Origin: an uncultured Alphaproteobacteria bacterium
Lineage (GTDB): Bacteria > Pseudomonadota > Alphaproteobacteria > JAPOUT01 > G958296285
DNA: 64,000 nucleotides
NCBI GenBank assembly: GCA_958296285.1
Contig: OY282459.1
Coordinates: 258,367 to 322,366, forward strand
Direction: 5' to 3'
The translations under genes and the position numbers were made by a program. Positions 1-64,000 of this stretch are shown here, piece by piece. The notes under the pieces are model-generated. The model was given only the letters and a program-made list of their open reading frames with translations, was not told the DNA's origin and did not search any database. Positions within the stretch are counted from its first letter, which is position 1. The number at the start of each line of letters is the position of its first letter.

Positions 1-143
1 AAGGACAAATCGCCGCCAAAAGCCCCTATGGACAGTCCGTCTATTTGGAAAAGGAGGGCGATTCGCGTCATCTAGCCCCGGGGCGCGTCTCTGACGCCCT
101 CATCACCGAAGGATACGCCCACGCGCTCAGAGGACGCGCCGCA
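1..143 (+). CDS. miaB: 3' end (partial) of tRNA-i6A37 methylthiotransferase MiaB (TRAM domain C-terminus)
   Basis: Frame ending in TGA at 141-143 translates ...GQSVYLEKEGDS..APGRVSDALITEGYAHALRGRAA*. This matches the MiaB C-terminal TRAM consensus (..V.ITEA...SLRG.L). Stop overlaps the phoH ATG (ATGA). miaB-phoH-ybeY-corC is a conserved order. Confidence 0.5.
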
Positions 144-1138
144 TGAAAGAGAGACCCCTCGCCCCTTCCCTCGCGGAGGAGACGGGCGCGCTGATTTTGG
201 ATTTCCCCGATCCCCATCTTTGCGCCGAACTCTCTGGCGATGGCGGGGGGCATCTGAAACTGCTCTCGCGCGCGCTGGACATTAAGATCAGACAGCGCGG
301 GACTCGCCTCGCCCTTCAAGGCGAGAAGGCGGCGCTCGCCGCCGACTGTCTTCAGAAACTCTATGAAAGGCTGAGCTGCGGCGAAGCGCTCTCGGCGGAG
401 GATGTCGCCGCCGCGCTCCGCTTTTCCGAGAATGAGAGAGAGGACGCCGCCCCTGTCATCATCACTTCCGCCAAGCGCATCCGCGCCAGAAGCGCGACCC
501 AAGCGCGCTATATGGAGGCGCTGACGACAAAGAGTCTCAGTTTCGCGCTGGGATCGGCGGGATCGGGCAAGACCTATCTCGCCGCCGCCGCCGCCGTTCA
601 AGCGCTGGAAGAGGGCGAGGTGTCGCGGATCGTTCTGTCGCGTCCCGCGCTGGAGGCGGGGGAGCGTCTGGGCTTCCTGCCCGGCGACATGCGCGAGAAG
701 GTGGATCCCTATTTAAAACCTCTCCATGAAGCGCTCTCCGATCTGATGACGAAGGAAGCCGCCAAGCGCCATATGCGGCTGGGCGCGGTGGAAATCGCGC
801 CTCTCGCCTTCATGCGCGGGCGGACTTTCTCCGAGACTTTCTTCGTGCTGGACGAAGCGCAGAATTGCCGCGCCGAGCAGATGAAGATGGCGCTGACCCG
901 AATCGGATCCGGCTCGCGCATGGCGGTCGCCGGCGATCCCGCCGAGAGCGATCTGCCGAAAGGCGCGCAGGGCGCGCTCGCCCGCGCCGCCAAACTGATG
1001 GCGCGTCATCACGATGTCGCCGTCCTCCGCTTCAGCGAAAAGGACGCGCAGCGCCATCCTTTGGTGCGTGACATTCTCCGCGCCTATCAAGAAGAGGCGA
1101 AAGAGGCGCAAAACACGAAAGGCGAGAAGAGCGCATGA
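143..1138 (+). CDS. phoH: PhoH-like ATPase (YbeZ)
   Basis: Walker A GSAGSGKTYLAAAAA. PhoH-family conserved block LSRPALEAGERLGFLPGDMREKVDPYLKPLHEAL. Followed by ybeY and corC. Confidence 0.9.
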   Translation: MKERPLAPSLAEETGALILDFPDPHLCAELSGDGGGHLKLLSRALDIKIRQRGTRLALQGEKAALAADCLQKLYERLSCGEALSAEDVAAALRFSENEREDAAPVIITSAKRIRARSATQARYMEALTTKSLSFALGSAGSGKTYLAAAAAVQALEEGEVSRIVLSRPALEAGERLGFLPGDMREKVDPYLKPLHEALSDLMTKEAAKRHMRLGAVEIAPLAFMRGRTFSETFFVLDEAQNCRAEQMKMALTRIGSGSRMAVAGDPAESDLPKGAQGALARAAKLMARHHDVAVLRFSEKDAQRHPLVRDILRAYQEEAKEAQNTKGEKSA

Positions 1139-1638
1139 GACAAGCCCACGAGAATTCCGCCGCTCTCGCCATCCGCCTTCAGAGGCGCGGGCGGCATTGG
1201 ACGGAAGAGGAGGCGCGGCTGGCGCGTCATGTCGCCGCCGCCGCTTATGCCAAAGTCGGAAAAGAGAGGGCGGAGATGGGATTCCTTCTTGTCGGCGAGA
1301 GTTTGATGCGATCTCTGTCGCGGCGTTTTTTGCGCCAAGACAAGGCGAGCGATGTTTTGGCTTTTCCGCCCGCCCCCGCCCCCGCCGCCCCCGCGCCTCA
1401 CGGGTCTTTCTCTTCTTCGCCGCTCTGGCTGGGCGAAGTCTTCTTGGCTCGCGCGCCCCTTCATCGTGAAGCCGAAAAAAGAGGCGTTCGGTTTGAGGAT
1501 CGCCTCGCCCATCTGACGCTGCACGGCCTCCTTCATCTTTTGGGCTTCGCCCATGACCGCCAAGAGAGCGCCGAAAAAATGGAGTTTTTTGAGCGCGCCA
1601 TTCTTCTTGATTTGGGATATGCCGATCCTTATAGTTAA
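1135..1638 (+). CDS. ybeY: rRNA maturation endoribonuclease YbeY
   Basis: Zinc-binding motif HGLLHLLGFAHD. 4-nt overlap with phoH. Carries a Pro/Ala-rich insertion (PPAPAPAAPAPHG). Confidence 0.9.
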   Translation: MRQAHENSAALAIRLQRRGRHWTEEEARLARHVAAAAYAKVGKERAEMGFLLVGESLMRSLSRRFLRQDKASDVLAFPPAPAPAAPAPHGSFSSSPLWLGEVFLARAPLHREAEKRGVRFEDRLAHLTLHGLLHLLGFAHDRQESAEKMEFFERAILLDLGYADPYS

Positions 1639-1657
1639 AAGGCGATGCTGAAGAGTC

Positions 1658-2593
1658 ATGCCTTCCCCATCCGATCCTAAAACCCGGCCGCGGCGAGGCG
1701 GTCTCTTCGCTCGGACGCGCCGATTTTTCGGGAGACGGAAGCGCTCGCCGCGCGAGACGCTGGCGCGGTGGCTCGCCAAGAATTCTCATTTTGACGCCGA
1801 TGAGCGGCGCATTTTGAAAAACGTCCTCTCCCTCGCCGCCCGCCGCGTGGAGGATGTGATGGTCCCCCGCGCCGATATTGTCGCGCTGGAGGAAAAGACG
1901 CCGAAAGAGCGGGCGCTCGCGGCGTTTCTGAAGGCGGGGCATTCGCGTCTGCCTGTCTATCGCAAGAGGCTGGACGAGCCTTTGGGCATCGTCCATGTGA
2001 AAGATTTGCTGGGCGAGGAAAACGGGGTCAAGCGGCCAGGATCGGGGACAACCCTTCAAGAAGATCATCGTTCTGACAATCGGGAAGTTTCGCTTTTGCG
2101 GCGCGTCATGCGTCCTCCGCTTTTCGTTCCGCCCTCCATGGCGGTGCTGACTCTTCTTCGGAAGATGCAGGCGGCGCGGCTTCATCTGGCCCTCGTCATT
2201 GACGAGCATGGCGGCACATGCGGGCTGGTCTCCATTGAGGATTTGGTGGAGGAGATTGTCGGCGAGATTGAGGACGAGCATGATTCGGGAGAGGCGCTCA
2301 CTTTGAAGCGCCGCGCCGGCGGCGTCATAGAGGCGGATGCGCGCTTTCGGATTGACGAGCTGGAGCGAAGGCTGGATTTGTCGCTCCGCGCCGGCAGCGC
2401 GGACGAAGATGTCAGCACGCTGGGCGGGCTTCTCTTCACCCATGCCGGACGGCTTCCGAAAAAAGGGGACATTGTGCGCCATCCGTCTGGCTGGCGGCTG
2501 GAGGTTCAGGACGCCGATCCGCGCCGCGTCAAGCGGGTGCGTCTTCATCCGTCTCGGGGCAGGGCTGAGCGGGATTCGCGCCCAAAGCCCTAG
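1658..2593 (+). CDS. corC: CBS-pair / CorC_HlyC transporter-associated protein (CorC/TlyC family)
   Basis: DUF21-less CorC-type architecture. Two CBS-like blocks (EDVMVPRADIVALEE..., LALVIDEHGGTCGLVSIEDLVEEIVGEIEDEHD) and a C-terminal CorC_HlyC-like tail. Arg-rich N-terminal extension. Confidence 0.8.
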   Translation: MPSPSDPKTRPRRGGLFARTRRFFGRRKRSPRETLARWLAKNSHFDADERRILKNVLSLAARRVEDVMVPRADIVALEEKTPKERALAAFLKAGHSRLPVYRKRLDEPLGIVHVKDLLGEENGVKRPGSGTTLQEDHRSDNREVSLLRRVMRPPLFVPPSMAVLTLLRKMQAARLHLALVIDEHGGTCGLVSIEDLVEEIVGEIEDEHDSGEALTLKRRAGGVIEADARFRIDELERRLDLSLRAGSADEDVSTLGGLLFTHAGRLPKKGDIVRHPSGWRLEVQDADPRRVKRVRLHPSRGRAERDSRPKP

Positions 2594-2620
2594 AGGGGAA
2601 AACGTCTCCTCGTCGGCAAA

Positions 2621-3412
2621 ATGACGGATTGGCCCAAAGAAGGATTCCTCACAAGAGGCAGCGCCGGACGCCGCCTCGCTTGGCGGCGAAGCGCGCCCCC
2701 TCAAGCCGACAAGCCCTCGCTCTTATGGCTGGGCGGCTTCGCCTCCGATATGCAGGGGACGAAAGCCTCGCATCTCGCCCAATGGGCGGAGCAAACGGGA
2801 CAGAGCCTCATCCGCTTTGACTACGGATCCCATGGCGAATCGCCGGGCGATTTCGCCTCCGCCACCCTCGGCGATTGGCGGGACGACATGATGGCCGTCT
2901 TGGACAAGCTCGCCTCAGGACCTCAGATTCTCATCGGCTCCAGCATGGGCGCGTGGCTTGCCCTCCTCGCCGCCCGCGCCAAGCCCGATAAAGTAAAAGC
3001 GCTCTTGCTGATCGCGCCGGCGCCGGACTTCACCGAAAGACTGATCCTGCCCTCTTTGTCAGAGAGCCAAAAAATCGCGCTCCAACAAAAAAGCGCGATC
3101 CATCTCCCTGACGCGCCGGAACCCCTCTCATGGCGCTTCGTCCAAGAGGCGCGCGCCCATTGTCTCCTTGATCAGACGATCCCTCTCTCATGCCCCGTCC
3201 ATATCCTTCACGGCGCGAAAGACCAGACCGTGCCGCTCTCCCATCTCCTCCTGCTCCTCTCCCGATTGGACGCGCCGGACATTCTTTGCCGAATCCTGCG
3301 AGAAGGCGATCACCGCCTCTCCTCGCCGGAGGCGCTCAAGATTTTGCGCGAGACGGCGTCGGCGCTCTCGGACTCTCTCTCCTCCGCCAGCGCCCGCAAG
3401 CCCTCCCGATAG
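2621..3412 (+). CDS. alpha/beta-fold hydrolase
   Basis: Nucleophile elbow GSSMGAWLA. Typical alpha/beta hydrolase length and layout. 3' end overlaps the convergent SDR gene by ~100 nt. Confidence 0.65.
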   Translation: MTDWPKEGFLTRGSAGRRLAWRRSAPPQADKPSLLWLGGFASDMQGTKASHLAQWAEQTGQSLIRFDYGSHGESPGDFASATLGDWRDDMMAVLDKLASGPQILIGSSMGAWLALLAARAKPDKVKALLLIAPAPDFTERLILPSLSESQKIALQQKSAIHLPDAPEPLSWRFVQEARAHCLLDQTIPLSCPVHILHGAKDQTVPLSHLLLLLSRLDAPDILCRILREGDHRLSSPEALKILRETASALSDSLSSASARKPSR

Positions 3413-4305
3413 GTCGGGTAGAGAAGGCGCAGTTTCAACTCTCCGTGAAGACGGCGATTGCGAACGCGCCGATTCTCCCGATAAAAGCGCCGCGCCGCCT
3501 CCGAAATCTCGCCCTGCCGCAGCGTCTCCAACGGGCGAAGGGGCGGCGAAGGGAGACCCAAAAGCCTCGCCCCATAGCGCAGCACTTCGCTGGCAGGGGC
3601 CGGACAGTCGTCGCAGAGATTGTAAATGCGACAGCGCTCTTTGGATGGCGAGAGCGCGGAGGCTTCCAAAGCGCGGGCGATGTCGTCCCGATGAATCCGC
3701 GAGAAAAACTGCCCCGCTTTGTAAATGCGAAGGACGCCCCGCCCGCGCCCGCGCCGCCGCCGCAGCCTTTCCAAAACGCTCCGCCCAGGACCATAAATCC
3801 CGCCAAGACGGAAAATATGAAGAGACGCGCCATCATCCCGAAAAAGCCCGCGCCATGAAGCTTCGGCGCAGGCGCGTCTTTTCGCCGGATCGCTCATCGG
3901 GCGGAGCGCCGAACTTTCCGACACCGCCGCCCCATGCCGATCGCCATAGACGCCGGTCGTGGAAAGATAGCCCGCCCACAAAAGAGCGCCGCCGGCGCGA
4001 GCATCAATGATCTCCCCGCCGTGATGGCGAAGGAGAGGATCGCCTTTATCGTCAGGCGGAATGGAGGAAAGAAGATGGCTTATCTTTCCGCCGCGCAAAA
4101 GTTTGGACAGATTCGGGGAGGGCGCTTTTCCGGTGAAGAGAATGGGGGCGATTCCCAATCGCGCCAAGCGCTCTTTCTTCTCTTGGTCGCGGGCGCTGCC
4201 ATAGACTGTCCAGCCTTGTTGGATCATGCGCCGCGCGAAGGCGCGGGCGCTGTAGCCGGCGCCGCAGCAGAGAAGAACGCTCACGGCTCTGACGCGCCGT
4301 TCCAT
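3310..4305 (-). CDS. NAD-dependent epimerase/dehydratase (extended SDR) family protein
   Basis: N-terminal Rossmann-like segment (VSVLLCCGAGYSARAF...GWTVYGSARD). The true start may be an internal Met (MIQQGW). Confidence 0.55.
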   Translation of the reverse strand: MERRVRAVSVLLCCGAGYSARAFARRMIQQGWTVYGSARDQEKKERLARLGIAPILFTGKAPSPNLSKLLRGGKISHLLSSIPPDDKGDPLLRHHGGEIIDARAGGALLWAGYLSTTGVYGDRHGAAVSESSALRPMSDPAKRRACAEASWRGLFRDDGASLHIFRLGGIYGPGRSVLERLRRRRGRGRGVLRIYKAGQFFSRIHRDDIARALEASALSPSKERCRIYNLCDDCPAPASEVLRYGARLLGLPSPPLRPLETLRQGEISEAARRFYRENRRVRNRRLHGELKLRLLYPTYREGLRALAEERESESADAVSRKILSASGEERR

Positions 4306-5408
4306 TCGGCGAGAATGGCGGGATTCTTCTCGCGCGGCAGATGGCGAGAGCGCGTCTCGTCAAACTCTGACGGCGAGAGAAGCCGCTTCAGCGCCCAAAT
4401 CGCCGAAGCGCGGACAGGCGCGTCAAGCGATGAGAGATGCGGTTTTATCAGAGGAATGAGCGAAGTCTCGCCGCTGTTCGCGGCGGCGATCAGAAGATTG
4501 CGGAGAAGCCGCGCCCATCCGATCCGCTTGACGGCGGAGCGCGCGAAAAGACGGCGAAAGCCTTCCTCGTCCAATGCCAAAAGGCTCGCCAGATTCCGCC
4601 GCTCTTCGGGGAGGGCGCTGTGGAAGGCGGCGTCATGGGCGCGTTTGGCGAATTTGTTCCAAGGGCAGACGGCGAGACAGTCATCGCAGCCATAGACCCG
4701 ATTGCCGATCGCCTCGCGGAATTCTTTCGGAATGACACCATCATATTCTATCGTCAGATAGGAAATGCAGCGCCGCGCATCCAGCTGGAAGGGGGCGGGG
4801 AAGGCGTTGGTCGGGCAGACGTCCAAACAGGCGCGGCATGTGCCGCAGCGATTCTGATGCCGCCTTGAGGGCGGGAGCGCCATGTCCGTCAGAATGCCTC
4901 CCAAAAACAGCCATGAGCCGAAATCTCGCGCGACAAGATTCGTATGTTTCCCCTGCCATCCCAAGCCCGCCGCCTCGGCATAGGGCTTTTCCATGACAGG
5001 CGCGGTGTCGGCGAAGGGGCGGGTTTCGGCGCGATAGCGCTTTTTGACGAAACGCGCCAGCGCTTTCAGTTTGCGCCCCAGCGCGCGATGATAATCCTCG
5101 CCCGAAACATAGACCGAGAAGACGCCCTTCTCTTTGCGGAGAAGTTCAGGCATCGGATTCTTGAGAGGCGCGTAATTGATCCCCAAAAGGAGAACGCTTT
5201 TCACGGACGGCATGATCTCTCGCGGAGAAAGCCGGGCGCGATTTTCCATCCAGCGCATTTCGCCGTGATGGTCTTTCGCCAAGAAACTTTTCAGCCCCGC
5301 CCTCGCCTCTCTGATGGAAGCGCTGTCAGGACGCGCGATGCCAAAAGCCTCAAAGCCCAAAAGATGCGCGCGCTTTTTTATGGCTTCAGCCGCGTCTCCA
5401 GCGATCAC
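4281..5408 (-). CDS. queG: tRNA epoxyqueuosine(34) reductase QueG
   Basis: Two 4Fe-4S ferredoxin motifs (CGTCRACLDVCPTNAF and YGCDDCLAVCPWNKFA). N-terminal cobalamin-binding-like region. C-terminal HEAT-like segment typical of QueG. Confidence 0.85.
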   Translation of the reverse strand: MIAGDAAEAIKKRAHLLGFEAFGIARPDSASIREARAGLKSFLAKDHHGEMRWMENRARLSPREIMPSVKSVLLLGINYAPLKNPMPELLRKEKGVFSVYVSGEDYHRALGRKLKALARFVKKRYRAETRPFADTAPVMEKPYAEAAGLGWQGKHTNLVARDFGSWLFLGGILTDMALPPSRRHQNRCGTCRACLDVCPTNAFPAPFQLDARRCISYLTIEYDGVIPKEFREAIGNRVYGCDDCLAVCPWNKFAKRAHDAAFHSALPEERRNLASLLALDEEGFRRLFARSAVKRIGWARLLRNLLIAAANSGETSLIPLIKPHLSSLDAPVRASAIWALKRLLSPSEFDETRSRHLPREKNPAILAEWNGASEP

Positions 5409-6382
5409 AAGGGCGGCTTTCTGTAGCGGCGCAAATAATGGGGCGCGACATCCTCAAGCGGGCGGGGCTTTATCCCCAATCCCTCCAAAGAGCGCTTCTC
5501 GCGCTTGGCGCGGGAACTGACGATATTGTCGCTGCGGAGCGCCTCCACTTGATCCGGCGTCAGCGGCGCGCCCGGCGCATATTGGGCGAAACGCGCCAAG
5601 AGCCGCGCCAACGGAAAAGGCAGAGGCAGCAAGAGGCGATCTCTCTTGATCGTCTTGAGAAGGAAGGTCATCAATTCGCGGAAAGAATAAATCGCCGATC
5701 CCCCCAGCTCATAGATTTTCGCATGGCGCTCCATCCTGCCGCCCTTGGCGTCTTCGGCGATTTTCAAGACCGCCAAAGCCGCATCGTCCGCATAGACCGG
5801 CTGAAAGCGGGTCTCTTCGCCGATGAGAGGGAGGATGGGCGAGAATCTCGCCATGTTCGCGAAACGGTTCAGAAAAGAATCTTCGGGCCCAAAAATGACG
5901 GAGGGGCGCAAAATGGCGGCGTTGGGAAAAACCTCCCTGACGCCGCGCTCGCCCTCCGCCTTGCTTTTGGCATAGAGGCTGGCGCTCTCTGGATCAGCGC
6001 CGATGGCGGAAATGTGAATGAAGGCGGCGGCGTTTTCGGCGGCCGCCGCCCGCGCCAACGCGCGCGCCCCCCGCGCGTGAAGAGACGAGAAGCGCTGTCT
6101 TCCGCTTTCATGGAGAATCCCGACCAAATTAATGACGACGGTCGCGTCTTTGACGAGAGGGAGACAAGTCTCGCGCTTTGCCAGATCGGCGGCGAAAATC
6201 TCTATCTGTCCCGGATCGCCCATCGTCTTGAGGAAGAGTCCGACATTCGGTCGGCGTCCGCAGGCGCGGATTCGCCATCCCGCCCGCGCCAAGCGCCGCG
6301 TGACGTGCCGCCCCAAAAAGCCCCATGCCCCGAAAATTGCCGCGATGGGCGTCATCAATGCCGCTCCTCCTTCTCCGATCAT
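5405..6382 (-). CDS. NAD(P)H-binding NmrA/NDUFA9-like (complex I intermediate-associated) SDR family protein
   Basis: N-terminal GAWGFLGRHVTRRL Rossmann motif as in bacterial NDUFA9-like proteins. 4-nt overlap with queG. Confidence 0.65.
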   Translation of the reverse strand: MIGEGGAALMTPIAAIFGAWGFLGRHVTRRLARAGWRIRACGRRPNVGLFLKTMGDPGQIEIFAADLAKRETCLPLVKDATVVINLVGILHESGRQRFSSLHARGARALARAAAAENAAAFIHISAIGADPESASLYAKSKAEGERGVREVFPNAAILRPSVIFGPEDSFLNRFANMARFSPILPLIGEETRFQPVYADDAALAVLKIAEDAKGGRMERHAKIYELGGSAIYSFRELMTFLLKTIKRDRLLLPLPFPLARLLARFAQYAPGAPLTPDQVEALRSDNIVSSRAKREKRSLEGLGIKPRPLEDVAPHYLRRYRKPPL

Positions 6383-6564
6383 ATTAGCCTCAGGAGGCGC
6401 TTATGGAAAAGACGCTGAATCTTCCAAAAAAATCTGTGGATAAGGAGGCGCGGAATTAAGGGGATAAACCCTCTTTCCCGCGCTGCGAGAAGGCTTGCCG
6501 CGATTCTCATTCTGTGCGTCTTTTGCCGAACAGTCCGGGCGCGGCTCCGGGCTAGACTGATCCA

Positions 6565-7758
6565 ATGTCGCGCCATGCCGCCAATATCCCGGAGCCGCTG
6601 CCGCTCGCCCATCCAAACGGGCAGAGCCTCGCGCGCGGCGCGCACGGCATCCTCAACGCCAAAGACATAAAATCCCTCATCGCCCAAAAAGCCGTCCGCG
6701 CCAAGACAGACCTTCAAGAGGATCAAATCCAATCGGCAAGTCTGGACCTCCGATTGGGAAAAGGCGGCTATCGGCTGCGGGCCAGTTTCCTGCCCGGCCC
6801 CCGCGCCAGCGTCCAGCGAAAAGCCGAAAGCCTCGCCCTGCACCAATTTTCTCTGGAAGGCGGCGCCGTCTTGGAGACGGGCTGCGTCTATCTGCTGGAA
6901 ATCGCCGAGAGCCTCGCTCTTCCGAAAAGCCTCTCCGCCCTCGCCAGCCCCAAAAGCTCCACAGGGCGCATAGATCTCTTCGCGCGACTCATCACCGATT
7001 ATGGCGGATATTTTGACCGCGTCCCTTCGGGCTATGAGGGGCCGCTTTATTTGGAAGTCAGCCCCCGAAGTTTCGGCGTCATCGCCAGGCCGGGCGCGCG
7101 CCTCTCGCAGCTGCGCTTCCGAAAAGGACGCCCCGCTTACGACAACCACCGTCTCCAATCCCTCCATAAGCGCGACCAGCTCGTCCAAATCGCCTCGGAG
7201 GGACGAGAGGAATCCGCCGTTCCCCCATGGCAGGACGCGATGCGCGTCCCCCATATAGAGCAGGGGCTGGTCTTGTCGGTGGATCTGCGGGGGCTTCCGC
7301 CGCGAGGGCTGGCAGCCTATCGCGCCAAGCGCCATACGCCCCTCATTGATTTGGACAAGGATCGCGCCCTCGCCATCAACCCTTTCTGGGAAAGTTTGGA
7401 CGCGCCGCCGTCAGGGCGACTCATTCTGGATCCTGACGCCTTCTATATCCTCGCCTCGCGCGAGATCGTCCGCATTCCGCCGACCCACGCCGCCGAAATG
7501 ACGCCCTTTGATCCGCAAATCGGAGAGTTCCGCGTCCATTATGCCGGCTTCTTTGACCCCGGCTTCGGCGCGAACCATGGCGCGCGCGCCGTGCTGGAAG
7601 TCCGAAGCCGCGACATTCCGATCGTCTTGGAGCATGGGCAGGCGGTCGGGCGTCTGATCTTTGAGCGCCTCTTGGAAGCCGCCCCCGCCTATGACGACCG
7701 CAGCGGCGCTCATTATAAAGGACAGGCGCTCGCCCTCTCCAAACATTTCGCCGAATAG
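6565..7758 (+). CDS. 2'-deoxycytidine 5'-triphosphate deaminase family protein (long alphaproteobacterial form)
   Basis: ~400 aa. N-terminus NAKDIKSLIAQKAVRAKTDLQEDQIQSASLDLRLGKGGYRLRASFLP, characteristic of the long dCTP deaminase-domain proteins of alphaproteobacteria. Confidence 0.7.
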   Translation: MSRHAANIPEPLPLAHPNGQSLARGAHGILNAKDIKSLIAQKAVRAKTDLQEDQIQSASLDLRLGKGGYRLRASFLPGPRASVQRKAESLALHQFSLEGGAVLETGCVYLLEIAESLALPKSLSALASPKSSTGRIDLFARLITDYGGYFDRVPSGYEGPLYLEVSPRSFGVIARPGARLSQLRFRKGRPAYDNHRLQSLHKRDQLVQIASEGREESAVPPWQDAMRVPHIEQGLVLSVDLRGLPPRGLAAYRAKRHTPLIDLDKDRALAINPFWESLDAPPSGRLILDPDAFYILASREIVRIPPTHAAEMTPFDPQIGEFRVHYAGFFDPGFGANHGARAVLEVRSRDIPIVLEHGQAVGRLIFERLLEAAPAYDDRSGAHYKGQALALSKHFAE

Positions 7759-7788
7759 TCGGAACGCCGCCCGCCGCCCGCCGCCGCG

Positions 7789-8709
7789 TCAAGAGCAGGA
7801 CGCGCCCCCCAGCACGCAAAAGCGCGCGCAATGCGGATGATTCAACGAGATCGGCTTCTGCGATTCCTTCAGACTGCGCCCCATCTCAAAACGCGAATCA
7901 TAGGGGAGAAGCGTGCAGGAGAGGACGACAGGAAAGGGCGACCCCTTCCGCTTCACGACCATGCGGCTGTCGGCGCACATGATCGCTTCGGGCTTGACGC
8001 CCAAAATCTTCCAGCAGCCCTCGGTGATTTCCGGAACATCCGCTGTCTCGTCCATTTCCGGAAAGAGGACAAGCGCCTCTTCCGAAAAGGCGTCAAGCGC
8101 CACCCCCTCCTCACGGAAGAGCGCGGCATAGGATTGTCTGAGCGTCTCCTCCTCCTCGCCCCAGCAAGTCCGCCCCGCCACATGGAGCGCGAAGCCCTCT
8201 CGCGCCAGCCATTTCAAGCCTTTGAGAGTCTCTTGGAAGCCGCCTTCGCCGCGCTCGGCGTCATGGAGCGCCGGCGCATAGTGATCCAAACTGACCCTCA
8301 AAATAAGAGAGTTCCCAAAACGCCGCCGCAGAGAGACCAAGCCCTCCCGCAAGCGCGGGCGCATCATCGGGCGCATCGCGTTTGTCAGAACGAGGGCGCG
8401 GAAGCCTCGCGCCATCGCGTCTTCCAACATTCCCAGAATGTCCGGATTCATGAAAGGCTCGCCGCCGGTGAAGCCCGCCTCCTCCGCCATAGGGCGAAAC
8501 TCTTCCAACTCGTCCAGATAGGCGGCGACTTCGGCGCGGGTGAGATAAAGAAGGCGATCATTCGTGGGGCTGGATTCTATATAACAATGGGCGCAGGCAA
8601 TGTTGCAGAGAGTCCCGGTGTTGAACCACAAAGTTCTCAAGCCCAGCGGCGCGACATGCGCGCGCTTCTCGTTTCGCGCCGTCAGAAGGGGATCGGCAAA
8701 TTTTTTCAT
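7789..8709 (-). CDS. radical SAM / Cys-rich domain protein
   Basis: CNIACAHC (Cx3Cx2C) radical-SAM cluster motif near the N-terminus. The start is most likely MKKFADP (8709), not the upstream Met at 8808. Last gene of a 3-gene minus-strand operon. Confidence 0.7.
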   Translation of the reverse strand: MKKFADPLLTARNEKRAHVAPLGLRTLWFNTGTLCNIACAHCYIESSPTNDRLLYLTRAEVAAYLDELEEFRPMAEEAGFTGGEPFMNPDILGMLEDAMARGFRALVLTNAMRPMMRPRLREGLVSLRRRFGNSLILRVSLDHYAPALHDAERGEGGFQETLKGLKWLAREGFALHVAGRTCWGEEEETLRQSYAALFREEGVALDAFSEEALVLFPEMDETADVPEITEGCWKILGVKPEAIMCADSRMVVKRKGSPFPVVLSCTLLPYDSRFEMGRSLKESQKPISLNHPHCARFCVLGGASCS

Positions 8710-8723
8710 GGCGCCCCCCCCTT

Positions 8724-10028
8724 TCACGAAAAGAGTCGGACAGTGAACCAATAAGCGCCCAGCCCCCCTAAAGCGACAGCGACGCCATCTTCGGCGGGGG
8801 CGCGCCAAGCGCCGGCGCGGCTCAGTTTAAACAGCCCCCAGATCGCCAGCGAGAATAAAAGGATCAGCGCGACTTGTCCAATTTCCACCCCCAGATTGAA
8901 GCCGAAAAGCGCCGGCAGGCGGCGCTCAATCGGCAGCCCGAATTCTTGCAGCGCCGAGGCGAAGCCGAAGCCGTGAATGAGTCCGAAAAAAGAGGCGAGC
9001 GCCGAAATCTCAAAAGCGCGATGTTTCGAACCTTCGCGCCGAAGCCCATAAAAGAGCGTGAAGAGAATCAGCCCGCCGAAAAAAGCGAAACTCCCCAAAG
9101 ACGGCAGAAACCAAGAAAGACAGGCGAGCGCTGTCAGAAGAAGGGACAGAAAAGCGAAAAGATACGGAGATTTTTGGCGGCGCTCCATGCTTTCGGCGGC
9201 GGCGAAGAGAATCGTGAAGCCGATCAGCGCCTCTATCAGAGGAATCTTGGCGAGGAGGAGATCGGTCGCGGCAAGCCCCAAAGTGAGGCTGTGTCCCAAT
9301 GTGAAGCCGGTGACGGCGAGGAGCGCCAGGCGCGTCCGGCGGCACAGAAGAAGAAGGGCTAGAAGAAAAGCCAAATGATCCAAGCCCTCCAAAATATGCG
9401 TGATGCCGATCGGAATATAGGTCAGAAAAGCCTCCCAAAAAGACAGGGACTTTCTTTGCGCGGCTTTCTCGTCAAAGGAGACGGTCAGGCTTCGGCGGCT
9501 GTTCGTCAATATCGCCTCGCGCGCGCCAGCAGCCCCTTCAAAATGGAGACGCAGAAAGTGAAGATGAGTCGGAATCTCGTCAAAAAGAATATCGCCCTTG
9601 AGGGCCAGAGGAGGGCTCTCGGCAAAGGGCTTCGGACATTGAAATCGCATGGAAAGGCGAAAGAGATCGCCCCCGCCGCCGCCCCCGCCGAAACCGCCGC
9701 CGCGCCCCGCGCCGGACTCCCATCGGGGCGGCGCGGCCAGAGAGCAGCGCGCCCCCTCCTGCCAAAGACGGAACATGGAAGAAAATCTTTTTAGAAGAAA
9801 ATCTTCGGGGAGGGCGGCCGACCTCTCCGCTAGAACGGGAAACGCCCTCGCAATCTCCATGATCGGCATGGCGATCCGCGCCTCCGCCGCGCCATCTTTA
9901 TGGACAAGCCAGTGGGATGAAGAGCGGCTTAAACTATGGGCTAGCGCGCTTCCATCGGCGAAGAGGGCGAGGGCAAGCAAAGCGGCGGCGAGGACGGGGG
10001 CGGGGGCGAAAATCCCTGTCAGACGCAT
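8724..10028 (-). CDS. HupE/UreJ-family membrane protein with N-terminal periplasmic extension
   Basis: Signal peptide, ~220-aa periplasmic part, then multi-TM domain with HupE/UreJ-like HxxxGxDH (HILEGLDHLAFLL) and HGFGFA motifs. Contains a poly-Gly tract (GGGFGGGGGGGD). Confidence 0.6.
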   Translation of the reverse strand: MRLTGIFAPAPVLAAALLALALFADGSALAHSLSRSSSHWLVHKDGAAEARIAMPIMEIARAFPVLAERSAALPEDFLLKRFSSMFRLWQEGARCSLAAPPRWESGAGRGGGFGGGGGGGDLFRLSMRFQCPKPFAESPPLALKGDILFDEIPTHLHFLRLHFEGAAGAREAILTNSRRSLTVSFDEKAAQRKSLSFWEAFLTYIPIGITHILEGLDHLAFLLALLLLCRRTRLALLAVTGFTLGHSLTLGLAATDLLLAKIPLIEALIGFTILFAAAESMERRQKSPYLFAFLSLLLTALACLSWFLPSLGSFAFFGGLILFTLFYGLRREGSKHRAFEISALASFFGLIHGFGFASALQEFGLPIERRLPALFGFNLGVEIGQVALILLFSLAIWGLFKLSRAGAWRAPAEDGVAVALGGLGAYWFTVRLFS

Positions 10029-10030
10029 CC

Positions 10031-10978
10031 CTATCGCCCTTCATCATCCAGATGAATCTCTATCCGAGCCTCCTCGCGCAGGCGATCCAAATAGGCGCGG
10101 AGCGCCTTGTCGTCTTGCGCCGTCCGCCAGCGCCGCCAGACCTCCTCCCGCGCCTCGTCAAAGGACGGAATCCGCGCCTCCTCCCGCGCGATCAGACGCA
10201 GGAAAATCCTGCCGCCATCCGCCGAAGGGTAAGGGCCGCCCAGTTCCGAAACCTTCAAGCGCTCCGCCGCCGCCGCCAAAGCGCCGCCCAAATAATGCCG
10301 CAGCGCCGAGAGAGGAAGAGGCGCGTCAGGAAGAGGAATGACGTCATCCCTCACGCCTGACCTCGCGTCAAGACGCCCCGCGTCAAGACGCCCCGCCGCC
10401 CCCGCGTCAAGACGCCTCGCCGCCTGCGCCCGCTCCAAATCCGCCAAAGACCAATCTTTCCCAGCCCCCTCCTTCCAATCTTCCGCCGAAAGGCGAAAGC
10501 GCCGAAGATGAAGTCTCGCCTCGCGGCGAAAAAGACCGCGATTCTCTTGATAAAAATCGCGCAACCCCTCTTCGGACAAATCCTCGCGGGAAGCCTCGCG
10601 CAGAATGAGCGCGATCATGCTGCGGACGATCGCCGCGCGAACCGCTCGGTCGGCGCGAAAGAGACCCAAACTCCGCGCGCGCTGCAGCAGCAGCTCCTCG
10701 TCCAAAAATCTCTCCAACAGACGCCGCTTCTCGCTCTTTGAGAGCCGGGTTCGTCTCGCCGCTTCTATCCCCTTGAGCGCCGCCTCATAGTCGGCGCGCG
10801 CGATCGCTCTGCCATTCACATGGGCGGCGGCGGAGGGGTTTTTGAGACGCGCCGCCAAACCCGCCGACCCGTCCAAACTTTGCCAAAAGGCGATGACGAT
10901 CCCGGCGAGAGCCGCCGCGCCGAAAAAGCCGGCGCGCCAAGCCTCGCTCTTTCGCAAAAGCCGCGGCAAAGACAGCAT
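10031..10978 (-). CDS. SurA N-terminal-domain-like periplasmic chaperone (hypothetical)
   Basis: N-terminal TM anchor then SurA_N/PpiD-like helical region. Contains the in-frame 15-bp tandem repeat (GRLDA units, DNA 10365-10430). 3-nt spacing to the HupE gene. Confidence 0.4.
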   Translation of the reverse strand: MLSLPRLLRKSEAWRAGFFGAAALAGIVIAFWQSLDGSAGLAARLKNPSAAAHVNGRAIARADYEAALKGIEAARRTRLSKSEKRRLLERFLDEELLLQRARSLGLFRADRAVRAAIVRSMIALILREASREDLSEEGLRDFYQENRGLFRREARLHLRRFRLSAEDWKEGAGKDWSLADLERAQAARRLDAGAAGRLDAGRLDARSGVRDDVIPLPDAPLPLSALRHYLGGALAAAAERLKVSELGGPYPSADGGRIFLRLIAREEARIPSFDEAREEVWRRWRTAQDDKALRAYLDRLREEARIEIHLDDEGR

Positions 10979-11108
10979 CGCTTCCCTCCTCCCTTTCCTC
11001 TAAAAAATGGCGCGGACTTGTTGATAAGCCCCGCCGCCGTGATATTATCTTATCGCGGCGGAGGCGCAAAGCCTCTGGCGCTCAAGGGAAGAAAGGAAGG
11101 AATCTATT

Positions 11109-13433
11109 ATGATGCGCAAAATAGGGATCGCTCTCTTTGCCGGGGCGGGTTGTGTCAGCATTTTTCTCTATGGGCTGGGCACGGGCTGGCTGGGCGCGCG
11201 GCGGGACGCCGGCGAGATCACGCCTAGAACGCGGCCTGCCGCCGTCCAAGCCGACTACGCGATCAGGCAGGACAGCGCGCGCGCCGCCGTCAAAGGCTCG
11301 GAGAAGCAAATCCTCTTCGGCGATTTCCATGTCCATACGACCTTCTCGTGGGACGCCTTTCTGATCTCGCTGCCGATGCTGGGCGGCGAAGGCGCGCATC
11401 CTCCGGCGGACGCCTGCGATTTCGCGCGATTCTGCTCGGCGCTGGATTTCTGGTCCATCAACGATCACGCCGAGGGCTTGACCCCCTTCCAATGGCAGGA
11501 GACGCGCGAGAGCATCCGACAATGCGACGCGCTTGCCGGCGACCCCGAAGATCAAGATCTCGTCTCCTTCTTGGGCTGGGAATGGACGCAGGTCGGGAGA
11601 GAGCGCGAGAATCATTACGGACATAAAAACGTGATCCTCCGCGACATTGACGATCGCAAAACGCCGCCGCGCCCGATCGCCTCGGCTAGAGACGGTCTGG
11701 CGATGAACCCGCCTCTCTCCTCGCGGATTCAGCTGGGACTCTTCGCGCCGCAAGGCAGACGGCAGGACTATTTGGATTTCGCCCGCTTCACGCAAGATCG
11801 CGTGACGCTCAAAAAATGCCCGCAAGGCGTTCATGTCCGCGCGCTGCCTGCCGATTGCGAGGAAATTGCCGCCACGCCCGGACTCCTCTATCGCAAACTC
11901 CGCGAATGGGGCTATCCCGCCCTCGTCATCCCGCATGGCACGAGCTGGGGATTCTACACGCCGCAGGGATCCACCTTTGACAAGCAGCTGACCGAAAGAC
12001 AGAACGATCCAGGCTTGCAGACTCTGATTGAAGTCTTTTCGGGACACGGCAATAGCGAGCAATATCGGGACTGGCGCGCCGTCCGTCTGGATGAGGAGGG
12101 CAAGCCCTATTGTCCGAAGCCCAGCGCCGACTATCTGCCCTCCTGCTGGCGCGCCGGAGAGATCATCCGCGCCAGATGCCTGAAGGAAGGCGCGAGCGAG
12201 GAGACCTGCGAAGAGCGCGCCCTCCAAGCGCGGCAATATTACGCCGAAGCGCCCTCCGTGACAGGCTTTCTCGCCATTCCGGGCAGCGACCCCTATGACT
12301 GGCTGGACGCAGGACAATGCCGCGACTGCTATCTCCCGGCTTTCAACTATCGCCCCGGCAGTTCGGTTCAATATACGCTGGCGATCGGAAATTTTGACGA
12401 TCCCGAAAATCCGAAATATTTTCGCTTCGGCTTCATCGGCTCCAGCGACAACCACAAGGCGCGGGCAGGCACAGGCTATAAAGAGTTCGCCCGACAGCAA
12501 ATGACCGAAGCCACGGGCGCCCTTCAGCCGGGAAGCCCTCTTGATCCGATCTTGCGCCGAGAACCCGCCGCCGCCGCGGCGCGCCCGATGGATGACGCGG
12601 CGATAGAGGGACGCGCCAATTTTGATCTCTTGGAAACGGAGCGCAACGGCTCTTTCTTCACGACAGGCGGGCTGGTCGCCGTCCATTCCGGAGGGCGGAA
12701 CAGGCGCGCCATCTGGGACGCCCTAGAGCGCCGCGAAGTCTATGGCACATCGGGCGAGAGAATCCTCCTCTGGTTTGATCTGGAAAACGCGCCGGAGGGA
12801 AAACTCCCAATGGGATCCGAAACCGAAATGGACGCCGCCCCCCGCTTCGCCGTCCGCGCGCTGGGCGCTTTCAAGCAGAAGCCCGGCTGCCCCGATCATG
12901 TCCATGACGCGCTGGGAGACGCGCGGGTGCAGAAAATCTGCCTCGGCGAATGCTACAACCCCTCCGATGAGCGCAAGCGAATCACCCATATTGAGATCAT
13001 CCGAATCACGCCGCAAACCCAAAAAGACGAGCCGATCGCCCCGCTGATCCAAGATGTCTGGAAGCGCATCCCCTGTCCGAAGGAGGGGGAGGGATGCGTC
13101 GCGCAATTCTCCGATCCCGATTTCGTCCGCGGCGGCAGGCGGACAGTCTATTACGCCCGCGCCGTGCAGGAAGAAGCCCCCGTCGTCAATGCCGCGCAGC
13201 TCAGATGCTCCTTTAACGCCGAAGGCGCGTGCGTCTCGGTCAATCCCTGCTACGGCGATTATCGCACGCCCTATCAGGACGACTGTCTCGCCAACGCGCC
13301 GGAAATGGCATGGTCGTCCCCCATCTATATCGGCTATAAGAAGGGCTTGCGCGGGACGCGACCGGCGCCGGCGGCGCGGACGCCCGCGCCGCGAGCGCCG
13401 CAGACGCCGGCGTCTCAGACGCCCGCGCCATAA
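11109..13433 (+). CDS. DUF3604 domain-containing secreted protein (PHP-like fold)
   Basis: Signal peptide. Hallmark DUF3604 motif FGDFHVHTTFSWDAF and ...DFWSINDHAEG. ~770 aa. Ala/Pro-rich C-terminal tail. Confidence 0.7.
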   Translation: MMRKIGIALFAGAGCVSIFLYGLGTGWLGARRDAGEITPRTRPAAVQADYAIRQDSARAAVKGSEKQILFGDFHVHTTFSWDAFLISLPMLGGEGAHPPADACDFARFCSALDFWSINDHAEGLTPFQWQETRESIRQCDALAGDPEDQDLVSFLGWEWTQVGRERENHYGHKNVILRDIDDRKTPPRPIASARDGLAMNPPLSSRIQLGLFAPQGRRQDYLDFARFTQDRVTLKKCPQGVHVRALPADCEEIAATPGLLYRKLREWGYPALVIPHGTSWGFYTPQGSTFDKQLTERQNDPGLQTLIEVFSGHGNSEQYRDWRAVRLDEEGKPYCPKPSADYLPSCWRAGEIIRARCLKEGASEETCEERALQARQYYAEAPSVTGFLAIPGSDPYDWLDAGQCRDCYLPAFNYRPGSSVQYTLAIGNFDDPENPKYFRFGFIGSSDNHKARAGTGYKEFARQQMTEATGALQPGSPLDPILRREPAAAAARPMDDAAIEGRANFDLLETERNGSFFTTGGLVAVHSGGRNRRAIWDALERREVYGTSGERILLWFDLENAPEGKLPMGSETEMDAAPRFAVRALGAFKQKPGCPDHVHDALGDARVQKICLGECYNPSDERKRITHIEIIRITPQTQKDEPIAPLIQDVWKRIPCPKEGEGCVAQFSDPDFVRGGRRTVYYARAVQEEAPVVNAAQLRCSFNAEGACVSVNPCYGDYRTPYQDDCLANAPEMAWSSPIYIGYKKGLRGTRPAPAARTPAPRAPQTPASQTPAP

Positions 13434-13449
13434 CCGCGCCCTTAAGAAT

Positions 13450-13523
13450 GCGGGTGTAGCTCAGGGGCAGAGCACGAGCTTCCCAAGCTCGGTGTCGAGG
13501 GTTCGATTCCCTTCACCCGCTCA
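13450..13523 (+). tRNA. tRNA-Gly (anticodon CCC)
   Basis: Cloverleaf readable directly: acceptor GCGGGTG/CACCCGC, D-arm TAGCTCAGGGGCAGAGCA, anticodon stem-loop CGAGC-TTCCCAA-GCTCG, T-arm GGGTTCGATTCCC. Confidence 0.85.
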
Positions 13524-14963
13524 CTGGGCGCTTCGGAGAAGCATCAGGCGGATTTCGGTCATGTCCTCCATCGCGAAGCGCACGCCCTCGCGCCCCAGAC
13601 CCGAATCCTTCACGCCGCCATAGGGCATCGCATCCACCCGATAGGACGGCACATCCCCAATCACCACGCCCCCGACCTCCAAGCGATCCCAGGCTCTATG
13701 CGCTTTGTGAATGTCGCGCGTGAAAATCCCCGCCTGCAGACCAAAAGCGCTGTCATTGATCTCATTGAGCGCCGCGTCAAAATCGGAAAAGGAGGAGAGA
13801 ACCGCCACGGGCCCAAAAGCCTCCTCGCGCATCAGAGAGCAGGACTTCGGAACTTTTTCCATCAGGGTCGCCGCCAGCATGACTCCCTGCCGCGTCCCCC
13901 CGCAGAGAATATGCCCGCCTTCGGCTTTCGCCTCTTGAATCCAAGATTCCACGCGGCGCGCCTCCTTTTCCGAAATCATCGGCCCGATGAAGGTGTCCTC
14001 CTCTTTCGGATCGCCTATTTTAAGTTTTTGGGTCGCCTCGCGGAGTCTGTCGCGGAAAGGGTCGTAGAGTTTCTCGTGGATCAGGATTCTTTGAACGCCG
14101 ATGCAGCTCTGCCCCGACTGATAAAAAGCGCCGAAGACAACTCGCGCCACCGCCTCCTCTATTTGGGCGTCCTCGTCTATGAGGCATGCCGCGTTGCCGC
14201 CCAGTTCCAAGACGACCTTCTTTTTTCCGGCGCGCGCTTTCAGCGCCCAGCCCACTTTCGGCGAGCCTGTGAAACTGAGCAGTTTTAAGCGCTCATCCTC
14301 CGTGAAAAGACGCGCCCCCTCTCTGGCGCAGGGCAGGACGGAAAACGCGCCTTCCGGCAGATCGGTCTCGGACAGAATCTCGGCAATCATCAAAGCGCCG
14401 ATCGGCGTCAGACTGGCCGGCTTCAGAATGAAGGGGCAGCCGCAGGCAATCGCCGGCGCGACCTTATGCGCCACCAGATTCAAAGGAAAATTAAAAGGCG
14501 AGACAAAAGAGCAGGGGCCTATCGGCACGCGCTTCCACTGCCCGCGATAGCCTCTCGCTCTCGCCGAAATGTCCAAAGGCTGAACTTCGCCGATCATCCG
14601 CTCGGCTTCGCCGGCGGCGATGCGGAAGGTGTCAATCAGGCGCATGACTTCGCCTTTGGAGTCGCGGATGGGCTTCCCCGCTTCAATCGTCAGCGCGGCG
14701 GCAAATTCCGAAAAGCGCTCCTCAAAACGGCGGACGCAATGTTCCAGCGCCTCGCGTCTTTCATAGGAGGCGAGCGCCGCCATCGGCTTCGCCGCTTTGA
14801 GGCACGCCGCGATCGCCCGATCAATCGCCGCTTCGTCCGCCAAAGCCGCCCGCGCCGCCTCTTCGCCTGTATATTTGTCGCGCACGACAAGATCGCGGTT
14901 CGGCGCTTCGGGCTTGCCTGCCAGATAATAGGGGTAATCCTTTTTGGAGAGAGCCATCGTCAT
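13521..14963 (-). CDS. NAD(P)-dependent aldehyde dehydrogenase family protein
   Basis: ALDH family fold. Conserved catalytic Cys region (FYQSGQSCIGVQRILIHE) and glycine motif GSPKVGW. 4-nt overlap with the upstream TPP enzyme gene (operon). Confidence 0.9.
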   Translation of the reverse strand: MTMALSKKDYPYYLAGKPEAPNRDLVVRDKYTGEEAARAALADEAAIDRAIAACLKAAKPMAALASYERREALEHCVRRFEERFSEFAAALTIEAGKPIRDSKGEVMRLIDTFRIAAGEAERMIGEVQPLDISARARGYRGQWKRVPIGPCSFVSPFNFPLNLVAHKVAPAIACGCPFILKPASLTPIGALMIAEILSETDLPEGAFSVLPCAREGARLFTEDERLKLLSFTGSPKVGWALKARAGKKKVVLELGGNAACLIDEDAQIEEAVARVVFGAFYQSGQSCIGVQRILIHEKLYDPFRDRLREATQKLKIGDPKEEDTFIGPMISEKEARRVESWIQEAKAEGGHILCGGTRQGVMLAATLMEKVPKSCSLMREEAFGPVAVLSSFSDFDAALNEINDSAFGLQAGIFTRDIHKAHRAWDRLEVGGVVIGDVPSYRVDAMPYGGVKDSGLGREGVRFAMEDMTEIRLMLLRSAQ

Positions 14964-16612
14964 AATTGCATAGCAATCTTTCCCAAGCGCTCCGTCAAGA
15001 GCCTGTTTTCGCGATAGTCAATCGGAATGACGAGGAGCGACGGCCCTTGATGGGCGAGCGCGGCTTCCAAGGAGGGCAGCAGATCGCGCGAGCGGCTCAC
15101 ATAAGAGCCGCGCCAGCCGAAACTCTTCGCCAAATCCAGCCAGTCGGGATTGCCGAAGGAGAGATCGGTATGTTTTCCGAAATGCCCCTCCTGCTTCCAC
15201 GCGATGAGGCCATATTGCTTGTCCTCCCAAACCATGATCGTGATGTCGGCGTTCAAGCGCCTTGCCGTTTCCATCTCTTGGACGTTCATCAGAAAGTCGC
15301 CGTCTCCGGCGATTCCCAAGATTTTCCGATCCGGATGCACCATATGCGCCGCGATCGCGCCCGGCAGAGGCATCCCCATTGAGCAGAAGCCGTTTGGAAT
15401 GAGGCACGTATTGGGCTGGTGGCAGTGATAATAGCGCGCGATCCACATTTTATGCGCGCCCACGCCGGAGATCAGAATGTCGTCCATGTCCAGAGCCTGC
15501 CTCGCGTCATGGAGCGCTTTTTGCGGACGAATCGCGCCTTCGGTGTCGTCATCGGCATATTCGGCGAAGTCGGCGATCATGCGCTCTCGGATTTTCGCTT
15601 GGGCGGTCAGATCGTAAGAGGCTCGCTTTTCGCCGCGCATCGCCGCCATCAATTTTCTCAGAGAGAGCGCGATGTCGCCAATCAGTTCCGTCTGCGGATG
15701 GTAATGCTCGTCTATCTCGGCGGGCAGGAAGTCTATATGGAGGATTTCCTTGTCGGAATTCGGATTCCAAAGTTTCGGCGGATATTCCACAAGATCATAG
15801 CCGATCGCGAGAACCAAATCGGAATCGTCTATGGCGAGCGACGGTATGTCCTTCTGCCCCAGTCCGATCGTGAAGAGGCAATAGGGGGCGTCCTTATCCA
15901 CCGCGCCCTTCCCCATGAAGCTGGACATGACGCCGATGCCGGTCTCGGCGCATAGTTTGCGAAGTTCGCGCGAGGCGCGGCGGCGAATCGTTCCGTTGCC
16001 GGCGATGATGATCGGCGTCTTGGCTTCGGCGAGTTTTTGCGCCGCTTCTTGGATCGCGACGGCGTCCGGTTCGGGGCGGCGGAAGCGTCTGGGCGTCATT
16101 GGCGCGGCGTCCGTTTCCATTTTGGCGATGTCTTCCGGCAGTTCAATCAAGACCGCGCCCGGCTTCTCCGCCCGCGACAAGCGCACGGCTTTGCGGACAA
16201 TTTCGGGCAGCGTATGGGGATGAATGACTGAGACCGACCATTTCGTGACGGGACGATACATGGCGACCACATCCATGATTTGGTGGCTTTCTTTATGCTG
16301 CCGCGTTGTCGCGCCTTGTCCTGTGAGGACGAGGATTGGCGCTCTGTCCATATTGGCGTCCGCGACTCCGGTGATGAGGTTGGCGGCGCCGGGGCCGAGC
16401 GTGCCGAGGCATCCTGCCGGCGTTCCTGTGAGGCGTCCATAGACTTCCGCCATGAAGGCTGCGCCTTGTTCGTGGCGCGTCAGGATGAAGCGGATTTTTT
16501 TGGATGCTTCAAGCGACATGATGAAGTCGGCGTTTTCCTCGCCTGGGACGCCGAAAATATGGGTGATGCCTTCTTCTTCTAGGCATTGGACGAAGAGATC
16601 GGAGGCTTTCAT
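14960..16612 (-). CDS. thiamine-pyrophosphate-dependent enzyme, acetolactate-synthase-large-subunit-like
   Basis: N-terminal TPP-enzyme Pyr domain (GITHIFGVPGEENADF...GPGAANLITGVADANMDRAPILVLTGQ). C-terminal PP-binding GDGDFLMN motif. 550 aa. Confidence 0.85.
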   Translation of the reverse strand: MKASDLFVQCLEEEGITHIFGVPGEENADFIMSLEASKKIRFILTRHEQGAAFMAEVYGRLTGTPAGCLGTLGPGAANLITGVADANMDRAPILVLTGQGATTRQHKESHQIMDVVAMYRPVTKWSVSVIHPHTLPEIVRKAVRLSRAEKPGAVLIELPEDIAKMETDAAPMTPRRFRRPEPDAVAIQEAAQKLAEAKTPIIIAGNGTIRRRASRELRKLCAETGIGVMSSFMGKGAVDKDAPYCLFTIGLGQKDIPSLAIDDSDLVLAIGYDLVEYPPKLWNPNSDKEILHIDFLPAEIDEHYHPQTELIGDIALSLRKLMAAMRGEKRASYDLTAQAKIRERMIADFAEYADDDTEGAIRPQKALHDARQALDMDDILISGVGAHKMWIARYYHCHQPNTCLIPNGFCSMGMPLPGAIAAHMVHPDRKILGIAGDGDFLMNVQEMETARRLNADITIMVWEDKQYGLIAWKQEGHFGKHTDLSFGNPDWLDLAKSFGWRGSYVSRSRDLLPSLEAALAHQGPSLLVIPIDYRENRLLTERLGKIAMQL

Positions 16613-16719
16613 GGGGTTCTCCTTATTGAGGTTATCGTTTTGCGTTCCCTGACCCCATTGGGAGGATTATAGCGGGGATTTCTTTTGTTTGCTAGCGGGG
16701 GATTGGGGTCGCTGCCGCG

Positions 16720-17035
16720 CTCCCGTGAAGGGGGGTGTGGGGGGCGAAGCCCCCCGCGAAAAGGGGGTTCGGGGGAAACCCCCGAATAGTCGGCGGGCGT
16801 GGCGAAACGAAGCGCACGAAGCGCGTAGCGCAAGTGCGCGAGAAAGCCCGCCGACCCCCCTGCTTACAAGAGCTCTTGGCGTTCAGGGGGCGCGTGGGTG
16901 GGTCGCATTTGCTCGCTCACGCTTCGCTCCGCTCGCAAATGCTTTTTTCCCACCCACCCACGCGTTTCGGGGGGATTCCCCCCGACCCCCCCCTTCTTCG
17001 CGGGGGGCGTTCCGCCCCCCACACCCCCCTTCACT
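16720..17035. repeat. palindromic G6/C6-run repeat element, copy 1 (forward orientation)
   Basis: Left arm GTGAAGGGGGGTGTGGGGGGCGAAGCCCCCC..GGGGGAAACCCCC. Core TAGTCGGCGGGCGTGGCGAAACGAAGC...GAGCTCTTG...GCGCGTGGGTGGGTCGCATTTGC...GCAAATGCTTTTTTCCCACCCACCCACGCG. Right arm is the inverted complement of the left. Intergenic. Confidence 0.85.
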
Positions 17036-17051
17036 GGAGCGCCGCCCCCCT

Positions 17052-18650
17052 CTACGCAAAACCATGCTCCGTCTTATCCCAATAATGCGGATCACGGAAA
17101 AACTGCCAAAAAGCCCGAAACACCGCCACCGCCGACAAAATCCAATAAAACGGCATGGAAAAACTCTCGCGCCACAAAACACAACCCCGCGAGCCGCTCG
17201 CCAAAAGCGCCGCCCCTATCGCCGCCCCATAACCCAAAACCCCCGCCAACAAATTAAAGAAAAGCAAAGACCCCATCCATGACGCGCCAACATGAACCTC
17301 CAAAACCCACAAAAACGCCGTCAAAGGCCAAAAAAGACCATGCGCAAGAATGTTCACGACATAAACCGGAATCAAAAGATGCAGATAAAAACGCGCCGCC
17401 CATGAAACAGGCAAACCCCGGCGAGGCTGCCGCATGGCGGAAGCATAGCTCTGCATCCATCCTTTGATCCAACGCGAGCGCTGTCTTATCCATGAGCCGA
17501 GCGCGCCGTTCGCCTCCTCCCGCGTCTCCGATTCAAAACACGCCGCGCGAAAGCCATGACGCGCCAACCGCAAACCCAATTCGGCGTCTTCAGTCACATT
17601 GTAAGAATCCCAGCCATGCATCGCCCGCAGAGCCTCTATGCGGAAATGATTGGACGTCCCGCCCAACAAAATCGGCAAGCCCAGCGAAGAGGCGAAAGGC
17701 AGAAAAAAACGAAAATGCATCAGATATTCCAACGCGAACTGCCGCGTCAGCCATGTCGCGCCCCCATTGAAAAAAGAAAGATGCGCCTGAAGCGCCACAA
17801 CATCAGCAGGAAGATGACGGAAATGCGCCGCCGCTTTCCGCAACTGCCGCGGATCAGGAATGTCTTCGGCGTCATAGATCGTGATCAAATCGCCGCGCGC
17901 GAAAAGGAGACCATAATTGCAAGCCTTCGGCTTCGTCTGAACTTCATGAGACGGCACGATCAGAATATGAAAGCGCTTGTCCAGCGCCTCTCCTCGGACG
18001 GCTTGGATCGTCTCGGCATCCTCCTCTTCCAGCAGGAGTTTGATGTCCAGCTTATGGCGGGGATAGTCTATGCGCTTCAGCGCGCGAATGAGATTGGGCA
18101 GGACGCGAGTCTCGCGGAAGAGGGGAACGAGAATCGTATAGACAGGAAGCGCCTCGTCTTTAAGGGGCGGCGCCGGCGGCGCGAAGCCTCGCCGCCGCCT
18201 CTTCTCTCCGAAGACAGACCACAGAACGAGACCCTGCCGAAAGAGAATCCCCAAAAGACTCACCGTCCCAATGGCGAGGTTCAAAAAGATGAAAGATGTT
18301 TTCGGCGACAGAAGCGCTCCGACAAAGCAGCAGAGAAGAAGAATCATCGCGCCGCCGAAAATTTTCCTCACCGGCAGATGCGCCGCCGACGAGGGCGGGT
18401 CTTCTTCCGCCAAGCCCCGCACCGCCCGCGACAGCAGAGAGGCGCGGCAATGGCGCTCTATCGTCTGATAGAGCGAGGCGCGATCTATCGGAACGATTCT
18501 GCCATGTTGGACGCCCCGCTTTTTCATCTCGGCGGCGGCGAGAGACGGATCGCAAGCGGCGTAGTCCATTCTCTTCGGCGCGTCTTTGGCGCGCCCTATC
18601 GGCATGGCTTCGGCGGCGAGATAGAAGGAGAAATTTTCTGTCTCCAACAT
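17052..18650 (-). CDS. glycosyltransferase family 2 membrane protein (processive-synthase-like: N-terminal TM, GT2 domain, C-terminal multi-TM)
   Basis: GT-A DxD region (ITIYDAEDIPD) and QxxRW-like segment (RQRSRWIKGW), flanked by TM helices. 532 aa. Confidence 0.75.
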   Translation of the reverse strand: MLETENFSFYLAAEAMPIGRAKDAPKRMDYAACDPSLAAAEMKKRGVQHGRIVPIDRASLYQTIERHCRASLLSRAVRGLAEEDPPSSAAHLPVRKIFGGAMILLLCCFVGALLSPKTSFIFLNLAIGTVSLLGILFRQGLVLWSVFGEKRRRRGFAPPAPPLKDEALPVYTILVPLFRETRVLPNLIRALKRIDYPRHKLDIKLLLEEEDAETIQAVRGEALDKRFHILIVPSHEVQTKPKACNYGLLFARGDLITIYDAEDIPDPRQLRKAAAHFRHLPADVVALQAHLSFFNGGATWLTRQFALEYLMHFRFFLPFASSLGLPILLGGTSNHFRIEALRAMHGWDSYNVTEDAELGLRLARHGFRAACFESETREEANGALGSWIRQRSRWIKGWMQSYASAMRQPRRGLPVSWAARFYLHLLIPVYVVNILAHGLFWPLTAFLWVLEVHVGASWMGSLLFFNLLAGVLGYGAAIGAALLASGSRGCVLWRESFSMPFYWILSAVAVFRAFWQFFRDPHYWDKTEHGFA

Positions 18651-18734
18651 AAGCGTCCTCCCCGAATCGCTTAGAGGTTGGAGAATTATACCTATATCTA
18701 GCTGTTTTTCCGAAAAATCGCCTAGATATGGATT

Positions 18735-19607
18735 TTATCTTTTGGCGAAGAGGAGACGTGTCAGGAAGGGGAGTTGGAGGATCCAGAGGAGGCGGGTTGT
18801 GTCGGCGGGTTTGCAGGGCGGGAGTCCGAGCGTCAGCGTTTTTTGGGGTTTGTCGGTGTAGGTTCGGAAGATTCTGTCCCAGAGGGAGAGGATGAAGCCG
18901 AAATTTGTGTCGCGCTCGCCTTGGCGGATGGAGTGGTGCGTGCGGTGCATATCGGGCGTGACGAGGATGGCGCGGATGTATTTTTCGTAAGGCTTTTTGA
19001 TGGAGGCGTTGGCGTGGTTGAAGATCGCCATGCTGGAGAGCAGGATTTCAAAGATCATGACGCCGTAGGCGGCGGCGCCCAGCGCGTAGACGGCTGTGAT
19101 TTTGATTCCCATGCTGAGGAGGATTTCTATTGGGTGGAATCGCAGCGCGCTGGATGCGTCTATATCGGGGTCTGTGTGGTGGGCGGCGTGGATTCGCCAG
19201 AGCGCGGGGATTTTATGGAGGAGGGCGTGTTGGGCGTAGATGAGGAGGTCTAGGGCGAGGATTGTGATGAGGATGGAGAGGGCGTGGGGGAGTTTGGTTT
19301 GGTTGAGGAGTCCGATGGTGTTTTGTTGGGCGTGGATGGCGGTTTCTAGGGCGAGGATTGGGACGAGGAGTCGGAGGAGGATCATGTTGCAGAAGCCGAG
19401 TCCGAGGTTGACGGCGAGGCGTTTTTTGAGATTGAGGATGAGGGCTCTTGCTGGGGCGTGGTGTTCCCAGAGCATGATGATTGCGAGGGTTATGATGAAG
19501 ATGGCGCTTCGGATGATGGGTTCATATTCGGTCATGGGGCATTTTATATTTGTGAAAGCTCCAAAAGAAAGGGGGGTTTGGGGGGCTAGCCCCCCAAAAA
19601 AAACCAA
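18735..19607 (-). CDS. sterol desaturase / fatty-acid hydroxylase superfamily membrane protein
   Basis: His boxes HAAHHTD and HRTHHS with multiple TM helices. 290 aa. Confidence 0.8.
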   Translation of the reverse strand: MVFFGGLAPQTPLSFGAFTNIKCPMTEYEPIIRSAIFIITLAIIMLWEHHAPARALILNLKKRLAVNLGLGFCNMILLRLLVPILALETAIHAQQNTIGLLNQTKLPHALSILITILALDLLIYAQHALLHKIPALWRIHAAHHTDPDIDASSALRFHPIEILLSMGIKITAVYALGAAAYGVMIFEILLSSMAIFNHANASIKKPYEKYIRAILVTPDMHRTHHSIRQGERDTNFGFILSLWDRIFRTYTDKPQKTLTLGLPPCKPADTTRLLWILQLPFLTRLLFAKR

Positions 19608-19885
19608 GCGGGCGAAGCCCGCTATAGTCGGCGGGCGTGGCGAAACGAAGCGGGCGAAGCCGCAGGCAAGCCCGCGAGAAAGCCCGCCGACCCCCCTGCT
19701 TACAAGAGCTCTTGCGAGCAGGGGCGGTTGGGGGGTGGGTCGCTTTTCCTCGCTGCGCTACGCCACGAGTGGCTACGCTTGCTCGGAAAAGCTTTTTTCC
19801 CACCCCACCCCCCAACCGTTTCGGGGGGGATTCCCCCCGATCCCCCCTTCTTTCTTGGGGGGCAAGCCCCCCCAAACCCCCCTTA
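19566..19885. repeat. palindromic G6/C6-run repeat element, copy 2 (forward)
   Basis: Same family as copy 1, with the ACCAAGCGGGCGAAGCCCGCT module variant at the left. Intergenic between the desaturase and pyrD. Confidence 0.85.
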
Positions 19886-19923
19886 ACGAAAGCAGCCTAA
19901 TCTGCTAACCCTCCCAAGATAAA

Positions 19924-21123
19924 ATGAACCCTCTCCTCATACATTGCGGCTTCCGCCTCCTCTCGCCAGCGCTCTCGCGCATGAACCCCGAAACCGCCCA
20001 TAAACTCACAATCCAAATCCTAAAACGCCTCCCCCAAAAGACGCCCCAAAACCAAAACCCCTTGAGCCAAAAACTCCTCAATCTGACCTTCCCAAACCCT
20101 CTCGGCATCGCCGCAGGCTTTGACAAAAACGCCGAAACGCTCAACGGAATCTTCCAACTCAACTTCGGCTTCGCCGAAATCGGAACCATCACCCCTAAAC
20201 CCCAAATGGGCAACCCACGCCCCCGAATCTTCCGCCTCCCAAAACATCAAGCCGTCATCAACCGCATGGGCTTCCCCAATGACGGAATGGAAAAAATCCG
20301 CGAGCGCCTCGTCAAAACACAACCCCCCCAATCCATCATCGGCGTCAATATCGGCGCGAATGCCGAAAGCGCCAACATGGAAGACAAAATCGCCGACTAC
20401 GAAAAAACGCTCCACGCCTTCGCCAATCACGCATCCTATATCGCCGTCAATGTCTCCTCGCCCAACACCAAAGGACTGCGAAATCTCCAACGCCCCGACA
20501 ATCTCGCCAAACTCCTCAATCGCCTCAACGCGATACGCCAAAGCCGCGTCCCTCTCCTCCTCAAAATCTCCCCCGATCTGAGCGATCAAGAACTTCAAGA
20601 AATCGCCCGCCTCGCCCTAGAAAAAAAACTGGACGGCATCATCGCCACAAACACGACAATAAAACGCGAAGGACTCGTGGATGGAATCCACGCCGAAGAA
20701 ACGGGCGGACTTTCGGGAAAACCCCTCGCCTCCCTCGCCAATCAGACAATCCGAAAATTTTACCAAATGACCAACGGCGCGATTCCCATCATCGGAGTCG
20801 GCGGAATCGCCTCGGCGGAAGAGGCTTACGAAAAAATCCGCGCCGGCGCGTCTCTTCTCCAAATCTACACCGCGCTCGTCTATGATGGGCCTAGAATCGT
20901 CTCCGCCATCCTTGACGGGCTGGAGGCGCTTCTCAAAAAAGACGGCTATCGCCATATCAGCGAAGCCATCGGCGCGGATCATCGCCCAAAAGGAGAAAAA
21001 GAGAGACGCCGTCATGCAGCCCGCCATCTGCCACAACCCAATATGGCGAGAAAGCCGTCTTGGCGCGCCCGCCGGATCGCGCCCTTTCCATTCTCTCCGC
21101 ATCAGCTTAAAATATTAAAATAA
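19924..21123 (+). CDS. pyrD: dihydroorotate dehydrogenase (quinone), class 2
   Basis: Class-2 DHODH N-terminus (ETAHKLTIQILKRL) and FMN/substrate motifs (GFAEIGTITPKPQMGNPRPRIF..NRMGFPNDG..). Has a ~40-aa basic C-terminal extension beyond the usual end. Confidence 0.9.
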   Translation: MNPLLIHCGFRLLSPALSRMNPETAHKLTIQILKRLPQKTPQNQNPLSQKLLNLTFPNPLGIAAGFDKNAETLNGIFQLNFGFAEIGTITPKPQMGNPRPRIFRLPKHQAVINRMGFPNDGMEKIRERLVKTQPPQSIIGVNIGANAESANMEDKIADYEKTLHAFANHASYIAVNVSSPNTKGLRNLQRPDNLAKLLNRLNAIRQSRVPLLLKISPDLSDQELQEIARLALEKKLDGIIATNTTIKREGLVDGIHAEETGGLSGKPLASLANQTIRKFYQMTNGAIPIIGVGGIASAEEAYEKIRAGASLLQIYTALVYDGPRIVSAILDGLEALLKKDGYRHISEAIGADHRPKGEKERRRHAARHLPQPNMARKPSWRARRIAPFPFSPHQLKILK

Positions 21124-21150
21124 GCTCTGTCTAAAAAGGGGAGGCTCGCT

Positions 21151-22179
21151 ATGTCGTTTCAGAGATTGATGCTCAAATCCTTATTGAGTCTGCCTGATCC
21201 TCTTCTCATTCGGATGTCGGGCGGTCGGCCTCTTGAGATTGACGGACGGCGTTTGGATGCGAAAGCGCAGTTTCTCGCGGCGCAGGCGGCGAACGCGCCG
21301 GCTCTGCACAGTCTCACCCCTCTTGAGGCGCGTCAGGCGACAAGCCTCGCCTTCGCGCTTCTGAACGCGCCGCGCCCAAGCGGCGTGGAGACGCGGGACG
21401 ATAAGATTCCGGGGCCCGGCGGCGATCTTCCTGTCCGCCATTATCGTCCGAAGGGCGCGTCTGGCGCTCTTCCCGCCCTTGTTTATTTTCATATGGGCGG
21501 ATGGGTGATTGGCGATTTGGACAGTTCGGATTCTTTCTGCGCGCTTTTGGCGAAGCGCGGCGGGGCGCATGTGATGTCGGTGGATTATCGTCTCGCGCCC
21601 GAGCATAAATTTCCTGCCGCGATGGAAGATGGAATCGCCGCCTATAAATGGATCGCGCGGAACGCCGCTTCTCTGAAGGTTGACGGCGATCGCGTGGCGG
21701 TTGGCGGCGATTCGGCGGGCGGCGGCATCAGCGCGGTCATTTGTCATGAGGCGAAGAGTCGCGGATATCGGCAGCCCAAGGCGCAGATGTTGATTTATCC
21801 TGCTGTGGATTTGGCGGCTGTCGGCGGCTCTATGGAGAGTTGCAGAGATTGTTATCCTCTGACGAGGGATTTGATGCTTTGGTTTGGCGGGCATTTTTTA
21901 GAGCGGGAGGAGAGTCGCGTGGATGTGATGGCGTCGCCGTTGCGCCGCGAGGATTTTAGCGAGTTGGCGCCGGCGCTTCTCATCACGGCGGGGTTTGATG
22001 TTTTGCGTTCGCAGGGTGAGGCTTATGCGGAGAAGATGCGGGAGGCGGGTGTTTCGGTTCGGTATCGTTGTTATGATTCTCTTGTTCATGGTTTCACGGC
22101 GCAGGCGGGGGTAGTGTCTGCGGCTGAGGCGGCGTGTGAAGGGATTGCGCGGGATTTTGGGAAGATTCTTTCTGAGTAG
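21151..22179 (+). CDS. alpha/beta hydrolase (esterase/lipase, HSL-like)
   Basis: HGGG-type oxyanion motif (HMGGWVIGD) and nucleophile elbow GDSAGGG. Confidence 0.8.
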   Translation: MSFQRLMLKSLLSLPDPLLIRMSGGRPLEIDGRRLDAKAQFLAAQAANAPALHSLTPLEARQATSLAFALLNAPRPSGVETRDDKIPGPGGDLPVRHYRPKGASGALPALVYFHMGGWVIGDLDSSDSFCALLAKRGGAHVMSVDYRLAPEHKFPAAMEDGIAAYKWIARNAASLKVDGDRVAVGGDSAGGGISAVICHEAKSRGYRQPKAQMLIYPAVDLAAVGGSMESCRDCYPLTRDLMLWFGGHFLEREESRVDVMASPLRREDFSELAPALLITAGFDVLRSQGEAYAEKMREAGVSVRYRCYDSLVHGFTAQAGVVSAAEAACEGIARDFGKILSE

Positions 22180-22189
22180 GAGTTTTGCG

Positions 22190-22595
22190 GAAAAGGGGGG
22201 GCGGCGAGCCGCCGCGGGCATCTTTTTCATAGACAGGCATTTTGGATTTGCCCCAGGGGAACTAGTGCATAGAAGCTGAAGGTGAAGGGGGGTCAAGGGG
22301 GGCTTGCCCCCCTTGAGAAAAGGAGGCTCGGGGGAAACCCCCGAATAGTCGGCGGGCGTGGCGAAACGAAGCGAGCGCTAGCGAGCGAGAAAGCCCGCCG
22401 ACCCCCCTGCATCGCGTGAGCTCTTGCGAGCGGGGGGCGCGTGGGTGGGTCGCATTTGCTCGCTCACGCTTCGCTCCGCTCGCAAATGCTTTTTTCCCAC
22501 CCACCCACGCGTTTCGGGGGGGATTCCCCCCCGACCCCCCCCCCTTCTTCGCGGGGGGCTTCGCCCCCCACACCCCCCGTCAGGGAGCTCCCCTG
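22190..22595. repeat. palindromic repeat element, copy 3 (forward; extended variant with ~90-bp 5' module)
   Basis: Core as copy 1. The extra left module GGCGGCGAGCCGCCGCGGGCATCTTTTTCATAGACAGGCATTTTGGATTTGCCCCAGGGGAACTAGTGCATAGAAGCTGAAGG is also present (inverted) at the right end of copy 7. Confidence 0.85.
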
Positions 22596-22622
22596 TTTTT
22601 TGGAGATCCTCTATAATAAACC

Positions 22623-23369
22623 ATGACCCTCGCCCAAATCTTCCAAACAGCCCGAGACTGGATCCTCCCCCCTCATTGCCTCATCTGCGACACAACCATC
22701 CTCACCAACGGATGCCTCTGCGCGCCATGCTGGAAATCTATCCGCTTCATTGACAAACCCCGATGCCCCATCACAGGCGTCCCCTTCGCCCACCCCTGGC
22801 CCGCCCATATGCAAAGCGCCCAAAGCCGCCTCGTCAAACCGCCCTACGATTACGCCCGCGCCGCCATGCTCTACGGATCCGAAAAAAGCCGAATCCTCAT
22901 CGCCCAAATGAAATTCCGCGACCACCCCGAAATCGCCATCCCCGCCGCCCAATGGATCGCGCGCGCCAGCCGCGACATCCTCAACAAAGCCGACCTGCTC
23001 GCCCCCGTCCCCCTCCACCGCCGCCGACTCTTCCAAAGACGCTTCAACCAATCCGCCGAAATCGCCCGCGCTCTTTCCCAAATCAGCCAAATCCCGCATC
23101 TCCCCGACCTCCTGATCCGCGCCCGCCACACCCAGCAGCAGACGGGGCTGAAGCGCCGCGATAGAGAACGCAATGTCGCGCGCGCTTTCATTATCAATCC
23201 CCATCACAAGAAGCGCGTCAAAGGGCGGAGCGTTCTTATCATTGACGATGTGATGACGTCGGGCGCGACAAGCGGCGAATGCGCTCAGACTTTGCGCCGC
23301 GCCGGCGCGGGCGCGATTGGGGTTTTGACTGTGGCGCGGGTTGTTCATCCCCATGAGACGCATCCTTGA
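22623..23369 (+). CDS. comF: ComF-family phosphoribosyltransferase-domain protein
   Basis: N-terminal double Cys pairs (CLICDT...CAPCW). C-terminal PRTase motif VLIIDDVMTSGAT. Confidence 0.8.
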   Translation: MTLAQIFQTARDWILPPHCLICDTTILTNGCLCAPCWKSIRFIDKPRCPITGVPFAHPWPAHMQSAQSRLVKPPYDYARAAMLYGSEKSRILIAQMKFRDHPEIAIPAAQWIARASRDILNKADLLAPVPLHRRRLFQRRFNQSAEIARALSQISQIPHLPDLLIRARHTQQQTGLKRRDRERNVARAFIINPHHKKRVKGRSVLIIDDVMTSGATSGECAQTLRRAGAGAIGVLTVARVVHPHETHP

Positions 23370-23370
23370 G

Positions 23371-23705
23371 CGCATAGAAGCTGAAGGTTAAGGGGGGTTT
23401 GGGGGGCTAGCCCCCCAAAAAAAAACCAAGCGGGCGCAAGCCCGCTATAGTCGGCGGGCGTGGCGAAACGAAGCGGGCGAAGCCGCAGGCAAGCCCGCGA
23501 GAAAGCCCGCCGACCCCCCTTGCAACGCGAGAGCTCTTGGCGTTCAGGGGGCGCGTGGGTGGGTCGCATTTGCTCGTTTCGCGTTGCTTCACTCGCAAAT
23601 GCTTTTTTCCCACCCACCCACGCGCTTTCGGGGGGATTCCCCCCGACCCCCCCCTTTTCTCAAGGGGGGCAAGCCCCCCTTGACCCCCCGTCAGGGAGCT
23701 CCCCT
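23371..23705. repeat. palindromic repeat element, copy 4 (forward)
   Basis: Same family. Starts with GCATAGAAGCTGAAGGTTAAGGGGGG as copy 3. Confidence 0.85.
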
Positions 23706-24485
23706 GTCTTTTGGAGCTTCAAAAAGCCCCTTCCGCGCCGCCATCATATAATTCACATCCATATCCCCAGTCAGACGAAAAAAAGAAAAAAAAGGCACAT
23801 ACATAACACCCGTCTCATCACTCGCCTCCAACCCCCCGCCACGAAAAGCGCGGCGAAGCTCGTCAGGCGTGATGAAACCCTCATAACGATGCGTGCCGCG
23901 AGGAAGCCAGCCCAAAACATACTCCAAGCCAAGAATCGCGAAAAGAAAAGATTTCGGCGTCCTGTTAATCGTCGCCGCGATAAGAAGCCCCGAAGGCGAA
24001 AGCATCGCGCCAAGACGCTTGACCGTCCCCGCCACGTCCGGAAGATGCTCCAAAATCTCCATGATCAAAATCACGTCATAAGAACGCGCCGCCGACCCCT
24101 TCCCCTTCGCCGCCCTCTCCCGATAAAGCGTCTCGTCCGTGCCGACTCGGTAATCTATCTTTAAGCCCTGAGAAACAGCATGGGCTTTGGCGATCTCTAT
24201 CGTCTCTGAACTCGCGTCCAAAGCGGTGACCCTAGCGCCCATCCGCGCCAACGGCTCGCTCAAAAGACCGCCGCCGCAGCCCATATCCAAAAAACGAAGC
24301 GAAGCGAAAGACTGCCCGCGCCCTCCCAAGCCAAAATGCGCCGCGACAAGCCTCTCAATATAAGAAAGGCGAAGCGGATTAAGCCGATGGAGCATCGCGA
24401 AAGGCCCCTCCCTGTCCCACCATCTCTGGGCAAGAGCGGAGAAATGCGCGATCTCTTCTTCTTCTCTGGCGGTCGGCGGATTCAT
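23691..24485 (-). CDS. ubiG: bifunctional 3-demethylubiquinol 3-O-methyltransferase / 2-polyprenyl-6-hydroxyphenol methylase
   Basis: Class I SAM-MTase motif LDMGCGGGLLSEPLARMGARVTALDAS and UbiG-like flanking sequence. The start is most likely MNPPTA (24485). Divergent from lysC as in many alphaproteobacteria. Confidence 0.8.
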   Translation of the reverse strand: MNPPTAREEEEIAHFSALAQRWWDREGPFAMLHRLNPLRLSYIERLVAAHFGLGGRGQSFASLRFLDMGCGGGLLSEPLARMGARVTALDASSETIEIAKAHAVSQGLKIDYRVGTDETLYRERAAKGKGSAARSYDVILIMEILEHLPDVAGTVKRLGAMLSPSGLLIAATINRTPKSFLFAILGLEYVLGWLPRGTHRYEGFITPDELRRAFRGGGLEASDETGVMYVPFFSFFRLTGDMDVNYMMAARKGLFEAPKDRGAP

Positions 24486-24568
24486 GATTCTTGAACCAAG
24501 TCTATCGCGCCGCGCCCCCTTTGAGAAGAGCTCTGCGCCGCCGCCCGTCTGATGATACACTCCGCGCC

Positions 24569-25834
24569 ATGTCCGCTCTGGTGATGAAATTCGGCGGAAC
24601 CTCCCTCGCCGATGAAACGCGCCTTCGCCGCGCGGCGCGTCATGCCGCGCGGGAGGCGAAAAACCATAAGAGACTGGCCGTCATCGTCTCGGCGCAGGGC
24701 GGCGAGACCGACTCGCTTCTCAACCGCGCCAAAATCATGAGCGGCGCGATAGACTCCTCCGAAACCGATGCTGTCCTCGCCGCCGGCGAGCAGATCAGCG
24801 CCGCTCTTTTCGCTTTGGCGCTCCAAGAGATTGGCGTCAAGGCGCGATCATGGCAGAGCTGGCAGATTCCGATCCGCGCGGCAGGCTCCCACGGAAGCGC
24901 GCGCCTCGCCTCCATCAAAACCGAAGCGCTGACGCGCGCGCTCAATCAGGGCGAAACCGCCGTCATTTGCGGCTTTCAAGCCGTCACGGCGGATGAGCGA
25001 ATCGCCACTCTCGGGCGCGGCGGCTCAGACACCAGCGCTGTCGCGCTCGCCGCCGCCCTCCAAGCGAAGCGCTGCGACATCTACACCGACGTTGACGGCG
25101 TTTTCACCGCCGATCCGCGCATTGTCAAAAAAGCGCATCGGCTTGGCAGAATCGCCTATGAGGAAATGCTGGAAATGGCGTCTTTGGGCGCAAGGGTCTT
25201 GGAGACGCGGGCGGTCGCGCTCGCTATGATGGAGAATGTCGCGCTCTGGGTGCGCTCGGCTTTTGACGACTGGACGCTCTCGCCGAAGCCCGGCGAGCGC
25301 GGCACATGGATCGGCGGCGAGGAGGAGATTGTGGAGAAGGAAAAGATTCGCGGCATCAGCTGCGCCGAAAAAGAAGCCAAAATCACGCTGACCCGTCTCC
25401 AAGACAAGCCCGGAGTCGCGGCTGCCGTCTTCGCGCCTTTGGCGAAGGCCGGCGTCATCGTGGATATGATCGCGCAGAGCGCGGCGGCGGGGAAAGCGGC
25501 GGCAGGGGCGGGCGCGATAGGCGCGACAGACCTCACCTTCACCGTCGCCCGCCAAGATTTGGCGCGCGCCAAACGCTGTCTGGAAGAGGCGCGCGCGCAG
25601 ATAGGCTATGAAGGCTTGTTCTGCGAAGAGAGCGCCGCCAAACTGTCGGTGGTCGGCATCGCGATGCGAAGCCAAGCCGGCGTGGCGAGCGTCATGTTCC
25701 GCGCTTTGGCGGAAGCGAAGATCAACATCCACGCCATTTCCACATCCGAGATTAAAATCTCCATCCTGATAGAGAGCCGCCACGCCAAAAAGGCGCTCCG
25801 AATCCTCCATCAGCTCTACGGGCTGGACGGATAG
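24569..25834 (+). CDS. lysC: aspartate kinase
   Basis: N-terminus MSALVMKFGGTSLADE (aspartokinase signature KFGGTS). C-terminal ACT domains. The upstream in-frame Met at 24491 would leave no promoter room against ubiG. Confidence 0.9.
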   Translation: MSALVMKFGGTSLADETRLRRAARHAAREAKNHKRLAVIVSAQGGETDSLLNRAKIMSGAIDSSETDAVLAAGEQISAALFALALQEIGVKARSWQSWQIPIRAAGSHGSARLASIKTEALTRALNQGETAVICGFQAVTADERIATLGRGGSDTSAVALAAALQAKRCDIYTDVDGVFTADPRIVKKAHRLGRIAYEEMLEMASLGARVLETRAVALAMMENVALWVRSAFDDWTLSPKPGERGTWIGGEEEIVEKEKIRGISCAEKEAKITLTRLQDKPGVAAAVFAPLAKAGVIVDMIAQSAAAGKAAAGAGAIGATDLTFTVARQDLARAKRCLEEARAQIGYEGLFCEESAAKLSVVGIAMRSQAGVASVMFRALAEAKINIHAISTSEIKISILIESRHAKKALRILHQLYGLDG

Positions 25835-25852
25835 CCCGCCCTTGCGCCCCCG

Positions 25853-28120
25853 ATGGAGTCCCAAGACAGAGGCACGCGCTTTTTTCTGAAACGCCTGCGC
25901 GAGACCATGGCGCTGGCGCTCAAAGAAGAGAGCCGATTGGCGAAGATTGTCGCCCTCATTTCCGGACATATGGTCGCCGAAGTCTGCTCTATCTATCTGC
26001 GCCGCCCGGGGGGCGAGATGGAACTCTACGCCACCGAAGGCTTGAATCCGAAAGCGGTCGGGCGGACAGTGCTGGCGGCGGGCGAAGGTCTCATCGGCGC
26101 GATCGCCCGCCACGCGCAGCCTCTCATTCTGCAGGACGCGCAGAACCATCCCGCCTTCTCCTATCGTCCTGAAACGGGCGAGGAGATTTACAAATCCTTC
26201 CTCGGCGTTCCGATCATCCGCATGGGGCATGTGCTGGGCGTGCTGTCGGTGCAGAATCGCCGCCGCCGCGCCTACAGCGAAGACAATGTGGAACTGATGG
26301 AGACCGCCGCCATGCTGATGGCCGAATTGCTGGCGGGGCGCGCTTTTCACTCGCGCGCGGCGCGGGCCGCGCCGAATGAAGCCCTTCATCTCAAAGGCGC
26401 GTCTTTGGCGCGGGGCTTGGCGATGGGCGAGATCGTCCTCCATCAGCCGCGCATCCATATTGAGACGCTCCTCGCCGAAGATTCAGACCGCGAGCATGAG
26501 CGTCTGGACGCCGCTCTTTATGATCTCCGCGCCGAGCTGGACGAAATGCGGAGCGCGCCCAGCCTCGCCGAGGGCGGCGAAGAGCGGCAGATTCTAGAAG
26601 CCCACCGAATCTTCGCCGATGATCGCAGCTGGCAAGCCCGCCTCCATGAAGCGATAGAGACGGGCTTGAGCGCCGAAGCCTCTGTTGAGCGCGTCCAAGA
26701 GAATATCCGCGCCCGCTTCCTGCATCAAAGCAACCCCTATCTGAAAGAAAGGCTTCACGATTTGGACGATCTCGCCAACCGCCTGCTGCGCCATCTGACA
26801 GGCGGGGGCATGAAGCCCGAATCTCTTCCGGAAGAGGCTATTCTGGTGGCGCGCAATATGGGGCCTGCCGAACTGCTGGACTATGACAAAGATCGTCTGC
26901 GCGGCATCGCGCTGGAGGAAGGCTCGGCGCTCGCCCATGCCACCATTGTCGCGCGATCTTTGGGGATTCCGCTCATCGGACGGCTTCCCGATCTCTTGAC
27001 GATCGCGGCGGCCGGGAGCGCCGCCATTTTGGACGGCGACACCGGCGCGCTTTATCTCAATCCCGACCGCCATCTGCGGGCGGCTTACCGCGAGAAAAGA
27101 AAGATTCGCGCGCGCCGCCTCAAAGCCTATCGCGCGCGCGCCCGCCGCGCCTCGCGGACAAAAGACGGCGCGGAGATAGCCCTTCTGATGAATGTCGGTC
27201 TTTTGATGGATCTGCCGCAGCTGGAGGAAACGGGCGCGGAAGGGATCGGACTTGTCCGCACGGAGCTGCAGTTCATGATTCACGCCGCCATGCCGCGCCT
27301 CTCGGCGCAGGTGGCGCTTTATCGTCAGATTTTGGCGGCGGCGGGCGAGAATCCGGTCGCCTTCCGCACGCTGGACATTGGCGGCGACAAGATTCTCCCC
27401 TATATGCGAAATCTGGGAATCCGAAGGCAGAGAGGAGAAAACCCGGCTTTGGGCTGGCGGGCGATCCGAATCGCGCTGGACAAGCCCGTTCTCCTCCGAT
27501 ACCAGCTGCGCGCGCTTCTTCAGGCGGCGGCGGGGAAGGCGCTTCATATTCTTTTTCCGATGATCGCCACTGTGGAGGAATATCATCAGGCGCGGGCGCT
27601 TCTGCGGAAGGAGGAAACGCATGCCGAGCGGCATGGTTTGGCGCGTCCGCGCTCGGTCTCGGTGGGCGCGATGCTGGAAGTCCCGTCTCTCATCTGGCAG
27701 TTGGAGGCGCTTTTGCCCGAGAGCGATTTTCTCGCCATTGGCACGAACGATCTTTTGCAGTTTTTCTTCGCCAGCGACAGAGGCGATCCGCATGTCGGCG
27801 AGCGCTATGATCCTCTGAATAGAGGTTTTTTGGCGGCGCTCCGCCATATTCATCGCAAGGCGGAGGCGGCCGGCGTGCCGGCGACCGTCTGCGGCGAGAT
27901 GGCGGCGAATCCCCTTCACGCGCTGGCGCTCATCGGCATCGGCTTTCGGAAAATCACGCTGGCGCCAAGCGCCATCGGTCCTGTCAAAGAGGCGATCGGG
28001 CTCTTGGATCTGCGCGCTCTTCAAGAAGAGATGCCGAAAATCTTTGACGATCCCGCGTCAAGCCCTCGTGAAATCCTTGAAGATTTCGCCAAGAAGCATA
28101 AGATTCCGACAGTCTCTTAA
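25853..28120 (+). CDS. ptsP: phosphoenolpyruvate-protein phosphotransferase of the nitrogen PTS (EI-Ntr; GAF + EI domains)
   Basis: N-terminal GAF domain. PEP-utilizing enzyme mobile-domain His region and C-terminal PEP-binding TIM barrel (GTNDLLQF). Confidence 0.9.
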   Translation: MESQDRGTRFFLKRLRETMALALKEESRLAKIVALISGHMVAEVCSIYLRRPGGEMELYATEGLNPKAVGRTVLAAGEGLIGAIARHAQPLILQDAQNHPAFSYRPETGEEIYKSFLGVPIIRMGHVLGVLSVQNRRRRAYSEDNVELMETAAMLMAELLAGRAFHSRAARAAPNEALHLKGASLARGLAMGEIVLHQPRIHIETLLAEDSDREHERLDAALYDLRAELDEMRSAPSLAEGGEERQILEAHRIFADDRSWQARLHEAIETGLSAEASVERVQENIRARFLHQSNPYLKERLHDLDDLANRLLRHLTGGGMKPESLPEEAILVARNMGPAELLDYDKDRLRGIALEEGSALAHATIVARSLGIPLIGRLPDLLTIAAAGSAAILDGDTGALYLNPDRHLRAAYREKRKIRARRLKAYRARARRASRTKDGAEIALLMNVGLLMDLPQLEETGAEGIGLVRTELQFMIHAAMPRLSAQVALYRQILAAAGENPVAFRTLDIGGDKILPYMRNLGIRRQRGENPALGWRAIRIALDKPVLLRYQLRALLQAAAGKALHILFPMIATVEEYHQARALLRKEETHAERHGLARPRSVSVGAMLEVPSLIWQLEALLPESDFLAIGTNDLLQFFFASDRGDPHVGERYDPLNRGFLAALRHIHRKAEAAGVPATVCGEMAANPLHALALIGIGFRKITLAPSAIGPVKEAIGLLDLRALQEEMPKIFDDPASSPREILEDFAKKHKIPTVS

Positions 28121-28136
28121 AATCTCTTGAAGAAAC

Positions 28137-29300
28137 TTGTTGGAAGCGCCGATCATGCGAAACAGAAAGACCGAAAAAACGCCGCGCTCTTGCGCGGACG
28201 CCCCCTATCGGGAAATCAAGCGCCGACAGTCGCGCAAGATTTGGGTGGGGCCGGTGGCGGTCGGCGGAGACGCGCCCATTTCGGTGCAGTCCATGACGAA
28301 CAGTCCGACTTCGGACGCCGCCGCCACGCTCAAGCAAATAGAGACTTTGGCGGAGGCCGGGGCGGATTTCGTCCGCGTCTCCTGTCCTGACGAGGATTCC
28401 ACGAAGGCTTTGCGCAAGATTGTCCGCCGGTCTCCTCTTCCGATTGTCGCCGACATTCATTTTCATCATGCCCGCGCGATAGAGGCGGCGGAAGCGGGGG
28501 CGGCGTGTTTGAGGATCAATCCCGGCAATATCGGCGCCAGAGATCGCGTCCGCGATGTCGTTCAGGCGGCGCGGGATCATGGCTGCGCGATGCGAATCGG
28601 CGTCAATGGCGGATCGCTGGAATCGTCTCTTCTTGAGAAATATGGCGAGCCTTGTCCGGAGGCGATGGCGGAGAGCGCGCTTTATCACGCCTCGTTTCTT
28701 GAGGAGGAGGATTTTCACAACTATAAGATCAGCGTCAAAGCTTCCGATGTCTTTATGACGGTCGCGGCTTACAGGCTTCTCGCCGCGAAGACGGACGCGC
28801 CGCTCCATTTGGGAATCACCGAAGCCGGAAGTCTTTGGCCGGGGACGATCAAATCGGCGATCGGCTTGGGCGCGCTTCTTTGGGAGGGGATTGGCGACAC
28901 GCTGCGCGTCTCTTTAGCCGCGCCGCCGGCTGAGGAGGTTCGCGCCGGTTTTGAGATTCTGAAATCTTTGGGTCTGCGGCAGCGGGGCGTCAAGATTATC
29001 GCCTGTCCTTCCTGCGCCAGACAGGGCTTTGACGTGATCAAGACGATCCGAATCTTGGAAGAGCGTCTGGCGCATATCAAGACGCCGATGACCCTTTCCG
29101 TCATTGGCTGCGTCGTCAATGGGCCGGGCGAGGCGCGGATGAGCGACATTGGCTTCACCGGCGGAGGCGGTCTCGCCGGGCTTCTTTACATTGGCGGCAA
29201 GCCTCATCAGAAAGTGCCGCATGACGAGATGGTGGATCGCCTTGTCGCGCTTGTGGAGGAGAAGGCGGCGGAATGTGATTCCGAGTCTCGGAAGGGCTAG
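28137..29300 (+). CDS. ispG: 4-hydroxy-3-methylbut-2-en-1-yl diphosphate synthase (flavodoxin) IspG/GcpE
   Basis: GcpE signatures [14 protein letters not shown] and three Cys ([15 protein letters not shown]) for the 4Fe-4S cluster. Confidence 0.9.
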
Positions 29301-29307
29301 CGTGGAG

Positions 29308-30381
29308 ATGGTGTCGGCGGAGGCGCGGGCGCGTTTGTTGGCGCGCTTCGCGGATTTGGAGACGCGGCTGGGCGCGAGCGATCCTGCCGGCGCGGATTAT
29401 GCGAGATTGTCCAAAGATTGGGCGGCGCTTCGCGCCGCCGCCGATCTGGCGCGGCGGATTGACGCGCTGGCGCGGGAGTTTGAGGCGCTGGAGGCGATGC
29501 GGCGCGAGGCGGCGGGCGACAGGGAGATGATCGCTTTGGCGGAGGAGGAGGCGCGCGCCATTCTCGCGCGGCGCGAGGCTTTGGAGGCGGAGTTGGCGCG
29601 GGCGATGGCGGCGGGCGGCGCGGCGGGCGATGGGGGCGATGAGGATGATGCGATAGGCTCTGTGATTTTGGAGATTCGCGCCGGGACGGGCGGCGAGGAG
29701 GCGGCGCTTTTCGCTGGGGATTTGATGCGGATGTATCAGCGTTATGCGGCGTCTCGGGGTTGGCTTGTGGAGATTCTCAATCTTTCGGAGTCGGAGACGG
29801 GGGGGGCGCGCGAGGCGATTTTGTCCATTGGCGGGGCTGAGGTTTTTCGGCGTTTGCGGTTTGAATCGGGCGTTCATCGGGTTCAGCGCGTGCCGGTGAC
29901 GGAATCGGGCGGGAGGATTCACACTTCGGCGGCGACTGTCGCTGTTTTGCCGCAGCCTGAGGAGCGCGAGGTAGAGATTGTGGAGAAGGATCTTCGGATA
30001 GATGTTTTTCGGGCGCGGGGTCCGGGCGGGCAGTCTGTGAATACGACGGACAGCGCGGTTCGGATCACGCATATTCCGAGCGGCATTGTTGTGGCGCAGC
30101 AGGATGAGAAGTCGCAGCATCGCAATAAGGCGAAGGCGTTGCGCGTTTTGCGGGCGCGGCTTTATGAGCGCGAGCGGGAGGCGGCGCGGGTTGCGCGCGA
30201 TGAGGCTCGGCGCGGGCAGATTGGCACTGGTGATCGTTCGGAGCGGATTCGGACGTATAATTTTCCACAGAACAGGGTTAGCGATCATCGGATTCGTTTG
30301 ACGGTTCGGAAGTTGGATATGGTTTTGGATGGGGCTTTGGATTTGGTTGTGGGGCCGTTGCTGGAGTCGCGGACGGATTGA
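29308..30381 (+). CDS. prfA: peptide chain release factor 1
   Basis: GGQ motif ([23 protein letters not shown]) and RF-1 tripeptide region. The upstream Met at 29149 overlaps ispG and is unlikely. Confidence 0.9.
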
Positions 30382-30384
30382 CAT

Positions 30385-30695
30385 GCTCCCGTGAAGGGGG
30401 GTTTGGGGGGCTAGCCCCCCAAGAAAGGGGGGGTCGGGGGGAATCCCCCCCGAAAGCGCGTGGGTGGGGTGGGGGAAAAGCATTTGCGAAGCGAGAGTAG
30501 CGAGCGAGCAAATGCGACCCCACCCACGCGCCCCCTGCTAGAAGAGCTCTTGCGATGCAGGGGGGTCGGCGGGCTTTCTCGCGGGCTTGCCTGCGGCTTC
30601 GCCCGCTTCGTTTCGCCACGCCCGCCGACTTTTCGGGGGTTTCCCCCGAACCCCCTTTTTTCAAGGGGGGCAAGCCCCCCTTGACCCCCCTTTAT
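30385..30695. repeat. palindromic repeat element, copy 5 (reverse orientation)
   Basis: Same family in inverted orientation (GCGTGGGTGGG... precedes ...GCTTCGTTTCGCCACGCCCGCCGACT). Intergenic prfA/prmC. Confidence 0.85.
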
Positions 30696-30724
30696 CGGAG
30701 CCAAGAAACCGATACACTGCCCAA

Positions 30725-31582
30725 ATGACAAACAAACCCCTCCCCAAAGACGCCCGCCTCTGCGCAGCAAAACTCCGCCAAATCTTCCAAAACGCCAACA
30801 TCAAAACACCCGCCCTAGACGCACAAATCCTCACAGCCCACGCCGCCAAACAAACCCCCGAAACTATCCTCTCACAAAAAATAACCCTCCCCCAAAAAAC
30901 ACGCCAATGGCTCCAAAAAGCCGCGCAAAAACGAATCCAAGGCGAACCAATCTCACGAATCATAAAACGCCGAAATTTCTGGAAAACCTCCTTCGCCATC
31001 AACCCCCACGTCCTAGACCCACGACCCGAAAGCGAAACCATCATAGAAGCCGCCCTCGCCAAAATATCCAAAAATCAACCCGCCACAATCCTAGACCTCG
31101 GCATAGGAAGCGGATGCCTCCTCCTCTCCCTATTGCGCGAAATGCCCAAAGCCAAGGGCATCGGCATAGACCTCTCGCATCAAGCCCTGCGAACAGCCCA
31201 AAAAAACGCCGCCGCGCAAAATCTCGCGCCCCGCGCCCGCTTCATCAACGGCAATTGGGGCGAAGCCCTCGCCCCCGCCTCCTTCCATATCATCCTCGCC
31301 AACCCCCCCTACATCCCAACAGACCATCTGCCGCATCTGCCAGCCGAAGCAAAGCGCGATCCGCCCCTCGCCCTGGACGGCGGCAAAGACGGGATCCGCG
31401 CCTTCGCCCAAATCCTTCCGCAAATCGCGCCCCTCCTAACCCCAAACGGCTTCGCCGTATTAGAAATCGGCGCCGGACAACTCAACCCCCTGCGCCGCCT
31501 CGCCGCCAAAGCCTCGCTCCGTCTGGATAAAATCACGCCAGACCTCTCCCATATCCCGCGCGCCCTCACCCTGACCCGATGA
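30725..31582 (+). CDS. prmC: release factor glutamine N5-methyltransferase PrmC (HemK)
   Basis: NPPY motif (ILANPPYIPT). SAM-binding LDLGIGSGCLLLSL. The start is most likely MTNKPLP (30725); the upstream part of the ORF lies in the repeat. Confidence 0.85.
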   Translation: MTNKPLPKDARLCAAKLRQIFQNANIKTPALDAQILTAHAAKQTPETILSQKITLPQKTRQWLQKAAQKRIQGEPISRIIKRRNFWKTSFAINPHVLDPRPESETIIEAALAKISKNQPATILDLGIGSGCLLLSLLREMPKAKGIGIDLSHQALRTAQKNAAAQNLAPRARFINGNWGEALAPASFHIILANPPYIPTDHLPHLPAEAKRDPPLALDGGKDGIRAFAQILPQIAPLLTPNGFAVLEIGAGQLNPLRRLAAKASLRLDKITPDLSHIPRALTLTR

Positions 31583-31824
31583 CGCGATGACGCGATAAAG
31601 CTTGATTATTCCACGCGCCATGCTAACATTTCGGACAGAAGACGAGGACATCGCCGAGGAGATCGCAAGAACACGATCCCGCATAACGTTTCTGAAGCGC
31701 GAAAAAGATTCATCACCCGCGCCGCCGCGCCCCGCGCGCTTGGCGCTCTGTTTCCGTTCCTCATCCCCGAGCCTCCGCGCCCCAAGCCACCACCACATAT
31801 CACCCCATAGGAGAGTCAAGAATC

Positions 31825-32247
31825 ATGCGACAAGGACAAAATCCGAAATGGATGCGCGGGCGAAAACCGCGACCACAAAATATGGCGTCCCGTATGTTTG
31901 AAAGCAACGGGCCAGACGTCAAATTGCGCGGCACAACCTCCCATATCTGCAAGCGCTACCAAATGCTCGCCCGCGACGCCCAAAGCCAAGGGGATCGCGT
32001 GAGGGCGGAGAATTATCTGCAGCATGCCGAGCATTATTATCGGATGGCGCTGAGTTTCCAAAGACAGGGCGCGAGCGCGGGGGGCGCGGGCGCGCCGCCG
32101 CCGCGCGCCGCCGAGCCGCCGCAGCACGAGATGGAGCAGCCGGAAGCCCATGCGGCGAACGGCAATTTCGCGCCAGAAGGTTTTAAAGAGAGAGAGCAGC
32201 CTCCCCTCGCCAAAGAGGAAGCCTCGCAAGAGAACTCCGAAAACTGA
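31825..32247 (+). CDS. DUF4167 domain protein (conserved alphaproteobacterial, follows prmC)
   Basis: Sequence MRQGQNPKWMRGRKPRP...RYQMLARDAQSQGDRVRAENYLQHAEHYYRM matches the DUF4167 family typically found downstream of hemK/prmC. Confidence 0.65.
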   Translation: MRQGQNPKWMRGRKPRPQNMASRMFESNGPDVKLRGTTSHICKRYQMLARDAQSQGDRVRAENYLQHAEHYYRMALSFQRQGASAGGAGAPPPRAAEPPQHEMEQPEAHAANGNFAPEGFKEREQPPLAKEEASQENSEN

Positions 32248-32264
32248 TCCGCCTGTCGCCGGCT

Positions 32265-32293
32265 CTTGCGCCATAGGGCAAGAATCCCCATCT
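32265..32293 (+). promoter_or_regulatory. putative sigma-32 (RpoH)-type promoter upstream of clpB
   Basis: CTTGCGC (32265-32271), 14-nt spacer, CCCCATCT (32286-32293). This resembles the CTTGAAA-N13-15-CCCCATNT heat-shock promoter consensus. It lies only ~8 nt before the annotated ATG, so the start or the promoter call is uncertain. Confidence 0.3.
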
Positions 32294-32300
32294 CTTCCCT

Positions 32301-34907
32301 ATGATGAGGCAGGACAATTACACCGAAAAAACGCTGGACGCGCTCCGCGCCGCCGAAACGCTGGCGCAAGAGAGAGGCCATGCCGAAATCGCCCCTCTTC
32401 ATCTCGCCGCCGCTCTCCTCTCGGAAAAGAGCGGCTTGGCGGCGAGGCTTCTCTCCGCCGCCGGCGCGTCTCCCGCCGCGCTGAAAGAAGCCATAGAGAC
32501 GGCGCTGGCGAATCTGCCGCGCCAAAAAGGCTCCGCCGCCCAAAGCCATGCCACCCCGGCGCTCTCGGCGCTTCTCAAGGAGGCGCGCGCCATCGCCGAA
32601 GCGCAAGGCGATTCGCATCTGGCGCTGGACACGCTCCTCGTTGCGCTCGCGCGCCACGCGCCGCCGCCGCTTTCAGAGATTTTCCGCGAAGCGGGGCTGA
32701 GCGATCGCGAGATCCAAGAGGCTTGCCAAAATCTTCGCATGGGGCGCGCCAGTCAAAGCGCCTCGGCGGAGGAAACTTATGAGGCGCTCCAAAAATACGC
32801 CCGCGATCTGACCGAAGAGGCGAGGAAAGGAAAACTAGACCCCGTCATCGGGCGCGATGAGGAAATCCGCCGCGCCATGCAGGTCTTGTCGCGCCGAACG
32901 AAAAACAATCCCGTCCTGATCGGCGCGCCCGGAGTCGGCAAGACCGCCATCGCCGAAGGCTTGGCGCTCCGCATCGTCCGACAGGATGTGCCGCGAAGTC
33001 TGGCGCGGAAGCGAATCTTGGCGCTGGATATGGGCGCGCTTGTGGCAGGCGCGAAATATCACGGCGAGTTTGAGGAGCGTCTGAAGGCGGTCTTGGGCGA
33101 GATTGTCGCGGCGGGGGATGTCGTGCTTTTTATAGACGAGATGCATATGCTGATCGGCGCCGGGCGCGCCGGCGGCGCGATGGACGCCTCCAACCTTCTC
33201 AAGCCGGAACTGGCGCGCGGCGCGCTCCGCTGCATCGGCGCCACCACGCTGGACGAATATCGCGAGCATGTGGAGAAGGATGCTGCGCTCGCCAGACGCT
33301 TCCAGCCCGTCTATGTCCAAGAGCCGAGCCGCGAGGACGCCGTCTCCATTCTCCGCGGCTTGAAGGAGAAATATGAGACTCATCATGGCGTCCGCATCGC
33401 CGATGGCGCGCTCATCGCCGCGGCGGAACTGTCCGAGCGCTATATTCACGATCGCTTCCTTCCTGACAAGGCGATTGATCTGATGGACGAGGCGGCGAGC
33501 CGCGTTCGGATGCAGATGGATTCGCGCCCCGAAGCGCTGGACGAGATGGAGCGCCGTCTGGTTCAGCTGAAGATAGAGCGCGAAGCGCTCGCCCGCGAGA
33601 AGGACGCCGCATCCCAATCGCGTCTTCGGGCGCTTGAGAAAGAGATCGCCGCGCTGGAAGACGCCGCCGCAAAGCGCCGCGCTTTATGGGACGCCAGCCA
33701 AGAGAGAAGCCAAAAAGCGCGAGAAACCCGCGCCCGTTTGGAAGAGGCGCAGACGGCGTTGGAGCGCGCCACGAGGGACGGCGATTTTGAGCGCGCCGGA
33801 GAAATCGCCCATAAGATCATTCCTGATTTGGAGAGAAGGCTCTCCGCGCCGCCGGCGGCGGATGCGGCTGATGCGGCGGATGCGGCTGATGACAGAGAGT
33901 TGGAGATTGTCCGCGCCGAGGATATTGCCTCTGTCCTTGCCCGATGGACGGGAATCCCGGTGGAGACGATGCTGGAGGGCGAGCGCGAGAAACTTTTGCG
34001 CTTGGAGGAGACTCTCGCCCAATGGGTTGTCGGGCAGAAGGAGGCGATTGGCGCGATTGCGCGCGCCGTTCGCCGACAGAGGGGCGGGCTTCAGGATCCG
34101 GATCGTCCGATTGGCGCGTTTCTTTTGATGGGGCCGACTGGCGTTGGCAAGACGGAACTTGCCAAATCTTTGGCGCGCGCGCTTTTTCAAGATTCTCGCG
34201 CCCTGTTGCGGATGGACATGTCGGAATATATGGAAAAGCATGCGGTCGCGCGGTTGATTGGCGCGCCGCCGGGCTATGTGGGTTATGAGGAGGGGGGCGC
34301 TTTGACGGAATCTGTTCGCCGCAGACCTTATCAGGTCATTCTTTTGGATGAGATTGAGAAGGCGCATCCTGATCTTTTCAACCTTCTTTTGCAGCTTTTG
34401 GATGAGGGGCGCTTGACGGATGGTCATGGGCGTTTGGTGGATTTCAAGAATTGTTTGATTTTGATGACGTCCAATTTGGGGGCGGATCATTTGGCGCGGG
34501 CGGAGGCGCCTGACAGGGAGCGTTTGATGGGGGAGTTGCGCGGATTTTTTCGCCCTGAATTTTTGAATCGCTTGGATGAGGTTCTGATGTTTGACAGGCT
34601 TTCGCGCGAGGAGGTGGATGCGATTGTTGGGCTTCAGATTGGGCGGTTGAATGAGAGGCTTGCGGCGCGGGGTCTTCGTTTGCGGTTGGAGGATGGGGCT
34701 CGCCGTTGGATTGGGGATAGGGGTTATGATCCTGTTTATGGGGCGAGGCCTTTGAAGCGGGTGATTCGCGGTGAGATTGAGGATGGTCTTTCGGAGGAGA
34801 TTTTGAGGGGGTTGTTGGTTTCGGGGGATGAGGTTGTGGTTTCTGTGAAGGGGGATGGTCTTGTTTTGAGGAGGGAGGCGGGGGGTCGCGGCGAGGAGGC
34901 GGCTTGA
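32301..34907 (+). CDS. clpB: ATP-dependent chaperone ClpB
   Basis: Clp N domain. Two AAA+ modules ([13 protein letters not shown].., [15 protein letters not shown]). Long middle coiled coil. 868 aa. Contains an (AAD)n insertion. Confidence 0.95.
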
Positions 34908-35215
34908 AAAAAGGGGGGTGTGGGGGGCGAAGCCCCCCACGAAGAAGGGGGGGATCGGGGGGGAATCCCCCCCGAAAACGCGTGGGTGGGTGGGAAAAGA
35001 GCTTTTCCGAGCAAGCGCAGCGCAGCGAGGAAAAGCGACCCACCCACGCGCCCCCTGAACGCCAAGAGCTCTCGTAGCAGGGGGGTCGGCGGGCTTTCTC
35101 GCAGGCTCGCGCTACGCGCTTCGCCTGCTTCGTTTCGCCACGCCCGCCGACTTTTCGGGGGTTTCCCCCGAACCCCCTTTTCTTGGGGGAACTTCGTTCC
35201 CCCAAACCCCCTTTT
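34907..35215. repeat. palindromic repeat element, copy 6 (reverse)
   Basis: Same family. Intergenic clpB/M23 peptidase. Confidence 0.85.
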
Positions 35216-36730
35216 TTAACGCAGCCGCGCCGCAACCGCCCCCCGAGACAAAGGCAATCCCTCAAACCGAGCCGTAATCTCACGCCGAGACGCCCGAAAC
35301 AACGCCATCTCATCATCAGACAAAACCTCACGCGGCAATGCCACCCGAAGCGGATCCCGACGCCGACTATATTTCAAAATCTCATAATGCAAATGCGCCC
35401 CCGTAGAACGCCCCGTAGAACCCACAAACCCAATCGTCTCGCCCTGACGAACAAACCGCCCCTTCCCTATGCCCGCGCGAAACTTCCACAAATGCGCGTA
35501 AGCCGTCTGATATCCCCCCCTATGCCGAATGCGAATGTAATTGCCATAAGCGCCCAAACGACCCGCATCCTCCACAACCCCATCGCCCGCCGCATAAACA
35601 GGCGTCCCGCGAGGCGCGGCGAAATCTATGCCGCGATGCATCCGCGAATAACCCAAAATCGGATGCCGCCGCATCCCAAAATGCGAGGAAATCCGCGCCC
35701 CATCCAAAGGCGTCTTCATCAAAAGACCAATCACAGGACGACCATCGCGATCATAAAACGCGCCCCTCTCGCCGTCAGACGGATAACGCCAAATCTCATG
35801 CGCCTTCGCGCCGCGCCGCAGCCTCAGCCGCGCGTAAAGAAGACGACCCCCCGCGCCATAAGCAATCAAATCGCCCTCCTTGTCATAATGAAGCGCGTAA
35901 AGAGCGTCAAAAGAATCGCCGCGCCGCAACTCATGCTGAAACGCCACAATATGACTGAACACGCGAACAATCTTCTGAATCATCCCCGCCGGCACGCCCG
36001 CCCGCTTCGCGGATGTGAAAAAATCCGACTCTATCAAAACGCGAACCCGAAACAATCGCGTCTGAAGAGGCAGATTCTCCTTCTCCGAAATGTAAAAACG
36101 ATCGCTGGCGCGCTTCAGCGCGATCGCCGTGTCCGGACTCGGACGCAGCCGCATCGCCAAAAGAGTCCGCTTCGGAACGCCGCCCTCGGCGGCAGGCGCG
36201 AAGGCGAAATCCATAAACAATTTCTGCCCGGCGCGCACAAGATTCGGATCCAAATGTTTTCCCAAAGCCCGAAGAGCGCTCTCTATCTGCCTCGGGCGAA
36301 CATGGTTGCGCGCCAAAAGAGTCCAAAGAGTCTCCCCTTCCCGAAGCGCCAGCGCGCGCCTCTGCACAGTGCCGGGCGCGCGCAAGAAAGGCGCGCGCGG
36401 CGCGCGCACCAATTTTTTTCTCAGAACCTCTTTCAAATCGGCGCGGCGAGAAAAAGCGTCCGCCCGCGCCGCTTTCATCCTAACCCCAATGTCTCGCGCC
36501 TGAGCCTGCGCCCTCTCCTCAAGAATGCGCTCATCGGCGCGGCGCGGCGCGTCTCGCGCCGAGAGAATGAGCGGCGCGAAAAGCGCGGCAAAGGCAAGAT
36601 AGGCGAATCGCGCCCAAAACATCTCTCGCCAAAGATGACGCGCTTTTTCAAGCTTTATGCCCACCTTTTTCCTCCAAAGCGGAAGCGGAATTTGTCGCGG
36701 CGACAACGCCGGAAAGAGAAATTTTAGCAA
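35216..36730 (-). CDS. M23-family metallopeptidase (LytM-type)
   Basis: HRGIDFAAPRGTPVYAAGDGVV ... GSTGRSTGAHLHYE (HxxxD and HxH M23 motifs). N-terminal TM/signal. Confidence 0.8.
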   Translation of the reverse strand: MLKFLFPALSPRQIPLPLWRKKVGIKLEKARHLWREMFWARFAYLAFAALFAPLILSARDAPRRADERILEERAQAQARDIGVRMKAARADAFSRRADLKEVLRKKLVRAPRAPFLRAPGTVQRRALALREGETLWTLLARNHVRPRQIESALRALGKHLDPNLVRAGQKLFMDFAFAPAAEGGVPKRTLLAMRLRPSPDTAIALKRASDRFYISEKENLPLQTRLFRVRVLIESDFFTSAKRAGVPAGMIQKIVRVFSHIVAFQHELRRGDSFDALYALHYDKEGDLIAYGAGGRLLYARLRLRRGAKAHEIWRYPSDGERGAFYDRDGRPVIGLLMKTPLDGARISSHFGMRRHPILGYSRMHRGIDFAAPRGTPVYAAGDGVVEDAGRLGAYGNYIRIRHRGGYQTAYAHLWKFRAGIGKGRFVRQGETIGFVGSTGRSTGAHLHYEILKYSRRRDPLRVALPREVLSDDEMALFRASRREITARFEGLPLSRGAVAARLR

Positions 36731-36755
36731 AATCTGTGGAAAAGTCCAAATGCCT

Positions 36756-37820
36756 CTAAAAGAAGAACGGCGTCAGAAAAGCCCGCGACACGGCTTCCGC
36801 CATCAAAGCGAGCGCGATGAGCGCCCCGCAAAGGCGGTTGGAGCGAAAAAGAGAGAGCGCCGAAGAAACGCCCTCCCTCTCCAAACGCCGCAGCTGAAAG
36901 ACGAAATGCCCCGCCGCCGGCGCCAGGCAGAGATAATAAACCGCGCCAGCCTCCAAAAAAATCCCCGCCGCCAAAAGACAAAGACAAGACGCGCCATAAA
37001 AACAGGCAACCCCATGCCAAAACCGATCGCCAAGAATAAGCGCCGAAGATTTGACGCCAATAAGAGCGTCCGTGTCTCTGTCTTGGAGCGCGTAGATCGT
37101 GTCATAGCCGAGCGTCCAAAAAATCCCCGCCGCGTAAAGACTCCATGCCGAAAAAGCGAGCGTCTCCGCTTCCGCCGCGAAGCCCATCAGCGCGCCCCAG
37201 TTAAAGACAAAGCCCAAAAAAATCTGAGGCCAATAGGTGATCCGCTTCATAAAAGGATAGAGCGCCACCAGACCCAAAGAGGCGATCCCTAGAGAAATGG
37301 CGAGCGCGTTCATCTGAAAAAGAACGACCGCGCCCAAGCCGCAGAGAATCACCAAGAAGAGGGCGGCGCGCATTAATGAGATTTCGCCTGTCGCCAAAGG
37401 GCGCTTCGCCGTCCGAGGCGTCCGCTTGTCAAAATCGCGATCCGCCATGTCGTTAAAGACGCAGCCGGCGCTCCGCATCAGAATCGCCCCCAGCGCGAAA
37501 AGCATGATCAGAAAAAAAGACGGCGCGCTCCGACCCGTCTCCAGCGCCGCCGCCGTCAAGCCCCAGAGACACGGCCAAAAAAGAAGCCAAATTCCAATCG
37601 GTCTGTCCAGCCGCGCCAAACGCAAATAAGGCTTCCAGACGGCAGGCGCGAAGCGATCCACAAGGTTGCGGCGAGGGGCGTCAGCGAGCCTATGGTCAGT
37701 GTCTTGCCTATCGGGCATAATGGCGCGGCGGGGAAGAGAGGAAGGCGCGCCATGATGACACAGAAGAAGCATGAAGAAAACCATCGCCCCCTCCGCCGAT
37801 GAAGCGCCGATGCTGCGCAA
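36756..37820 (-). CDS. ubiA: 4-hydroxybenzoate polyprenyltransferase (UbiA family)
   Basis: UbiA prenyltransferase motif NDMADRDFDKRTPRTAKRPLATGEIS and multi-TM layout. The start may be the internal MPDRQ. Confidence 0.85.
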   Translation of the reverse strand: MRSIGASSAEGAMVFFMLLLCHHGAPSSLPRRAIMPDRQDTDHRLADAPRRNLVDRFAPAVWKPYLRLARLDRPIGIWLLFWPCLWGLTAAALETGRSAPSFFLIMLFALGAILMRSAGCVFNDMADRDFDKRTPRTAKRPLATGEISLMRAALFLVILCGLGAVVLFQMNALAISLGIASLGLVALYPFMKRITYWPQIFLGFVFNWGALMGFAAEAETLAFSAWSLYAAGIFWTLGYDTIYALQDRDTDALIGVKSSALILGDRFWHGVACFYGASCLCLLAAGIFLEAGAVYYLCLAPAAGHFVFQLRRLEREGVSSALSLFRSNRLCGALIALALMAEAVSRAFLTPFFF

Positions 37821-39162
37821 GGGAGACCTCGCCGCCTATTTGGAAAAAGGCTGCCGCCCGAAAGAGCGGTTCCGAATCGGCACGGAGCATGAGAAATTCG
37901 GCTTCTCTCTGAAAAACCGCGCGCCCCTCGCCTATGGCGGCAAGACCGGAATGCGCGCGCTGCTCCAAAAATGGGCGCGGCGAGGCGAGGCGGAGCCTGT
38001 CATGGAAGACGGACATATTTTGGGCGTCCGCTTCTCCGAAAAAGAAGGCGGCGCCGTCTCGCTGGAGCCGGGGGGGCAGTTGGAACTGTCCGGCGCGCCG
38101 CGGGAGAATATCCATCAAACGAAAGACGAGCTGGACGACCATTTGGCGCAGCTCCGCGCTTTGTCCGATTCCTTCCAAATCGGCTTTCTCGCCCTCGCCT
38201 TCCCTCCCCATTGGAAAAGGACGGACATGTCGCCCGTTCCGAAAAAACGCTACGCGATCATGGCGGCGCATATGCTGAAGCGCGGGCGTTTGGGGCTGGA
38301 CATGATGTATAGAACGGCGACGACTCAGGTCAATTTGGATTTCAGTTCCGAAGAGGATATGCGGCGGAAAATGCGGGTCGCCGTGGCGCTGTCTCCGTTG
38401 GCGACGGCGCTTTTCGCGAACTCGCCCCTCTGCGATGGAAAAAATTCGGGCGTTCTCTCGCGCCGCGCCCTCTCTTGGCGCGACACCGATCCCGATCGCG
38501 CCGGCATGATTCCCTTCGTCTTTGACGAGGGGTTCGGCTTTGAGCGCTACGCCGATTACGCGCTGGACGTGCCGCTCTATTGCGTCCATCGCGGAGGCAG
38601 GACGATCTCGCTTGCCGGCGAATCTTTCAGACGCTTCATGGAGGGAAAGTTGGAGCCTCTGCCGCGCCAGCGCCCCACTTTGGCGGATTGGGAGGAGCAT
38701 CTGACGACTCTTTTTCCGGAGGCGCGTCTCAAGCGCTTCATGGAAATGCGGGGCGCGGATGTCGGGACGCCGGAAATGATCTGCGCGCTGGCCGCCTTCT
38801 GGACAGGACTTTTTTACGATTCCTCCGCGCTCCAAGAGGCCTCGGATCTGGTGGAAGATTGGACGGCGGAGGAGCGCGAGCGTCTCTATCAGGGCGTCTG
38901 CCGAGACGGGCTGGCGCTCCCCTTTCGCGGCGCGACTCTCAAAGAGATCGCCCTGCAGCTTTTAGAGATCGCCGAGAGAGGGCTGCGCCAGCGCCGCCGT
39001 CTCAATGAGAAAGGGCATGATGAGAGCGTCTATCTCAAACCCCTTCACGAGATCGCCCAAACCGGACAGGCCTCCGCCGCGCGTCTGTTGGAAAAATATC
39101 GGAATCTCTGGAAAGGGGACGCGATGCGCCTCTTTGACGATCCCGAGCATCGTTTTTTCTAG
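37771..39162 (+). CDS. gshA: glutamate--cysteine ligase (plant/alphaproteobacterial GCS2 type)
   Basis: ~460 aa. N-terminus KGCRPKERFRIGTEHEKFGF typical of GshA of alphaproteobacteria and plants. Confidence 0.85.
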   Translation: MKKTIAPSADEAPMLRKGDLAAYLEKGCRPKERFRIGTEHEKFGFSLKNRAPLAYGGKTGMRALLQKWARRGEAEPVMEDGHILGVRFSEKEGGAVSLEPGGQLELSGAPRENIHQTKDELDDHLAQLRALSDSFQIGFLALAFPPHWKRTDMSPVPKKRYAIMAAHMLKRGRLGLDMMYRTATTQVNLDFSSEEDMRRKMRVAVALSPLATALFANSPLCDGKNSGVLSRRALSWRDTDPDRAGMIPFVFDEGFGFERYADYALDVPLYCVHRGGRTISLAGESFRRFMEGKLEPLPRQRPTLADWEEHLTTLFPEARLKRFMEMRGADVGTPEMICALAAFWTGLFYDSSALQEASDLVEDWTAEERERLYQGVCRDGLALPFRGATLKEIALQLLEIAERGLRQRRRLNEKGHDESVYLKPLHEIAQTGQASAARLLEKYRNLWKGDAMRLFDDPEHRFF

Positions 39163-39173
39163 CGCGTTTTCCG

Positions 39174-40109
39174 TCAGCCGGGCGGCGCTTTGAGAAAAGG
39201 GCGCGCCCGCGCTCTTTTAATGGCGGACTGCAATTTCTCAAAGCCGCGCACTTCAATCTGCCGCACGCGCTCGCGGGAGACGCCGAAGCGCTGCGCCAAT
39301 TCGTCCAAAGTCGCCGGCGTCTCCTGCAGACGCCGCGCCGTCAGAATCTGCTGCTCTCTCTCATTGAGCGATTTCATCGCTTCGGCGAGGATGCGCCGCC
39401 GCCTTATCCATTCCTGATCTTCCATCAGCGTTTCTTCTTGATCCGCCTCTTCGCTGGGGAGCCAATCCTGACGCTCGCCGCCATCCTCGTCTCTGCCATA
39501 GGGCGCGTTCAGAGACGAATCGCCGCGCGTGAGCCGTCTGTTCATCATCACGACATCTTGTTCGGAGACGTCCAGTCGGCGCGCGATCGCGCGCACCTGA
39601 TCGGGCTTCATATCGCCGTCTCCATAGGCGGCGATCTCCTGCTTCGCCTTGGCGAGATTGAAGAAGAGTTTTTTCTGCGCGCTCGTCGTGCCGATCTTGA
39701 CGAGGCTCCAAGAGCGCAGCACATATTCTTGAATAGCCGCTCTTATCCACCAGACCGCATAGGTTGTCAGGCGGAAGCCTTTTTCGGGATCAAAGCGCTT
39801 GACGGCTTGCATCAGACCGATATTTCCTTCCGAGATGACCTCCGAGATCGGGAGACCGTAGCCGCGATAGCCCATCGCGATTTTGGCGACAAGGCGCAGA
39901 TGGCTTGTGACCAGCTTATGGGCGGCGTCTCTGTCCTGCTCGTCTCGCCAGCGTCTGGCGAGGGTGAACTCCTCCTCCTTCTCCAGCATCGGGAAGGCGC
40001 GAATCTCGCGCAGATATTGCGTCAGCCCGCCGGAATGGGAGAGGGCGGGCAGCGCCGCCGCGCGCGGCTTGGCTTTGGCGGATGGGCTTTTGGATTCGGG
40101 CTTTGTCAT
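39174..40109 (-). CDS. rpoH: RNA polymerase sigma-32 factor RpoH
   Basis: Sigma-70 regions 2 and 4, with the RpoH box. LMQAVKRFDPEKGFRLTTYAVWWIRAAIQEYVL matches RpoH region 2. Confidence 0.9.
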   Translation of the reverse strand: MTKPESKSPSAKAKPRAAALPALSHSGGLTQYLREIRAFPMLEKEEEFTLARRWRDEQDRDAAHKLVTSHLRLVAKIAMGYRGYGLPISEVISEGNIGLMQAVKRFDPEKGFRLTTYAVWWIRAAIQEYVLRSWSLVKIGTTSAQKKLFFNLAKAKQEIAAYGDGDMKPDQVRAIARRLDVSEQDVVMMNRRLTRGDSSLNAPYGRDEDGGERQDWLPSEEADQEETLMEDQEWIRRRRILAEAMKSLNEREQQILTARRLQETPATLDELAQRFGVSRERVRQIEVRGFEKLQSAIKRARARPFLKAPPG

Positions 40110-40144
40110 CGGGAGAGTCTAGCGCGGATTGAGACGGTCGGGCA

Positions 40145-41194
40145 TTAGTCTTTTGTTCCCGCCATGGCGGCGAGATTCTCCCGCAGCGATTGGAGGGCGG
40201 GCGGGAGCGCGCTTTCAAAGGAGAGGCGCTGTTTGGTTTTGGGATGGGTGAAATTTAGGCTTTGGGCGTGGAGGGCGTGGCGTCCCAGCTTTCGCGCCAG
40301 AGAGCCGAGAGGCGGCGCGGCGTTTTTTGGGAGTCCTCCATAGAGCGGATCGCCGAAGACCGGGCAGCGCAGATGCGCCAAATGGACGCGAATCTGATGG
40401 GTGCGTCCTGTCTCCGGCTGGCAGAGAAGGAGGCTCGCCCCGTTAAGGCTCGCCTCGCTTTTGCCGTAGCGCTCCAAGAGGCGATAGCGCGTGATGGCGG
40501 GGCGCGCGCGGGGGTCGGTCTTTTTGAGAACTGCCATTTTATGACGCTGGGTTTTGTGTCTGCCGATCGCCTCTTTGATGATTCCCGTCTCGGGGCGGGG
40601 CGCGTTCCAGACGAAGGCGAGGTAGGTTTTTTGGACGCTTGGTTTCGCGCCGTGGTTGGCGAATTGGCGTATCAGCGAGAGATAGGCGGCTTGGCTTTTG
40701 GCGGCGACCATGACGCCGCTTGTGTCTTTATCCAGCCGATGGACGATGGCGGGGCGCGTGGGGTTTCCTGGCAGCGCGGCGTGGATGCCGCAATGGGCGA
40801 GGATCGCGTGGGCGAGCGTGTTTTCTTTATGGCTTGGCGCGGGGTGGGTGATCAGTCCGGCGGGTTTGTTGAGGATGAGGATGTCTTCGTCTTCAAAGAG
40901 GATTTTGAGGGGGATTTTTTTTGGCGTGAGGGTTGCGGGTTTTGGGGTTGGGAGGGTGAGGGTGAGGGCTTGGGGTTTGTCGCCGCGCGTGTTTGGGGCG
41001 AGGGGTTTTGCGTTGGGGTTTTTGGGGTTTTCGGGGTTTTTGAGGCGGCCTTCTTTGATCCATTGTTGGACGGTGTTTCGGGAGACGTTGATGCCTATGG
41101 CGAGGAGTTTTTGGGTAAGGATGGTGTCCAGCCTTGTATTTTTGGGGCTGTTTTGGGTTTTGATGGTGATTTTTTGTGGGGGTTGCGTGGTCAT
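40145..41194 (-). CDS. rluD: 23S rRNA pseudouridine synthase RluD-family (S4 + RluA catalytic domain)
   Basis: S4 domain (RLDTILTQKLL...). Catalytic HRLDKDTSGVMVAAKS. Lys/Pro/Thr/Asn-rich insertion after the S4 domain. rluD-rpoH adjacency is conserved. Confidence 0.85.
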   Translation of the reverse strand: MTTQPPQKITIKTQNSPKNTRLDTILTQKLLAIGINVSRNTVQQWIKEGRLKNPENPKNPNAKPLAPNTRGDKPQALTLTLPTPKPATLTPKKIPLKILFEDEDILILNKPAGLITHPAPSHKENTLAHAILAHCGIHAALPGNPTRPAIVHRLDKDTSGVMVAAKSQAAYLSLIRQFANHGAKPSVQKTYLAFVWNAPRPETGIIKEAIGRHKTQRHKMAVLKKTDPRARPAITRYRLLERYGKSEASLNGASLLLCQPETGRTHQIRVHLAHLRCPVFGDPLYGGLPKNAAPPLGSLARKLGRHALHAQSLNFTHPKTKQRLSFESALPPALQSLRENLAAMAGTKD

Positions 41195-41337
41195 GGTGTT
41201 TAGGATTTTATCATGGATTTATGTTTAGGCGGGTTTGGGTTCTTTTGGTTTTGGTAGTCGTGATGGGGGTTATTCTTGTCGCGGGTTTTGTTGTTGTGGT
41301 TGTGGAGATTGTGTCGCGGGCTTGGGCGCTGTGGAGT

Positions 41338-41730
41338 TAAGAAAGGGGGGTGTGGGGGGCGAAGCCCCCCGCGAAGAAGGGGGGATCGGGGGGAATCCCC
41401 CCCGAAAGCGCGTGGGTGGGGTGGGGAAAAAGCATTTGCGAGTGAAGCAACGCGAAACGAGCAAATGCGACCCACCCACGCGCCCCCTGCTAGAAGAGCT
41501 CTTGTAAGCAGGGGGGTCGGCGGGCTTTCTCGCAGGCTCGCGCTACGCGCTTCGCCTGCTTCGTTTCGCCACGCCCGCCGACCGCAGCGGGCTTCGCCCG
41601 CTTGGTTTTTTTGGGGGGCTAGCCCCCCAAACCCCCCTTCACCTTCAGCTTCTATGCCCTAGTTCCCCTGCGGCAAATCCAAAATGCCTATCCATGCAAA
41701 AAATGCCCGCGGCGGCTCGCCGCCGCGCTC
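41338..41730. repeat. palindromic repeat element, copy 7 (reverse; extended variant with the ~90-bp module at its right end)
   Basis: Core 41338-41648, then the inverted GGCATTTTGGATTTGCC...GCCGCCGCG module to ~41730. Immediately upstream of tRNA-Glu. Confidence 0.85.
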
Positions 41731-41776
41731 CCTTGATTCCCAAACCTAACCCCCCTATAAACCCCAAACACGTCCC

Positions 41777-41851
41777 GTCCCCTTCGTCTAGCGGTCTAGG
41801 ACGCCGCCCTCTCACGGCGGAAACAGGGGTTCGAGTCCCCTAGGGGACGCC
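41777..41851 (+). tRNA. tRNA-Glu (anticodon CUC)
   Basis: GTCCCCTTCGTCTAGCGGTCTAGGACGCCGCCCTCTCACGGCGGAAACAGGGGTTCGAGTCCCCTAGGGGACGCCA. Near-identical architecture to E. coli tRNA-Glu; anticodon loop CTCTCAC. Confidence 0.85.
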
Positions 41852-41890
41852 ACCAACACAGAAACCCAACCCATCCCATACGCCCCCCTT

Positions 41891-43774
41891 ATCCTCACAA
41901 TAAGCCTCGCCTTCGCCGCGAGCGCCGCCAACGCCAAATCCACCCCCCCCCTCGCGCCCCTCACGCCCGACCCCCTCATCATCCAAGCCACGCTCTCGCC
42001 CCAATCCCTCCGAAAAATAGGGAGCGCCATCACAATCCTGACAAAAGACGAGCTCCAAAAATCCGGCGCCGTCTTCCTGATAGACGCCCTCCAAACCGCG
42101 CCCGGCATCACCATCTCGCAATCAGGACCGCCCGGAACCCTCGCCAGCGTCCGAATGCGCGGCGGCGAAGCCGACCACACCCTCATCCTCCTAGACGGCA
42201 TGGAACTGAACAGCCCAACAGGCGGCTACGACTTCGCCCACCTCCTCGTCAGCGAAATAAACCGCGTGGAAATCATCCCAGGACCCCAAAGCGTCGCGCA
42301 TGGCGGCGGCGGATTGGCAGGAACCATCAGCCTCTCCACCAGCGACGACGCGCCCATCAGCGCCGACTCCCCCGCCATCCAAAGCGCGTCCGCCGCCGCC
42401 GAAGGCGGATCGTTCGGCTCCGTCCTCATCCGCGCTGCCGCCGCCCTAAAAAATCACACAAGCCGCGCCCGCCTCGCCGCCGCTTTCTACGCCTCCGACA
42501 ATGTGGATATCTCGCCCAATGACGGCAGAAAAGAGCGGGACGGATACCAAAATCTCACCCTCCACGCGCTCTACGCCCACAAAATGGGCGGCGTCCTCTT
42601 CCAAGCCGCCGCGCGCCACGCGCAAGCGAAAGGCGACTATGACGGAACCGCCAACGGAATCCCGAACGATCGCCTCGGCGGCGACAGCGAATATGAACTC
42701 CGCTCCACCGCGCTTCGCGCCCAACTCCGCCGCGACAATCACGCCCTCGCCGTCTCCTACCTCCACAGACGCGACAAAAATCAAGACGGGATGATCCGCG
42801 ACATCACGCTGAATAAAGTCGCGCGCGCGACCATCACGGCGCAATCATCATGGCGCATGAGGCGGGGAGATTTGTCGCTCCGCGCCGGATGGGAGCTGGA
42901 AGAATTTCAGCAAACCCATAACCAAAATCGGCGGGAGCAAACCACGCGCAGCTTCATCGCCGCCGAGCAAAGCCTCGCCTTCCGAAACGCGCTCTTCACG
43001 ACCCTCGGACTCCGATATGACAGAAACAGCGACTTCGCCTCGTCTTTGACTTGGCGCGCGACCGCGGCATGGCAAATCCCCGTCTTTATGCCGCTCCGCC
43101 TCCGCGCCGCATACGGAACGGCCGTCCAAAATCCCAGCCTCTACGATCTCTACGGCTTTAATCCTTCGCGCTTCGCCTTCACGCCAAACCCCAATCTGCA
43201 GCCGGAAAAGGCGCGAGGCTTTGAAATCGGGGCGGATTTTCTGCCCTCGCCTTTCTCCGCCATCGGCGTCAGCTATTTTGAAACGAGACTGGAAAAGGAA
43301 ATCACCTTCAACCCGCGAAGAGAAGGCCCGACCGTCGCCAACGCGACAGGCGGCAGCGAAAGGCGAGGCGCGGAGGCGAGCCTCTCATGGAACATGCTCT
43401 CCAGCCTCGCCCTCCAAGCGCGATACAGTTTCACATCATCCAAACAGCCCAATGGCGCGCAGGAACTCCGCCGCCCCAGACACCAAATCCAAGCCTCCGC
43501 CACATGGTCGCCCTTAAAACGTCTCCGCCTCCATGTGGGCGCGGCTTATGTCTCCAAACAGAGGGATCGCGTCTTTCTGTCAGAGCCGCCCTTCGCCCGC
43601 GATGTCATCCTTGACGGCTACGCGCTTCTGCGCGCGAAAATCGCCTGCAGTTTCGGCGCGAAGACGGTGGTCTATCTGCGCGCCGAAAATCTCTTGGACG
43701 AATCCTATCAGCATGTCGCCGGCTACGCGACTCGCGGCATCGGCGTCTTCGCCGGCGTGGAGCGGCGCTTTTAG
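41891..43774 (+). CDS. TonB-dependent outer-membrane receptor (no canonical ATG/GTG/TTG start in frame; possible non-canonical start or incipient pseudogene)
   Basis: In-frame translation from 41891 gives signal-like ILTISLAFAASAANA and a plug domain (...ILTKDELQKSGAVFLIDALQTAPGITISQSGPPGTLASVRMRGGEADHTLILLDGMELNSP). C-terminus ends ...VERRF with a terminal aromatic residue (beta-barrel). The six-frame track starts only at M42155, inside the plug. Confidence 0.65.
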   Translation: MLTISLAFAASAANAKSTPPLAPLTPDPLIIQATLSPQSLRKIGSAITILTKDELQKSGAVFLIDALQTAPGITISQSGPPGTLASVRMRGGEADHTLILLDGMELNSPTGGYDFAHLLVSEINRVEIIPGPQSVAHGGGGLAGTISLSTSDDAPISADSPAIQSASAAAEGGSFGSVLIRAAAALKNHTSRARLAAAFYASDNVDISPNDGRKERDGYQNLTLHALYAHKMGGVLFQAAARHAQAKGDYDGTANGIPNDRLGGDSEYELRSTALRAQLRRDNHALAVSYLHRRDKNQDGMIRDITLNKVARATITAQSSWRMRRGDLSLRAGWELEEFQQTHNQNRREQTTRSFIAAEQSLAFRNALFTTLGLRYDRNSDFASSLTWRATAAWQIPVFMPLRLRAAYGTAVQNPSLYDLYGFNPSRFAFTPNPNLQPEKARGFEIGADFLPSPFSAIGVSYFETRLEKEITFNPRREGPTVANATGGSERRGAEASLSWNMLSSLALQARYSFTSSKQPNGAQELRRPRHQIQASATWSPLKRLRLHVGAAYVSKQRDRVFLSEPPFARDVILDGYALLRAKIACSFGAKTVVYLRAENLLDESYQHVAGYATRGIGVFAGVERRF

Positions 43775-43791
43775 CGTTTGGACGAGGGCGG

Positions 43792-46503
43792 TCAGGAGGC
43801 GGAAGAAGCGGGGGCTTGGCGGAGCGCGACAGTCTCGCGCTTGCGAACCCACGCCAAAATGGCGGGCAGCACGATAAGCGCCGAGATGAGCGTGAATCCC
43901 ATCGCGATGGTCAGCGTATAGCCGATGCTCGCCAAACCCTCATGGGGCGAGAGCATCATGCTGCCGAAACTGGCGAGGGTGGAAAGATTCGCCAACGAGA
44001 TGGCGAGAGGAGTCGTGGATCCCATCACGGCGCGCAGATTCTCTTCGCTCTTGGCGCGCGTCAGCATGTGAATTCCGTTATCCACGCCCAGCCCCAGCAT
44101 CAGCGGCAGAACCAAAATATTCCCGAAATTCAGAGAAATCCCCAAAGCCACGCAGCTCGCCAGCGTGAAGGAGGCGGCGATCAGAATCGGCAGCAGCGCC
44201 AAGACCACATTCCGCATCCCCCGAAGAAGAACGAAAAGCAAAGCCCCAATGACGCAAAAAGCGATCAGCGAGGCGAGGCGAAAAGCGTGAACCGTGATCT
44301 CGCCCACCGCATATTCCGCGACAGGAAGCCCAATCGCCGAAGGCTCCAGCGCCCGCGCCTCCTCAATGAAGCGCGGCGCGAAGCGCATGTCCGACAGATC
44401 GCCCTTCGGATAAAGAACCATCCGAATGCGGCCGTCCGCCGCTTGAACCTGCCTCTTGATTGTCGGCGGCAGATCGTCAAAGACGAAAGGCTGGGCGCTG
44501 AGCGACAGGCGCAGCCGCTTCATTTGGCGCGGCACATCGCGCATCAGCCGCGCGCTCAAATCGCGGAGCGCCGCGCCGGCGTTCTCCCGCGCCAAGAAGC
44601 GCGCCAGAGACTGACCGAGCGCCCGCCTCGCCTCGCCTTCGGGCTTCGCCTCTTCAAGCGTCTGATAAAGGGCGCGGGCGGAGGAGAGAAACCCTTCCGC
44701 CCCGGGCTTCTCTTCCCGCCTTTCTTCCGGGGGCGGGAGAAAAGTCGCCGCGTCTTCTAAAATCGCCGCCTTCAGCGGCTGATCCTCAGGCACATAGACC
44801 CGATGGGTCTCCACTTTCCGCACAGTCGGCAGCGCCTCCAAGAGGGGGGCTTTGGCGTCCGCCGCCGCTTTGTCCCGCGCCAAGACCGAAATGGTGTAGT
44901 CGTTATAGAGACCGCGGCGGCGGAGCTCTTTGAGGAAAATCACCGATTCGGAGCGCGGATCTTTGACGCTGAGCGCGCTGTGATCAAACTCCACATTCAG
45001 CGCCGCCGGGAGAGCCGCGAGAGCCAGCAGCACGGCCCCTGCCGACAAAGTTCGGCAGTGGCGGCGAATCTTCTCATAAAAAAACCGCCCCCAAGAGACG
45101 GCGCGCGAAGCGCCCCGCGGCGAAAAAGCCGGCGGCGGCAGCAAAGAGAAAAGCGCCGGCAGCATCGTCAAAGCCGAGAGGAGCGCCAAACACAAGCCGC
45201 CTCCGGCAATGACGCCCAAATCGGCAAGCCCGGCGAAAGGCGTCGGGATGAAGGAGAGAAAGCCCACCGCCGAAGTGATCGCGCAAAGCGCCACCGCCGA
45301 TCCCGCGCCGCGCGCGGCGCGGCGGCACGCTTCCGCCGTCTCCTCTTCGGGCAGACGCCGGCGCTCCTCCATGAAGCGCAGCGTGATGTGAATCGCGAAA
45401 GCCACGCCGATCCCCATATAAAGAATCACGAAAGCCGCCGAGATCATGTTGATCTCTTGAACGGCGATCGCCGCGAAGCCCACGCACCAGCAGAGACCCA
45501 AAGCCAAAGAGATTAAAATGCAGAGAGTCGCCAAAAGAGATCCTGTGCCGATCGTCAAAAGGAGAAAGAGCGCCGCGCTGGAAAGAAGAGAGGCGATCTC
45601 CACGCTTCTTCCAATGCTTTCCATCTGCTCATGATCCAAGACCTCGCGCCCCGTGAGCCCCACTCTTATGCCATCGGGCGCGCTCTCGGTCGCGCGGGCG
45701 AGATGGCGCAGGAAGCGGATAGGCTCTTGGGCTGCCAGAATCTTGGAATAATCCATGCGGGGCTGCGCCAAGATGACCCTTATCGGATCTTCGCCCGCCG
45801 CCTCTCCCACCGACCATTCGGGAAAGGCGTCTCCCCACAATTCCGGCGAAGGCGAGGCGGCGGCAGGGGCGGGGGCGGCGGGGCGTCTTGACGCGGGGCG
45901 TCTTGACGCGGGGTCGGGGGGGGTCAGAATTTGAGCGAGGCGCGCCATGACCAAAGAAAAAGTCGGAGGAAGTTCGGCTCTTCCGGCTTTTTCGGCTTCC
46001 AGAGCTTTTCGGATCAGATCAAAAAGATTGACGAGATTGGCGCCCCGCGACAATTCCGCCAAAGCCGGCTGCGCCTCCGCCAAGCGCGAGGCGAAACGCT
46101 CAACCTCCTCCGCCGTCAGATAGAGAAGCCCGTTCTTTTGGAAAAAAGGCTCGGCTTGCGGATAAAAAAGACCATGAAAAAGATCGCCGCGCTCTCGCGC
46201 CGCCTCAAAGATCGTCTCGGCGGCTCTCTCGGCTTTGAGCGCGCTGGGCGCGGTCACGACGATCAAAATCGTATGGGCTTGCTCTGGAAAAGCGCTGTCA
46301 ATGTCGGCGACCAATTTCTGAAAAGGCGCGTCCTGCGACACCAAATCGCCCTGTCTGCCATTCACCGGAAGATGATGCCAGCCGTAAAAAAGACTGCCCG
46401 CCGCGGCGAGCGCGCCGAGGGCTAGAGTGAGAAACGGTTTCTTAAAACAAAAAAGCGCCAGATTCGCCAGAATGTCAGGATATTTATCTTGCAGGCGGCG
46501 CAT
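43792..46503 (-). CDS. RND-superfamily MMPL/HpnN-like lipid exporter
   Basis: ~900 aa with two 6-TM bundles, each preceded by a large periplasmic loop. N-terminus resembles hopanoid-associated HpnN transporters. Contains in-frame (ASRRP)2 from the 15-bp tandem repeat. Confidence 0.75.
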   Translation of the reverse strand: MRRLQDKYPDILANLALFCFKKPFLTLALGALAAAGSLFYGWHHLPVNGRQGDLVSQDAPFQKLVADIDSAFPEQAHTILIVVTAPSALKAERAAETIFEAARERGDLFHGLFYPQAEPFFQKNGLLYLTAEEVERFASRLAEAQPALAELSRGANLVNLFDLIRKALEAEKAGRAELPPTFSLVMARLAQILTPPDPASRRPASRRPAAPAPAAASPSPELWGDAFPEWSVGEAAGEDPIRVILAQPRMDYSKILAAQEPIRFLRHLARATESAPDGIRVGLTGREVLDHEQMESIGRSVEIASLLSSAALFLLLTIGTGSLLATLCILISLALGLCWCVGFAAIAVQEINMISAAFVILYMGIGVAFAIHITLRFMEERRRLPEEETAEACRRAARGAGSAVALCAITSAVGFLSFIPTPFAGLADLGVIAGGGLCLALLSALTMLPALFSLLPPPAFSPRGASRAVSWGRFFYEKIRRHCRTLSAGAVLLALAALPAALNVEFDHSALSVKDPRSESVIFLKELRRRGLYNDYTISVLARDKAAADAKAPLLEALPTVRKVETHRVYVPEDQPLKAAILEDAATFLPPPEERREEKPGAEGFLSSARALYQTLEEAKPEGEARRALGQSLARFLARENAGAALRDLSARLMRDVPRQMKRLRLSLSAQPFVFDDLPPTIKRQVQAADGRIRMVLYPKGDLSDMRFAPRFIEEARALEPSAIGLPVAEYAVGEITVHAFRLASLIAFCVIGALLFVLLRGMRNVVLALLPILIAASFTLASCVALGISLNFGNILVLPLMLGLGVDNGIHMLTRAKSEENLRAVMGSTTPLAISLANLSTLASFGSMMLSPHEGLASIGYTLTIAMGFTLISALIVLPAILAWVRKRETVALRQAPASSAS

Positions 46504-46604
46504 GACTGTCTTATGCCTTAAGCCTTGTGTCTTGGGTGGGAGGAGAAGCCGCTGGGGAGCGTCCGCCGCCTTGAGAGAAAGAGGGGAGACAGGGGAACTG
46601 TTCC

Positions 46605-47357
46605 ATGCGCCACAGCGATAGCAGATCGGCGAGTTTTTGCCAAGACGCGAAAACCTTTCTCGCCGCCTTCCCTCTTTTGGCGCTCATCCTCTTTGCCGCC
46701 GCCCCCCAAAAAACCGCCGCCGCCCAAAAAACCGCCGCCCCCGCCGCCGCGACCCGTCTGACTCCTGAAGCGGTGATCGCGCGGCTTGATCGCGACGTCA
46801 TTCTTCCGATGAGCCGCCTCGCCGAAGAGAGCGAAGGCGAGGAGAGGCAGGCGAAATTCCTAAAACTTTTGGATTCGGTTTTTGATCTGGAGCGCATCAC
46901 AGTGGCGAGCATCGGACACAGCCATTGGCGCGCATGGACGCCAGAGCAGCGCGCCGCCTATCGCCAAGCCTTCCGCGATTATATGATCGTCATCTATCTG
47001 GATCGCTTCCGCGCCTATACCGGGAGCGGGCTGAAAATCGTCAAATCCACGATAGAAGGCAAGCGCGCCCTCGTGCAGACCCGATTGGTCGTGCCGAATG
47101 AAGAGAATCCCCTCGTCTCCTTCCTGTTGAGACATGGCAAGGCGGGCTGGAAGATCGTGGATGTCTATTTTGACGGCGCGATCAGCGAAGTGGCGGGGCT
47201 TCGCGCGCAGTTCAGCAAAGCGCTGGACAAGCAAGGCTATGAAGGCTTGCTCCAAGAGATGGCGAAGCTGAAAGAGCGTCTTTTGTCAGAAGAGCGAGAG
47301 GGGCGAGAGGGGCGAGAGGGGCAAAAGGGACAAGAGGGACGGCAGAAGAAAAATTAG
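46605..47357 (+). CDS. MlaC/Ttg2D-family periplasmic lipid-binding protein (HpnM-like)
   Basis: Signal peptide. MlaC-family core (...HWRAWTPEQRAAYRQAFRDYMIVIYLDRFRAYTG...). Divergent from the HpnN-like gene. C-terminal (EGR)n tail from 9-bp DNA repeats at 47290-47345. Confidence 0.7.
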   Translation: MRHSDSRSASFCQDAKTFLAAFPLLALILFAAAPQKTAAAQKTAAPAAATRLTPEAVIARLDRDVILPMSRLAEESEGEERQAKFLKLLDSVFDLERITVASIGHSHWRAWTPEQRAAYRQAFRDYMIVIYLDRFRAYTGSGLKIVKSTIEGKRALVQTRLVVPNEENPLVSFLLRHGKAGWKIVDVYFDGAISEVAGLRAQFSKALDKQGYEGLLQEMAKLKERLLSEEREGREGREGQKGQEGRQKKN

Positions 47358-48214
47358 GCGGAAGAGGCGCGAAACGCGCCGACGCTCGCCAAGAAAGATC
47401 CGTTGCGCCACCCTCTTGACGGCGCGTAGCGCAGAGGCTCGCCATTCTGATCCACGACATGCCCGCCCGCCGCTTCCAAAAGCGCCTGTCCGGCGGCGGT
47501 GTCCCATGCCATGCTGGGGGTCTGGCGCGGATAAATCTGCGCTTCGCCGCAGGCGAGCATGGCGAATTTGATAGCCGAGCCGGATCGCAAGATTCGTTTG
47601 GACTGGTAGCGCCGTTTTTGAGATTCCGCGTAAGCCGGCTCAGCGCCTCTGGAAAGGGCGAGGACGGGGCTGGCCGTCTTGCGCGGATGGAGGCGGCGAA
47701 GACCCCCGCCCCCGCCCCCGCCGCCGCCCGCGCCCCTCGCGCCGCCCGCGCCGCCGCCGCGCTCTTCATAAGCCCCGCCATGCAGAGATCCCCAAAAGAG
47801 ACGCCGCTTGGCAGGCGCGTAAAGAACGCCGCATAGAGCGCGATCATTTTCCACATAGGCGATATTGACGGTGAACTCGCCGTTTTTCTTCAGAAACTCC
47901 CTCGTGCCGTCCAGCGGATCCACCAAAAAAAATCGCCTTCGCGCCAAAGGCAGACGCCCCGCCTCCGCCGCCTCTTCGGAAATCGCCGGAATGGAAGGGC
48001 AGAGTTTCGCCAATTCGCGCAAGATATAGCGCTCGGCCAGGGCGTCGGCGGCGGTGACGGGGCTGGCGTCCCTCTTCAGCCGCGCGGCAGAGACGTCCCG
48101 CCCATAGTGGCGCATGATAATATGCCCGGCATGGCGCGCGATTCGTCTCATCTCTTCGCAGAGGGCGAGGCGCTGCGGCGTCCGCATCTCACGAGCCTTT
48201 CGGAAAGGGGGCAT
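47354..48214 (-). CDS. cysQ: 3'(2'),5'-bisphosphate nucleotidase CysQ / inositol monophosphatase family
   Basis: IMPase metal-binding motifs (EEAAEAG..., VDPLDGTREF, WDTAAGQAL). Contains a poly-Gly insertion (GGGAGGARGAGGGGGGGGG). The start is probably an internal Met (MRTPQ). Confidence 0.75.
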   Translation of the reverse strand: MPPFRKAREMRTPQRLALCEEMRRIARHAGHIIMRHYGRDVSAARLKRDASPVTAADALAERYILRELAKLCPSIPAISEEAAEAGRLPLARRRFFLVDPLDGTREFLKKNGEFTVNIAYVENDRALCGVLYAPAKRRLFWGSLHGGAYEERGGGAGGARGAGGGGGGGGGLRRLHPRKTASPVLALSRGAEPAYAESQKRRYQSKRILRSGSAIKFAMLACGEAQIYPRQTPSMAWDTAAGQALLEAAGGHVVDQNGEPLRYAPSRGWRNGSFLASVGAFRASSA

Positions 48215-48857
48215 GATGGCGAAGAGCGAAAGGAGGCGGGATTCCCTCTCTGTTCCGGCGCGTCTTTTGGGCGCGTGGCTCTGCCATGAACTGGCCGCCC
48301 CTTTGACGGCTCTGGGGCAGGGCTTGGAACTTCTCCCTCAAAGTTCCGCCAAAGAGCGGGAGGAGATTCTCCGCCTTCTCCAAGAAGGAAGCGCCGCGCT
48401 TGACGCCAGATTTCGGGCGCTGCAGCGCCTCTTCGCCGTCTCGCCGCCTGACGAGACGGAGGGGGGCTTTTCGGATAGCCTTGTCGCGCTTGCCGCCTCC
48501 CATAAGATCGCTCTTCGCTGCGAGGGCGTGGAGAATCTGCCTGTTCGTCATCGCGGAATCCTCGCTTTTTTGGCTTTCGCCGCCCTGTCGGGCTTGAAGC
48601 CGCCATCGTCTCTTAAAATCTCCTGCGTGAAAAGCGCGAAGAGCTGGCGCGTCCAAGCCTCCGCTTCGGGCTGCGAAAGGAAGCGCGTTTCCGCCTCGCG
48701 GCGCTTTTTTGAGAAGCCGTCTCCGCCGCCCTCATCGCTCTCGCCGTCTGACGCGCCTCTTTATCTTCTTGGCGAGAAAGCCAGATTGGAGGGCGCGCCT
48801 CTCCGCCTCCTCCATGAGGGCGGCGTCTCGGCGTTTTTGATAGAGATTCCTCTTTAG
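48213..48857 (+). CDS. chpT: histidine phosphotransferase ChpT
   Basis: ChpT signature LLGAWLCHELAAPLTALGQGLELL (LxxRLCHDLxxPxxAIxNGLELL). Convergent with ctrA as in Caulobacter and relatives. The start is taken at MMAKSE to avoid overlap with cysQ. Confidence 0.6.
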   Translation: MMAKSERRRDSLSVPARLLGAWLCHELAAPLTALGQGLELLPQSSAKEREEILRLLQEGSAALDARFRALQRLFAVSPPDETEGGFSDSLVALAASHKIALRCEGVENLPVRHRGILAFLAFAALSGLKPPSSLKISCVKSAKSWRVQASASGCERKRVSASRRFFEKPSPPPSSLSPSDAPLYLLGEKARLEGAPLRLLHEGGVSAFLIEIPL

Positions 48858-48912
48858 TTTTTATTTTTGATTTTTGATTTTTGTTTTTTGGGCGCGGATT
48901 TTATTTTTTATT

Positions 48913-49722
48913 TTAAGGCGCGCGGCGCGCGCTTCTGGCCGGGCGGGGCGGGCGCGGGGGGCGCTGTCGGCGCGGCGGGTGAGGGGGGCTGGGGCTTTTC
49001 AAGCGCTGCCGCATCGGCGTCACATTGCTTTTTTCGGCGCTCTTCTCCGCCGGATCGCGCAGCACATAGCCCCGCCCCCAGACTGTCTCAATATAATGCG
49101 CGCCGCCGGTCATCAAAGCGATCTTCTTGCGCAATTTGCAGACAAAGACGTCAATGATTTTAATGACAGGCTCGTCCATCCCGGCATAAAGATGCTCCAG
49201 CAAAAGCTCTTTCGTCAGAGTCGCGCCTTTGCGAAGGCAGAGAATCTCCAAAATCTGATATTCCTTGCGCGTGAGTCGGATGGGCGCGCCATCCACCTCC
49301 GCCTCGCGCCGCGCCAAATCCACGACGAGCCGCCCGGTGCGGACGCTGGGCGCGCTATAGCCATGGGCGCGGCGTATCACCGCCTTGAGACGCGCCAGCA
49401 ACTCATCTCTGGCGAAAGGCTTCGTCATATAGTCGTCCGCGCCGGTCATCAGTCCGCGCACCTTGTTCGTCACATCGGCATAGCCGGACAGAATGACGAG
49501 CGGCGCGTGCGTCTTCGCGCGGCGCAGACGGCGCAAGACTTCATGTCCGCTCATGTCAGGGAGATCCAAATCCAAAATCACGGCGTCATAATCATAGACG
49601 CGGCTCAGATCCAGCCCCTCCTCGCCGCTCCCTGCCGCATCCACGCTGAAGCGCTCGCGCTCCAGCAGAAGCGTGACGCTTCTGGAGGCGGCAAGATCGT
49701 CTTCAATCAGCAATATGCGCAT
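48913..49722 (-). CDS. ctrA: cell-cycle response regulator CtrA (with ~40-aa Pro/Arg-rich C-terminal extension)
   Basis: Near-identity to canonical CtrA blocks: MRILLIEDD..., YDYDAVILDLDLPDMSGHEVLRRLR, GADDYMTKPF, LTRKEYQILEILCLRKGATLTKE, PVIKIIDVFVCKLRKKIA, HIETVWGRGYVLRDP. Confidence 0.9.
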   Translation of the reverse strand: MRILLIEDDLAASRSVTLLLERERFSVDAAGSGEEGLDLSRVYDYDAVILDLDLPDMSGHEVLRRLRRAKTHAPLVILSGYADVTNKVRGLMTGADDYMTKPFARDELLARLKAVIRRAHGYSAPSVRTGRLVVDLARREAEVDGAPIRLTRKEYQILEILCLRKGATLTKELLLEHLYAGMDEPVIKIIDVFVCKLRKKIALMTGGAHYIETVWGRGYVLRDPAEKSAEKSNVTPMRQRLKSPSPPHPPRRQRPPRPPRPARSARRAP

Positions 49723-49831
49723 GGATAACCCGAATCACTTCTCTTTCTGAGAAAAAGCTTTGCGGAAAAGAGCGAAGGGGGTCAAGATGTTTTTGCGTCC
49801 ATCAAGCCAAAGAAGCCGAAGGCGAAAGATT

Positions 49832-50992
49832 ATGGAAGAGACTTTTCGCGATCTGCCGCCCCCGTCCGAAGCCGGGCCGATCGCGGTCGCGATGTCGGGA
49901 GGCGTGGATTCCTCCGCCGCCGCCGCTCTTTTGCGAGAGCGGGGCTATTCCCTGATCGGACTCTCGCTCCAACTTTATGATCAGAGCTTTTCCGGCAACA
50001 AGCCCTGCTGCGCCGGCCCCGCTCTGATGGAGGCGCGGCGCGCGGCGGCGAAACTTGGCATTCCGCATTATGTTTTGGATTATGAAAAGCGCTTCCGCGA
50101 CAGCGTCCTAAAGGATTTCGCCTCCTCCTATATGGAAGGGCGCACCCCTTCGCCCTGCATCCGCTGCAATGAGCGCGTGAAGTTCCGCGATCTGTTGGAT
50201 TTCGCCGGAGAGTTGGGGGCGGAGACGCTCGCCACCGGCCATTACGCCCGCCGCGTCAAAAAACGTCAGGGCTGGGAGATTTGGCGCGCCGCCGACAAAA
50301 ACCGCGATCAAAGCTATTTCCTCTGCATGACGACCAAAGCGCAGCTGGCGAGAATAGCCTTCCCTCTAGGCGGCATGACCAAAGACGAGACGCGCCGCTA
50401 TGCGCGGGCGAAGGGGCTTCAAGCCGCCGACAAGCCGGACAGCCAAGATCTCTGCTTCGTCCCGAAAGGGCGCTATTTTGAGACGGCGGAGAAGATGCGC
50501 CCGCAATCCTCGCGCTCCGGCGAGATTCTCCATCAGGACGGACGGCTTTTGGGGCGTCATGGCGGGATTCATCGCTTCACGCCCGGACAGCGCCGCATCG
50601 GGGTTTCCGATGGCCAGCCTCTTTATGTTTTGCGGATAGAGGCGGAGAAAGGGCGGGTTGTCGTCGGGCCGAAAGAGGCGCTCCGCCTTCGCCGCCTCGC
50701 TCTTCGGAATCTGAACTGGCTGGGAGAAGGCTCTCTGAGCGCCATGCGGGGAAAGAGCCGACAGATTCTGGCGCAAATCCGCGCCAGGGCGAAGCCCGCG
50801 CCGGCGGCCCTTCTGCCGCGCGCCGACGGTCATGCCCTCCTCACTTTCGCCGAAGAGCAGCCCGCATCCGCCGCGCCCGGACAGGCTTGCGTTTTTTATG
50901 AAAAAAGCGATAATCATCAGAGAATGCTGGGAGGAGGCTGGATCGCTTCCGAAGAGACGGCGGAGGCTGGAGATAAGGAACGAGAGGCATGA
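49832..50992 (+). CDS. mnmA: tRNA 2-thiouridine(34) synthase MnmA
   Basis: PP-loop AVAMSGGVDSSAAAALL. Catalytic Cys region (SPCIRCNERVKF). The start is most likely MEETF (49832). Confidence 0.9.
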   Translation: MEETFRDLPPPSEAGPIAVAMSGGVDSSAAAALLRERGYSLIGLSLQLYDQSFSGNKPCCAGPALMEARRAAAKLGIPHYVLDYEKRFRDSVLKDFASSYMEGRTPSPCIRCNERVKFRDLLDFAGELGAETLATGHYARRVKKRQGWEIWRAADKNRDQSYFLCMTTKAQLARIAFPLGGMTKDETRRYARAKGLQAADKPDSQDLCFVPKGRYFETAEKMRPQSSRSGEILHQDGRLLGRHGGIHRFTPGQRRIGVSDGQPLYVLRIEAEKGRVVVGPKEALRLRRLALRNLNWLGEGSLSAMRGKSRQILAQIRARAKPAPAALLPRADGHALLTFAEEQPASAAPGQACVFYEKSDNHQRMLGGGWIASEETAEAGDKEREA

Positions 50993-51693
50993 CGCAACCG
51001 CGAGATTCGGATTTTCGGAAGGATGACAGCCAAGTGCGCTTCCCGATGACGGCGCATGACGTCCGCAAAGCCTATCGGCGCTGGGCGCCTTTTTACGATT
51101 TTCTTTTCTCGCCCTTCGTGCTGCGGATGACGCATCATCAGGTGGCGAATCATGTGAATGGGGGGGCTGGCTCTGTTTTGGAGGTCGGCGTGGGGACGGG
51201 CTTCGCGCTTCCTCTTTACGAGACTCATTTGACGATCACCGGCGTGGATCTCTCGCCTGAGATGCTGGCGCGGGCGCGCCGCCGCGTGGAGAAGCGGGGG
51301 CTTGGCCACATTCATGAGCTTGCCGAGATGGACGCGACCGAACTTGCCTATCCCGACGGTCATTTTGACATGGTGGTGGCGGTGCATGTGATGTCGGTGG
51401 TTCCTGATCCCTGCCGCGTTTTTCGGGAGTTGGAGCGGGTCTGCAAGCCTGGGGGCGAGGTGATCATCGTCAATCATTTTCAGAGGGAGAAGCGCGATGT
51501 GATCGGCTTTATGGAGCGGGCGATCGCGCCTTTGTCGCGTTATTTGGGCTGGCATCCTGACATGCCGATCGCGATTTTCAACAAGCCTGGGCAGCTTTTG
51601 CTGTTGAAGGAGAAGCGGACGTTGAAACCTTTTGGTCTTTTCACGATGCTGCTTTTCAAGAAGCCTCTGTCGGCGGTTGGCGCGGCGGAGTAG
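50989..51693 (+). CDS. class I SAM-dependent methyltransferase (small, PmtA-like)
   Basis: SAM motif VLEVGVGTGFALP and motif II DMVVAVHVM. 4-nt overlap with mnmA. The stop overlaps the tRNA-Met 5' end by ~10 nt. Confidence 0.7.
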   Translation: MTQPRDSDFRKDDSQVRFPMTAHDVRKAYRRWAPFYDFLFSPFVLRMTHHQVANHVNGGAGSVLEVGVGTGFALPLYETHLTITGVDLSPEMLARARRRVEKRGLGHIHELAEMDATELAYPDGHFDMVVAVHVMSVVPDPCRVFRELERVCKPGGEVIIVNHFQREKRDVIGFMERAIAPLSRYLGWHPDMPIAIFNKPGQLLLLKEKRTLKPFGLFTMLLFKKPLSAVGAAE

Positions 51694-51760
51694 CTCAGTT
51701 GGTTAGAGCAGCGGAATCATAATCCGCGTGTCGGGGGTTCGAGTCCCTCCTCCGCTACCA
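51684..51760 (+). tRNA. tRNA-Met (anticodon CAU; elongator Met or tRNA-Ile2(k2C) not distinguishable by eye)
   Basis: GGCGGAGTAGCTCAGTTGGTTAGAGCAGCGGAATCATAATCCGCGTGTCGGGGGTTCGAGTCCCTCCTCCGCTACCA. Anticodon loop ATCATAA. CCA encoded. Confidence 0.85.
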
Positions 51761-51778
51761 GAACGCAATGGAGGCAGC

Positions 51779-52483
51779 ATGGCGCAGACGACCACTATCA
51801 AGAAGCATAATGAAGACAGGATTCGCCGCGCCAAAAGTTGGCTCAAAAGGGCGAAAGAGTGGCGCAACGAGAATCCCAATATGAAGGATGGTTCGGATGA
51901 AGAGTTTCTTTTTTTGTGGATCGCCTTCAACGCCGCTTATGGCTCTCTCGCCGGTCCGGAGGATAGCGAGAAAGAGTGGAAGTGTTGGAGAGGTTTTATA
52001 GAAAAAGTGATGAATATAGACTCATCAAGAATCTTGAAGGCTTTGTCCGCAACAGAACAGCTAAGTATCATGGAGATGAAAGCCGCAAGGCCCATAGATG
52101 AGCTGCTGAAAAACCCATATGTTTATGCGGGACTCTGGCAAAAGTTAAGAACGGGAAAACCTTGGTTCAAAGACATGGAAGACAAAAACAAGACAGCTAA
52201 AGAAAGTCGGCTCAAGGGAAATTGGAAAGGATTCGTCATTGAAATTCTGTATCGTCTTTACACGCTTCGCCATCAAATTGTCCATGGCGGGAAAACTTAC
52301 GGCAATTCAATCGATTCAAGCTGGGGCGCGAAGCAGCTCCAAGACGGATGCAAGATTATGAGGAACCTTGTTCCTGCCATTGTTGAGATTATAGAGAAAG
52401 ACATTAAAGAGAATCCAGCCACGCCAAGATGGGGCAAGATTGGCTATCCGCGCTTCCGCAAAACGCCCGATCCCGATCAATAA
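51779..52483 (+). CDS. hypothetical protein with HEPN-like Rx4HGG motif (low-GC islet gene 1)
   Basis: Start taken at MAQTTTIKKH (upstream Mets overlap the tRNA). Contains ILYRLYTLRHQIVHGGK (R-x4-H followed by GG). Lys/Glu/Trp-rich. Local GC ~45% against ~63% flanks. Confidence 0.45.
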   Translation: MAQTTTIKKHNEDRIRRAKSWLKRAKEWRNENPNMKDGSDEEFLFLWIAFNAAYGSLAGPEDSEKEWKCWRGFIEKVMNIDSSRILKALSATEQLSIMEMKAARPIDELLKNPYVYAGLWQKLRTGKPWFKDMEDKNKTAKESRLKGNWKGFVIEILYRLYTLRHQIVHGGKTYGNSIDSSWGAKQLQDGCKIMRNLVPAIVEIIEKDIKENPATPRWGKIGYPRFRKTPDPDQ

Positions 52484-53178
52484 ATATAAGGAAACACCCG
52501 CCACGGCACGCGCTTCTTATAATCAGCATAACCTTTGAGATTTTTCTCCAAAAATCGCTCCTCATAGCCAATCCGCCAAAGAAACATCGCGCAAAGAACG
52601 CCCATCGTCAGCGAGAAAATCCACTGCTGCACAATCAGCGCCCAGCCCGGAAAAACGATCAGCGCCGCCAAATACATCGGATGGCGAACATGGCGGTAAA
52701 GACCGTCCGAAACGACCCGCTGCCCCTCATGCTTGATCACGACAAGGCTGGAAAAAGCGTTCTGAAACATCGCCGCCGCGAAAATCCCCAATCCCAGCGC
52801 GAAAAGACAAACCCCCAAAAGAAGAGGAACCGTCTCAAAATCGCCGTCCGCCAAATAGGCGGAGGCGTAAAAGCCTCCGTAAAAAACCACGGAGAAAAGG
52901 GCGAGAAAGATTTTATCCCCGAAAGGCTGATCGCCAGAGGCGATCTTCATGCGACTCAACAGATAGTCGGGACGCCAAAAGGCAAGATAGAAAATGAACG
53001 GCGCCGGCAGAATGACCAGCATCACATAGGTGATGAGATAGGGGACATGAAAATCGCCGCCCGCCAAGAAAAAAGGAATGACGCCGTAAAGGATCGCCGC
53101 CATCAGCACCGCGCCCAAAGCCAAAAGAGTGGAGCGAAGATAAGTCATCTTCAACATTATATCCTTTACTCGGGGCAA
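52477..53178 (-). CDS. isoprenylcysteine carboxyl methyltransferase (ICMT/PEMT)-family membrane methyltransferase
   Basis: 5-6 TM helices. C-terminal ICMT-family signature ...RVVSDGLYRHVRHPMYLAALIVFPGWALI...EERFLEKNLKGYADYKKRVP. Lies immediately downstream of, and overlaps, the AIPR gene on the same strand. Confidence 0.7.
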   Translation of the reverse strand: MPRVKDIMLKMTYLRSTLLALGAVLMAAILYGVIPFFLAGGDFHVPYLITYVMLVILPAPFIFYLAFWRPDYLLSRMKIASGDQPFGDKIFLALFSVVFYGGFYASAYLADGDFETVPLLLGVCLFALGLGIFAAAMFQNAFSSLVVIKHEGQRVVSDGLYRHVRHPMYLAALIVFPGWALIVQQWIFSLTMGVLCAMFLWRIGYEERFLEKNLKGYADYKKRVPWRVFPYIY

Positions 53179-55400
53179 GATACAATGCCATCAACAAGGC
53201 TTTTGTGTTGCACGGCATGTTTGGCCCACGCAAACGCCGCAAGATAGTCTGCTCCCTTTTGAAGATTTTGATCCCAAGAATCTATTATTTCAAATACTTG
53301 AATCCGAGTTTTAACGTTATAGACCATTCTCGTCCTTGATGTTGTTTGATGGTAGAGTTCCTTCCAACTGCCACCCGCCAATTGTTCGATTATATTGCAG
53401 AACATAGACCAACTCTTCCCCACCAAATGATTCTCTTCAAATTTTCCATCCTTCACCGCCTCCGAGATGAGTGTGGCATCCATGCTTGTTTTCAATCTCT
53501 GGAGGTCTGTCTTTTCAAGAAGATTCGGAAAAATCCGATACAGGCCTTTCCCGTATTTTTTGAATAAAAGGTATCCCACCATCTCAACGTATATATACAT
53601 GGCTGTATTCTTAACTACTCCAGCCAAATATTCTGATTCTTTCATCAAGAGGGTAGCCTTTTCTTCTGGTGTTATCCTCGTGCTCGTGATCCCCAACTTT
53701 TTTTCCATATGCTTCCGATGGTCCTGGTTGGATGGAGTCAGCTGTTTCGCAGCTTTACTCAGCAAATAAGCAGTTAGCAGAGCTTGGTGCGGGGGAGATT
53801 GAGGCTCAAAGTCCTCCTTGATCCGCCTAGGGTCGTATTTCAATCTATAATCTCCACCTTCCTGAAGGGAATGCTGCTCGGGTCGCCTCTCAAACACGGT
53901 CTTATAGTAGTCATGCGTATCTACAAAAATTCTCTTTTTGTCATGCATAGCCTCGCTAGAAAACCCTATGAACGCTAACCAGGCTTCAGCGACGTGACTA
54001 TTCTCGGCGACCCGATATTTTCTCCTTCTTGCATCGTGAGACGTTTGTATTGCGAAATGCTGTGGTTTCTTCCCTGGCAGAGTGGGCCAGTCCTCGGACT
54101 CTCTGAAAGCTTCCCATGCGAATTCTTTCCTCTCATAAAACCAGCCTTCTTTAGCAAAGTCCTTTTCTAGAGCTTTTTGCTCCTCCTCATTTGATTTAAG
54201 ATTCCGGGGATCCATCACATTCTGAGTGTTGGTAGCAATGATGAGCTCCCCTACATCCTCAACAGCCCCTTTCTCGAATGCTCGCACCAAAACGTAACAT
54301 TCTTTCTCAAAAATCTTCTTCAACTCAGAGCCCATGTCCTTATAGGTTTCGGAAAGTGTTGTGATCGTCTGCAACCCGTTCACGATGCCAGGCTTAACAA
54401 AGGTTGCGCAGCCAGGCTTACCACGATCGGAAGGTTTAGCGGAAACAGACTCAGCAAGAATCGTCAACCCGTTATTCAGCAGGTGAAACTTCTTGATCCC
54501 TTTTTCTGTTTGAATCTGATCCTCTATTTTCTTATTGACCGCCGATTTAGAGATCGCGCAGCGAACATTGTCTTCAAATATACGCTGTCCAAAATCTTCG
54601 TATCCGTTTATGAGGTCATAGGCCTTCGCGAAGAAAACCTTGAACCCCTCATCATCTATCACATCCCCACGGATAGCAACCGTAATCCTATCCCTTTTAT
54701 CGCCGCCTCGGTCACGCCAACCAAAATTTCCTAAAGCCCATTGCGCTTCTAACAGCCTATCAATGCCGAGGATTTTGAACTCAACAGAACATTCAACGCC
54801 ATTTACGGTCAGATTTTTTGAGGACTGTTGAATTTCCCGAAACATTTCTTTTGCTTGGTCAGTTAAACCTGAGCCAGAAAGAATGAGTGAGATATCTATT
54901 TTATAGACGTCTTGGATTTCTCCACCATCCCCACCTTGACGCCTAAATTTTCGCAACTCGGATAATAAAGTCTGCTGAAAGCCCCGAATACTGTGATTCT
55001 GCTCTCTCTTCGCTTTATGAGCTGTATTCAAATAATTGAGAATACTGTTTATATCACCAAGATTTTTACGGTCATGCTTCTCTTTCCAGATATCCAAAAT
55101 ATCCGCGTCTCGCCCTTTGCATTGAAAAATCTCCACCTTTCCAGGCTTAAAAGCATAGAAATCAATGCCTCTATCACCTGGGCCGTCGGACATATCGGAA
55201 TTGTCAGCACTTTCTCTATCGTCATAGCCAAGGCACTCTAGCGCGACAATTTTAAAGGCTTCTGGATATGAGAGATCGTCCGTATTCATTGCTTCACGGA
55301 TTCTCTCCGAGAGCTCCTGCAATAGATTGCTGCGCTGGTTTTCAGGAAAAGCGCTGTTTCTGTTGGCGTGTCCTTTGCTCAACTTAACCTCCTCTGACAA
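53166..55400 (-). CDS. AIPR-family (abortive-infection phage-resistance-like) protein, 744 aa
   Basis: Contains the AIPR hallmark NGxQT twice (LLNNGLTIL and GIVNGLQTITTL). Large, Lys/Glu-rich. GC ~42%. Low-GC islet next to tRNA-Met. Confidence 0.65.
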   Translation of the reverse strand: MSEEVKLSKGHANRNSAFPENQRSNLLQELSERIREAMNTDDLSYPEAFKIVALECLGYDDRESADNSDMSDGPGDRGIDFYAFKPGKVEIFQCKGRDADILDIWKEKHDRKNLGDINSILNYLNTAHKAKREQNHSIRGFQQTLLSELRKFRRQGGDGGEIQDVYKIDISLILSGSGLTDQAKEMFREIQQSSKNLTVNGVECSVEFKILGIDRLLEAQWALGNFGWRDRGGDKRDRITVAIRGDVIDDEGFKVFFAKAYDLINGYEDFGQRIFEDNVRCAISKSAVNKKIEDQIQTEKGIKKFHLLNNGLTILAESVSAKPSDRGKPGCATFVKPGIVNGLQTITTLSETYKDMGSELKKIFEKECYVLVRAFEKGAVEDVGELIIATNTQNVMDPRNLKSNEEEQKALEKDFAKEGWFYERKEFAWEAFRESEDWPTLPGKKPQHFAIQTSHDARRRKYRVAENSHVAEAWLAFIGFSSEAMHDKKRIFVDTHDYYKTVFERRPEQHSLQEGGDYRLKYDPRRIKEDFEPQSPPHQALLTAYLLSKAAKQLTPSNQDHRKHMEKKLGITSTRITPEEKATLLMKESEYLAGVVKNTAMYIYVEMVGYLLFKKYGKGLYRIFPNLLEKTDLQRLKTSMDATLISEAVKDGKFEENHLVGKSWSMFCNIIEQLAGGSWKELYHQTTSRTRMVYNVKTRIQVFEIIDSWDQNLQKGADYLAAFAWAKHAVQHKSLVDGIVSCPE

Positions 55401-55431
55401 TTGTCCTGCTGTCCAAAATTGTAAAGTTGCG

Positions 55432-56520
55432 TCAGGGCGTCAGGACGACGCGCCCCATCACTTTGCCGGCGCGGAGATCCTCCAACGCCGCGTTGGCTTT
55501 ATCCAACGGCCTCGTCTCTATCGGAATCGGGCTTATCTTGCCCGCCTTGACGAGCGCCAGCATCTCCTTCGTGTCGTCATAAGAGCCGACAAAAGACCCC
55601 GCCATGAAAAAAGCCCGCAGCGGAAACATCGGCAGAGGCATCTGAAACGCGCCGCCGAAAAGACCGACCAAAACCACGCCGCCTCCGCGCCTGACCGCGC
55701 CATTGGCGGCGGCGGCGGACTCTTCCGACCCTACGAAATCCACGACCCCGGCCACCCCGCCTTCCGTCAGCGTCATGATTTTCCCCAAAGCGTCCTGCTC
55801 TTTGAGATTGAAAACTTCCGCCGCGCCCGCGCCCATCGCGGCTTGCAGTTTCTGCTCATCCACATCGGCGACAAAAGGGGCTTTGTCAAAAAGAGCGGCG
55901 GCGAATTGCAGACCCATCATGCCGACCCCTCCCATGCCGATCAGAAGAATCTGCTCCTCTCCGACAAGGCGCTTGAGTTTCTTGATCGCGCCATAAGCCG
56001 TGATACCGGAACACATATAGGTCGCCGCCAAGCCGGGGGCGATGCCTTCGCTGTCCAAGACATATTTCTCATGCGGCACAAGGCAGTGAGTCGAGAAGCC
56101 GCCGCCCCAATTGACTCCCAGCACGCGCCCCATCGGACATAAATGCTCCTCGCCGCGCGCGCAAATGGAGCATTCGCCGCAGCCGATCCAAGGATAAAGA
56201 ACGCCGTGATCGCCGACTTTGACCGACTTTACGTCAGGGCCGACGGCAGAGACATTTCCCTCAATCTCATGCCCCAAAATATGCGGCAGATCGCGCATCG
56301 TCAGATCCAGCTTCTCCTCCCCGCCCAGCGAGAAATAGCCGTCATGGATATGGACGTCCGAATGGCAGACCCCGGCATGGGTGACCTCCATCAAGACTTG
56401 CGCGCCTTCGGGCTTTGGCGTTTCCAGTTCCACGCCCTCCAGAGGCGCGCCGAATTTCGTGATGGCTTGGCTTTGCATGGGTTCCCTCCTCCAAGATTGA
56501 CGGGTTTTATTCTGCCACAA
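55432..56520 (-). CDS. zinc-dependent alcohol dehydrogenase (MDR family)
   Basis: GroES-like domain with Zn ligands (HAGVCHSDVHIHDG..., CGECSICARGEEHLC). Rossmann GMGGVGMMGLQFAAA. Confidence 0.85.
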   Translation of the reverse strand: MWQNKTRQSWRREPMQSQAITKFGAPLEGVELETPKPEGAQVLMEVTHAGVCHSDVHIHDGYFSLGGEEKLDLTMRDLPHILGHEIEGNVSAVGPDVKSVKVGDHGVLYPWIGCGECSICARGEEHLCPMGRVLGVNWGGGFSTHCLVPHEKYVLDSEGIAPGLAATYMCSGITAYGAIKKLKRLVGEEQILLIGMGGVGMMGLQFAAALFDKAPFVADVDEQKLQAAMGAGAAEVFNLKEQDALGKIMTLTEGGVAGVVDFVGSEESAAAANGAVRRGGGVVLVGLFGGAFQMPLPMFPLRAFFMAGSFVGSYDDTKEMLALVKAGKISPIPIETRPLDKANAALEDLRAGKVMGRVVLTP

Positions 56521-56543
56521 AAGACAGGGTTTGATGACGAGAA

Positions 56544-57467
56544 TTATCGCGCCCTATGCACCAAAACTTCCTCTTCCCGATTCGGCAAGCCGCGCGCGCT
56601 CTTGACGAATCCTTTCGGCACGCGGACAGTAAGAGGGCTTCCGGCGACAGAGAGGCAAAGATTGGTGTTGTTGTCCTCATCCCGCCTGTCGCCGATGGCG
56701 CTAGGCGCGGCGTCAAAGGGGCCATCGGACGACCCCGCCGCCGCCCCTGCCGCCGCCGCTCCTGCCTCCGCCGCCGCCGCGCTGTCGCCGCGCATATTGA
56801 CGAAGGTCGCGCTCCAATCTTGCGGATCGGAGACGGCGCGCGACCAAGTGAGGCGGAGCGCCGCTTTCGCCGCGCTTGGACAGTCGCTGCCGCCGCTCTC
56901 GCGCTCGGCGGGCGCGATCAGTTCGGCATAGACCAGAGACGGCGCTTCGTCCAACAGCGCCACGCCGTCATAGGACAAGCCGCGCATGTCGTAGATCACA
57001 TTGTCCAGATTGGGTTCGGTCGTCAGCGAGCCGACCACGCGCGCTTTGAGCGGCGGATCAAAGACGGCGCTGCCGAAATCGCCTAAGAGGAAGATTGTGC
57101 GATCTTCATTTTCCTCGTCTGACGGGCTGGTTGTCAGGCAGAAGGGCGTTTTTTTGACGCCTGAGCGAGTCGTGATGGCGAAGTCTTCGGGATCCAGGCT
57201 GGATTCCTCTATTTCGTGGGTGAAGACGAGGGCGATTCTGTCCATGCGTCCGGCTTTGGCGCAGAGGAGTCGCGTCCAGAGATTGGACCAGGGGACGGGC
57301 TTGTCGTCCATCTCGTGGGCGGCGGAGAGAAGACGCGGACGCGCCCGCTCCACGGCTTCGGCGCTTGGCGGCAAGGCTGTCCAAAGAAGCGCCAGGGCCG
57401 CGAGCGCCAGGGCGGCGAGCGCGAGGAGGGCGGGGAGGTTTTTTTTTCGGGCGGCGGTTGGTTTCAT
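56544..57467 (-). CDS. hypothetical secreted protein
   Basis: Signal peptide (LPALLALAALALAALALLWTALP). No recognisable motif. Last gene of the msrA operon (4-nt overlaps). Confidence 0.45.
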   Translation of the reverse strand: MKPTAARKKNLPALLALAALALAALALLWTALPPSAEAVERARPRLLSAAHEMDDKPVPWSNLWTRLLCAKAGRMDRIALVFTHEIEESSLDPEDFAITTRSGVKKTPFCLTTSPSDEENEDRTIFLLGDFGSAVFDPPLKARVVGSLTTEPNLDNVIYDMRGLSYDGVALLDEAPSLVYAELIAPAERESGGSDCPSAAKAALRLTWSRAVSDPQDWSATFVNMRGDSAAAAEAGAAAAGAAAGSSDGPFDAAPSAIGDRRDEDNNTNLCLSVAGSPLTVRVPKGFVKSARGLPNREEEVLVHRAR

Positions 57468-57712
57468 GTGTCGTCTTTTCGCACGAAGGTGACGGCGTAG
57501 TGGATTCGTCCTTCTAGGAGGGGTTTGGGTTCGCCGAGTCCGTCGGTCAGGAAGAATTTGCGCGGCGTCACGCGCCCTTCGAGGCGGTAGCCGCGCTCGT
57601 GCATTTTGCGGCGATGGAATTCCATCGCGGCGGGCGTGAAATCGGTCGAGAGGACTGTGATTCTTTCGGGGAGCGCGGTTTGGCTTTTGTCGTTTTTGGT
57701 TTTGTCGTTCAT
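57464..57712 (-). CDS. small hypothetical protein (82 aa)
   Basis: ATGA-type overlaps with both neighbours indicate translational coupling inside the msrA operon. No recognisable motif. Confidence 0.4.
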   Translation of the reverse strand: MNDKTKNDKSQTALPERITVLSTDFTPAAMEFHRRKMHERGYRLEGRVTPRKFFLTDGLGEPKPLLEGRIHYAVTFVRKDDT

Positions 57713-58203
57713 GGCGCTTCTCTCGCGCGGAAGAGGCGGGCTGTGTGTTTTTCTTCGTAATGTTGGTGGTAGTCTTCGGCGCGCCAGAATTGGGTTTTTG
57801 GTTGGATTTCTGTCGCGATGGGTTTTTGGAGGCGTCCGGAGTTTTGGAGCGCCGTCAGGGATTCGCGCGCCAGTTTATTTTGTTCTTCGGAGTGGGTGAA
57901 GATGGCGCTTCTATATTGGGTTCCGATGTTGGGGCCTTGTTTATTTTTTTGGGTTGGGTCGTGGCATGTCCAGAAAGTTTGGAGGAGGGTTTGGTAGGAG
58001 ATGGTTTGGGGGTCAAAGATGATGTGGATGGTTTCGGCGTGGCCTGTTTGTCCTGTGCAGACTTGTTCGTAGGAGGGGTTTGGGGTTGTTCCGCCTGTGT
58101 ATCCGACTTCGGTTTTGAGGATGCCTGGGATTTTGGCGAAGATGCTTTGGACTTGCCAGAAGCATCCTGCGGCGAAGCTGGCGTGTTGGGTTTGGTTGGT
58201 CAT
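57709..58203 (-). CDS. msrA: peptide-methionine (S)-S-oxide reductase MsrA
   Basis: Active-site GCFWQ (FAAGCFWQVQSIF) and downstream GYTGG..YEQVCTGQTGHAE. The start is taken at MTNQTQ (58203); the upstream ORF part is repeat sequence. Confidence 0.85.
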   Translation of the reverse strand: MTNQTQHASFAAGCFWQVQSIFAKIPGILKTEVGYTGGTTPNPSYEQVCTGQTGHAETIHIIFDPQTISYQTLLQTFWTCHDPTQKNKQGPNIGTQYRSAIFTHSEEQNKLARESLTALQNSGRLQKPIATEIQPKTQFWRAEDYHQHYEEKHTARLFRAREAP

Positions 58204-58213
58204 GGGGGGATTA

Positions 58214-58552
58214 TAGCATAGAAGTTTTGGTTTGGTTTGCTCCCGTGAAGGGGGGTCAAGGGGGGCTTGCCCCCCTTGAAAAAAGGGGGGATCGGGGGGA
58301 ATCCCCCCCGAAAGCGCGTGGGTGGGGTGGGGAAAAAGCATTTGCGAAGCGAGGTGAGCCGAGCGAGCAAATGCGACCCCACCCACGCGCCCCCTGCTCG
58401 CAAGATCTCTTGGAGGGGGGTCGGCGGGCTTTCTCGCGGGCTTGCCTACGGCTTCGCCCGCTTCGTTTCGCCACGCCCGCCGACCTTTCGGGGGTTTCCC
58501 CCGAACCCCCTTTTTTCTTGGGGGGCTAGCCCCCCAAACCCCCCTTCTTTTG
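58214..58552. repeat. palindromic repeat element, copy 8 (reverse)
   Basis: Same family. Begins with a truncated GCATAGAAG module. Intergenic msrA/ACAD. Confidence 0.85.
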
Positions 58553-58559
58553 GAGCAAC

Positions 58560-59699
58560 CTAAAAGCCCCCCAACCGCGCATAACGCGCACGATGAAACC
58601 GACCATCGCCATACAACTGAGCCTGAACCCGCGCCCGCTTCATGAATAAACCCATATCCAACTCATCCGTCATCCCCATCCCGCCATGCAACTGAACCGC
58701 CTCATTCGTAATATGACGCAAAGCCTCCGACATCCGAGCCTTCGCCAAACTCGCCATCTGCGCCACATCATCACGCCCCTCCTCCAACGCCGACAACCCA
58801 TCCCAAACAACCGAATGACCCAACTCAATCTGACAAAACATCTCCGCCGCCCGATGCTTCAAAGCCTGAAAAGACCCAATCGGCTGATCAAACTGCCGGC
58901 GCTCCTTCATATGCGCCAAAATCCTCTCAAAAAGCTCGCGCGCCGCGCCCAGCATCTCAGAAGCAAGCGCGATCCGCGAAACATCCAAAACACGCGACAA
59001 AATCTCGCCGCCCCGATCCAACTCGCCCAAAACCGAATCCTCGCCCAGCGCCACATCCTCCAACTGAATGTCCGCCATGCCGCGACTGTCCGCCATGGAA
59101 AGAGAAACACGCTCAACCCCCCTCGCGTCTGACGGAAAAAGAAAAAGCGTGATGCCCCGCTTGTCGTCTTTCTCGCCGCTCGTCCTCGCCGAAACAATGA
59201 GCCAATCCGCCGCGCCGCCGTCCGGCGCGAAGCGCTTGCGCCCCCGAAGCGTGAAGCCGCCCCGCCCCCTCCTCGCCTCGCATGAAACCGCATAAGGCGC
59301 ATGACGCGCGCCCTCGTCAAAAGCGGGGGCGAAAATTCTCTCGCCGGCGGCGATCTTCGGCAAATGCGCCTTCTTCTGCGCCTCGCTGCCAGCATGATTG
59401 ACGGCTTCCGCCGAAACGCAAGAGGTCGCGAAAAGAGGGGAGGGCGAAAGCCTCCGCCCCGCCTCCTCAAAAACCAACCCCATGCCCAGCGCGCCAAAGC
59501 CGGTGCCGCCATAATCTTCCGGAATCATCATGCCGGCGAAGCCGAGCTCCGCCATTTTCTTCCACAGATTCCCGTCAAAAGCCTCGCCCTCCCCCGCGTC
59601 CCGAAGAGCGCGCAAATGAGAGACAGGCATATGGTCTTGGAAAAACTGCGCCGCCGTTTCCCGCAGCAGCCCATGCTCCTCGCTCAATAGGAACGCCAT
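58560..59699 (-). CDS. acyl-CoA dehydrogenase family protein
   Basis: ACAD three-domain layout. Conserved ..GGMGMTDE.. C-terminal region and catalytic-base neighbourhood. Confidence 0.85.
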   Translation of the reverse strand: MAFLLSEEHGLLRETAAQFFQDHMPVSHLRALRDAGEGEAFDGNLWKKMAELGFAGMMIPEDYGGTGFGALGMGLVFEEAGRRLSPSPLFATSCVSAEAVNHAGSEAQKKAHLPKIAAGERIFAPAFDEGARHAPYAVSCEARRGRGGFTLRGRKRFAPDGGAADWLIVSARTSGEKDDKRGITLFLFPSDARGVERVSLSMADSRGMADIQLEDVALGEDSVLGELDRGGEILSRVLDVSRIALASEMLGAARELFERILAHMKERRQFDQPIGSFQALKHRAAEMFCQIELGHSVVWDGLSALEEGRDDVAQMASLAKARMSEALRHITNEAVQLHGGMGMTDELDMGLFMKRARVQAQLYGDGRFHRARYARLGGF

Positions 59700-59700
59700 G

Positions 59701-60873
59701 CTAGTCAGGAAGGCCCAGCACGCGCTTCGCTATGACATTGAGCTGAATCTCAGAGGTTCCCCCCTCAATGGAATTGCCTTTGGAGCGAAGCCAGTTTCGG
59801 GCGGTCGCCAGCTGGCTGTCGGAAAAACTCTGCCCCTCCCAGCCCAGCGCCTCCATCCCCATCATCTCCAACAGAAGCTCAAAGCGGCGCTTATTATGCT
59901 CCGCGCCAAAATATTTGAGAATGGAGGTCGCGGCAGTCGGCCCCCCCGCCTTCGCTTCCTCCTGAACGCGCCGCAGCGTCAAGCCGAAAGCGTGGCTCTC
60001 CATCTTATGCGCCGAGACGGCATCGCGCATCGCGCCGTCGGCGACAGCGCCCTTCTCCTCGCCGCAATAATCTTTCGCGACATCCTCCATCGCGCCGCCG
60101 CCCGATGTGATGATGTCGCCGCGAAAGTCCGAGATCGCGTTCCGCTCATATTGCAAGAGCCTCTTCGCCACCGTCCAGCCCTTATGGAGATCATGGACGA
60201 GATTCTCTTTCGGGACGCGGACATTGGCGAAAAAGGTCTCGCAGAAGGGGGACGCGCCGCTGATGAGGCGTATCGGTTTCGTCTCCACGCCTTTATCGTC
60301 CATATCTATCAGCAGGAAGGAAATGCCGTCATGCTTCTTGCTCTTGTCGGTGCGGACGAGGCAGAAAATCCAGTCCGCCTTGTCGGCGTAGGACGTCCAT
60401 ATTTTTTGTCCATTGACGAGATAGTGGTCGCCTTTGTCTTCGGCTTTGGTCTGCAAGCCGGCCAGATCGGATCCGGCGCCGGGCTCCGAATAGCCTTGAC
60501 ACCATCGGATCTCGCCTTTGGCGATTTTCGGGAGATGCTCTTTCTTCTGCGCCTCATTGCCGAACTCTAGGAGGACAGGCCCGAGCATCCATATTCCGAA
60601 GGAGAGGAGCGGCGGACGCGCTCGGATTCGCGCCATTTCCTGAGCGAGGATTTTCGCCTCCTCTTTCGTCAAGCCCGCGCCGCCATAGTTTTGGGGCCAG
60701 AGGGGCGCGGTGAAGCCTTTGGCGGCGGCGCGCTCCATCCAGATTTTGCTGTCCGGATTTCTCCATTCGGCGCGGCGACCGCCCCAGACCTGCTCTTCTT
60801 CGGGCATCGGGGTTCGCATGGAGGGCGGACAATTCTCCTCCAGCCAAGCCCTCACCTCCTCGCGGAACGCCAT
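59701..60873 (-). CDS. acyl-CoA dehydrogenase family protein
   Basis: ACAD N-terminal helical domain, middle beta domain (CQGYSEPGAGSDLAGLQTKAE), C-terminal helical domain. 1-nt spacing to the preceding ACAD. Confidence 0.85.
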   Translation of the reverse strand: MAFREEVRAWLEENCPPSMRTPMPEEEQVWGGRRAEWRNPDSKIWMERAAAKGFTAPLWPQNYGGAGLTKEEAKILAQEMARIRARPPLLSFGIWMLGPVLLEFGNEAQKKEHLPKIAKGEIRWCQGYSEPGAGSDLAGLQTKAEDKGDHYLVNGQKIWTSYADKADWIFCLVRTDKSKKHDGISFLLIDMDDKGVETKPIRLISGASPFCETFFANVRVPKENLVHDLHKGWTVAKRLLQYERNAISDFRGDIITSGGGAMEDVAKDYCGEEKGAVADGAMRDAVSAHKMESHAFGLTLRRVQEEAKAGGPTAATSILKYFGAEHNKRRFELLLEMMGMEALGWEGQSFSDSQLATARNWLRSKGNSIEGGTSEIQLNVIAKRVLGLPD

Positions 60874-60902
60874 GCCTCTCCCTCTTCGCTTCTCGGCGGG
60901 GC

Positions 60903-62048
60903 TTATTCGGCGGCGGCGAGGGCGTCCATAGAGAGATAGCGGTCTGACCCGCCATTGACGCCGATAAGATATTTGATGCCTTCTTCGGCGATCTCATCGC
61001 CGATCATCCGATCGCCTTCGCCGTAGAGTTCTTCCACATCCACGTAAGCCGCGTAGTTGGCGGAGGTGCGCTTCGTGATGATTCCGGCTTTGACGAGGGT
61101 CTTGACCAGCACGCGGAAGATGTTGGTGGCGTCCTGCATATCCTCGCGGATTTTGGCGTCCGTCATCGCTTCCATGAAGGCGTCCTGCACCCACTGCCAT
61201 TCCAATCCGAGCGGCTCATAGATGTGTTTTTTCTGCTCGGGGCTTGCCAGATTGTAGAGCAGGATGTGGAAGACTTCCCACGCCCAGTCTTCTATTTTGT
61301 CGCGCTCTTCCGGCGAGATATGGGGGATTGTGCGCTCCGCCCATATTTTGCCGAATTTATGGTGGAAGGCTTCATCGGTCATGACGAGCTGGCAGAGTTT
61401 GACCATGACCGGATCGTATCCGAATTTGTAGAAGGTTGCGAAGGCGCCCATGGCGAGTCCTTCCACCATCATTTGCATGCCGACCAGTTTTTTCCAGACG
61501 AGGGGCGAGGAGACCACATCTTGGAGGAGTCCGCCGAGCGCGTCTCCGATTTTCACAGGCTTGTCCCATCGTCTTTGGACATATTGCGAGAAGGCGGTGA
61601 CGTGTCTTGCTTCTTCGCGGGTTTGGTTGGCGGCGTATTCCTGCGCGCCTGGGTCTTTGAGGATGTGGCAGAGCGAGGCGGAGAGCGAGAGCGCGCCTTG
61701 CTCGCCGTGCAGGATGGAGGAGAAAGACCATCGGGCGTTATTATTGACGAGTTGGATTTTTTGGTCTTCGTTGAGTTTGTCGGCGACGGCGGTTTTCAGT
61801 TCGCCGCTGATTTCGGGGTCTACCAGATAGCCTTTTTTGAGGTCAAAGTCTGGCGAGAAGTCTATGTATTTTTTGTCCAGCGGGTCCCAGAAGTGGTCGT
61901 GGGTTGCGGCGATGATTTTGTCAAAGGCTGAGGATCGTTTGGCGTAGCGATCCACTTCAATCATGGCGGCGAAGTTATCGGGGGCGACGGCTTCGTAGGC
62001 GGCGTCGGCGTTGATTTGGTTTTGGGCGTTTGGGGTTTGGCGTGTCAT
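60903..62048 (-). CDS. ferritin-like diiron-carboxylate protein (AurF/diiron-oxygenase-like)
   Basis: Two ExxH motifs in helical context (EEARHVTAF and DEAFHHKFG) plus upstream Glu residues. 381 aa. Embedded between acyl-CoA dehydrogenase genes. Confidence 0.55.
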   Translation of the reverse strand: MTRQTPNAQNQINADAAYEAVAPDNFAAMIEVDRYAKRSSAFDKIIAATHDHFWDPLDKKYIDFSPDFDLKKGYLVDPEISGELKTAVADKLNEDQKIQLVNNNARWSFSSILHGEQGALSLSASLCHILKDPGAQEYAANQTREEARHVTAFSQYVQRRWDKPVKIGDALGGLLQDVVSSPLVWKKLVGMQMMVEGLAMGAFATFYKFGYDPVMVKLCQLVMTDEAFHHKFGKIWAERTIPHISPEERDKIEDWAWEVFHILLYNLASPEQKKHIYEPLGLEWQWVQDAFMEAMTDAKIREDMQDATNIFRVLVKTLVKAGIITKRTSANYAAYVDVEELYGEGDRMIGDEIAEEGIKYLIGVNGGSDRYLSMDALAAAE

Positions 62049-62127
62049 GGCGGGTCTCTTGGGGTTTGCGGCTTTTGGGATGGGGGGATTTTGGGGGAAT
62101 GGGGGTTAGGAGTCAAGACGCGCTCCA

Positions 62128-62432
62128 AAAAAGGGGGGTCAAGGGGGGCTTGCCCCCCTTGAGAAAGGGGGTTCGGGGGAAACCCCCGAATAGTCGGCGG
62201 GCGTGGCGAAACGAAGCGGGCGAAGCGCGACAGCGCAAGCCCGCGAGAAAGCCCGCCGACCCCCCTCCAAGAGCTCTTCTAGCAGGGGGCGCGTGGGTGG
62301 GTCGCATTTGCTCGCTTCGCGTTGCTTCGCTCGCAAATGCTTTTTTCCCACCCACCCACGCGCTTTCGGGGGGGATTCCCCCCCGATCCCCCTCTTTTTT
62401 TGGGGGGCTAGCCCCCCAAACCCCCCTTTACG
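62128..62432. repeat. palindromic repeat element, copy 9 (forward)
   Basis: Same family. Intergenic diiron gene/ACAD. Confidence 0.85.
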
Positions 62433-62439
62433 GGAGCCG

Positions 62440-63591
62440 CTAATCCCCCCCGCGCCCCAAAAGAGAATCCGAAACAATCCGCAGCATAATCTCCGACGAC
62501 CCCTCAAAAATCTTCGTCAACCGAGAATCCCGCCAATAACGCTCCACACTATGCAAAGTCGTATAACCCGCGCCCCCCAAAATCTGCAACGCCTCAGACG
62601 AAACCCGCTCCGCCATCTCAGACGCCACATATTTCGCCCGCGCCGCCATCACCGCCATATCACCGCCCCCATCCATCGCCGCGCAAGTCTCATAAAGAAG
62701 CGCCCGCGCCGCGGCAACCTCGCTGGACATCTTCGCAAGCTTAAACCGTATCGCCTGAAAAGACCCAATAGGCCTCCCAAACTGCTCGCGCGCCTGCGCA
62801 TACGCCAACGCATCCTCCAACGCGCCCCGCGCCAAGCCAATCGCGCGCGCCGCCGTATGCGCCCGCATGACGGCAAAATCCTCCGCCAAACTATAAAAAG
62901 CGCGACCCTCCTCGCCAGCATTCTCATAAGAGGTTCGCGCCCCGTCAAAACGAAGCTCCCACGTCTTCCAGCCAAAATAGCCGATCTTCGGAATAGGCTC
63001 GCCAGTCAAGCCCTCAGGAAACCCGCCCCTCTCCTTCTCCAGCGAAATCCCCGTCAGCCCCAAATGACGCCGCCCCGCCTCGCCCGCGCCAGTCCGCGCG
63101 ATGACATAAATAAAGTCGGCGCGATCAGCGAAAGTGCACCAATATTTGTTTCCAGTGATGACCCACTCCGCGCCCTCGCGCTTGGCGCGGCACTCTATGC
63201 CCGCCACATCCGATCCCGCCTGAGGCTCGGAGATGGCGTAAGCGCCCAGATATTCCCCGCGCGCCATGGCTTTGACGCGCTCTTCGCGCCGCGCCTTGTC
63301 TCCGGGGACGCGCTTATAAAAACCGTTTCCCCGCGCCAGCAAACTGCCCACGCTCATCCAGCCGCGCGACAACGCCTCGGCGACAAGACAATATTCATAA
63401 ACGCCCAGCCCCATCCCGCCCATCTCTTTCGGGATAAGAATGCCGAAAAAGCCAAGCGCCCCCATCTTCTCAATGAGAGAGTCGGGAATGTCGCCTTTTT
63501 CCGAATCCAGCCTGTCGGCGAGAGGCAGAACCTCGCGGCGCGTGAAATCCTCCGCCGTTTCCTGAATGAGACGGCGCTCTTCGGTCATCAT
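62440..63591 (-). CDS. acyl-CoA dehydrogenase family protein
   Basis: ACAD domains (..YAISEPQAGSDVAGIECRAKREGAEWVITGNKYW..). 4-nt overlap with the upstream MaoC gene. Confidence 0.85.
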   Translation of the reverse strand: MMTEERRLIQETAEDFTRREVLPLADRLDSEKGDIPDSLIEKMGALGFFGILIPKEMGGMGLGVYEYCLVAEALSRGWMSVGSLLARGNGFYKRVPGDKARREERVKAMARGEYLGAYAISEPQAGSDVAGIECRAKREGAEWVITGNKYWCTFADRADFIYVIARTGAGEAGRRHLGLTGISLEKERGGFPEGLTGEPIPKIGYFGWKTWELRFDGARTSYENAGEEGRAFYSLAEDFAVMRAHTAARAIGLARGALEDALAYAQAREQFGRPIGSFQAIRFKLAKMSSEVAAARALLYETCAAMDGGGDMAVMAARAKYVASEMAERVSSEALQILGGAGYTTLHSVERYWRDSRLTKIFEGSSEIMLRIVSDSLLGRGGD

Positions 63592-64000
63592 CGGGGCGTC
63601 TCCGCGTCAAGACGCTCCGCATCAAGATGCTCCGCCGCGCGCCCGCCGCGCTTTCGGATCAGCGCGCGGCGCTCCACTTCCAACACGAGCGCGCCGTCTT
63701 GGTTGAATCCCCAATGGCGGAAGAGGACTTCGCCGGCGTTTTTTGTTTCAAAGGGTCGGCATTCCAAGATTTCGCTGGCGGCGTAAAGCGTGTCGCCGTG
63801 AAAGACGGGATGGTTGAGGCGCATTTTGTCCAGACTCAGTTCGGCGATCGCTTGCGCGGCGCAATCTTGGGATGCCAAGCCCAGCACGACCGACAGAGTC
63901 GCGCCGCCGAAGACGAGCCGTCTTTTGTTGGGTTCGGAGGCGGCGAAGTCTTTATTGAAATGGACTTGCGCCGTGTTGAGGGTCATATGGGTCAGGAGGT
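63588..64000 (-). CDS. MaoC-like (R)-specific enoyl-CoA hydratase / hot-dog dehydratase (N-terminus may extend beyond the window edge)
   Basis: Hot-dog fold signature ...LNHPVFHGDTLYAASEILECRP. C-terminal ERLDA units come from the 15-bp tandem repeat. Confidence 0.65.
   Translation of the reverse strand, partial: LLTHMTLNTAQVHFNKDFAASEPNKRRLVFGGATLSVVLGLASQDCAAQAIAELSLDKMRLNHPVFHGDTLYAASEILECRPFETKNAGEVLFRHWGFNQDGALVLEVERRALIRKRGGRAAEHLDAERLDAETPR

Follow-up and report, generated by a model that had tools for sequence, protein, structure and literature searches.

The 64-kb stretch of DNA analysed here (the window) belongs to a small alphaproteobacterial genome and contains nine copies of a repeat element of ~295-330 bp each (c1 to c9, Table 1), whose orientations are those given in the earlier note. 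The genes adjoining the elements are arranged divergently, in tandem and convergently. The element is MITE-like, rich in hairpins and of long residence; the arms of its terminal inverted repeats measure ~45 nt and lie ~250 nt apart, and it holds an invariant, asymmetric core of 70 nt. Inspection of the letters shows four G-runs on the relevant strand at each end, for which the earlier note offered a speculative G-quadruplex link, and terminator-like hairpins followed by T-runs occur near the far ends on both strands. The element consensus folds with -147 kcal/mol and has compensatory pairs, and c9 as single-stranded DNA folds with -115.8 kcal/mol (z = -9.0 relative to shuffled sequences). The element resembles bacterial MITEs and REPINs, such as the Correia elements, the RPEs and the REP/REPIN-RAYT systems (PMC3116915, PMC3337134), in being small, non-coding, multi-copy and intergenic, in its terminal inverted repeats and strong hairpins, and in the exchange of sequence between copies. 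It differs from them in its core, in the absence of a REP-type GTAG motif and of a clear target-site duplication, and in that database searches found relatives inside its own lineage and none outside it. Genes for a nuclease, a transposase or a deaminase were looked for in the 64-kb window, and none was found.

Table 1. Elements, flanks and associated features in the window. Skew is the mean keto skew of the + strand over 600 bp unless stated.
Feature	Position	Also given as	Orientation	Skew	Remarks
c1 left flank	15700..16714			+0.17	+ strand G+T-rich; weakest of flanks
c1	16715..17045	16730-17029	+ (forward)		extended terminal inverted repeat GCTCCCGTGAAGGGGGG...
c1 right flank	17046..18050			-0.36	+ strand C+A-rich
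c2 left flank	18735..19555			+0.33	
c2	19556..19898	19571-19882	+ (forward)		one breakpoint of PyrD-esterase inversion in relative G2
c2 right flank	19899..20900			-0.37	pyrD 5' part
c3 left flank	21400..22199			+0.31	esterase 3' part
c3	22200..22594	22287-22578	+ (forward)		other breakpoint of PyrD-esterase inversion in G2
Extension module	22200-22286				~90 nt; carried by c3
c3-c4 interval	22595..23376			-0.66/-0.81 to +0.37 (third positions)	comF; change inside gene
c4	23377..23705	23392-23689	+ (forward)		
c4 right flank	23706..24700			-0.24	ubiG 3' part
c5 left flank	29150..30379			+0.27; still +0.22 at 1-1.25 kb	prfA
c5	30380..30706	30396-30690	- (reverse)		between prfA and prmC
c5 right flank	30707..31950			-0.43	prmC
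c6 left flank	33900..34896			+0.39	clpB 3' end
c6	34897..35226	34913-35210	- (reverse)		between convergent clpB and M23 peptidase genes
c6 right flank	35227..37800			-0.32	M23 peptidase and ubiA
c7 left flank	40145..41328			+0.55	rluD 5' part; strongest of flanks
c7	41329..41730	41345-41637	- (reverse)		between rluD and tRNA-Glu
Extension module copy	41638-41724				adjoins c7
c7 right flank	41731..43200			-0.32	tRNA-Glu and TonB-dependent receptor
c8 left flank	57050..58233			+0.44	msrA
G/V-rich ORF	57745-58221				antisense of msrA
c8	58234..58560	58250-58544	- (reverse)		
c8 right flank	58561..59700			-0.37	acyl-CoA dehydrogenase
c9 left flank	60903..62116			+0.31	
c9	62117..62442	62133-62426	+ (forward)		
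c9 right flank	62443..63590			-0.33	acyl-CoA dehydrogenase

The composition of the + strand changes sign at the elements. The keto skew averages +0.35 to +0.25 in the 800 bp to their left and -0.29 to -0.41 in the 800 bp to their right, and decays smoothly to about 0 at 1-1.5 kb; over 1 kb, and corrected for a background of -0.05, the amplitudes are about +0.33 and about -0.26, respectively. Over a zone of 1-2 kb, C and A have become rarer, and G and T commoner, on the strand that points at the repeat, and the predicted sign is found in 17/17 assessable flanks. A flip score, obtained at each position by subtracting the skew of the right 500 bp from that of the left 500 bp, reaches 0.58-0.92 in 8/9 elements, compared with a standard deviation of 0.115 and a maximum of 0.348 at 28,188 background positions situated >2.5 kb from every element. 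All peaks above 0.35 in the window coincide with elements. The score of c4 is only 0.07 because c3, just 800 bp upstream, masks it, and its left block, despite the 0.3-1.2 kb that the earlier note gave for every copy, is just 100-250 bp long. The flip from + to - that had been claimed for each of the nine repeats is confirmed as real and highly non-random, and it recurs at three copies outside the window (0.78, 0.81 and 0.41, the last limited by the edge of the locus). The description of the left blocks as almost only G and T suits third codon positions (~88% G+T within 250 bp) but not all sites (65-80%). The extension of the block to the right of c6 up to 37700 is supported by third-position skews of -0.43 to -0.25 across ubiA, at 1.5-2.6 kb from the element.

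Within 250 bp of the elements, the skew amounts to 0.76 at third codon positions and to 0.73-0.83 at fourfold sites, where it falls with distance through 0.78, 0.59, 0.47, 0.31, 0.23 and 0.11. On the element-pointing strand, the composition of fourfold sites is A.07, C.43, G.42 and T.08 far off and A.02, C.09, G.59 and T.29 nearby. The depletion of C near the elements extends to all 5'-neighbour contexts (odds ratios 0.15-0.32), which fits a motif-free reaction. Skew is highest at fourfold sites and lowest at second positions; because it is strongest at synonymous sites, it reflects mutation bias and not selection on proteins, as had been proposed. It is also independent of the orientation of the element and of gene strand, the third-position skew being 0.77 in genes that run toward an element and 0.74 in those that run away. 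Proteins are affected nonetheless. Relative to 119 homologues, RluD shows a shift to K/Q/T/P/N-type codons over its first 150 residues, and ClpB, relative to 80 homologues, a shift to G/V/L/W-type codons over its last 110; judged against these homologues, the re-coding is shown to be derived in both, the skew being strong enough to re-code essential proteins next to the repeat. MsrA, previously placed in the G/V-rich class, belongs to the T/Q/N/K-rich class because its gene is on the - strand with the 5' end at c8; the G/V-rich frame is its antisense (Table 1). The intact open reading frames, the codon-position dependence and the conserved tRNA (tRNA-Glu to the right of c7 is intact despite the skewed zone) show that the substitutions are real and selection-filtered.

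Two relatives represented by independent assemblies, G2 and G3, are 97.5-98% identical to the window and share with it both the elements and the skew. In the syntenic, distant outgroup contigs L081 and L084, the orthologous junctions have no element and no flip >0.35. By this comparison, the skew is shown to be derived and dependent on the presence of the element. MetE, which lies between two elements, passes from -0.78 to +0.88 along the gene, and a truncated copy next to foreign DNA has skew on its native side only. The elements themselves vary among strains: the interior of c7 is inverted in G2, where the extension module is absent, in G3 another variant, oppositely oriented, takes the place of the c5 interior, and the c2-c3 segment carrying PyrD and the esterase is inverted in G2. 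Strain divergence is 16.6% within the elements and 1.2-1.9% in the flanks. By this comparison, the elements are recombination hot spots. No presence/absence polymorphism was found at the 9 loci common to the three strains, and transposition therefore seems rare.

Substitutions within 1 kb of an element were polarised by the majority of the three strains, and C>T per C on the element-pointing strand was compared with G>A per G. In these three recombining strains, with indel errors probable in G3, C>T is 2.1x in excess on the element-pointing strand (p=0.0017). The excess is 2.75x (p=4e-4) for the window and G2 lineages only and 3.0x (p=0.001) at third positions, and by these polarised changes the C>T asymmetry toward the element is shown to be ongoing. 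For A>G, the asymmetry among the three strains is 1.5-fold and non-significant (p=0.5). Of the two changes toward the repeat put forward earlier, A->G and C->T, base composition thus bears out both, and recent substitutions C>T only. Total divergence is not raised near the elements (2.0-2.2% vs 2.25% at all sites; 3.6% vs 3.9% at third positions), which implies a moderate asymmetry, not gross hypermutation, and a long residence of the element. Recent substitution fluxes add nothing to the skew, so the pattern is possibly in part a relict.

These observations establish that the skew is mutational, as well as its polarity, symmetry and kilobase scale. Neither an origin nor outward transcription nor displacement synthesis is compatible with the polarity, and the miniature origin suggested earlier has the wrong sign; of the readings in the earlier note, recurrent single-strand exposure agrees with it best. 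It fits a resection from the element that would expose 3'-ended strands, and the strain comparison shows recombinational activity at the same sites. On balance, it is somewhat probable that a recurrent break or nick at the element, followed by 5'->3' strand removal on both sides, explains the skew. The DNA would be broken or nicked recurrently at the element and one strand removed from there into both flanks, with a length constant of about 0.9 kb and extending at most about 2.5 kb. The strand with its 3' end toward the element would be left single-stranded, or as the sole template, until repair; it would lose C and, in the long term, A, and the changes would be fixed upon resynthesis of the removed strand. 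Repeated for long under purifying selection, this process would take that strand to a G+T-rich equilibrium at the neutral sites close to the element, and first and second codon positions, hence protein composition, would be pulled part of the way. We infer a two-ended break or paired nicks as the lesion and deamination of single-stranded DNA as the chemistry.

The polarity expected of resection is not unique to it, as a polymerase-stalling model predicts the same by what we infer from simple geometry. In this model, polymerases stall at the very stable hairpins, G-runs or triplex-prone structures of the element, and the template beyond stays single-stranded without any break; until replication is reprimed or the gap repaired, the exposed template is in every case the strand that runs 5'->3' toward the element. 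The extreme single-strand structure of c9 and of the consensus would favour such stalling, and the scale of the skew agrees with the ~1 kb of bacterial Okazaki-fragment and repriming distances. However, a locus replicated from one direction should expose the lagging-template side far more, whereas the amplitudes on the two sides differ by no more than about 25% at all nine copies, which lie in one replichore-like stretch. Stalling alone also leaves the interior replacement, the interior inversion and the segment inversion unexplained, although template switching could contribute, and we regard it as rather unlikely.

Strand-specific nicks at the element ends, for instance of the transposase type at 3' ends, might instead steer nick translation or mismatch repair into the flanks, with repeated resynthesis of the nicked strand from the other one, so that damage in the template is fixed and damage in the nicked strand erased, with no long-lived single-stranded DNA. 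Judging from the anatomy of the element, after 3'-end cuts the 5' ends of the flanks would lie on the very strands that seem to be replaced, and the unraised total divergence, with C>T redistributed between strands, would be accounted for. This proposal is improbable, given that no transposase is known for the element, that presence/absence polymorphism is lacking at the 9 loci of the three strains, and that near elements C>T on the away strand, at 14 per 1000, does not fall clearly under the far average (about 16).

Transcription converging on the element, perhaps with R-loops that the G-runs stabilise, would expose the non-template strand on both sides; the sign is right for transcription toward the element, and the terminator-like hairpins and T-runs on both strands would agree with it. 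It is nevertheless very improbable in view of the equal third-position skew of genes in either direction and of the mixed gene layouts, and half of the flanks would require antisense transcription to dominate over the resident gene.

In bacteria, a terminus has a + strand that is G+T-rich on its left and C+A-rich on its right, the same sign as here, and a true terminus or fork trap at each element, with replication initiating in between, has to be considered, or alternatively a replicon-wide skew combined with repeat inversions or misassembly. Replication-associated skews comprise the bacterial leading/lagging GC and keto skews and the heavy-strand gradients of vertebrate mitochondria. They share with the present pattern a chemistry thought to be the faster deamination of C, and A, on the strand that is single-stranded for longer, and a gradient that follows exposure. 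Such skews, however, span whole replichores with one origin and one terminus per replicon, whereas nine terminus-sign flips stand here in 47 kb, each fading within about 1 kb, so that the replicon-wide leading/lagging switch, named in the earlier note as a possible explanation, is discarded. The skew is gone within 1-1.5 kb whatever the spacing of the elements (0.8 to 16.6 kb), leaving intervals unfilled, and this fixed decay is unlike real termini; its amplitude at fourfold sites (0.8) is far larger than that of replication skews. Inverting an inter-element segment leaves the pattern unchanged, hence inversions cannot create it, and three independent assemblies concur against misassembly. These explanations are scarcely tenable. 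Protein or codon selection, insertion into already skewed sites or a sequencing artefact, for which nothing specific speaks beyond the shift in protein composition near elements, has a negligible chance of being the cause given the ranking of codon positions, the outgroup sites without skew, the intact frames and tRNA, and the agreement of independent assemblies.

A system comparable to the reading we favour is that of SbcCD in E. coli, which the Leach laboratory reportedly found to cut long palindromes, with recombinational repair from the sister chromosome. There, as would hold for the element, cutting of a structured inverted repeat follows its replication, with resection on both sides and RecA loading on the 3'-ended strands. 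The SbcCD substrate is an engineered 246-bp near-perfect palindrome, whereas the arms of the element are short and set apart and its cleavage is putative; we know of no evolutionary footprint of SbcCD palindrome cleavage. A literature search did not find flanking compositional asymmetry described for MITE/REPIN families or any bacterial repeat. The closest analogue is the strand-asymmetric mutagenesis within 2 kb on either side of human meiotic break hotspots, with C>N and A>N on the forward strand to the left and the complements to the right, put down by the authors to single-stranded DNA arising from resection (PMC7615360). In yeast and cancer genomes, strand-coordinated mutation clusters change strand at breaks (PMC6786661). 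In these cases, as here, it is the strand with its 3' end at the centre that is affected on both sides, that strand loses C and A over 1-2 kb, and the centre is a recombination site. They are eukaryotic and concern de novo mutations or clusters, not equilibrium base composition, whereas here the break is putative and the centre is a dispersed bacterial repeat whose copies have been resident for sufficient time to alter codon usage and proteins.

The + strand switches abruptly from G+T-rich to C+A-rich at the repeated elements of the window. Nine copies are present (c1 to c9 from left to right; ~295-330 bp each, in a window of 60% G+C), and the positions and orientations given for them in the earlier note (c1-c4 and c9 forward, c5-c8 reverse) agree with our mapping. 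On the left side of the elements, the keto skew of the + strand, (G+T-A-C)/N, averages +0.35, +0.32, +0.32, +0.29, +0.29 and +0.25 in consecutive bins covering the first 800 bp; the same bins on the right average -0.29, -0.41, -0.39, -0.38, -0.27 and -0.25. The amplitudes of the two flanks are equal within about 25%, and the skew is back at background by 1-1.5 kb from the element. A flip statistic, calculated for each position as the skew of the left 500 bp minus that of the right 500 bp, takes values of 0.58-0.92 at eight of the nine elements, with a background standard deviation of 0.115 and maximum of 0.348 over the 28,188 positions that have no element within 2.5 kb. The exception is c4, which is 800 bp away from c3; the third-position skew of comF, the gene between the two, passes from -0.66/-0.81 to +0.37. 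All flip peaks above 0.35 in the 64 kb are elements, which bears out the earlier claim of a sharp change in composition at each repeat. The skew flip is real, its statistical support is overwhelming, and as a biological feature it is unusual.

Each site was recoded as the base found on whichever strand points, in the 5'->3' direction, at the nearest element, hereafter the toward strand. Within 250 bp of an element, the skew of this strand is 0.76 at third, 0.27 at first and 0.13 at second codon positions. Fourfold-degenerate sites in the same interval display a skew of 0.73 in genes coded on the toward strand and of 0.83 in genes coded on the opposite strand, so that the skew is, as had been proposed, independent of the direction of the flanking genes; divergent, tandem and convergent arrangements are all found beside the elements. 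The skew falls monotonically with distance (0.78, 0.59, 0.47, 0.31, 0.23, 0.11). The fourfold composition of the toward strand is A.07, C.43, G.42 and T.08 far from the elements, and A.02, C.09, G.59 and T.29 beside them. The ORFs of the skewed zones stay open and a tRNA-Glu gene in one of them is intact, implying that the changes are real substitutions filtered by selection. Selection on protein composition is rejected, since the skew persists at third and fourfold positions, where it is strongest, and is weakest at second positions; the check suggested in the note thus points to a mutation bias. The skew is the product of mutation, and of neither protein selection nor transcription. Because stop codons need both T and A, the skewed zones also contain long spurious ORFs on both strands, and such antisense ORFs near the elements can mislead gene callers and readers.

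The effect extends to protein sequence. In comparison with 119 homologues, the first ~150 residues of RluD are shifted to residues with A/C-rich codons (difference in codon-composition score, -0.6 to -1.4). ClpB resembles its 80 homologues over 760 residues, and only its last ~110 residues, beside c6, are shifted to G/T-rich codons (+0.44 to +0.62). The recoding of essential proteins described in the note is therefore upheld for the RluD N-terminus and the ClpB C-terminus. A distant relative, the nearest beyond the close strains (contigs L081 and L084), conserves the gene order, with RluD 51-55% identical, and has neither an element nor a local skew at the rluD/tRNA and M23/clpB junctions. The skew is derived and accompanies the element. 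Relative to this genome, changes on the toward strand within 400 bp of the elements are strongly directional (C->T 78 vs T->C 19; A->G 97 vs 23; C->G 121 vs 26), as compared with 1.5-4 kb away (C->T 165 vs T->C 153; A->G 170 vs 80; C->G 216 vs 156); these counts give direction only and no mutation spectrum, since synonymous sites are saturated at that distance. The genome of the distant relative is small, about 1.73 Mb in one contig, and carries two ORFs that are missing from the window (see table).

A ClpB search of the genome collection retrieved only alphaproteobacteria that are 56-60% identical, and no close species in that collection. Two close relatives, G2 and G3, both from other samples, were reached via members of protein clusters. 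G2 is a contig of 1,723,605 bp, of which 78.4 kb were assembled contiguously from four loci (L088, L083, L085 and L089), and G3 a contig of 79 kb, sampled at two loci (L086 and L087). Their flanks are 97.5-98% identical to those of the window, and in both the elements recur with the same skew. The agreement of three independent assemblies rules out an artefact. Outside the region shared with the window, G2 has three extra copies, and these flip too (0.78, 0.81 and 0.41, the last being cut by the locus edge), which answers, for these three, the question whether the pattern holds at copies elsewhere; MetE, encoded between two of them, passes from a third-position skew of -0.78 to +0.88. No element and no flip were found in the 10 kb to the left of the window. 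The density in G2 is 12 copies in 78 kb, all intergenic; they are clustered, all 12 falling in the first 52 kb and the remaining 26 kb being free of them (record positions 164,876-243,237). A truncated G2 copy abuts AT-rich foreign DNA near a Schlafen/AlbA_2 gene. Its native side is skewed (-0.34 to -0.43) and its foreign side is not (+0.05, -0.08, +0.07), and this one-sided skew is what a slow, cumulative process predicts.

Recent substitutions were obtained from single-strain differences, polarised by majority among the three strains over 27.8 kb of alignment; the counts are small, one assembly has probable indel errors, and the strains recombine. Contrary to expectation, strain divergence is not higher near the elements (2.0-2.2% vs 2.25% at all sites; 3.6% vs 3.9% at third positions). 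At distances up to 1 kb, the toward strand has 2.1 times as many C>T per C as G>A per G (p=0.0017). The excess is 2.75-fold when the two better assemblies alone are used (p=4e-4) and 3.0-fold at third positions (41 vs 14 per 1000; p=0.001), as against 1.3-1.9-fold beyond 1.5 kb. T>C is lower near the elements. The A>G versus T>C asymmetry is 1.5-fold and not significant with three strains and small counts (p=0.5). The proposed excess of both A->G and C->T is consequently confirmed for C->T, and for A->G it is seen in composition and is not significant in recent substitutions. The ratios of transition rates roughly predict the observed C/T composition, which suggests a state near equilibrium. 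The mutational process is ongoing but moderate. Deamination is ~100-fold faster in single-stranded DNA, so for a 2.5-fold rise in rate it would be enough that the strand is single-stranded for about 1% of the time. A motif-specific deaminase is disfavoured, as C is depleted in all neighbour contexts (odds ratios 0.15-0.32). Strain differences are patchy in three stretches of the window, and ptsP has 35 G2-specific differences in one 500-bp window, a sign that the strains are mosaics of recombination tracts. In the G3 contig L087, three genes are called split or antisense, probably through assembly indel errors, and substitutions private to G3 need care.

The elements themselves are sites of rearrangement. 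The interior of c7 is inverted in G2 between identical flanks, and a side module of ~90 nt is missing there and adjoins the c5 orthologue instead. The interior of c5 in G3 is a different variant in the opposite orientation, with flanks identical up to the outer hairpins. The 2.5-kb pyrD-esterase segment between c2 and c3 is inverted in G2, and leaves the skew pattern unchanged. Divergence between strains amounts to 16.6% inside the elements and 1.2-1.9% in the flanks, about a tenfold difference. These events and the raised divergence place recombination or gene conversion at the element, as at a break hotspot. All loci are occupied in all three strains, implying that the activity is exchange between copies rather than new insertion.

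Features located in the window and in related contigs (L081, distant relative; L083, L085 and L088, G2; L087, G3)
Feature	Position	Strand	Remark
Side module, ~90 nt	window 22200-22286, 41638-41724; L083 20517-20602		…GGCATTTTGGATTTGCC.CAGGGGAACTAG.GCATAGAAGCTGAAGGT…
pyrD-esterase segment, c2-c3	window 19848-22321; L085 9924-12398		inverted in G2
Element c5	window 30380-30706		separates prfA from prmC
Truncated element copy	L088 ~780-925		right half only
Spurious ORF, 158 aa, G/V/F-rich	window 57745-58221	+	antisense to msrA
Spurious ORF, 442 aa			antisense to prfA
rsmE	L081 6062-6871		between glutamate-cysteine ligase gene and ubiA; missing at window 36756-39162
53-aa ORF	L081 2516-2677		between tRNA-Glu and rluD; missing at window 41195-41776
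clpB	L087 15141-17805		called split or antisense
MMPL transporter gene	L087 3699-6387		called split or antisense
rluD	L087 8910-9842		called split or antisense
Patchy strain differences	window 26300-26800, 42800-43800, 48800-49300		
Low-GC island, 41-47% G+C	window 51684-55400		adjoins tRNA gene 51684-51757
AIPR (abortive-infection type) protein, 744 aa	window 53166-55400	-	in low-GC island

On both sides, the affected strand is the one whose 3' end faces the element, and this polarity and the kilobase scale are those of a break hotspot. A two-ended break in the element followed by 5'->3' resection would predict such a polarity, as would nicks at the 3' ends of the element followed by 5'->3' degradation or nick translation. 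Replacement or inversion of the interior would be the expected product of break-induced recombination through the inverted ends. The main rival is a block to polymerases at the element that leaves the template beyond it uncopied. It would give the same polarity, but the exposure should be one-sided, as each locus is replicated from one direction, and the two flanks have nearly equal amplitudes. We therefore favour a break or nick with strand removal as the probable cause of the strand exposure. Convergent transcription into the element has the right sign and is contradicted by the independence of the skew from gene orientation. The miniature terminus considered in the earlier note also fits in sign, but the skew fades out over 1-1.5 kb irrespective of element spacing, and this fixed decay of ~1 kb contradicts a real terminus or fork trap. 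An origin is marked on the + strand by a change from C+A-rich on the left to G+T-rich on the right; all nine copies have the reverse sign, which rules out the miniature origin of the note. Outward transcription exposing the non-template strand, and rolling-circle or strand-displacement synthesis outward from a nick, are ruled out for predicting the opposite sign. The data likewise reject a replicon-wide leading/lagging switch, an insertion preference of the element, inversions or misassembly (the c2-c3 inversion leaves the pattern intact and three assemblies agree), and homogenisation of the flanks by gene conversion, as the flanks are unique genes. Going beyond the favoured break or nick, we tentatively consider, as a possibility that we hold to be somewhat doubtful, that the elements might be self-inflicted or structure-induced break sites, the bacterial equivalent of recombination hotspots, that persist by break-induced copying from one copy to another, the flank skew being a fossil record of resection polarity and tract length.

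The anatomy of the element was compared with that of known repeat classes. At all nine copies, the ends are inverted repeats, GCTCCCGTGAA GGGGGG TTT GGGGGGCTAGCCCCCC AAA, each with a hairpin, and four G-runs are read on the inward-pointing strand at each end. The interior is asymmetric, with an invariant core, GTCGGCGGGCGTGGCGAAACGAAGC ... GCGAGAAAGCCCGCCGACCCCCCT, and several nested hairpins, in which 11 pairs are kept by compensatory changes (consensus fold, -147 kcal/mol). A single copy folded computationally as single-stranded DNA reaches -115.8 kcal/mol (z = -9.0 vs shuffles). Terminator-like hairpins followed by T-runs lie near both far ends. The side module adjoins only some copies, and different ones in different strains. 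Terminal inverted repeats and a small (~330 bp), non-coding, dispersed unit in nine intergenic copies are features of MITEs; a parent insertion sequence was not found among the 20 window ORFs, nor recent transposition, with the loci occupied in all three strains. A Pfam scan of the same ORFs gave no transposase, nuclease or deaminase gene. The bases outside the repeats in two alignments of the copies (A1 and A2) exhibit no consistent duplication (GCCGC on both sides of c1; none at c5, c8 and c9), and target-site duplications could have been erased by flank mutation. REP/REPIN sequences are defined by a 20-40 nt REP palindrome with a conserved GTAG-type head, by its arrangement in inverted pairs (~100 nt) and by the presence of a RAYT gene in the same genome. 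The element, at about three times that length, has no GTAG head, and its invariant core is asymmetric. It thus resembles MITEs and REPINs as a sequence without the full set of their defining features.

With Rfam 15, only three tRNAs in the window reach the gathering threshold, and no family matches the element. The best sub-threshold match on it is a plant MITE-derived hairpin (38 bits vs a cut-off of 168 bits), and such matches are dismissed as generic hairpins. The invariant 25-mer core has no match in 185,579 species-representative genomes, and the element has none in viral contigs or plasmids. The single match of a 21-mer in metagenome contigs (L082) is due to chance, as it falls in eukaryote-like coding sequence with no element. 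The genes prfA and prmC are usually adjacent, and are separated here by c5. Several genes beside elements must draw their promoters from, or across, an element.

Full-text literature searches found no bacterial repeat with a repeat-centred skew or flanking strand asymmetry, in keeping with the statement in the note that no such family has been described; one paper treats skew and repeats only as misassembly diagnostics (PMC7111523). Around human meiotic break hotspots, de novo mutations of the types C>N and A>N are seen on the forward strand to the left of the break, and those of the complementary types to its right, an asymmetry that the authors attribute to 1-2 kb of resected single-stranded DNA (PMC7615360). 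The elements share its polarity, scale and base classes. Strand-coordinated mutation clusters that switch strand at breaks are reported in yeast (PMC6786661). The skews of bacterial and mitochondrial replication have a presumed chemistry in common with that of the elements, and a different geometry. The asymmetry is thus of a known kind, with a setting and a scale that are new, and provides a bacterial parallel to the strand-asymmetric mutagenesis recently described in human hotspots.

The element would be the first dispersed bacterial repeat to subject its neighbours to a mutation bias that is local, bidirectional and strand-specific, and strong enough to alter essential proteins (ClpB, RluD, PrmC and PyrD). 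Non-coding repeats can thus load mutations on adjacent genes, a hidden cost. From sequence alone, the skew would reveal in which direction and how far a strand is removed at a defined site, making resection and gap repair testable from uncultured genomes. Users of skew-based tools should also note that a local skew flip may be something other than an origin, a terminus or a misassembly. If the break-site reading is true and the density in G2 holds genome-wide, a dispersed selfish repeat would shape codon usage and amino-acid composition in a considerable part of the proteome encoded by a 1.7-Mb bacterial genome.

The window also carries a low-GC island next to a tRNA gene, with a gene for an AIPR protein. 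The island is absent from G2, and is thus a strain-specific defence island.

Follow-up and report, generated by a model that had tools for sequence, protein, structure and literature searches.

Nine copies of a long repeat between genes

The DNA analysed here (the window) is a 64-kb stretch from an uncultured alphaproteobacterium with a small genome, in which genes such as pyrD, prfA, prmC, clpB and msrA adjoin nine homologous copies of a previously uncatalogued repeat. The copies are ~320 bp long (317-412 bp, n = 9), make up 4.9% of the sequence and are split between the strands, with five on the plus and four on the minus strand (Table 1). All nine lie within a few bases of where an earlier note on this DNA had placed them, and the homology that it claimed is evident: a nine-way alignment gave a mean column identity of 78% over ~320 columns, and the invariant 25-mer GTCGGCGGGCGTGGCGAAACGAAGC has exactly nine matches in the window against none in 100 shuffles. 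Scores from nhmmer were 293-331 bits in the forward and 76-117 bits in the reverse orientation. G6-CNNG-C6 hairpins occurred 12 times where 0.11 were expected, every one of them within a copy. No credible ORF was found inside the copies, of which we distinguished 25 across all DNA read.

Table 1. Repeat copies in the 64-kb window, with their neighbours, and the gene block flanked by two of them.
Feature	Position	Strand	Setting
c1, full form	16719-17040	+	11 nt past the glycosyltransferase (GT2) stop codon; 106 nt before the thiamine-pyrophosphate (TPP) enzyme ATG
c2	19558-19893	+	between divergent fatty-acid hydroxylase and pyrD
c3	22195-22606	+	15 nt past the abhydrolase stop codon; outer module at 22195-22282
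c4	23372-23717	+	2 nt past the comF-like stop codon
c5	30385-30701	-	between prfA (stop 3 nt away) and prmC (ATG 23 nt away)
c6	34902-35222	-	occupies the whole clpB / M23-peptidase convergent spacer
c7	41333-41732	-	between the rluD-like gene and tRNA-Glu; outer module at 41642-41732
c8, core	58239-58556	-	remnant of outer module at 58214-58238; acyl-CoA dehydrogenase stop 3 nt away; msrA ATG 10 nt away
c9	62122-62437	+	2 nt past an acyl-CoA dehydrogenase stop codon
pyrD-abhydrolase block	19848-22321	.	flanked by c2 and c3

Element anatomy and folding

Each end of the element reads GCTCC-N5-6-AA-G6, followed by a 9-10-bp G6/C6 hairpin, an A-run and a G/C mini-hairpin. The ~190-bp core is directional and consists of a long hairpin (H3), a GAGCTC palindrome at the exact centre of the element and a different long hairpin (H4), with T6 directly after the H4 inner stem. 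The full form, c1, has the order end, mini-hairpin, H3, GAGCTC centre, H4, mini-hairpin, end, and the four shared modules described earlier were all recovered. The description of the whole as an imperfect palindrome of ~300 bp did not hold, since inverted repeats are confined to the outer 45-70 nt; because the core is asymmetric, the element has a polarity. A ~90-bp outer module, complete in c3 and c7 and partial in c4 and c8 as the earlier note had it, can lengthen the inverted ends to ~165 nt, and one copy among those read carries it at both ends. In c3 this module runs from a GC hairpin and T-run through GGCATTTTGGATTTGCC to GCATAGAAGCTGAAGG. The alternative ACCAAGCGGGCGAAGCCCGCT is present in c2, c4 and c7, again as first reported; c2 has an alternative mini-hairpin, GCGGGCGAAGCCCGC, and its H4 loop is 15 nt longer through an insertion.

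Folding bore out a strongly structured element, with a terminal closing stem and 4-5 hairpins in each fold and z scores of about -10 to -11 (-9.75 for single-stranded DNA, -11.5 and -11.3 for RNA of the two strands). It is the outer inverted repeats that pair as the closing stem in every fold. Among 83 consensus pairs, standard pairing was found in 97.2% of cells, and double (compensatory) changes affect 13 pairs and 52 cells; shuffles gave 15.7 such cells and slid controls 2-11. Surrounded by stems and loops that vary, GTCGGCGGGCGTGGC and AGCCCGCCGAC are unchanged in 25/25 distinct copies. Blocks of 15-25 nt that are perfect in every copy exceed the needs of a decaying selfish element and hint that they serve some function or are recognised. 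Since pairing is kept by compensatory changes amid invariant internal loops, the folded form appears to matter, whether as folded single-stranded DNA or RNA or through a protein that would read it. The compensatory changes could also stem from hairpin-templated repair instead of selection.

Strong folds, covariation and purine-rich invariant internal loops (GAAAC, GAGAAA) also suit multi-copy structured non-coding RNA genes or cis-regulatory RNAs, which we nevertheless consider highly improbable. The two strands do not differ in how well they fold, and the compensatory changes give Watson-Crick pairs on either one; the copies face their neighbouring genes at random, with orientations that vary between strains, and a scan of six copies (c1-c6) revealed no internal promoter-like site. 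Rfam gave no match to the element even at E = 1; in the window only three tRNAs reached a gathering score, and across the c3-c4 stretch the best scores on the element were 17-22 bits against gathering scores of 39-70. The G-quadruplex potential attributed to the element ends is non-canonical at best. No enrichment of canonical motifs (1-7-nt loops) was seen in the copies, which hold one of seven on the plus strand and one of nine on the minus strand, and the four-G-run arrangement requires a central loop of 16-20 nt that carries a competing C-run.

Copies flip and recombine between strains

We compared the window with related loci, for which ~85 kb of a related 1.72-Mb genome was read. Reshuffling, in-place flipping and inversion with breakpoints in the copies all proceed far faster than change in the surrounding genome. 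Strains share 94.5-98.6% identity in flanking DNA, whereas orthologous elements are mostly just 75-92% identical; in 10 of the 17 orthologous pairs the two copies point in opposite directions, and orientation varies at eight of the nine window sites and at one further site. The proposal that variants exchange modules is strongly supported and extended by this comparison: 16 copies hold 14 H4-loop alleles, the allele table is a mosaic, and shortened variants exist with H3 only or H4 only. In the 1.72-Mb genome the c1 ortholog points the same way but has had its right half replaced. For c4, the L001 counterpart is flipped and carries a replaced allele, and the L003 counterpart is 98.5% identical (L001 and L003 are both comparison loci). 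End alleles of c5, c6 and c8 stay with their flanks. The odd terminal hairpin of c6, GGGGGAACTTCGTTCCCCC, is common to all three strains around a varying interior, and c8 is flipped in both other strains with its left terminal hairpin allele unmoved. Strains carry identical H4 alleles, or alleles 1 nt apart, in opposite orientation at c9 and c5, the c9 H4 module in L127 being the exact reverse complement of the window allele. On a larger scale, the 2.5-kb pyrD-abhydrolase block is inverted in the 1.72-Mb genome, with breakpoints within c2 (left) and c3 (right); because the block order in the window matches that in a more distant relative, the window order is taken to be ancestral-like. Neither the two orientations, nor the flipped and recombined versions in related strains, nor the adjacency to gene 3′ ends described below featured in the earlier note.

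Palindromic DNA rich in G/C homopolymers, whose runs are error-prone, could generate such differences through assembly or consensus artefacts, and the comparison contig contig_7 (L003/L127), which has split or frameshifted genes, is possibly of lower quality. We consider this explanation highly improbable: entire modules are replaced and the genes within the 2.5-kb inversion are intact, a pattern unlike homopolymer errors, and the window, L001 and L003 differ from each other at different sites. Moreover, the 1.72-Mb contig is presumably a long-read assembly, as its hifiasm-style name (s55.ptg000057c) suggests, and by our reasoning such reads far exceed 320 bp.

Orientation differences at this many sites, the same H4 allele in opposite orientation in two cases, an asymmetric core with a one-way hairpin and T6, and the exactly central GAGCTC palindrome could alternatively mark programmed switches. 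A site-specific recombinase would then flip the core between the inverted ends and change which neighbour is terminated or expressed, amounting to genome-wide phase variation. That is very unlikely in our judgement, given that no recombinase gene was found in the window or related loci, that c1-c6 lack a promoter-like site, and that flips carry allele replacement and module loss, which resembles general recombination and not clean site-specific inversion. Repeats of 45-70 bp should by our reasoning suffice for RecA-dependent randomising of orientation at 2-3% divergence.

General recombination could produce each class of rearrangement. In-situ core flips would arise by recombination between one copy's own inverted ends, module and allele swaps by patchy ectopic gene conversion between copies, with junctions often at G/C runs, and the 2.5-kb inversion by recombination between neighbouring copies.

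Filled and empty sites and the search for a partner enzyme

Among three close strains, all 11 sites examined are filled and none shows presence/absence polymorphism. In a relative at ~70% nucleotide identity, by comparison, no copy turned up in the syntenic regions compared; nhmmer detected none in 44 kb, which also lacked G5/C5 hairpins. There prfA and prmC overlap, so that the c5 site is empty, and the GT2-TPP enzyme spacer measures 104 nt compared with 440 nt here. The family may have multiplied in the spacers of the small alphaproteobacterial genome after the split from this relative. Beyond these loci, an invariant 25-mer went unmatched in 185,579 species genomes and in JGI metagenomes, two invariant sequences of the family had no exact match in public genomes or metagenomes, and plasmid and phage searches returned no match to the element, which together with the Rfam result bears out the suspicion that the family had not been catalogued.

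As the earlier note stated, the window appears to lack a transposase: Pfam detected no transposase or recombinase domain among the window ORFs scanned. None was found among the called genes of the ~85 kb of related loci, nor did these or the window contain a full-length insertion sequence with the same ends. Target-site duplications, which the earlier note had raised, were not found at the flanks inspected, where window copies and several orthologous copies showed no consistent direct repeat; the sole possible duplication is an ambiguous palindromic GC within GCTCC/GGAGC. Flanks carried no fixed motif or conserved tetranucleotide. The lack of a duplication combined with hairpins at the ends leans towards spread by a hairpin- or single-stranded-DNA-recognising enzyme acting in trans, which we would favour over a classical DDE transposase.

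One such route would be mobilisation of REPIN/BIME-type elements by a single-copy HUH (Y1) transposase (RAYT or IS200/IS605 TnpA). Acting at the replication fork, this enzyme would read the G6/C6 end hairpins and the unvarying internal loop of H3 in folded single-stranded DNA, and the copies would be vertically inherited and long-lived. We regard this route as unlikely, because the copies are 3-5 times the length of a REPIN, contain 5-6 different hairpins rather than one REP twice, and lack a conserved flanking tetranucleotide, and because neither the window nor the 85 kb of related loci showed a Y1 transposase gene. The absent target-site duplication, the hairpins at both ends and the invariant sequence beside variable stems all fit a Y1 enzyme. 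So does the conservation of all sites across strains, since REPINs, described in excerpts of the literature as two inverted REPs around a spacer (PMC3337134), are there said to pass down vertically and to keep their copies at orthologous sites (PMC3337134; 10.1101/2021.07.10.451892), and their populations to persist for long (10.1101/2021.07.10.451892).

Relation to known repeat families

The earlier class label of MITE/REP/RPE-type is a fair one. Like a MITE, the element is a short, non-coding, multi-copy unit with terminal inverted repeats; the target-site duplication of a MITE is missing. Sites are empty in the ~70%-identity relative and filled at 11/11 positions in the three close strains. 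The statement that it is far longer than REPs holds for a REP, but 320-500 bp falls within the size range of bacterial MITEs.

Correia elements (CREE) of Neisseria are likewise short, non-coding, bounded by inverted repeats and present in many copies near genes; they too are without their own transposase, have subtypes with different end variants and act as substrates of chromosomal inversion. CREEs are 100-155 bp long with 26-bp ends, a TA duplication and an IHF site, whereas the present elements span 320-500 bp with ends of 45-165 bp, 5-6 hairpins and no duplication, are unrelated in sequence and come from a different phylum. Assignment to the Correia family was rejected on ends, size, host and the lack of a TA duplication. 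Siddique et al. (2011) are said to have proposed end-dependent promoter switching for Correia elements. E. coli BIMEs and the RIMEs/NIMEs are intergenic mosaics of palindromic units and short conserved motifs in variable arrangement, located at gene 3′ ends, where they affect termination and mRNA stability. BIMEs comprise REP units of ~35-40 bp in alternating orientation with known IHF, gyrase and Pol I sites; here the units are larger, with different hairpin modules within long inverted ends, and we found no sequence similarity to BIMEs, RIMEs or NIMEs. Inversion by inverted-repeat-bounded elements has been documented in the gonococcus, where Correia elements mediate chromosomal inversion (PMC3454330).

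The hairpin-forming inverted doublets of REPIN-RAYT systems, which also leave no target duplication, differ in size and complexity, and neither a conserved 5′ tetranucleotide nor a RAYT gene was present in the DNA read; with 320-500 bp and 5-6 hairpins, the element is not a REP/REPIN unit (a 20-40-bp hairpin with a 5′ tetranucleotide). IS200/IS605-derived palindrome-associated elements were set aside as well, given the clear terminal inverted repeats and the absence of a fixed flanking motif. Invertons share a directional segment between inverted repeats that is found in both orientations. They are few, carry promoters and depend on a nearby or global invertase for flipping, in contrast to the many dispersed copies here, whose flips come with allele replacement; no promoter-like site was found in c1-c6 and no recombinase in the window or related loci. 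Pneumococcal BOX elements (boxA-boxB(n)-boxC) are similarly modular. BOX elements and Coxiella QMITEs are, in excerpts of the respective reports, non-coding repeats able to extend ORFs (PMC3049150, PMC5896051), as c4 does. Both families are shorter and unrelated in sequence, and the same excerpts do not mention pervasive in-place flipping between strains.

The repeats probably represent a lineage-restricted, non-coding MITE or intergenic-mosaic-element (BIME-like) family that now evolves mainly by recombination.

Position relative to gene ends

The claim that all copies are intergenic is nearly correct, with two departures: the convergent methyltransferase ORF, which ends at 23691, overlaps c4 by 27 nt and takes its final 8-9 codons and its stop from the right end of the copy, and the terminal nucleotides of c6 hold the stop codons of both clpB and the M23 peptidase. 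Facing stop codons lie 0-15 nt from a copy or overlap it, compared with 10-138 nt for start codons. Surviving copies may adjoin gene 3′ ends because there they would not part promoters from their genes.

This placement could instead reflect service to the host, the copies being retained as orientation-independent terminators, insulators, 3′-end mRNA stabilisers or nucleoid-protein sites that replaced ordinary terminators in a compact genome. Every gene 3′ end facing a copy is this close, folds are very stable on both strands, and mini-hairpin and T-run motifs point outward at both element ends, so that a transcript crossing either way meets one near its exit; they could allow orientation-independent termination or 3′-end protection. 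A scan of 19.5 kb that includes six copies returned 53 terminator-like sites, where shuffles gave 27.8; T6 follows the H4 inner stem, and the outer-module GC hairpin and T-run lie just past the abhydrolase stop codon and, in L003, past that of clpB. We hold this reading only tentatively and think it rather doubtful, as c2 and c7 sit between divergent genes, where a terminator is needless, c5 splits prfA and prmC, and a 320-bp five-hairpin unit goes far beyond the needs of termination; the ~70%-identity relative does without copies altogether. Since a host-serving role covers retention and not origin or multiplication, it is compatible, as exaptation, with a recombining MITE-like or mosaic family. 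Directly outside the c7 end we observed a promoter-like TTGATT-17-TATAAA for tRNA-Glu.

A dispersed family of directional, structured repeats

The ~320-bp non-coding repeat occurs as nine intergenic or nearly intergenic copies (c1–c9, listed in the table) that together make up 4.9% of the window. Their homology, asserted in the earlier note on this DNA, is confirmed by an invariant 25-mer, GTCGGCGGGCGTGGCGAAACGAAGC, which is present at exactly nine places in the window, all without mismatch, and in none of 100 shuffles, and by a nine-way alignment in common orientation with a mean column identity of 78% across ~320 columns. The window also contains 12 G6-CNNG-C6 hairpins against 0.11 expected, and all 12 lie within the nine copies. 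A profile of the copies scored 293–331 bits per copy one way and 76–117 bits the other, so the element is directional; five copies (c1–c4, c9) lie on the + strand and four (c5–c8) on the − strand. Inverted repetition between the element ends is limited to the outer 45–70 nt, which, together with the directional profile scores, contradicts the description of the whole element as a ~300-bp palindrome.

Searches for relatives elsewhere bore out the proposal that the family is uncatalogued. Exact scans for the invariant 25-mer gave 0 matches in 185,579 species (one genome each) and 0 in JGI metagenomes, and a pattern for the ~90-bp outer module, an extra segment of some copies, gave 0 matches in metagenomes. 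A pattern for the element ends matched at least 120 stretches of species genomes, nearly all single matches among those listed (Actinomycetes, Rhodobacterales and others); nhmmer ruled these out as homologues, the best reaching E = 4.5e-4 over ~65 nt that covered the pattern only. There was no blastn match in plasmid and phage collections, and Rfam, at the gathering threshold and at E = 1, returned nothing relevant (three tRNAs and sub-threshold chance matches).

Refined ends of the nine copies, TATAAT-like boxes of flanking genes, and modules of the element in + orientation
Feature	Window position	Strand	Sequence or composition
c1	16719-17040	+	
c2	19558-19893	+	
c3	22195-22606	+	
c4	23372-23717	+	
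c5	30385-30701	-	
c6	34902-35222	-	
c7	41333-41732	-	
c8	58239-58556, plus remnant 58214-58238	-	
c9	62122-62437	+	
TATAAT-like box, fatty-acid hydroxylase gene	19533-19552		ATATAAAATGCCCCATG
TATAAT-like box, comF-like gene	22609-22625		CTCTATAATAAACCATG
TATAAT-like box, msrA	58201-58214		TGCTATAATCCCCCCATG
Left end			GCTCC-N5-6-AA-G6
Left terminal hairpin, next after G6			examples TTTGGGGGGCTAGCCCCCCAAA, TCAAGGGGGGCTTGCCCCCCTTGA; then A-run, then G5
Mini-hairpin 1			GGGGGAAACCCCC; alternative form GCGGGCGAAGCCCGC
Long hairpin H3			GTCGGCGGGC / invariant loop GTGGCGAAACGAAGC / variable inner stem-loop / GCGAGAAA / GCCCGCCGAC
Centre			C6...G5 stem enclosing palindrome AAGAGCTCTT
Long hairpin H4			CGCGTGGGTGGG / GCATTTGC-variable loop-GCAAATGC-T6 / CCCACCCACGCG
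Mini-hairpin 2			GGGGGGATTCCCCCC; then C5-8 + T-run
Right end			terminal hairpin, then C6-TT-N5-6-GGAGC

Covarying stems around an invariant loop

Folded as a single strand, whether DNA or RNA of either strand, the element forms an end-to-end closing stem and 4–5 hairpins, with fold z-scores of −9.75 for DNA and −11.5 and −11.3 for the two RNA strands. A consensus structure for 16 copies from three strains comprises 83 pairs, and 97.2% of its cells are standard pairs; double-sided changes that keep the pairing affect 13 pairs and 52 cells, compared with 15.7 cells in shuffles and 2–11 in slid controls. By contrast, GTCGGCGGGCGTGGC and AGCCCGCCGAC show no variation at all across the 25 distinct copies available. 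An invariant internal-loop sequence combined with freely covarying stems points to a recognition event, which could be by a transposase, recombinase or host protein, on folded DNA or RNA. That the copies are RNA genes is unlikely, since they fold equally well on both strands, are randomly oriented, contain no promoter-like site in the six copies scanned (c1–c6) and have no Rfam match.

The outer module was correctly reported as present in c3 and c7; its nature is that of an outward extension of the element end, on one end only in these two copies and on both ends in one related copy, giving a ~500-bp form. It consists of a GC hairpin and T-run, then GGCATTTTGGATTTGCC, then GCATAGAAGCTGAAGG. 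A sigma-54-like reading of GGCATTTTGGATTTGCC was dropped, the spacing being wrong as judged by eye. In c3 (22581-22595) and c4 (23692-23706), a 15-nt palindrome, CAGGGAGCTCCCCTG, separates the terminal C6 run from the TTTTGGAG end; this insertion is missing from the c4 ortholog in the 1.72-Mb contig of a close strain. The G-quadruplex potential previously ascribed to the copy ends was not supported by a motif scan of the window, in which canonical motifs showed no enrichment in copies: one example, GGGATGGGGGGATTTTGGGGGAATGGGGG (62077-62105), falls just outside c9, and another, a 46-nt G-run tract (40930-40975), lies within the 5′ end of an rluD-like ORF (40145-41194, −).

Copies abut and contribute to gene ends

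The window is an ordinary stretch of bacterial chromosome, encoding PhoH, YbeY, QueG, dCTP deaminase, PyrD, RF-1/PrmC, ClpB, a TonB-dependent receptor, an MMPL protein, acyl-CoA dehydrogenases and three tRNAs. In line with the noted absence of a transposase, no transposase or recombinase domain was found among the window ORFs scanned. Copies lie 11, 15, 2, 3, 0, 0, 3 or 2 nt from any gene 3′ end that faces them, or overlap it, and 10–138 nt from start codons, with an orientation unrelated to neighbouring gene direction. The claim that all copies are intergenic holds except at two sites: the c4 end (23691-23717) encodes the last 8–9 codons and stop of a class I methyltransferase, and c6 occupies the whole spacer between clpB and an M23-peptidase gene, its terminal bases holding both stop codons. 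The methyltransferase tail encoded by c4 varies by strain (...LFEAPKDRGAP* in the window vs ...LFESPKNGGSRGASPP* in the 1.72-Mb contig, L001 1253-1290).

A role as terminator or stabiliser, arising as a by-product, is plausible, since hairpin and T-run motifs face both exits of the copies and copies abut stop codons; however, c2, c5 and c7 sit where a terminator would be unnecessary or awkward, c2 and c7 lying between divergent genes.

On the start-codon side, TATAAT-like boxes lie only 6–8 nt upstream of the ATG in several repeat-flanking genes, and TTGATT-17-TATAAA precedes tRNA-Glu (41738-41766). This suggests leaderless or very-short-leader mRNAs and very compact promoters near the repeats, which would explain how repeats can adjoin gene starts so closely. 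Members of the family can also inflate ORF predictions. The longest msrA ORF (57709-58386, −) reaches ~60 codons into c8, as does the gene call on the 1.72-Mb contig (L126 9342-10004); the gene itself probably begins at the ATG at 58203, because the PMSR domain begins at residue 69. Spurious ORFs of 100–137 aa occur inside other copies. The fatty-acid hydroxylase ORF contains, in its 5′ part, three imperfect 46-nt direct repeats of 61–83% identity (19177-19369).

Probable insertion on the branch leading to the window species

The window ClpB is ~60% identical to those of diverse Alphaproteobacteria; only three relatives are closer, each from an ENA metagenome assembly. Protein look-ups led us to syntenic DNA of three origins: a 1.72-Mb contig (ERZ19489113 s55.ptg000057c) and a 79-kb contig from another sample (ERZ19489054 contig_7), both with flanks 94.5–98.6% identical to the window, and a distant relative with 69% ClpB identity and ~70% nucleotide identity. 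In 44 kb of syntenic DNA from the distant relative there is no copy and no G5/C5 hairpin: prfA and prmC, separated by c5 in the window, overlap, and the spacer between the GT2 and TPP enzyme genes measures 104 nt vs 440 nt in the window. Because these sites are empty, we take the copies to be insertions on the branch leading to the window species. Extrapolating the local density of one copy per ~5 kb suggests ~300 copies in the 1.72-Mb genome, of which ~5% was read.

Recombination among close strains

All compared window sites, and two sites past the window end, are occupied in each covering strain. Orthologous copies are nevertheless only 75–92% identical in best orientation (98.5% in one pair), approximately the divergence of paralogues, and stand in opposite orientation in 10 of 17 pairs. 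As proposed from the window alone, modules are exchanged: the module-by-module allele table is a mosaic, with 14 H4-loop alleles among 16 copies, and c1 and its ortholog, identical in the left half, diverge in the H4 loop and the right end. The H4 allele that two strains share at c9 is present in the third as its exact reverse complement, and at c5 the H4 alleles of two strains are 1 nt apart in opposite orientation. The flank-side terminal hairpin allele is kept at c5, c6 and c8, with the interior flipped or replaced. Shortened variants contain H3 only (~215 bp) or H4 only.

Larger rearrangement also maps to the copies. The 1.72-Mb genome has the pyrD-abhydrolase block (window 19848-22321) in the opposite orientation, with breakpoints inside c2 and c3; the window order is ancestral-like, as the distant relative has the same order. 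We rejected the idea that one crossover at the GAGCTC centre produced this inversion: the junction elements in the 1.72-Mb genome have also lost H4 and gained other sequence, so that more than one event took place.

That the strain differences are assembly artefacts is unlikely. Entire modules differ, the genes of the inverted block are intact, and the three assemblies differ from each other at different sites. The 79-kb contig is visibly of lower quality: its clpB and acyl-CoA dehydrogenase genes are fragmented (L003 10001-12665, L127 4038-9078), which suggests frameshift errors, so its single-base differences need caution.

These comparisons show that the family currently evolves by recombination. 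Core flipping would come from recombination of the two inverted ends of a single copy, module exchange from patchy conversion among copies, and gene-block inversion from recombination between neighbouring copies. By our own reasoning, 45–70-bp inverted ends suffice for homologous recombination to randomise orientation over 2–3% divergence and a dedicated invertase is not needed; none was seen in the window or the related loci read. For the original spread we lean towards an enzyme that would have recognised folded single strands, because the ends form hairpins, the loop sequence does not vary and duplications are lacking.

Classification and comparison with known systems

The repeats are non-coding, multicopy, intergenic and lineage-specific, with inverted ends. 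Of the features expected of MITEs, we found no target-site duplication at the copies, no partner transposase in ~85 kb of related loci read and no filled/empty polymorphism among close strains at the compared sites. The copies are too long and complex for REPINs, and have inverted ends, unlike IS200/IS605 derivatives. We therefore file them as a new family of interspersed palindromic/mosaic repeats, in no named family: the family is real and uncatalogued and its class is known, with unusual architecture and dynamics. The nearest behavioural analogues include the Correia elements of Neisseria, with inverted repeats at their boundaries, no transposase and a documented role as inversion substrates (PMC3454330), and the BIME/RIME/NIME mosaic class. 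Pneumococcal BOX elements share the modularity and REPINs share vertical persistence at orthologous sites. The window family differs from all four in its size (320–500 bp), its long inverted ends enclosing five or six distinct hairpins, its sequence and host, and how extensively copies flip in place between near-identical strains.

We consider it improbable that the copies are dispersed flip-flop elements whose cores invert often within living populations, toggling each gene junction stochastically between two termination/insulation states. Here the core would bear a one-way hairpin and T-run, together with an invariant loop recognised by protein or RNA; at the local density, a 1.7-Mb genome might contain hundreds of such elements. 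If true, this would be genome-wide, repeat-borne phase variation without a local invertase; flipping within populations would offer a new route to stochastic regulation, and without it the family would still be a useful new case of mosaic-repeat persistence in small genomes. The family is a clear natural example of palindromic interspersed repeats that evolve faster and recombine more than any other part of a genome that is otherwise compact and syntenic: its copies are flipped in place, exchange hairpin modules, give genes stop codons and short C-terminal tails, and hold the breakpoints of a gene-block inversion.

Separately, the window alone has a low-GC 2.3-kb segment (53142-55430; 47–49% GC vs ~60%) with a gene for an AIPR (abortive-infection-type) protein (53166-55400, −). 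Its place is taken by 28 nt in the 1.72-Mb genome and by 173 nt of unrelated sequence in the other contig; the segment is an apparent strain-specific indel of a defence gene, ~1.5 kb from tRNA-Met (51684-51760).

Follow-up and report, generated by a model that had tools for sequence, protein, structure and literature searches.

The closest described counterparts of the pattern reported here come from eukaryotes. Around human meiotic PRDM9 break hotspots, C>N and A>N mutations lie on the forward strand to the left of the break and are mirrored on the right, over 1–2 kb (Hinch et al. 2023, PMC7615360), an asymmetry attributed to resected single-stranded DNA (PMC7615360). Damaged single-stranded DNA at breaks is a further eukaryotic parallel, and in yeast inverted repeats have been described as inducing breaks and mutagenesis of their flanks (PMC3681665). 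The locus studied here resembles the human hotspots in its mirror asymmetry, in which the strand oriented with its 3′ end toward the putative break bears the C>N and A>N changes, and in its 1–2 kb scale, and it resembles the yeast system in having hairpin-forming inverted repeats as the candidate trigger. However, the hotspot data are de novo mutation spectra, whereas the present footprint is compositional, fixed and near-saturated. The present case also differs from the eukaryotic hotspots in lying on a bacterial chromosome, in being anchored at a dispersed repeat family and in showing shifted protein composition.

On bacterial chromosomes, the leading strand carries more G than C and more T than A. 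Background on this replication-associated GC/TA skew is given in PMC3269012 and PMC7717575. Replication skew has the same G+T versus C+A signature, and the sign change across the repeat is terminus-like; however, the repeat gradient extends over ~1 kb rather than megabases, is several-fold larger, switches nine times in 64 kb and is not located at ori or ter. In vertebrate mitochondrial DNA, a strand-asymmetry gradient is proportional to the time spent single-stranded and is attributed to deamination of C and A on the exposed strand. This too is a graded G+T versus C+A skew, but with one replication-linked gradient per genome instead of bidirectional gradients anchored at repeats.

In E. coli, SbcCD cleaves long palindromes, and RecBCD/RecA repair follows, as outlined in PMC6061781, PMC8386832 and PMC4752480. 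There, a chromosomal palindrome that is a few hundred bp long and can fold into hairpins, like the present repeat, suffers a two-ended break, which is repaired from the sister chromosome and processed over several kb on each side. That palindrome was engineered, whereas the present one is natural, multi-copy and built of nested imperfect hairpins. No report of a compositional or mutational footprint was found in the literature on SbcCD palindrome cleavage. Bacterial non-autonomous palindromic repeats offer a further comparison, REP being treated in PMC3733652. MITEs, REP/BIME, Correia/NEMIS, ERIC and Rickettsia palindromic elements are, like the present repeat, small, non-coding, multi-copy and intergenic, with terminal inverted repeats, stacked hairpins and terminator-like ends; unlike them, the present repeat has no sequence match in Rfam or the collections searched. 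To our knowledge, none of these families is known for a kb-scale flank skew. Literature searches for a bacterial precedent of a repeat-anchored skew gradient found none in the library that was searched.

A palindromic repeat family in the window

The window, i.e., the whole 64,000-nt stretch of DNA that was analysed, contains nine copies of a non-coding, palindromic repeat of ~335 bp with terminal inverted repeats and several hairpins. Copies c1 (16722–17050), c2 (19560–19905), c3 (22264–22595), c4 (23370–23705) and c9 (62126–62450) are on the + strand, and c5 (30380–30710, between prfA and prmC), c6 (34900–35232), c7 (41333–41655) and c8 (58240–58565) are on the - strand. Copy c3 was delimited by alignment of the nine copies (nhmmer E=4e-112), c4 by alignment (its core is 80% identical to c3), and c1, c2 and c6 to c9 by alignment, profile search and flank skew. 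Pairwise identity among the nine copies is 78–93%. The repeat ends pair as G6-N3-4-G6...C6-N3-4-C6, and the consensus structure contains 95 pairs, 11 of which show compensatory changes. The predicted single-stranded DNA fold of c3 has an energy of -102 kcal/mol (z=-6.9), and that of c4 -99.7 kcal/mol (z=-5.9). The repeat also matches its own opposite strand, with E down to 6e-44. The hairpin modules at its ends form a mosaic among the copies, a pattern that repair of one copy from another would produce.

All nine repeats are intergenic, often at gene ends, and carry terminator-like hairpins on both strands; the ORFs inside them have no Pfam match. Being short, non-coding and multi-copy with terminal inverted repeats, the repeat resembles a miniature inverted-repeat transposable element (MITE). 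Inspection of the repeat junctions by eye showed no consistent direct duplication, the inverted-repeat boundary (GCTCC...GGAGC) itself being fuzzy, and no transposase, such as an autonomous partner with the same terminal inverted repeats would encode, lies in the 64-kb window. An Rfam scan of the window returned three tRNAs only, with no Rfam family matching the repeat. A 25-mer from the repeat core had no match in the genome contigs searched, and an 18-mer had 26 single matches there, scattered over unrelated phyla, at whose loci nhmmer found seed-length matches only. Two core motifs gave 0 matches in metagenome contigs, the 18-mer gave 3 isolated single-copy matches in viral contigs, and a distant search of plasmids gave no match. 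Short-motif matches aside, none of the collections searched (genome, metagenome, viral, plasmid, Rfam) yielded the repeat.

Skew gradients on the flanks of every copy

At 9 of 9 copies, the left flank is G+T-rich and the right flank is C+A-rich. The sign depends neither on the orientation of the repeat nor on that of the flanking genes, which occur in every combination, the strand pairs at the nine copies being (-,-), (-,+), (+,+), (+,-), (+,+), (+,-), (-,+), (-,-) and (-,-). Over 600 nt, the skew ranges from +0.17 to +0.56 in left flanks and from -0.25 to -0.44 in right flanks, which is well outside chance given a mean of -0.04 (sd 0.08) in background 600-nt windows. The aggregate profile starts at +0.35 (left) and -0.38 (right) within 0–200 nt and has fallen to about ±0.1 by 1–1.2 kb, corresponding to a range of ~1.1 kb; most isolated flanks individually reach ~1.0–1.3 kb. 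The effect is greatest at synonymous third positions and declines with distance irrespective of gene boundaries. An inspection of the far ends of these shadows for an abrupt limit or a Chi-like motif revealed a gradual decay and no evident motif in common. The position of the skew follows the repeats and not the genes, as the first-pass annotation had claimed.

On the strand pointing toward the repeat, the base fractions in 500-nt flanks are C 0.171, T 0.291, G 0.392 and A 0.147, compared with C 0.308, T 0.192, G 0.308 and A 0.192 for the same strand in far regions. The dominant net change is C->T, accompanied by A->G and C->G, and the GC content is down by 5 points. The same strand contains 13.7 runs of at least four G per kb, versus 4.1 elsewhere. 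Changes polarised on the orthologue consensus mirror each other on the two sides of the repeats. C and A are lost, in mirror image, from the strand whose 3′ end faces the site, which is the asymmetry of break-hotspot mutagenesis, for which a range of ~1–2 kb was taken from PMC7615360. The largest inferred third-position class is the G<->C transversion (32 G>C in the 5′ segment of comF). A weak depletion of TC and CT dinucleotides was also seen and is not interpretable given coding constraints.

The first-pass annotation regarded comF, between c3 and c4, as the cleanest single-gene demonstration of this skew. A cleaner case of two-sided skew is the prfA/c5/prmC locus. In the orthologues, prfA and prmC overlap and the skew is flat, whereas in the window c5 is inserted between them and the third-position skew of prmC is -0.56 to -0.64 at 540–750 nt from the repeat, versus +0.2 to +0.4 in the orthologues. 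Repeat-free orthologues show no such gradient, and by this comparison it is derived and arose in place.

The composition switch within comF

The comF gene (22623–23369, + strand; intact ORF of 248 aa) is the sole gene between c3, which ends at 22595, and c4, which begins at 23370/23371, directly after the comF TGA (23367–23369); the first-pass coordinates were right. Its product matches Pfam DZR_2 (1.4e-12) and Pribosyltran (5.8e-07), i.e., a double zinc ribbon at the N-terminus and, at the C-terminus, a phosphoribosyltransferase domain with the PRPP-binding loop, as in the ComF family. The protein is 51–54% identical to those of five syntenic orthologous loci, all without the repeat, which served as the comparison set, their consensus being used to polarise changes. 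All six aligned sequences share the zinc-ribbon cysteines and DDVMTSGAT, and the gene order comF-ubiG-ask-ptsP is kept in the orthologous loci. On the left flank of c3, an alpha/beta hydrolase gene (21151–22179, + strand; Pfam Abhydrolase_3) grows in G+T content toward c3, reaching a skew of +0.3 to +0.5 near it. On the right flank of c4, a UbiG-like methyltransferase gene identified by Pfam (23691–24560, - strand) has its stop codon within c4; read on the + strand, the gene is rich in C+A, with a third-position skew of -0.76 to -0.24 versus about -0.1 in the orthologues.

It had been proposed that the composition flips in the middle of comF. The switch itself is well supported, since the maximum-likelihood change point was matched by 0 of 5000 codon shuffles (p<=2e-4), but it is placed at 23133 by third positions and at 23223 by all positions, i.e., ~2/3 to 4/5 along the gene rather than at its middle. 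The first ~530 bp are C+A-rich as claimed (C236 A117 G94 T80 over 22623–23149), with third codon positions of C117/G19 and A30/T9. The claimed G+T-richness toward c4 holds for the last ~150 nt, but is weak over the 3′ part as a whole ((G+T-C-A)/n ~+0.05), with base counts of G71 T45 C60 A44 over 23150–23369 and third positions of G22/C24 and T21/A6 from 23151 onward. In successive bins along the gene, the third-position skew is -0.78, -0.68, -0.76, -0.72, -0.08 and +0.38.

In the five repeat-free orthologues, the third-position skew along comF is flat (+0.07 to +0.31); the intragenic switch, whose presence in such orthologues the first-pass annotation had named as the result that would count against it, is absent there. 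The segment at 22623–23132 (+ strand) is marked as derived, and as the right-flank shadow of c3, by substitutions, paired tests and the change point. Its third positions are C 0.69, G 0.08, A 0.18 and T 0.05, compared with C 0.29, G 0.39, A 0.09 and T 0.23 for the same segment in the orthologues, and its changes of the types G>C, T>C and G>A number 59, versus 2 in the reverse direction. In the 5′ ~510 bp, codon positions 1+2 show a shift of -0.34 per codon when set against the orthologues (p=1.7e-4); the share of P/T/Q/H/K/N residues is 28% there versus 21% in the orthologues, and that of G/V/W/F/C/L residues 23% versus 32%. This part of comF is rewritten at the protein level too and is derived relative to the orthologues, and it suggests how far the amino-acid composition of a conserved protein can shift with its motifs kept.

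The remaining segment (23133–23369, + strand) is orthologue-like, mildly G+T-rich and encodes the conserved C-terminus. Over the last ~240 bp, neither third positions (+0.03, p=0.87) nor amino-acid classes differ from the orthologues, so that the G/V-rich recoding once proposed for the 3′ end did not hold, in contrast to that of the 5′ ~510 bp. Nor did the expected excess of A->G or C->T appear among the polarised substitutions of this stretch, and its polarised changes give no net G+T gain (5 toward G+T, 8 away). The C-terminus of ComF (...LRRAGAGAIGVLTVARVVH), aligned with LRRAGAGQINVATLARVVH in the orthologues, appears to be ancestral. Thus, comF shows one strong shadow, the right side of c3, rather than two opposite recodings, and its flip would be the end of the c3 shadow, probably cancelled by a weaker c4.

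Copy c4 is the weakest on both sides; its right flank is the weakest of the nine right flanks (-0.25 over 600 nt, range ~700 nt). The c1–c2 and c2–c3 intervals flip near their midpoints, whereas the switch in c3–c4 is off-centre, at distances of 627 nt (c3) and 148 nt (c4). A model adding c3 and c4 shadows of equal strength was rejected for comF for its poor fit (rmse 0.33, versus 0.17 for c3 alone). The flip may reflect the c3 shadow offset by an opposite, roughly two-fold weaker c4 shadow. Alternatively, it could be the plain end of the c3 shadow, c4 adding nothing to its own left flank, in line with the orthologue-like 3′ 240 bp, which lack a net G+T gain, and with the better fit of the c3-only profile than of the equal-strength sum. 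This reading is somewhat doubtful, given that other right flanks, e.g., that of prmC, remain strongly skewed at 540–750 nt, that the left shadow of c3 itself extends ~1.1 kb, and that comF, in its final two 90-nt bins, lies +0.18 and +0.35 above what c3 alone predicts. In the comF data alone, cancellation by c4 and a short-range c3 shadow look alike.

Proposed breakage and resection, and the alternatives

Loss of C and A affects the strand that approaches the repeat in the 5′->3′ direction, which fits either resection (5′->3′) or strand replacement with its starting point at the repeat. We propose that the repeat is a site of recurrent DNA breakage, caused perhaps by an SbcCD-like structure-specific nuclease acting on extruded hairpins or a cruciform, by transposase-mediated excision or by a site-specific endonuclease. 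Resection 5′->3′ outward from the break would strip one strand on each side, the 3′-ended complement would stay single-stranded and suffer damage at C and A (C->U, A->hypoxanthine, abasic sites), and the damage would become fixed on refilling of the resected strand. The geometry and ~1.1 kb range of the gradient, regardless of repeat or gene orientation, are consistent with resection, and the predicted ability of the repeat to form a cruciform or multi-hairpin structure (z=-5.9, -6.9) is consistent with breakage. No obvious nuclease or transposase candidate is encoded in the 64-kb window. The prominence of G<->C transversions as the top third-position class, unlike the classic signature of spontaneous deamination, speaks against deamination; this excess could reflect abasic-site bypass, or a GC3-favouring force atop transitions. 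Nor do the flank genes show a clear acceleration of amino-acid divergence (0.95–1.29 as relative distance ratios in a relative-rate test), which also counts against this explanation. In addition, canonical RecBCD/AddAB processing degrades both strands as far as a Chi site, so single-stranded DNA would not begin at the break, and a RecJ-type pathway or convergent repair forks would be required. Joined to the observed skew, recurrent breakage and resection at the repeats forms our best explanation, to which we give an even chance. A little more tentatively, we suggest that the palindromic repeats are break or nick sites around which kb-scale zones of strand-asymmetric hypermutation nearly fix synonymous bases and recode ComF, PrmC and PrfA, which would be a prokaryotic counterpart of meiotic-hotspot mutagenesis or kataegis.

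Among the alternatives, nick-initiated strand replacement would place a nickase of the HUH, RAYT or IS200 type at the hairpins, nicking both strands inside the quasi-palindromic repeat; nick translation or strand-displacement synthesis would proceed 5′->3′ outward, either with a biased, error-prone polymerase or with the complement left as a damaged template. Its geometry equals that of resection, a 5′->3′ outward process on each strand; the repeat's match to its own opposite strand implies that both strands present the same hairpins, and the objection from RecBCD and Chi is avoided. However, no nickase gene is present in the 64-kb window, literature searches found no REP/RAYT or IS200 system with flank skew, and nick translation by Pol I would have to cover an unusually long tract of ~1.1 kb, so we consider nicking unlikely. 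An asymmetry of the replication type, with stalled normal forks or PriA-dependent repair forks converging on the repeat as on a miniature terminus toward which the leading-strand (G+T) composition points, is less probable still. In its sign, which changes from + to - on crossing the repeat, and in its signature (G>C, T>A), the skew matches a replication terminus, and the repair of palindrome-induced breaks in E. coli is described in PMC4752480 and PMC8386832 as using convergent repair synthesis. Yet ordinary forks cross each locus one way only, so that a symmetric, two-sided 1-kb gradient needs break-induced forks, which would make this reading a sub-case of the breakage explanation. Moreover, the third-position C:G ratio of ~8.6:1 is far above the mild skew of the orthologous loci (0.0–0.24 per 500-nt window in one of them, L001). 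Where replication would give a single origin-type and a single terminus-type switch per replicon, with skew over entire replichores, nine terminus-type switches occur in 64 kb, each decaying within ~1.1 kb.

Transcription into or out of the repeats could expose the non-template strand to deamination, possibly through R-loops, and both the terminator-like hairpins on the two repeat strands and the G-runs on the strand toward the repeat (13.7 vs 4.1 per kb), which would favour R-loops for inward transcripts, agree with this. The sign of the gradient is, however, constant whatever the orientation of the flanking genes, and comF, transcribed away from c3, has a C+A-rich coding strand, the opposite of what non-template deamination would give. 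Outward promoters predict the wrong sign, inward transcription gives no reason for a maximum right beside the repeat, and the region yielded no sigma-70-like promoter. A transcription-associated asymmetry is not what the flanks display, and this very improbable origin of the skew was rejected on sign and gene orientation. The weakest alternative, that the repeat inserts at pre-existing skew switches or that selection shapes its flanks without mutagenesis in place, would suit the intergenic, often gene-end position of the repeats, but is scarcely credible and was rejected by the orthologue comparison, in which repeat-free sites have no switch (prfA-prmC flat, comF flat), and the effect is maximal at synonymous third positions and fades with distance across gene boundaries.

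If breakage or nicking at the repeats is indeed the cause, mobile palindromic repeats would impose local directional mutation pressure within ~1 kb, beyond interrupting or regulating genes. They would add a new cause of intragenomic differences in mutation rate and spectrum in bacteria, as well as a new confounder for GC-skew origin finding and for codon-usage and dN/dS analysis. The flanks would also provide a natural, equilibrium-level readout of the strand exposed in bacterial break or nick processing. Two smaller features of the locus were also recorded. The ~35 nt to the left of c3 (22230–22263) are common to c3 and c7 only, and c3, comF and c4 are together bracketed by 44-nt inverted repeat arms (22283–22326 and 23650–23693), which are 95% complementary with 1323 nt between them.

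The comF locus and the repeats that bracket it

comF (22623-23369, + strand) is the sole ORF between two copies, c3 (22264-22595) and c4 (23370-23705), of the ~335-bp palindromic repeat, as the first-pass annotation had stated. Pfam matches to DZR_2 (1.4e-12) and Pribosyltran (5.8e-07) identify it as a genuine ComF-family gene, the nearest homologues of its product showing 51-54% identity. The order comF, ubiG (- strand), ask, ptsP, ispG, prfA, prmC is identical in the window and in 5/5 syntenic orthologous loci (L001-L005), so that c3 and c4 occupy intergenic junctions of this conserved string. c4 directly adjoins the comF stop codon, and the stop codon of ubiG, which is convergent with comF, falls within c4 (23691-23693). 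Gene ends are remodelled by the repeats at 23691-23705, 30381 and 30587-30710: the prfA stop sits at the edge of copy c5 (30380-30710, - strand), while the long prmC ORF begins within c5, with no PrmC homology before about codon 65-71; prfA and prmC of the orthologues share a 4-nt overlap. A perfect TATAAT (22612-22617) lies 5 nt before the comF ATG, just beyond c3, and a similar TATAAT lies ~6 nt ahead of the msrA ATG at the same end of c8 (around 58190-58240, - strand), an arrangement that may represent leaderless starts adjoining the repeat; a simple sigma-70 scan found no full promoter.

Terminal inverted repeats (G6-N3-4-G6...C6-N3-4-C6) delimit each copy, and the five or six hairpins inside it invariably have their G-rich arm on the 5' side and their C-rich arm on the 3' side. 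Folded as single-stranded DNA, the repeat reaches about -100 kcal/mol (z=-5.9 and -6.9 vs. shuffles), and the consensus structure comprises 95 pairs, 11 of which show compensatory double changes among the nine copies, whose mutual identity is 78-93%. Terminator-like hairpins with T-runs occur near the left end (- strand) and at the right end (+ strand). The terminal hairpins of the nine copies are mosaics of about 3-4 variants, a pattern suggesting gene conversion between copies. The left end of c3 (22283-22326) and the right end of c4 (23650-23693) form a 44-nt inverted repeat with 95% complementarity, so that c3-comF-c4 is bracketed like a 1.4-kb composite element. c3 and c7 have in common an extra ~35-55 nt beyond the shared left end (CATAGACAGGCATTTTGGATTTGCC.CAGGGGAACTAG; 22230-22263 and ~41650-41700), and the following ~19 nt (GCATAGAAGCTGAAGG) are common to c3, c4 and c7 only, which suggests that sub-families exist or that flank sequence travels with the repeat. 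No Rfam family matches the repeat, nor was it found by exact-seed or BLAST searches of 185,579 species-representative genomes, JGI metagenome contigs, IMG/VR and PLSDB.

Compositional skew anchored on the repeats

With an nhmmer profile, the window yielded exactly nine copies, which split five to four between the two orientations, and the orthologous loci yielded none. On the + strand, 9/9 copies have G+T-rich sequence to their left and C+A-rich sequence to their right. The aggregate skew, (G+T-C-A)/n, is +0.35 on the left and -0.38 on the right in the first 200 nt, and it decays to about ±0.1 by 1-1.2 kb, with a background of -0.04 (sd 0.08, 600-nt windows); for most individual isolated flanks this gradient, or shadow, ends at about 1.0-1.3 kb. 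The Pfam-verified strands of the genes flanking the nine copies are (-,-), (-,+), (+,+), (+,-), (+,+), (+,-), (-,+), (-,-) and (-,-). Because every strand combination occurs, the sign of the skew is not set by gene orientation and hence not by sense transcription, in agreement with the earlier claim that the skew is positioned by the repeats rather than by the genes. The strand running 5'->3' toward the repeat contains A 0.147, C 0.171, G 0.392 and T 0.291 in the 500-nt flanks, and far regions contain A 0.192, C 0.308, G 0.308 and T 0.192. This repeat-pointing strand has thus lost C (mostly to T, partly to G) and A (to G), and the GC content of the 500-nt flanks is 5 points below that of distant sequence.

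In the same flanks, the repeat-pointing strand carries 13.7 runs of G>=4 per kb vs. 4.1 elsewhere, and just 0.47 runs of C>=4 per kb; these flanks could form G-quadruplexes or R-loops. Away from any repeat copy, there are weaker local excursions of the skew at ~2000-3500, ~9000-10500 and ~48500-49000 (e.g., GC skew from +0.14 to -0.21 across ~2500-3500; AT skew -0.40 at 48501-49000), which could be gene-level effects or remnants of lost copies.

The composition switch within comF and its orthologues

The reported flip inside comF is real: a change-point scan places it at 23133 (third positions) or 23223 (all positions), with a fit equalled in 0/5000 codon shuffles. Its position is off-centre, however, at about 540-630 nt from c3 and about 150-240 nt from c4. 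The 5' part (22623-23149) is indeed C+A-rich (C236 A117 G94 T80; third positions C117/G19, A30/T9), whereas the part described as G+T-rich from ~23150 is only mildly so (23150-23369: G71 T45 C60 A44; third positions from 23151, G22/C24, T21/A6).

In codon alignments of window genes with the five repeat-free orthologues, third-position (G+T-C-A) over six successive 150-nt bins of comF is -0.78, -0.68, -0.76, -0.72, -0.08 and +0.38 in the window vs. +0.07, +0.31, +0.20, +0.22, +0.14 and +0.30 in the orthologues. None of the five shows the intragenic switch, and the comF observation is therefore not refuted. Using sites with >=4 orthologues in agreement as a proxy for the ancestral state, the third positions of the 5' segment have undergone 32 G>C, 19 T>C and 8 G>A changes (59 in total) vs. 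2 in the reverse direction. The opposite bias expected for the 3' half did not appear: polarised changes in the 3' ~240 bp give no net G+T gain, the third-position difference from the orthologues is +0.03 (p=0.87), positions 1+2 do not differ significantly, and the amino-acid classes are the same. The G/V-rich tail, LRRAGAGAIGVLTVARVVH, previously taken as recoded, is the conserved C-terminus (LRRAGAGQINVATLARVVH in the orthologues). Recoding of the protein under the skew is significant in the 5' segment only, in which positions 1+2 are shifted by -0.34 per codon (p=1.7e-4), P/T/Q/H/K/N account for 28% vs. 21% in the orthologues, and G/V/W/F/C/L for 23% vs. 32%. Since the alignment shows every catalytic and zinc-binding motif of ComF preserved, and amino-acid divergence is not clearly accelerated (flank vs. 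distant gene ratios 0.95-1.29), purifying selection holds back most of this pressure.

comF is therefore a valid and striking case of a one-sided effect, not of the two-sided one described in the first-pass annotation, which prfA/c5/prmC illustrates better. The third-position skew of prfA climbs to +0.5 to +1.0 toward c5 and prmC begins at -0.96 right after it, vs. near +0.0 to +0.4 all along in the orthologues; prmC is recoded more strongly than comF (positions 1+2, -0.60 per codon, p=1e-12).

In the 2.4-2.5-kb c1-c2 and c2-c3 intervals, the opposing gradients converge near the midpoint, whereas the meeting point in the 775-bp c3-c4 interval lies 627 nt from c3 and 148 nt from c4. The right shadow of c4 is the weakest and shortest (-0.25 over 600 nt, extent ~700 nt). 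The final two 90-nt bins of comF have observed values of -0.13 and +0.11, vs. -0.31 and -0.24 expected from a c3-only profile built from the eight other right flanks, and an additive model with c3 and c4 of equal strength overshoots. These results are most simply explained if c4 is younger or less active, by rough estimate half as strong as c3, with a left shadow that cancels that of c3 only over the last ~200 nt; a right shadow of c3 that is simply short on this side could also produce the flip.

Candidate mechanisms and neighbouring features

To account for these data, a process must initiate at the repeat and act unequally on the two strands, depending on their 5'->3' polarity outward from it. 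Among the candidates, the best supported is that the repeat breaks recurrently and that the ends are then resected 5'->3', which would leave a 3'-ended strand (+ on the left, - on the right) whose C and A would be damaged while exposed, refilling of the resected strand then fixing the damage. The breaks might arise through structure-specific cleavage, through excision by a transposase with the sister chromosome restoring the site, or through a site-specific endonuclease that cuts the central AAGAGCTCTT palindrome. Mosaic ends, as seen in the copies, are consistent with repair that uses other copies as template. The same geometry, on a 1-2-kb scale, is seen in the de novo mutations of human meiotic break hotspots (Hinch et al., PMC7615360), hairpin-forming inverted repeats induce breaks and flank mutagenesis in yeast (PMC3681665), and SbcCD cleaves palindromes in E. 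coli (PMC6061781). Against breakage, no enzyme is in view, and third-position changes include a prominent class of G<->C transversions, for which abasic-site bypass or a GC3-favouring force on transitions would be needed. In addition, RecBCD/AddAB-Chi processing would leave no single-stranded DNA from the break onward. The main rival, nick-initiated strand replacement, yields the same geometry as breakage with resection. A model in which the repeat acts like a replication terminus reduces to the break model, the forks being convergent repair forks. Gene orientation and the orthologues contradict models based on transcription, R-loops or insertion preference.

If sites are at equilibrium, a two-state estimate from the third-position C:G ratio (~8.6:1) would put the repeat-associated directional rate, close to the repeat, several-fold over background. 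The open-access full-text literature searched yielded no account of a bacterial genome with bidirectional skew anchored on repeats at kilobase scale, although such absence is not proof. The mutational logic is already known from eukaryotic break hotspots; as far as we can tell, what is new is that the carrier is a dispersed bacterial palindromic repeat, that the equilibrium footprint is nearly saturated and that proteins are measurably recoded.

Near secA, L001 (4921-6336) and L002 (1083-5329) carry one to several tandem genes for an N6/N4 DNA methyltransferase fused to an HNH nuclease, which are absent from the corresponding place in the window. Elsewhere in the window, a low-GC island (~51700-55450; 43-52% vs. 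~61%) right after tRNA-Met (51684-51760) encodes a 744-aa AIPR (abortive-infection) protein and a PEMT/ICMT-like methyltransferase, and is probably a horizontally acquired defence islet.
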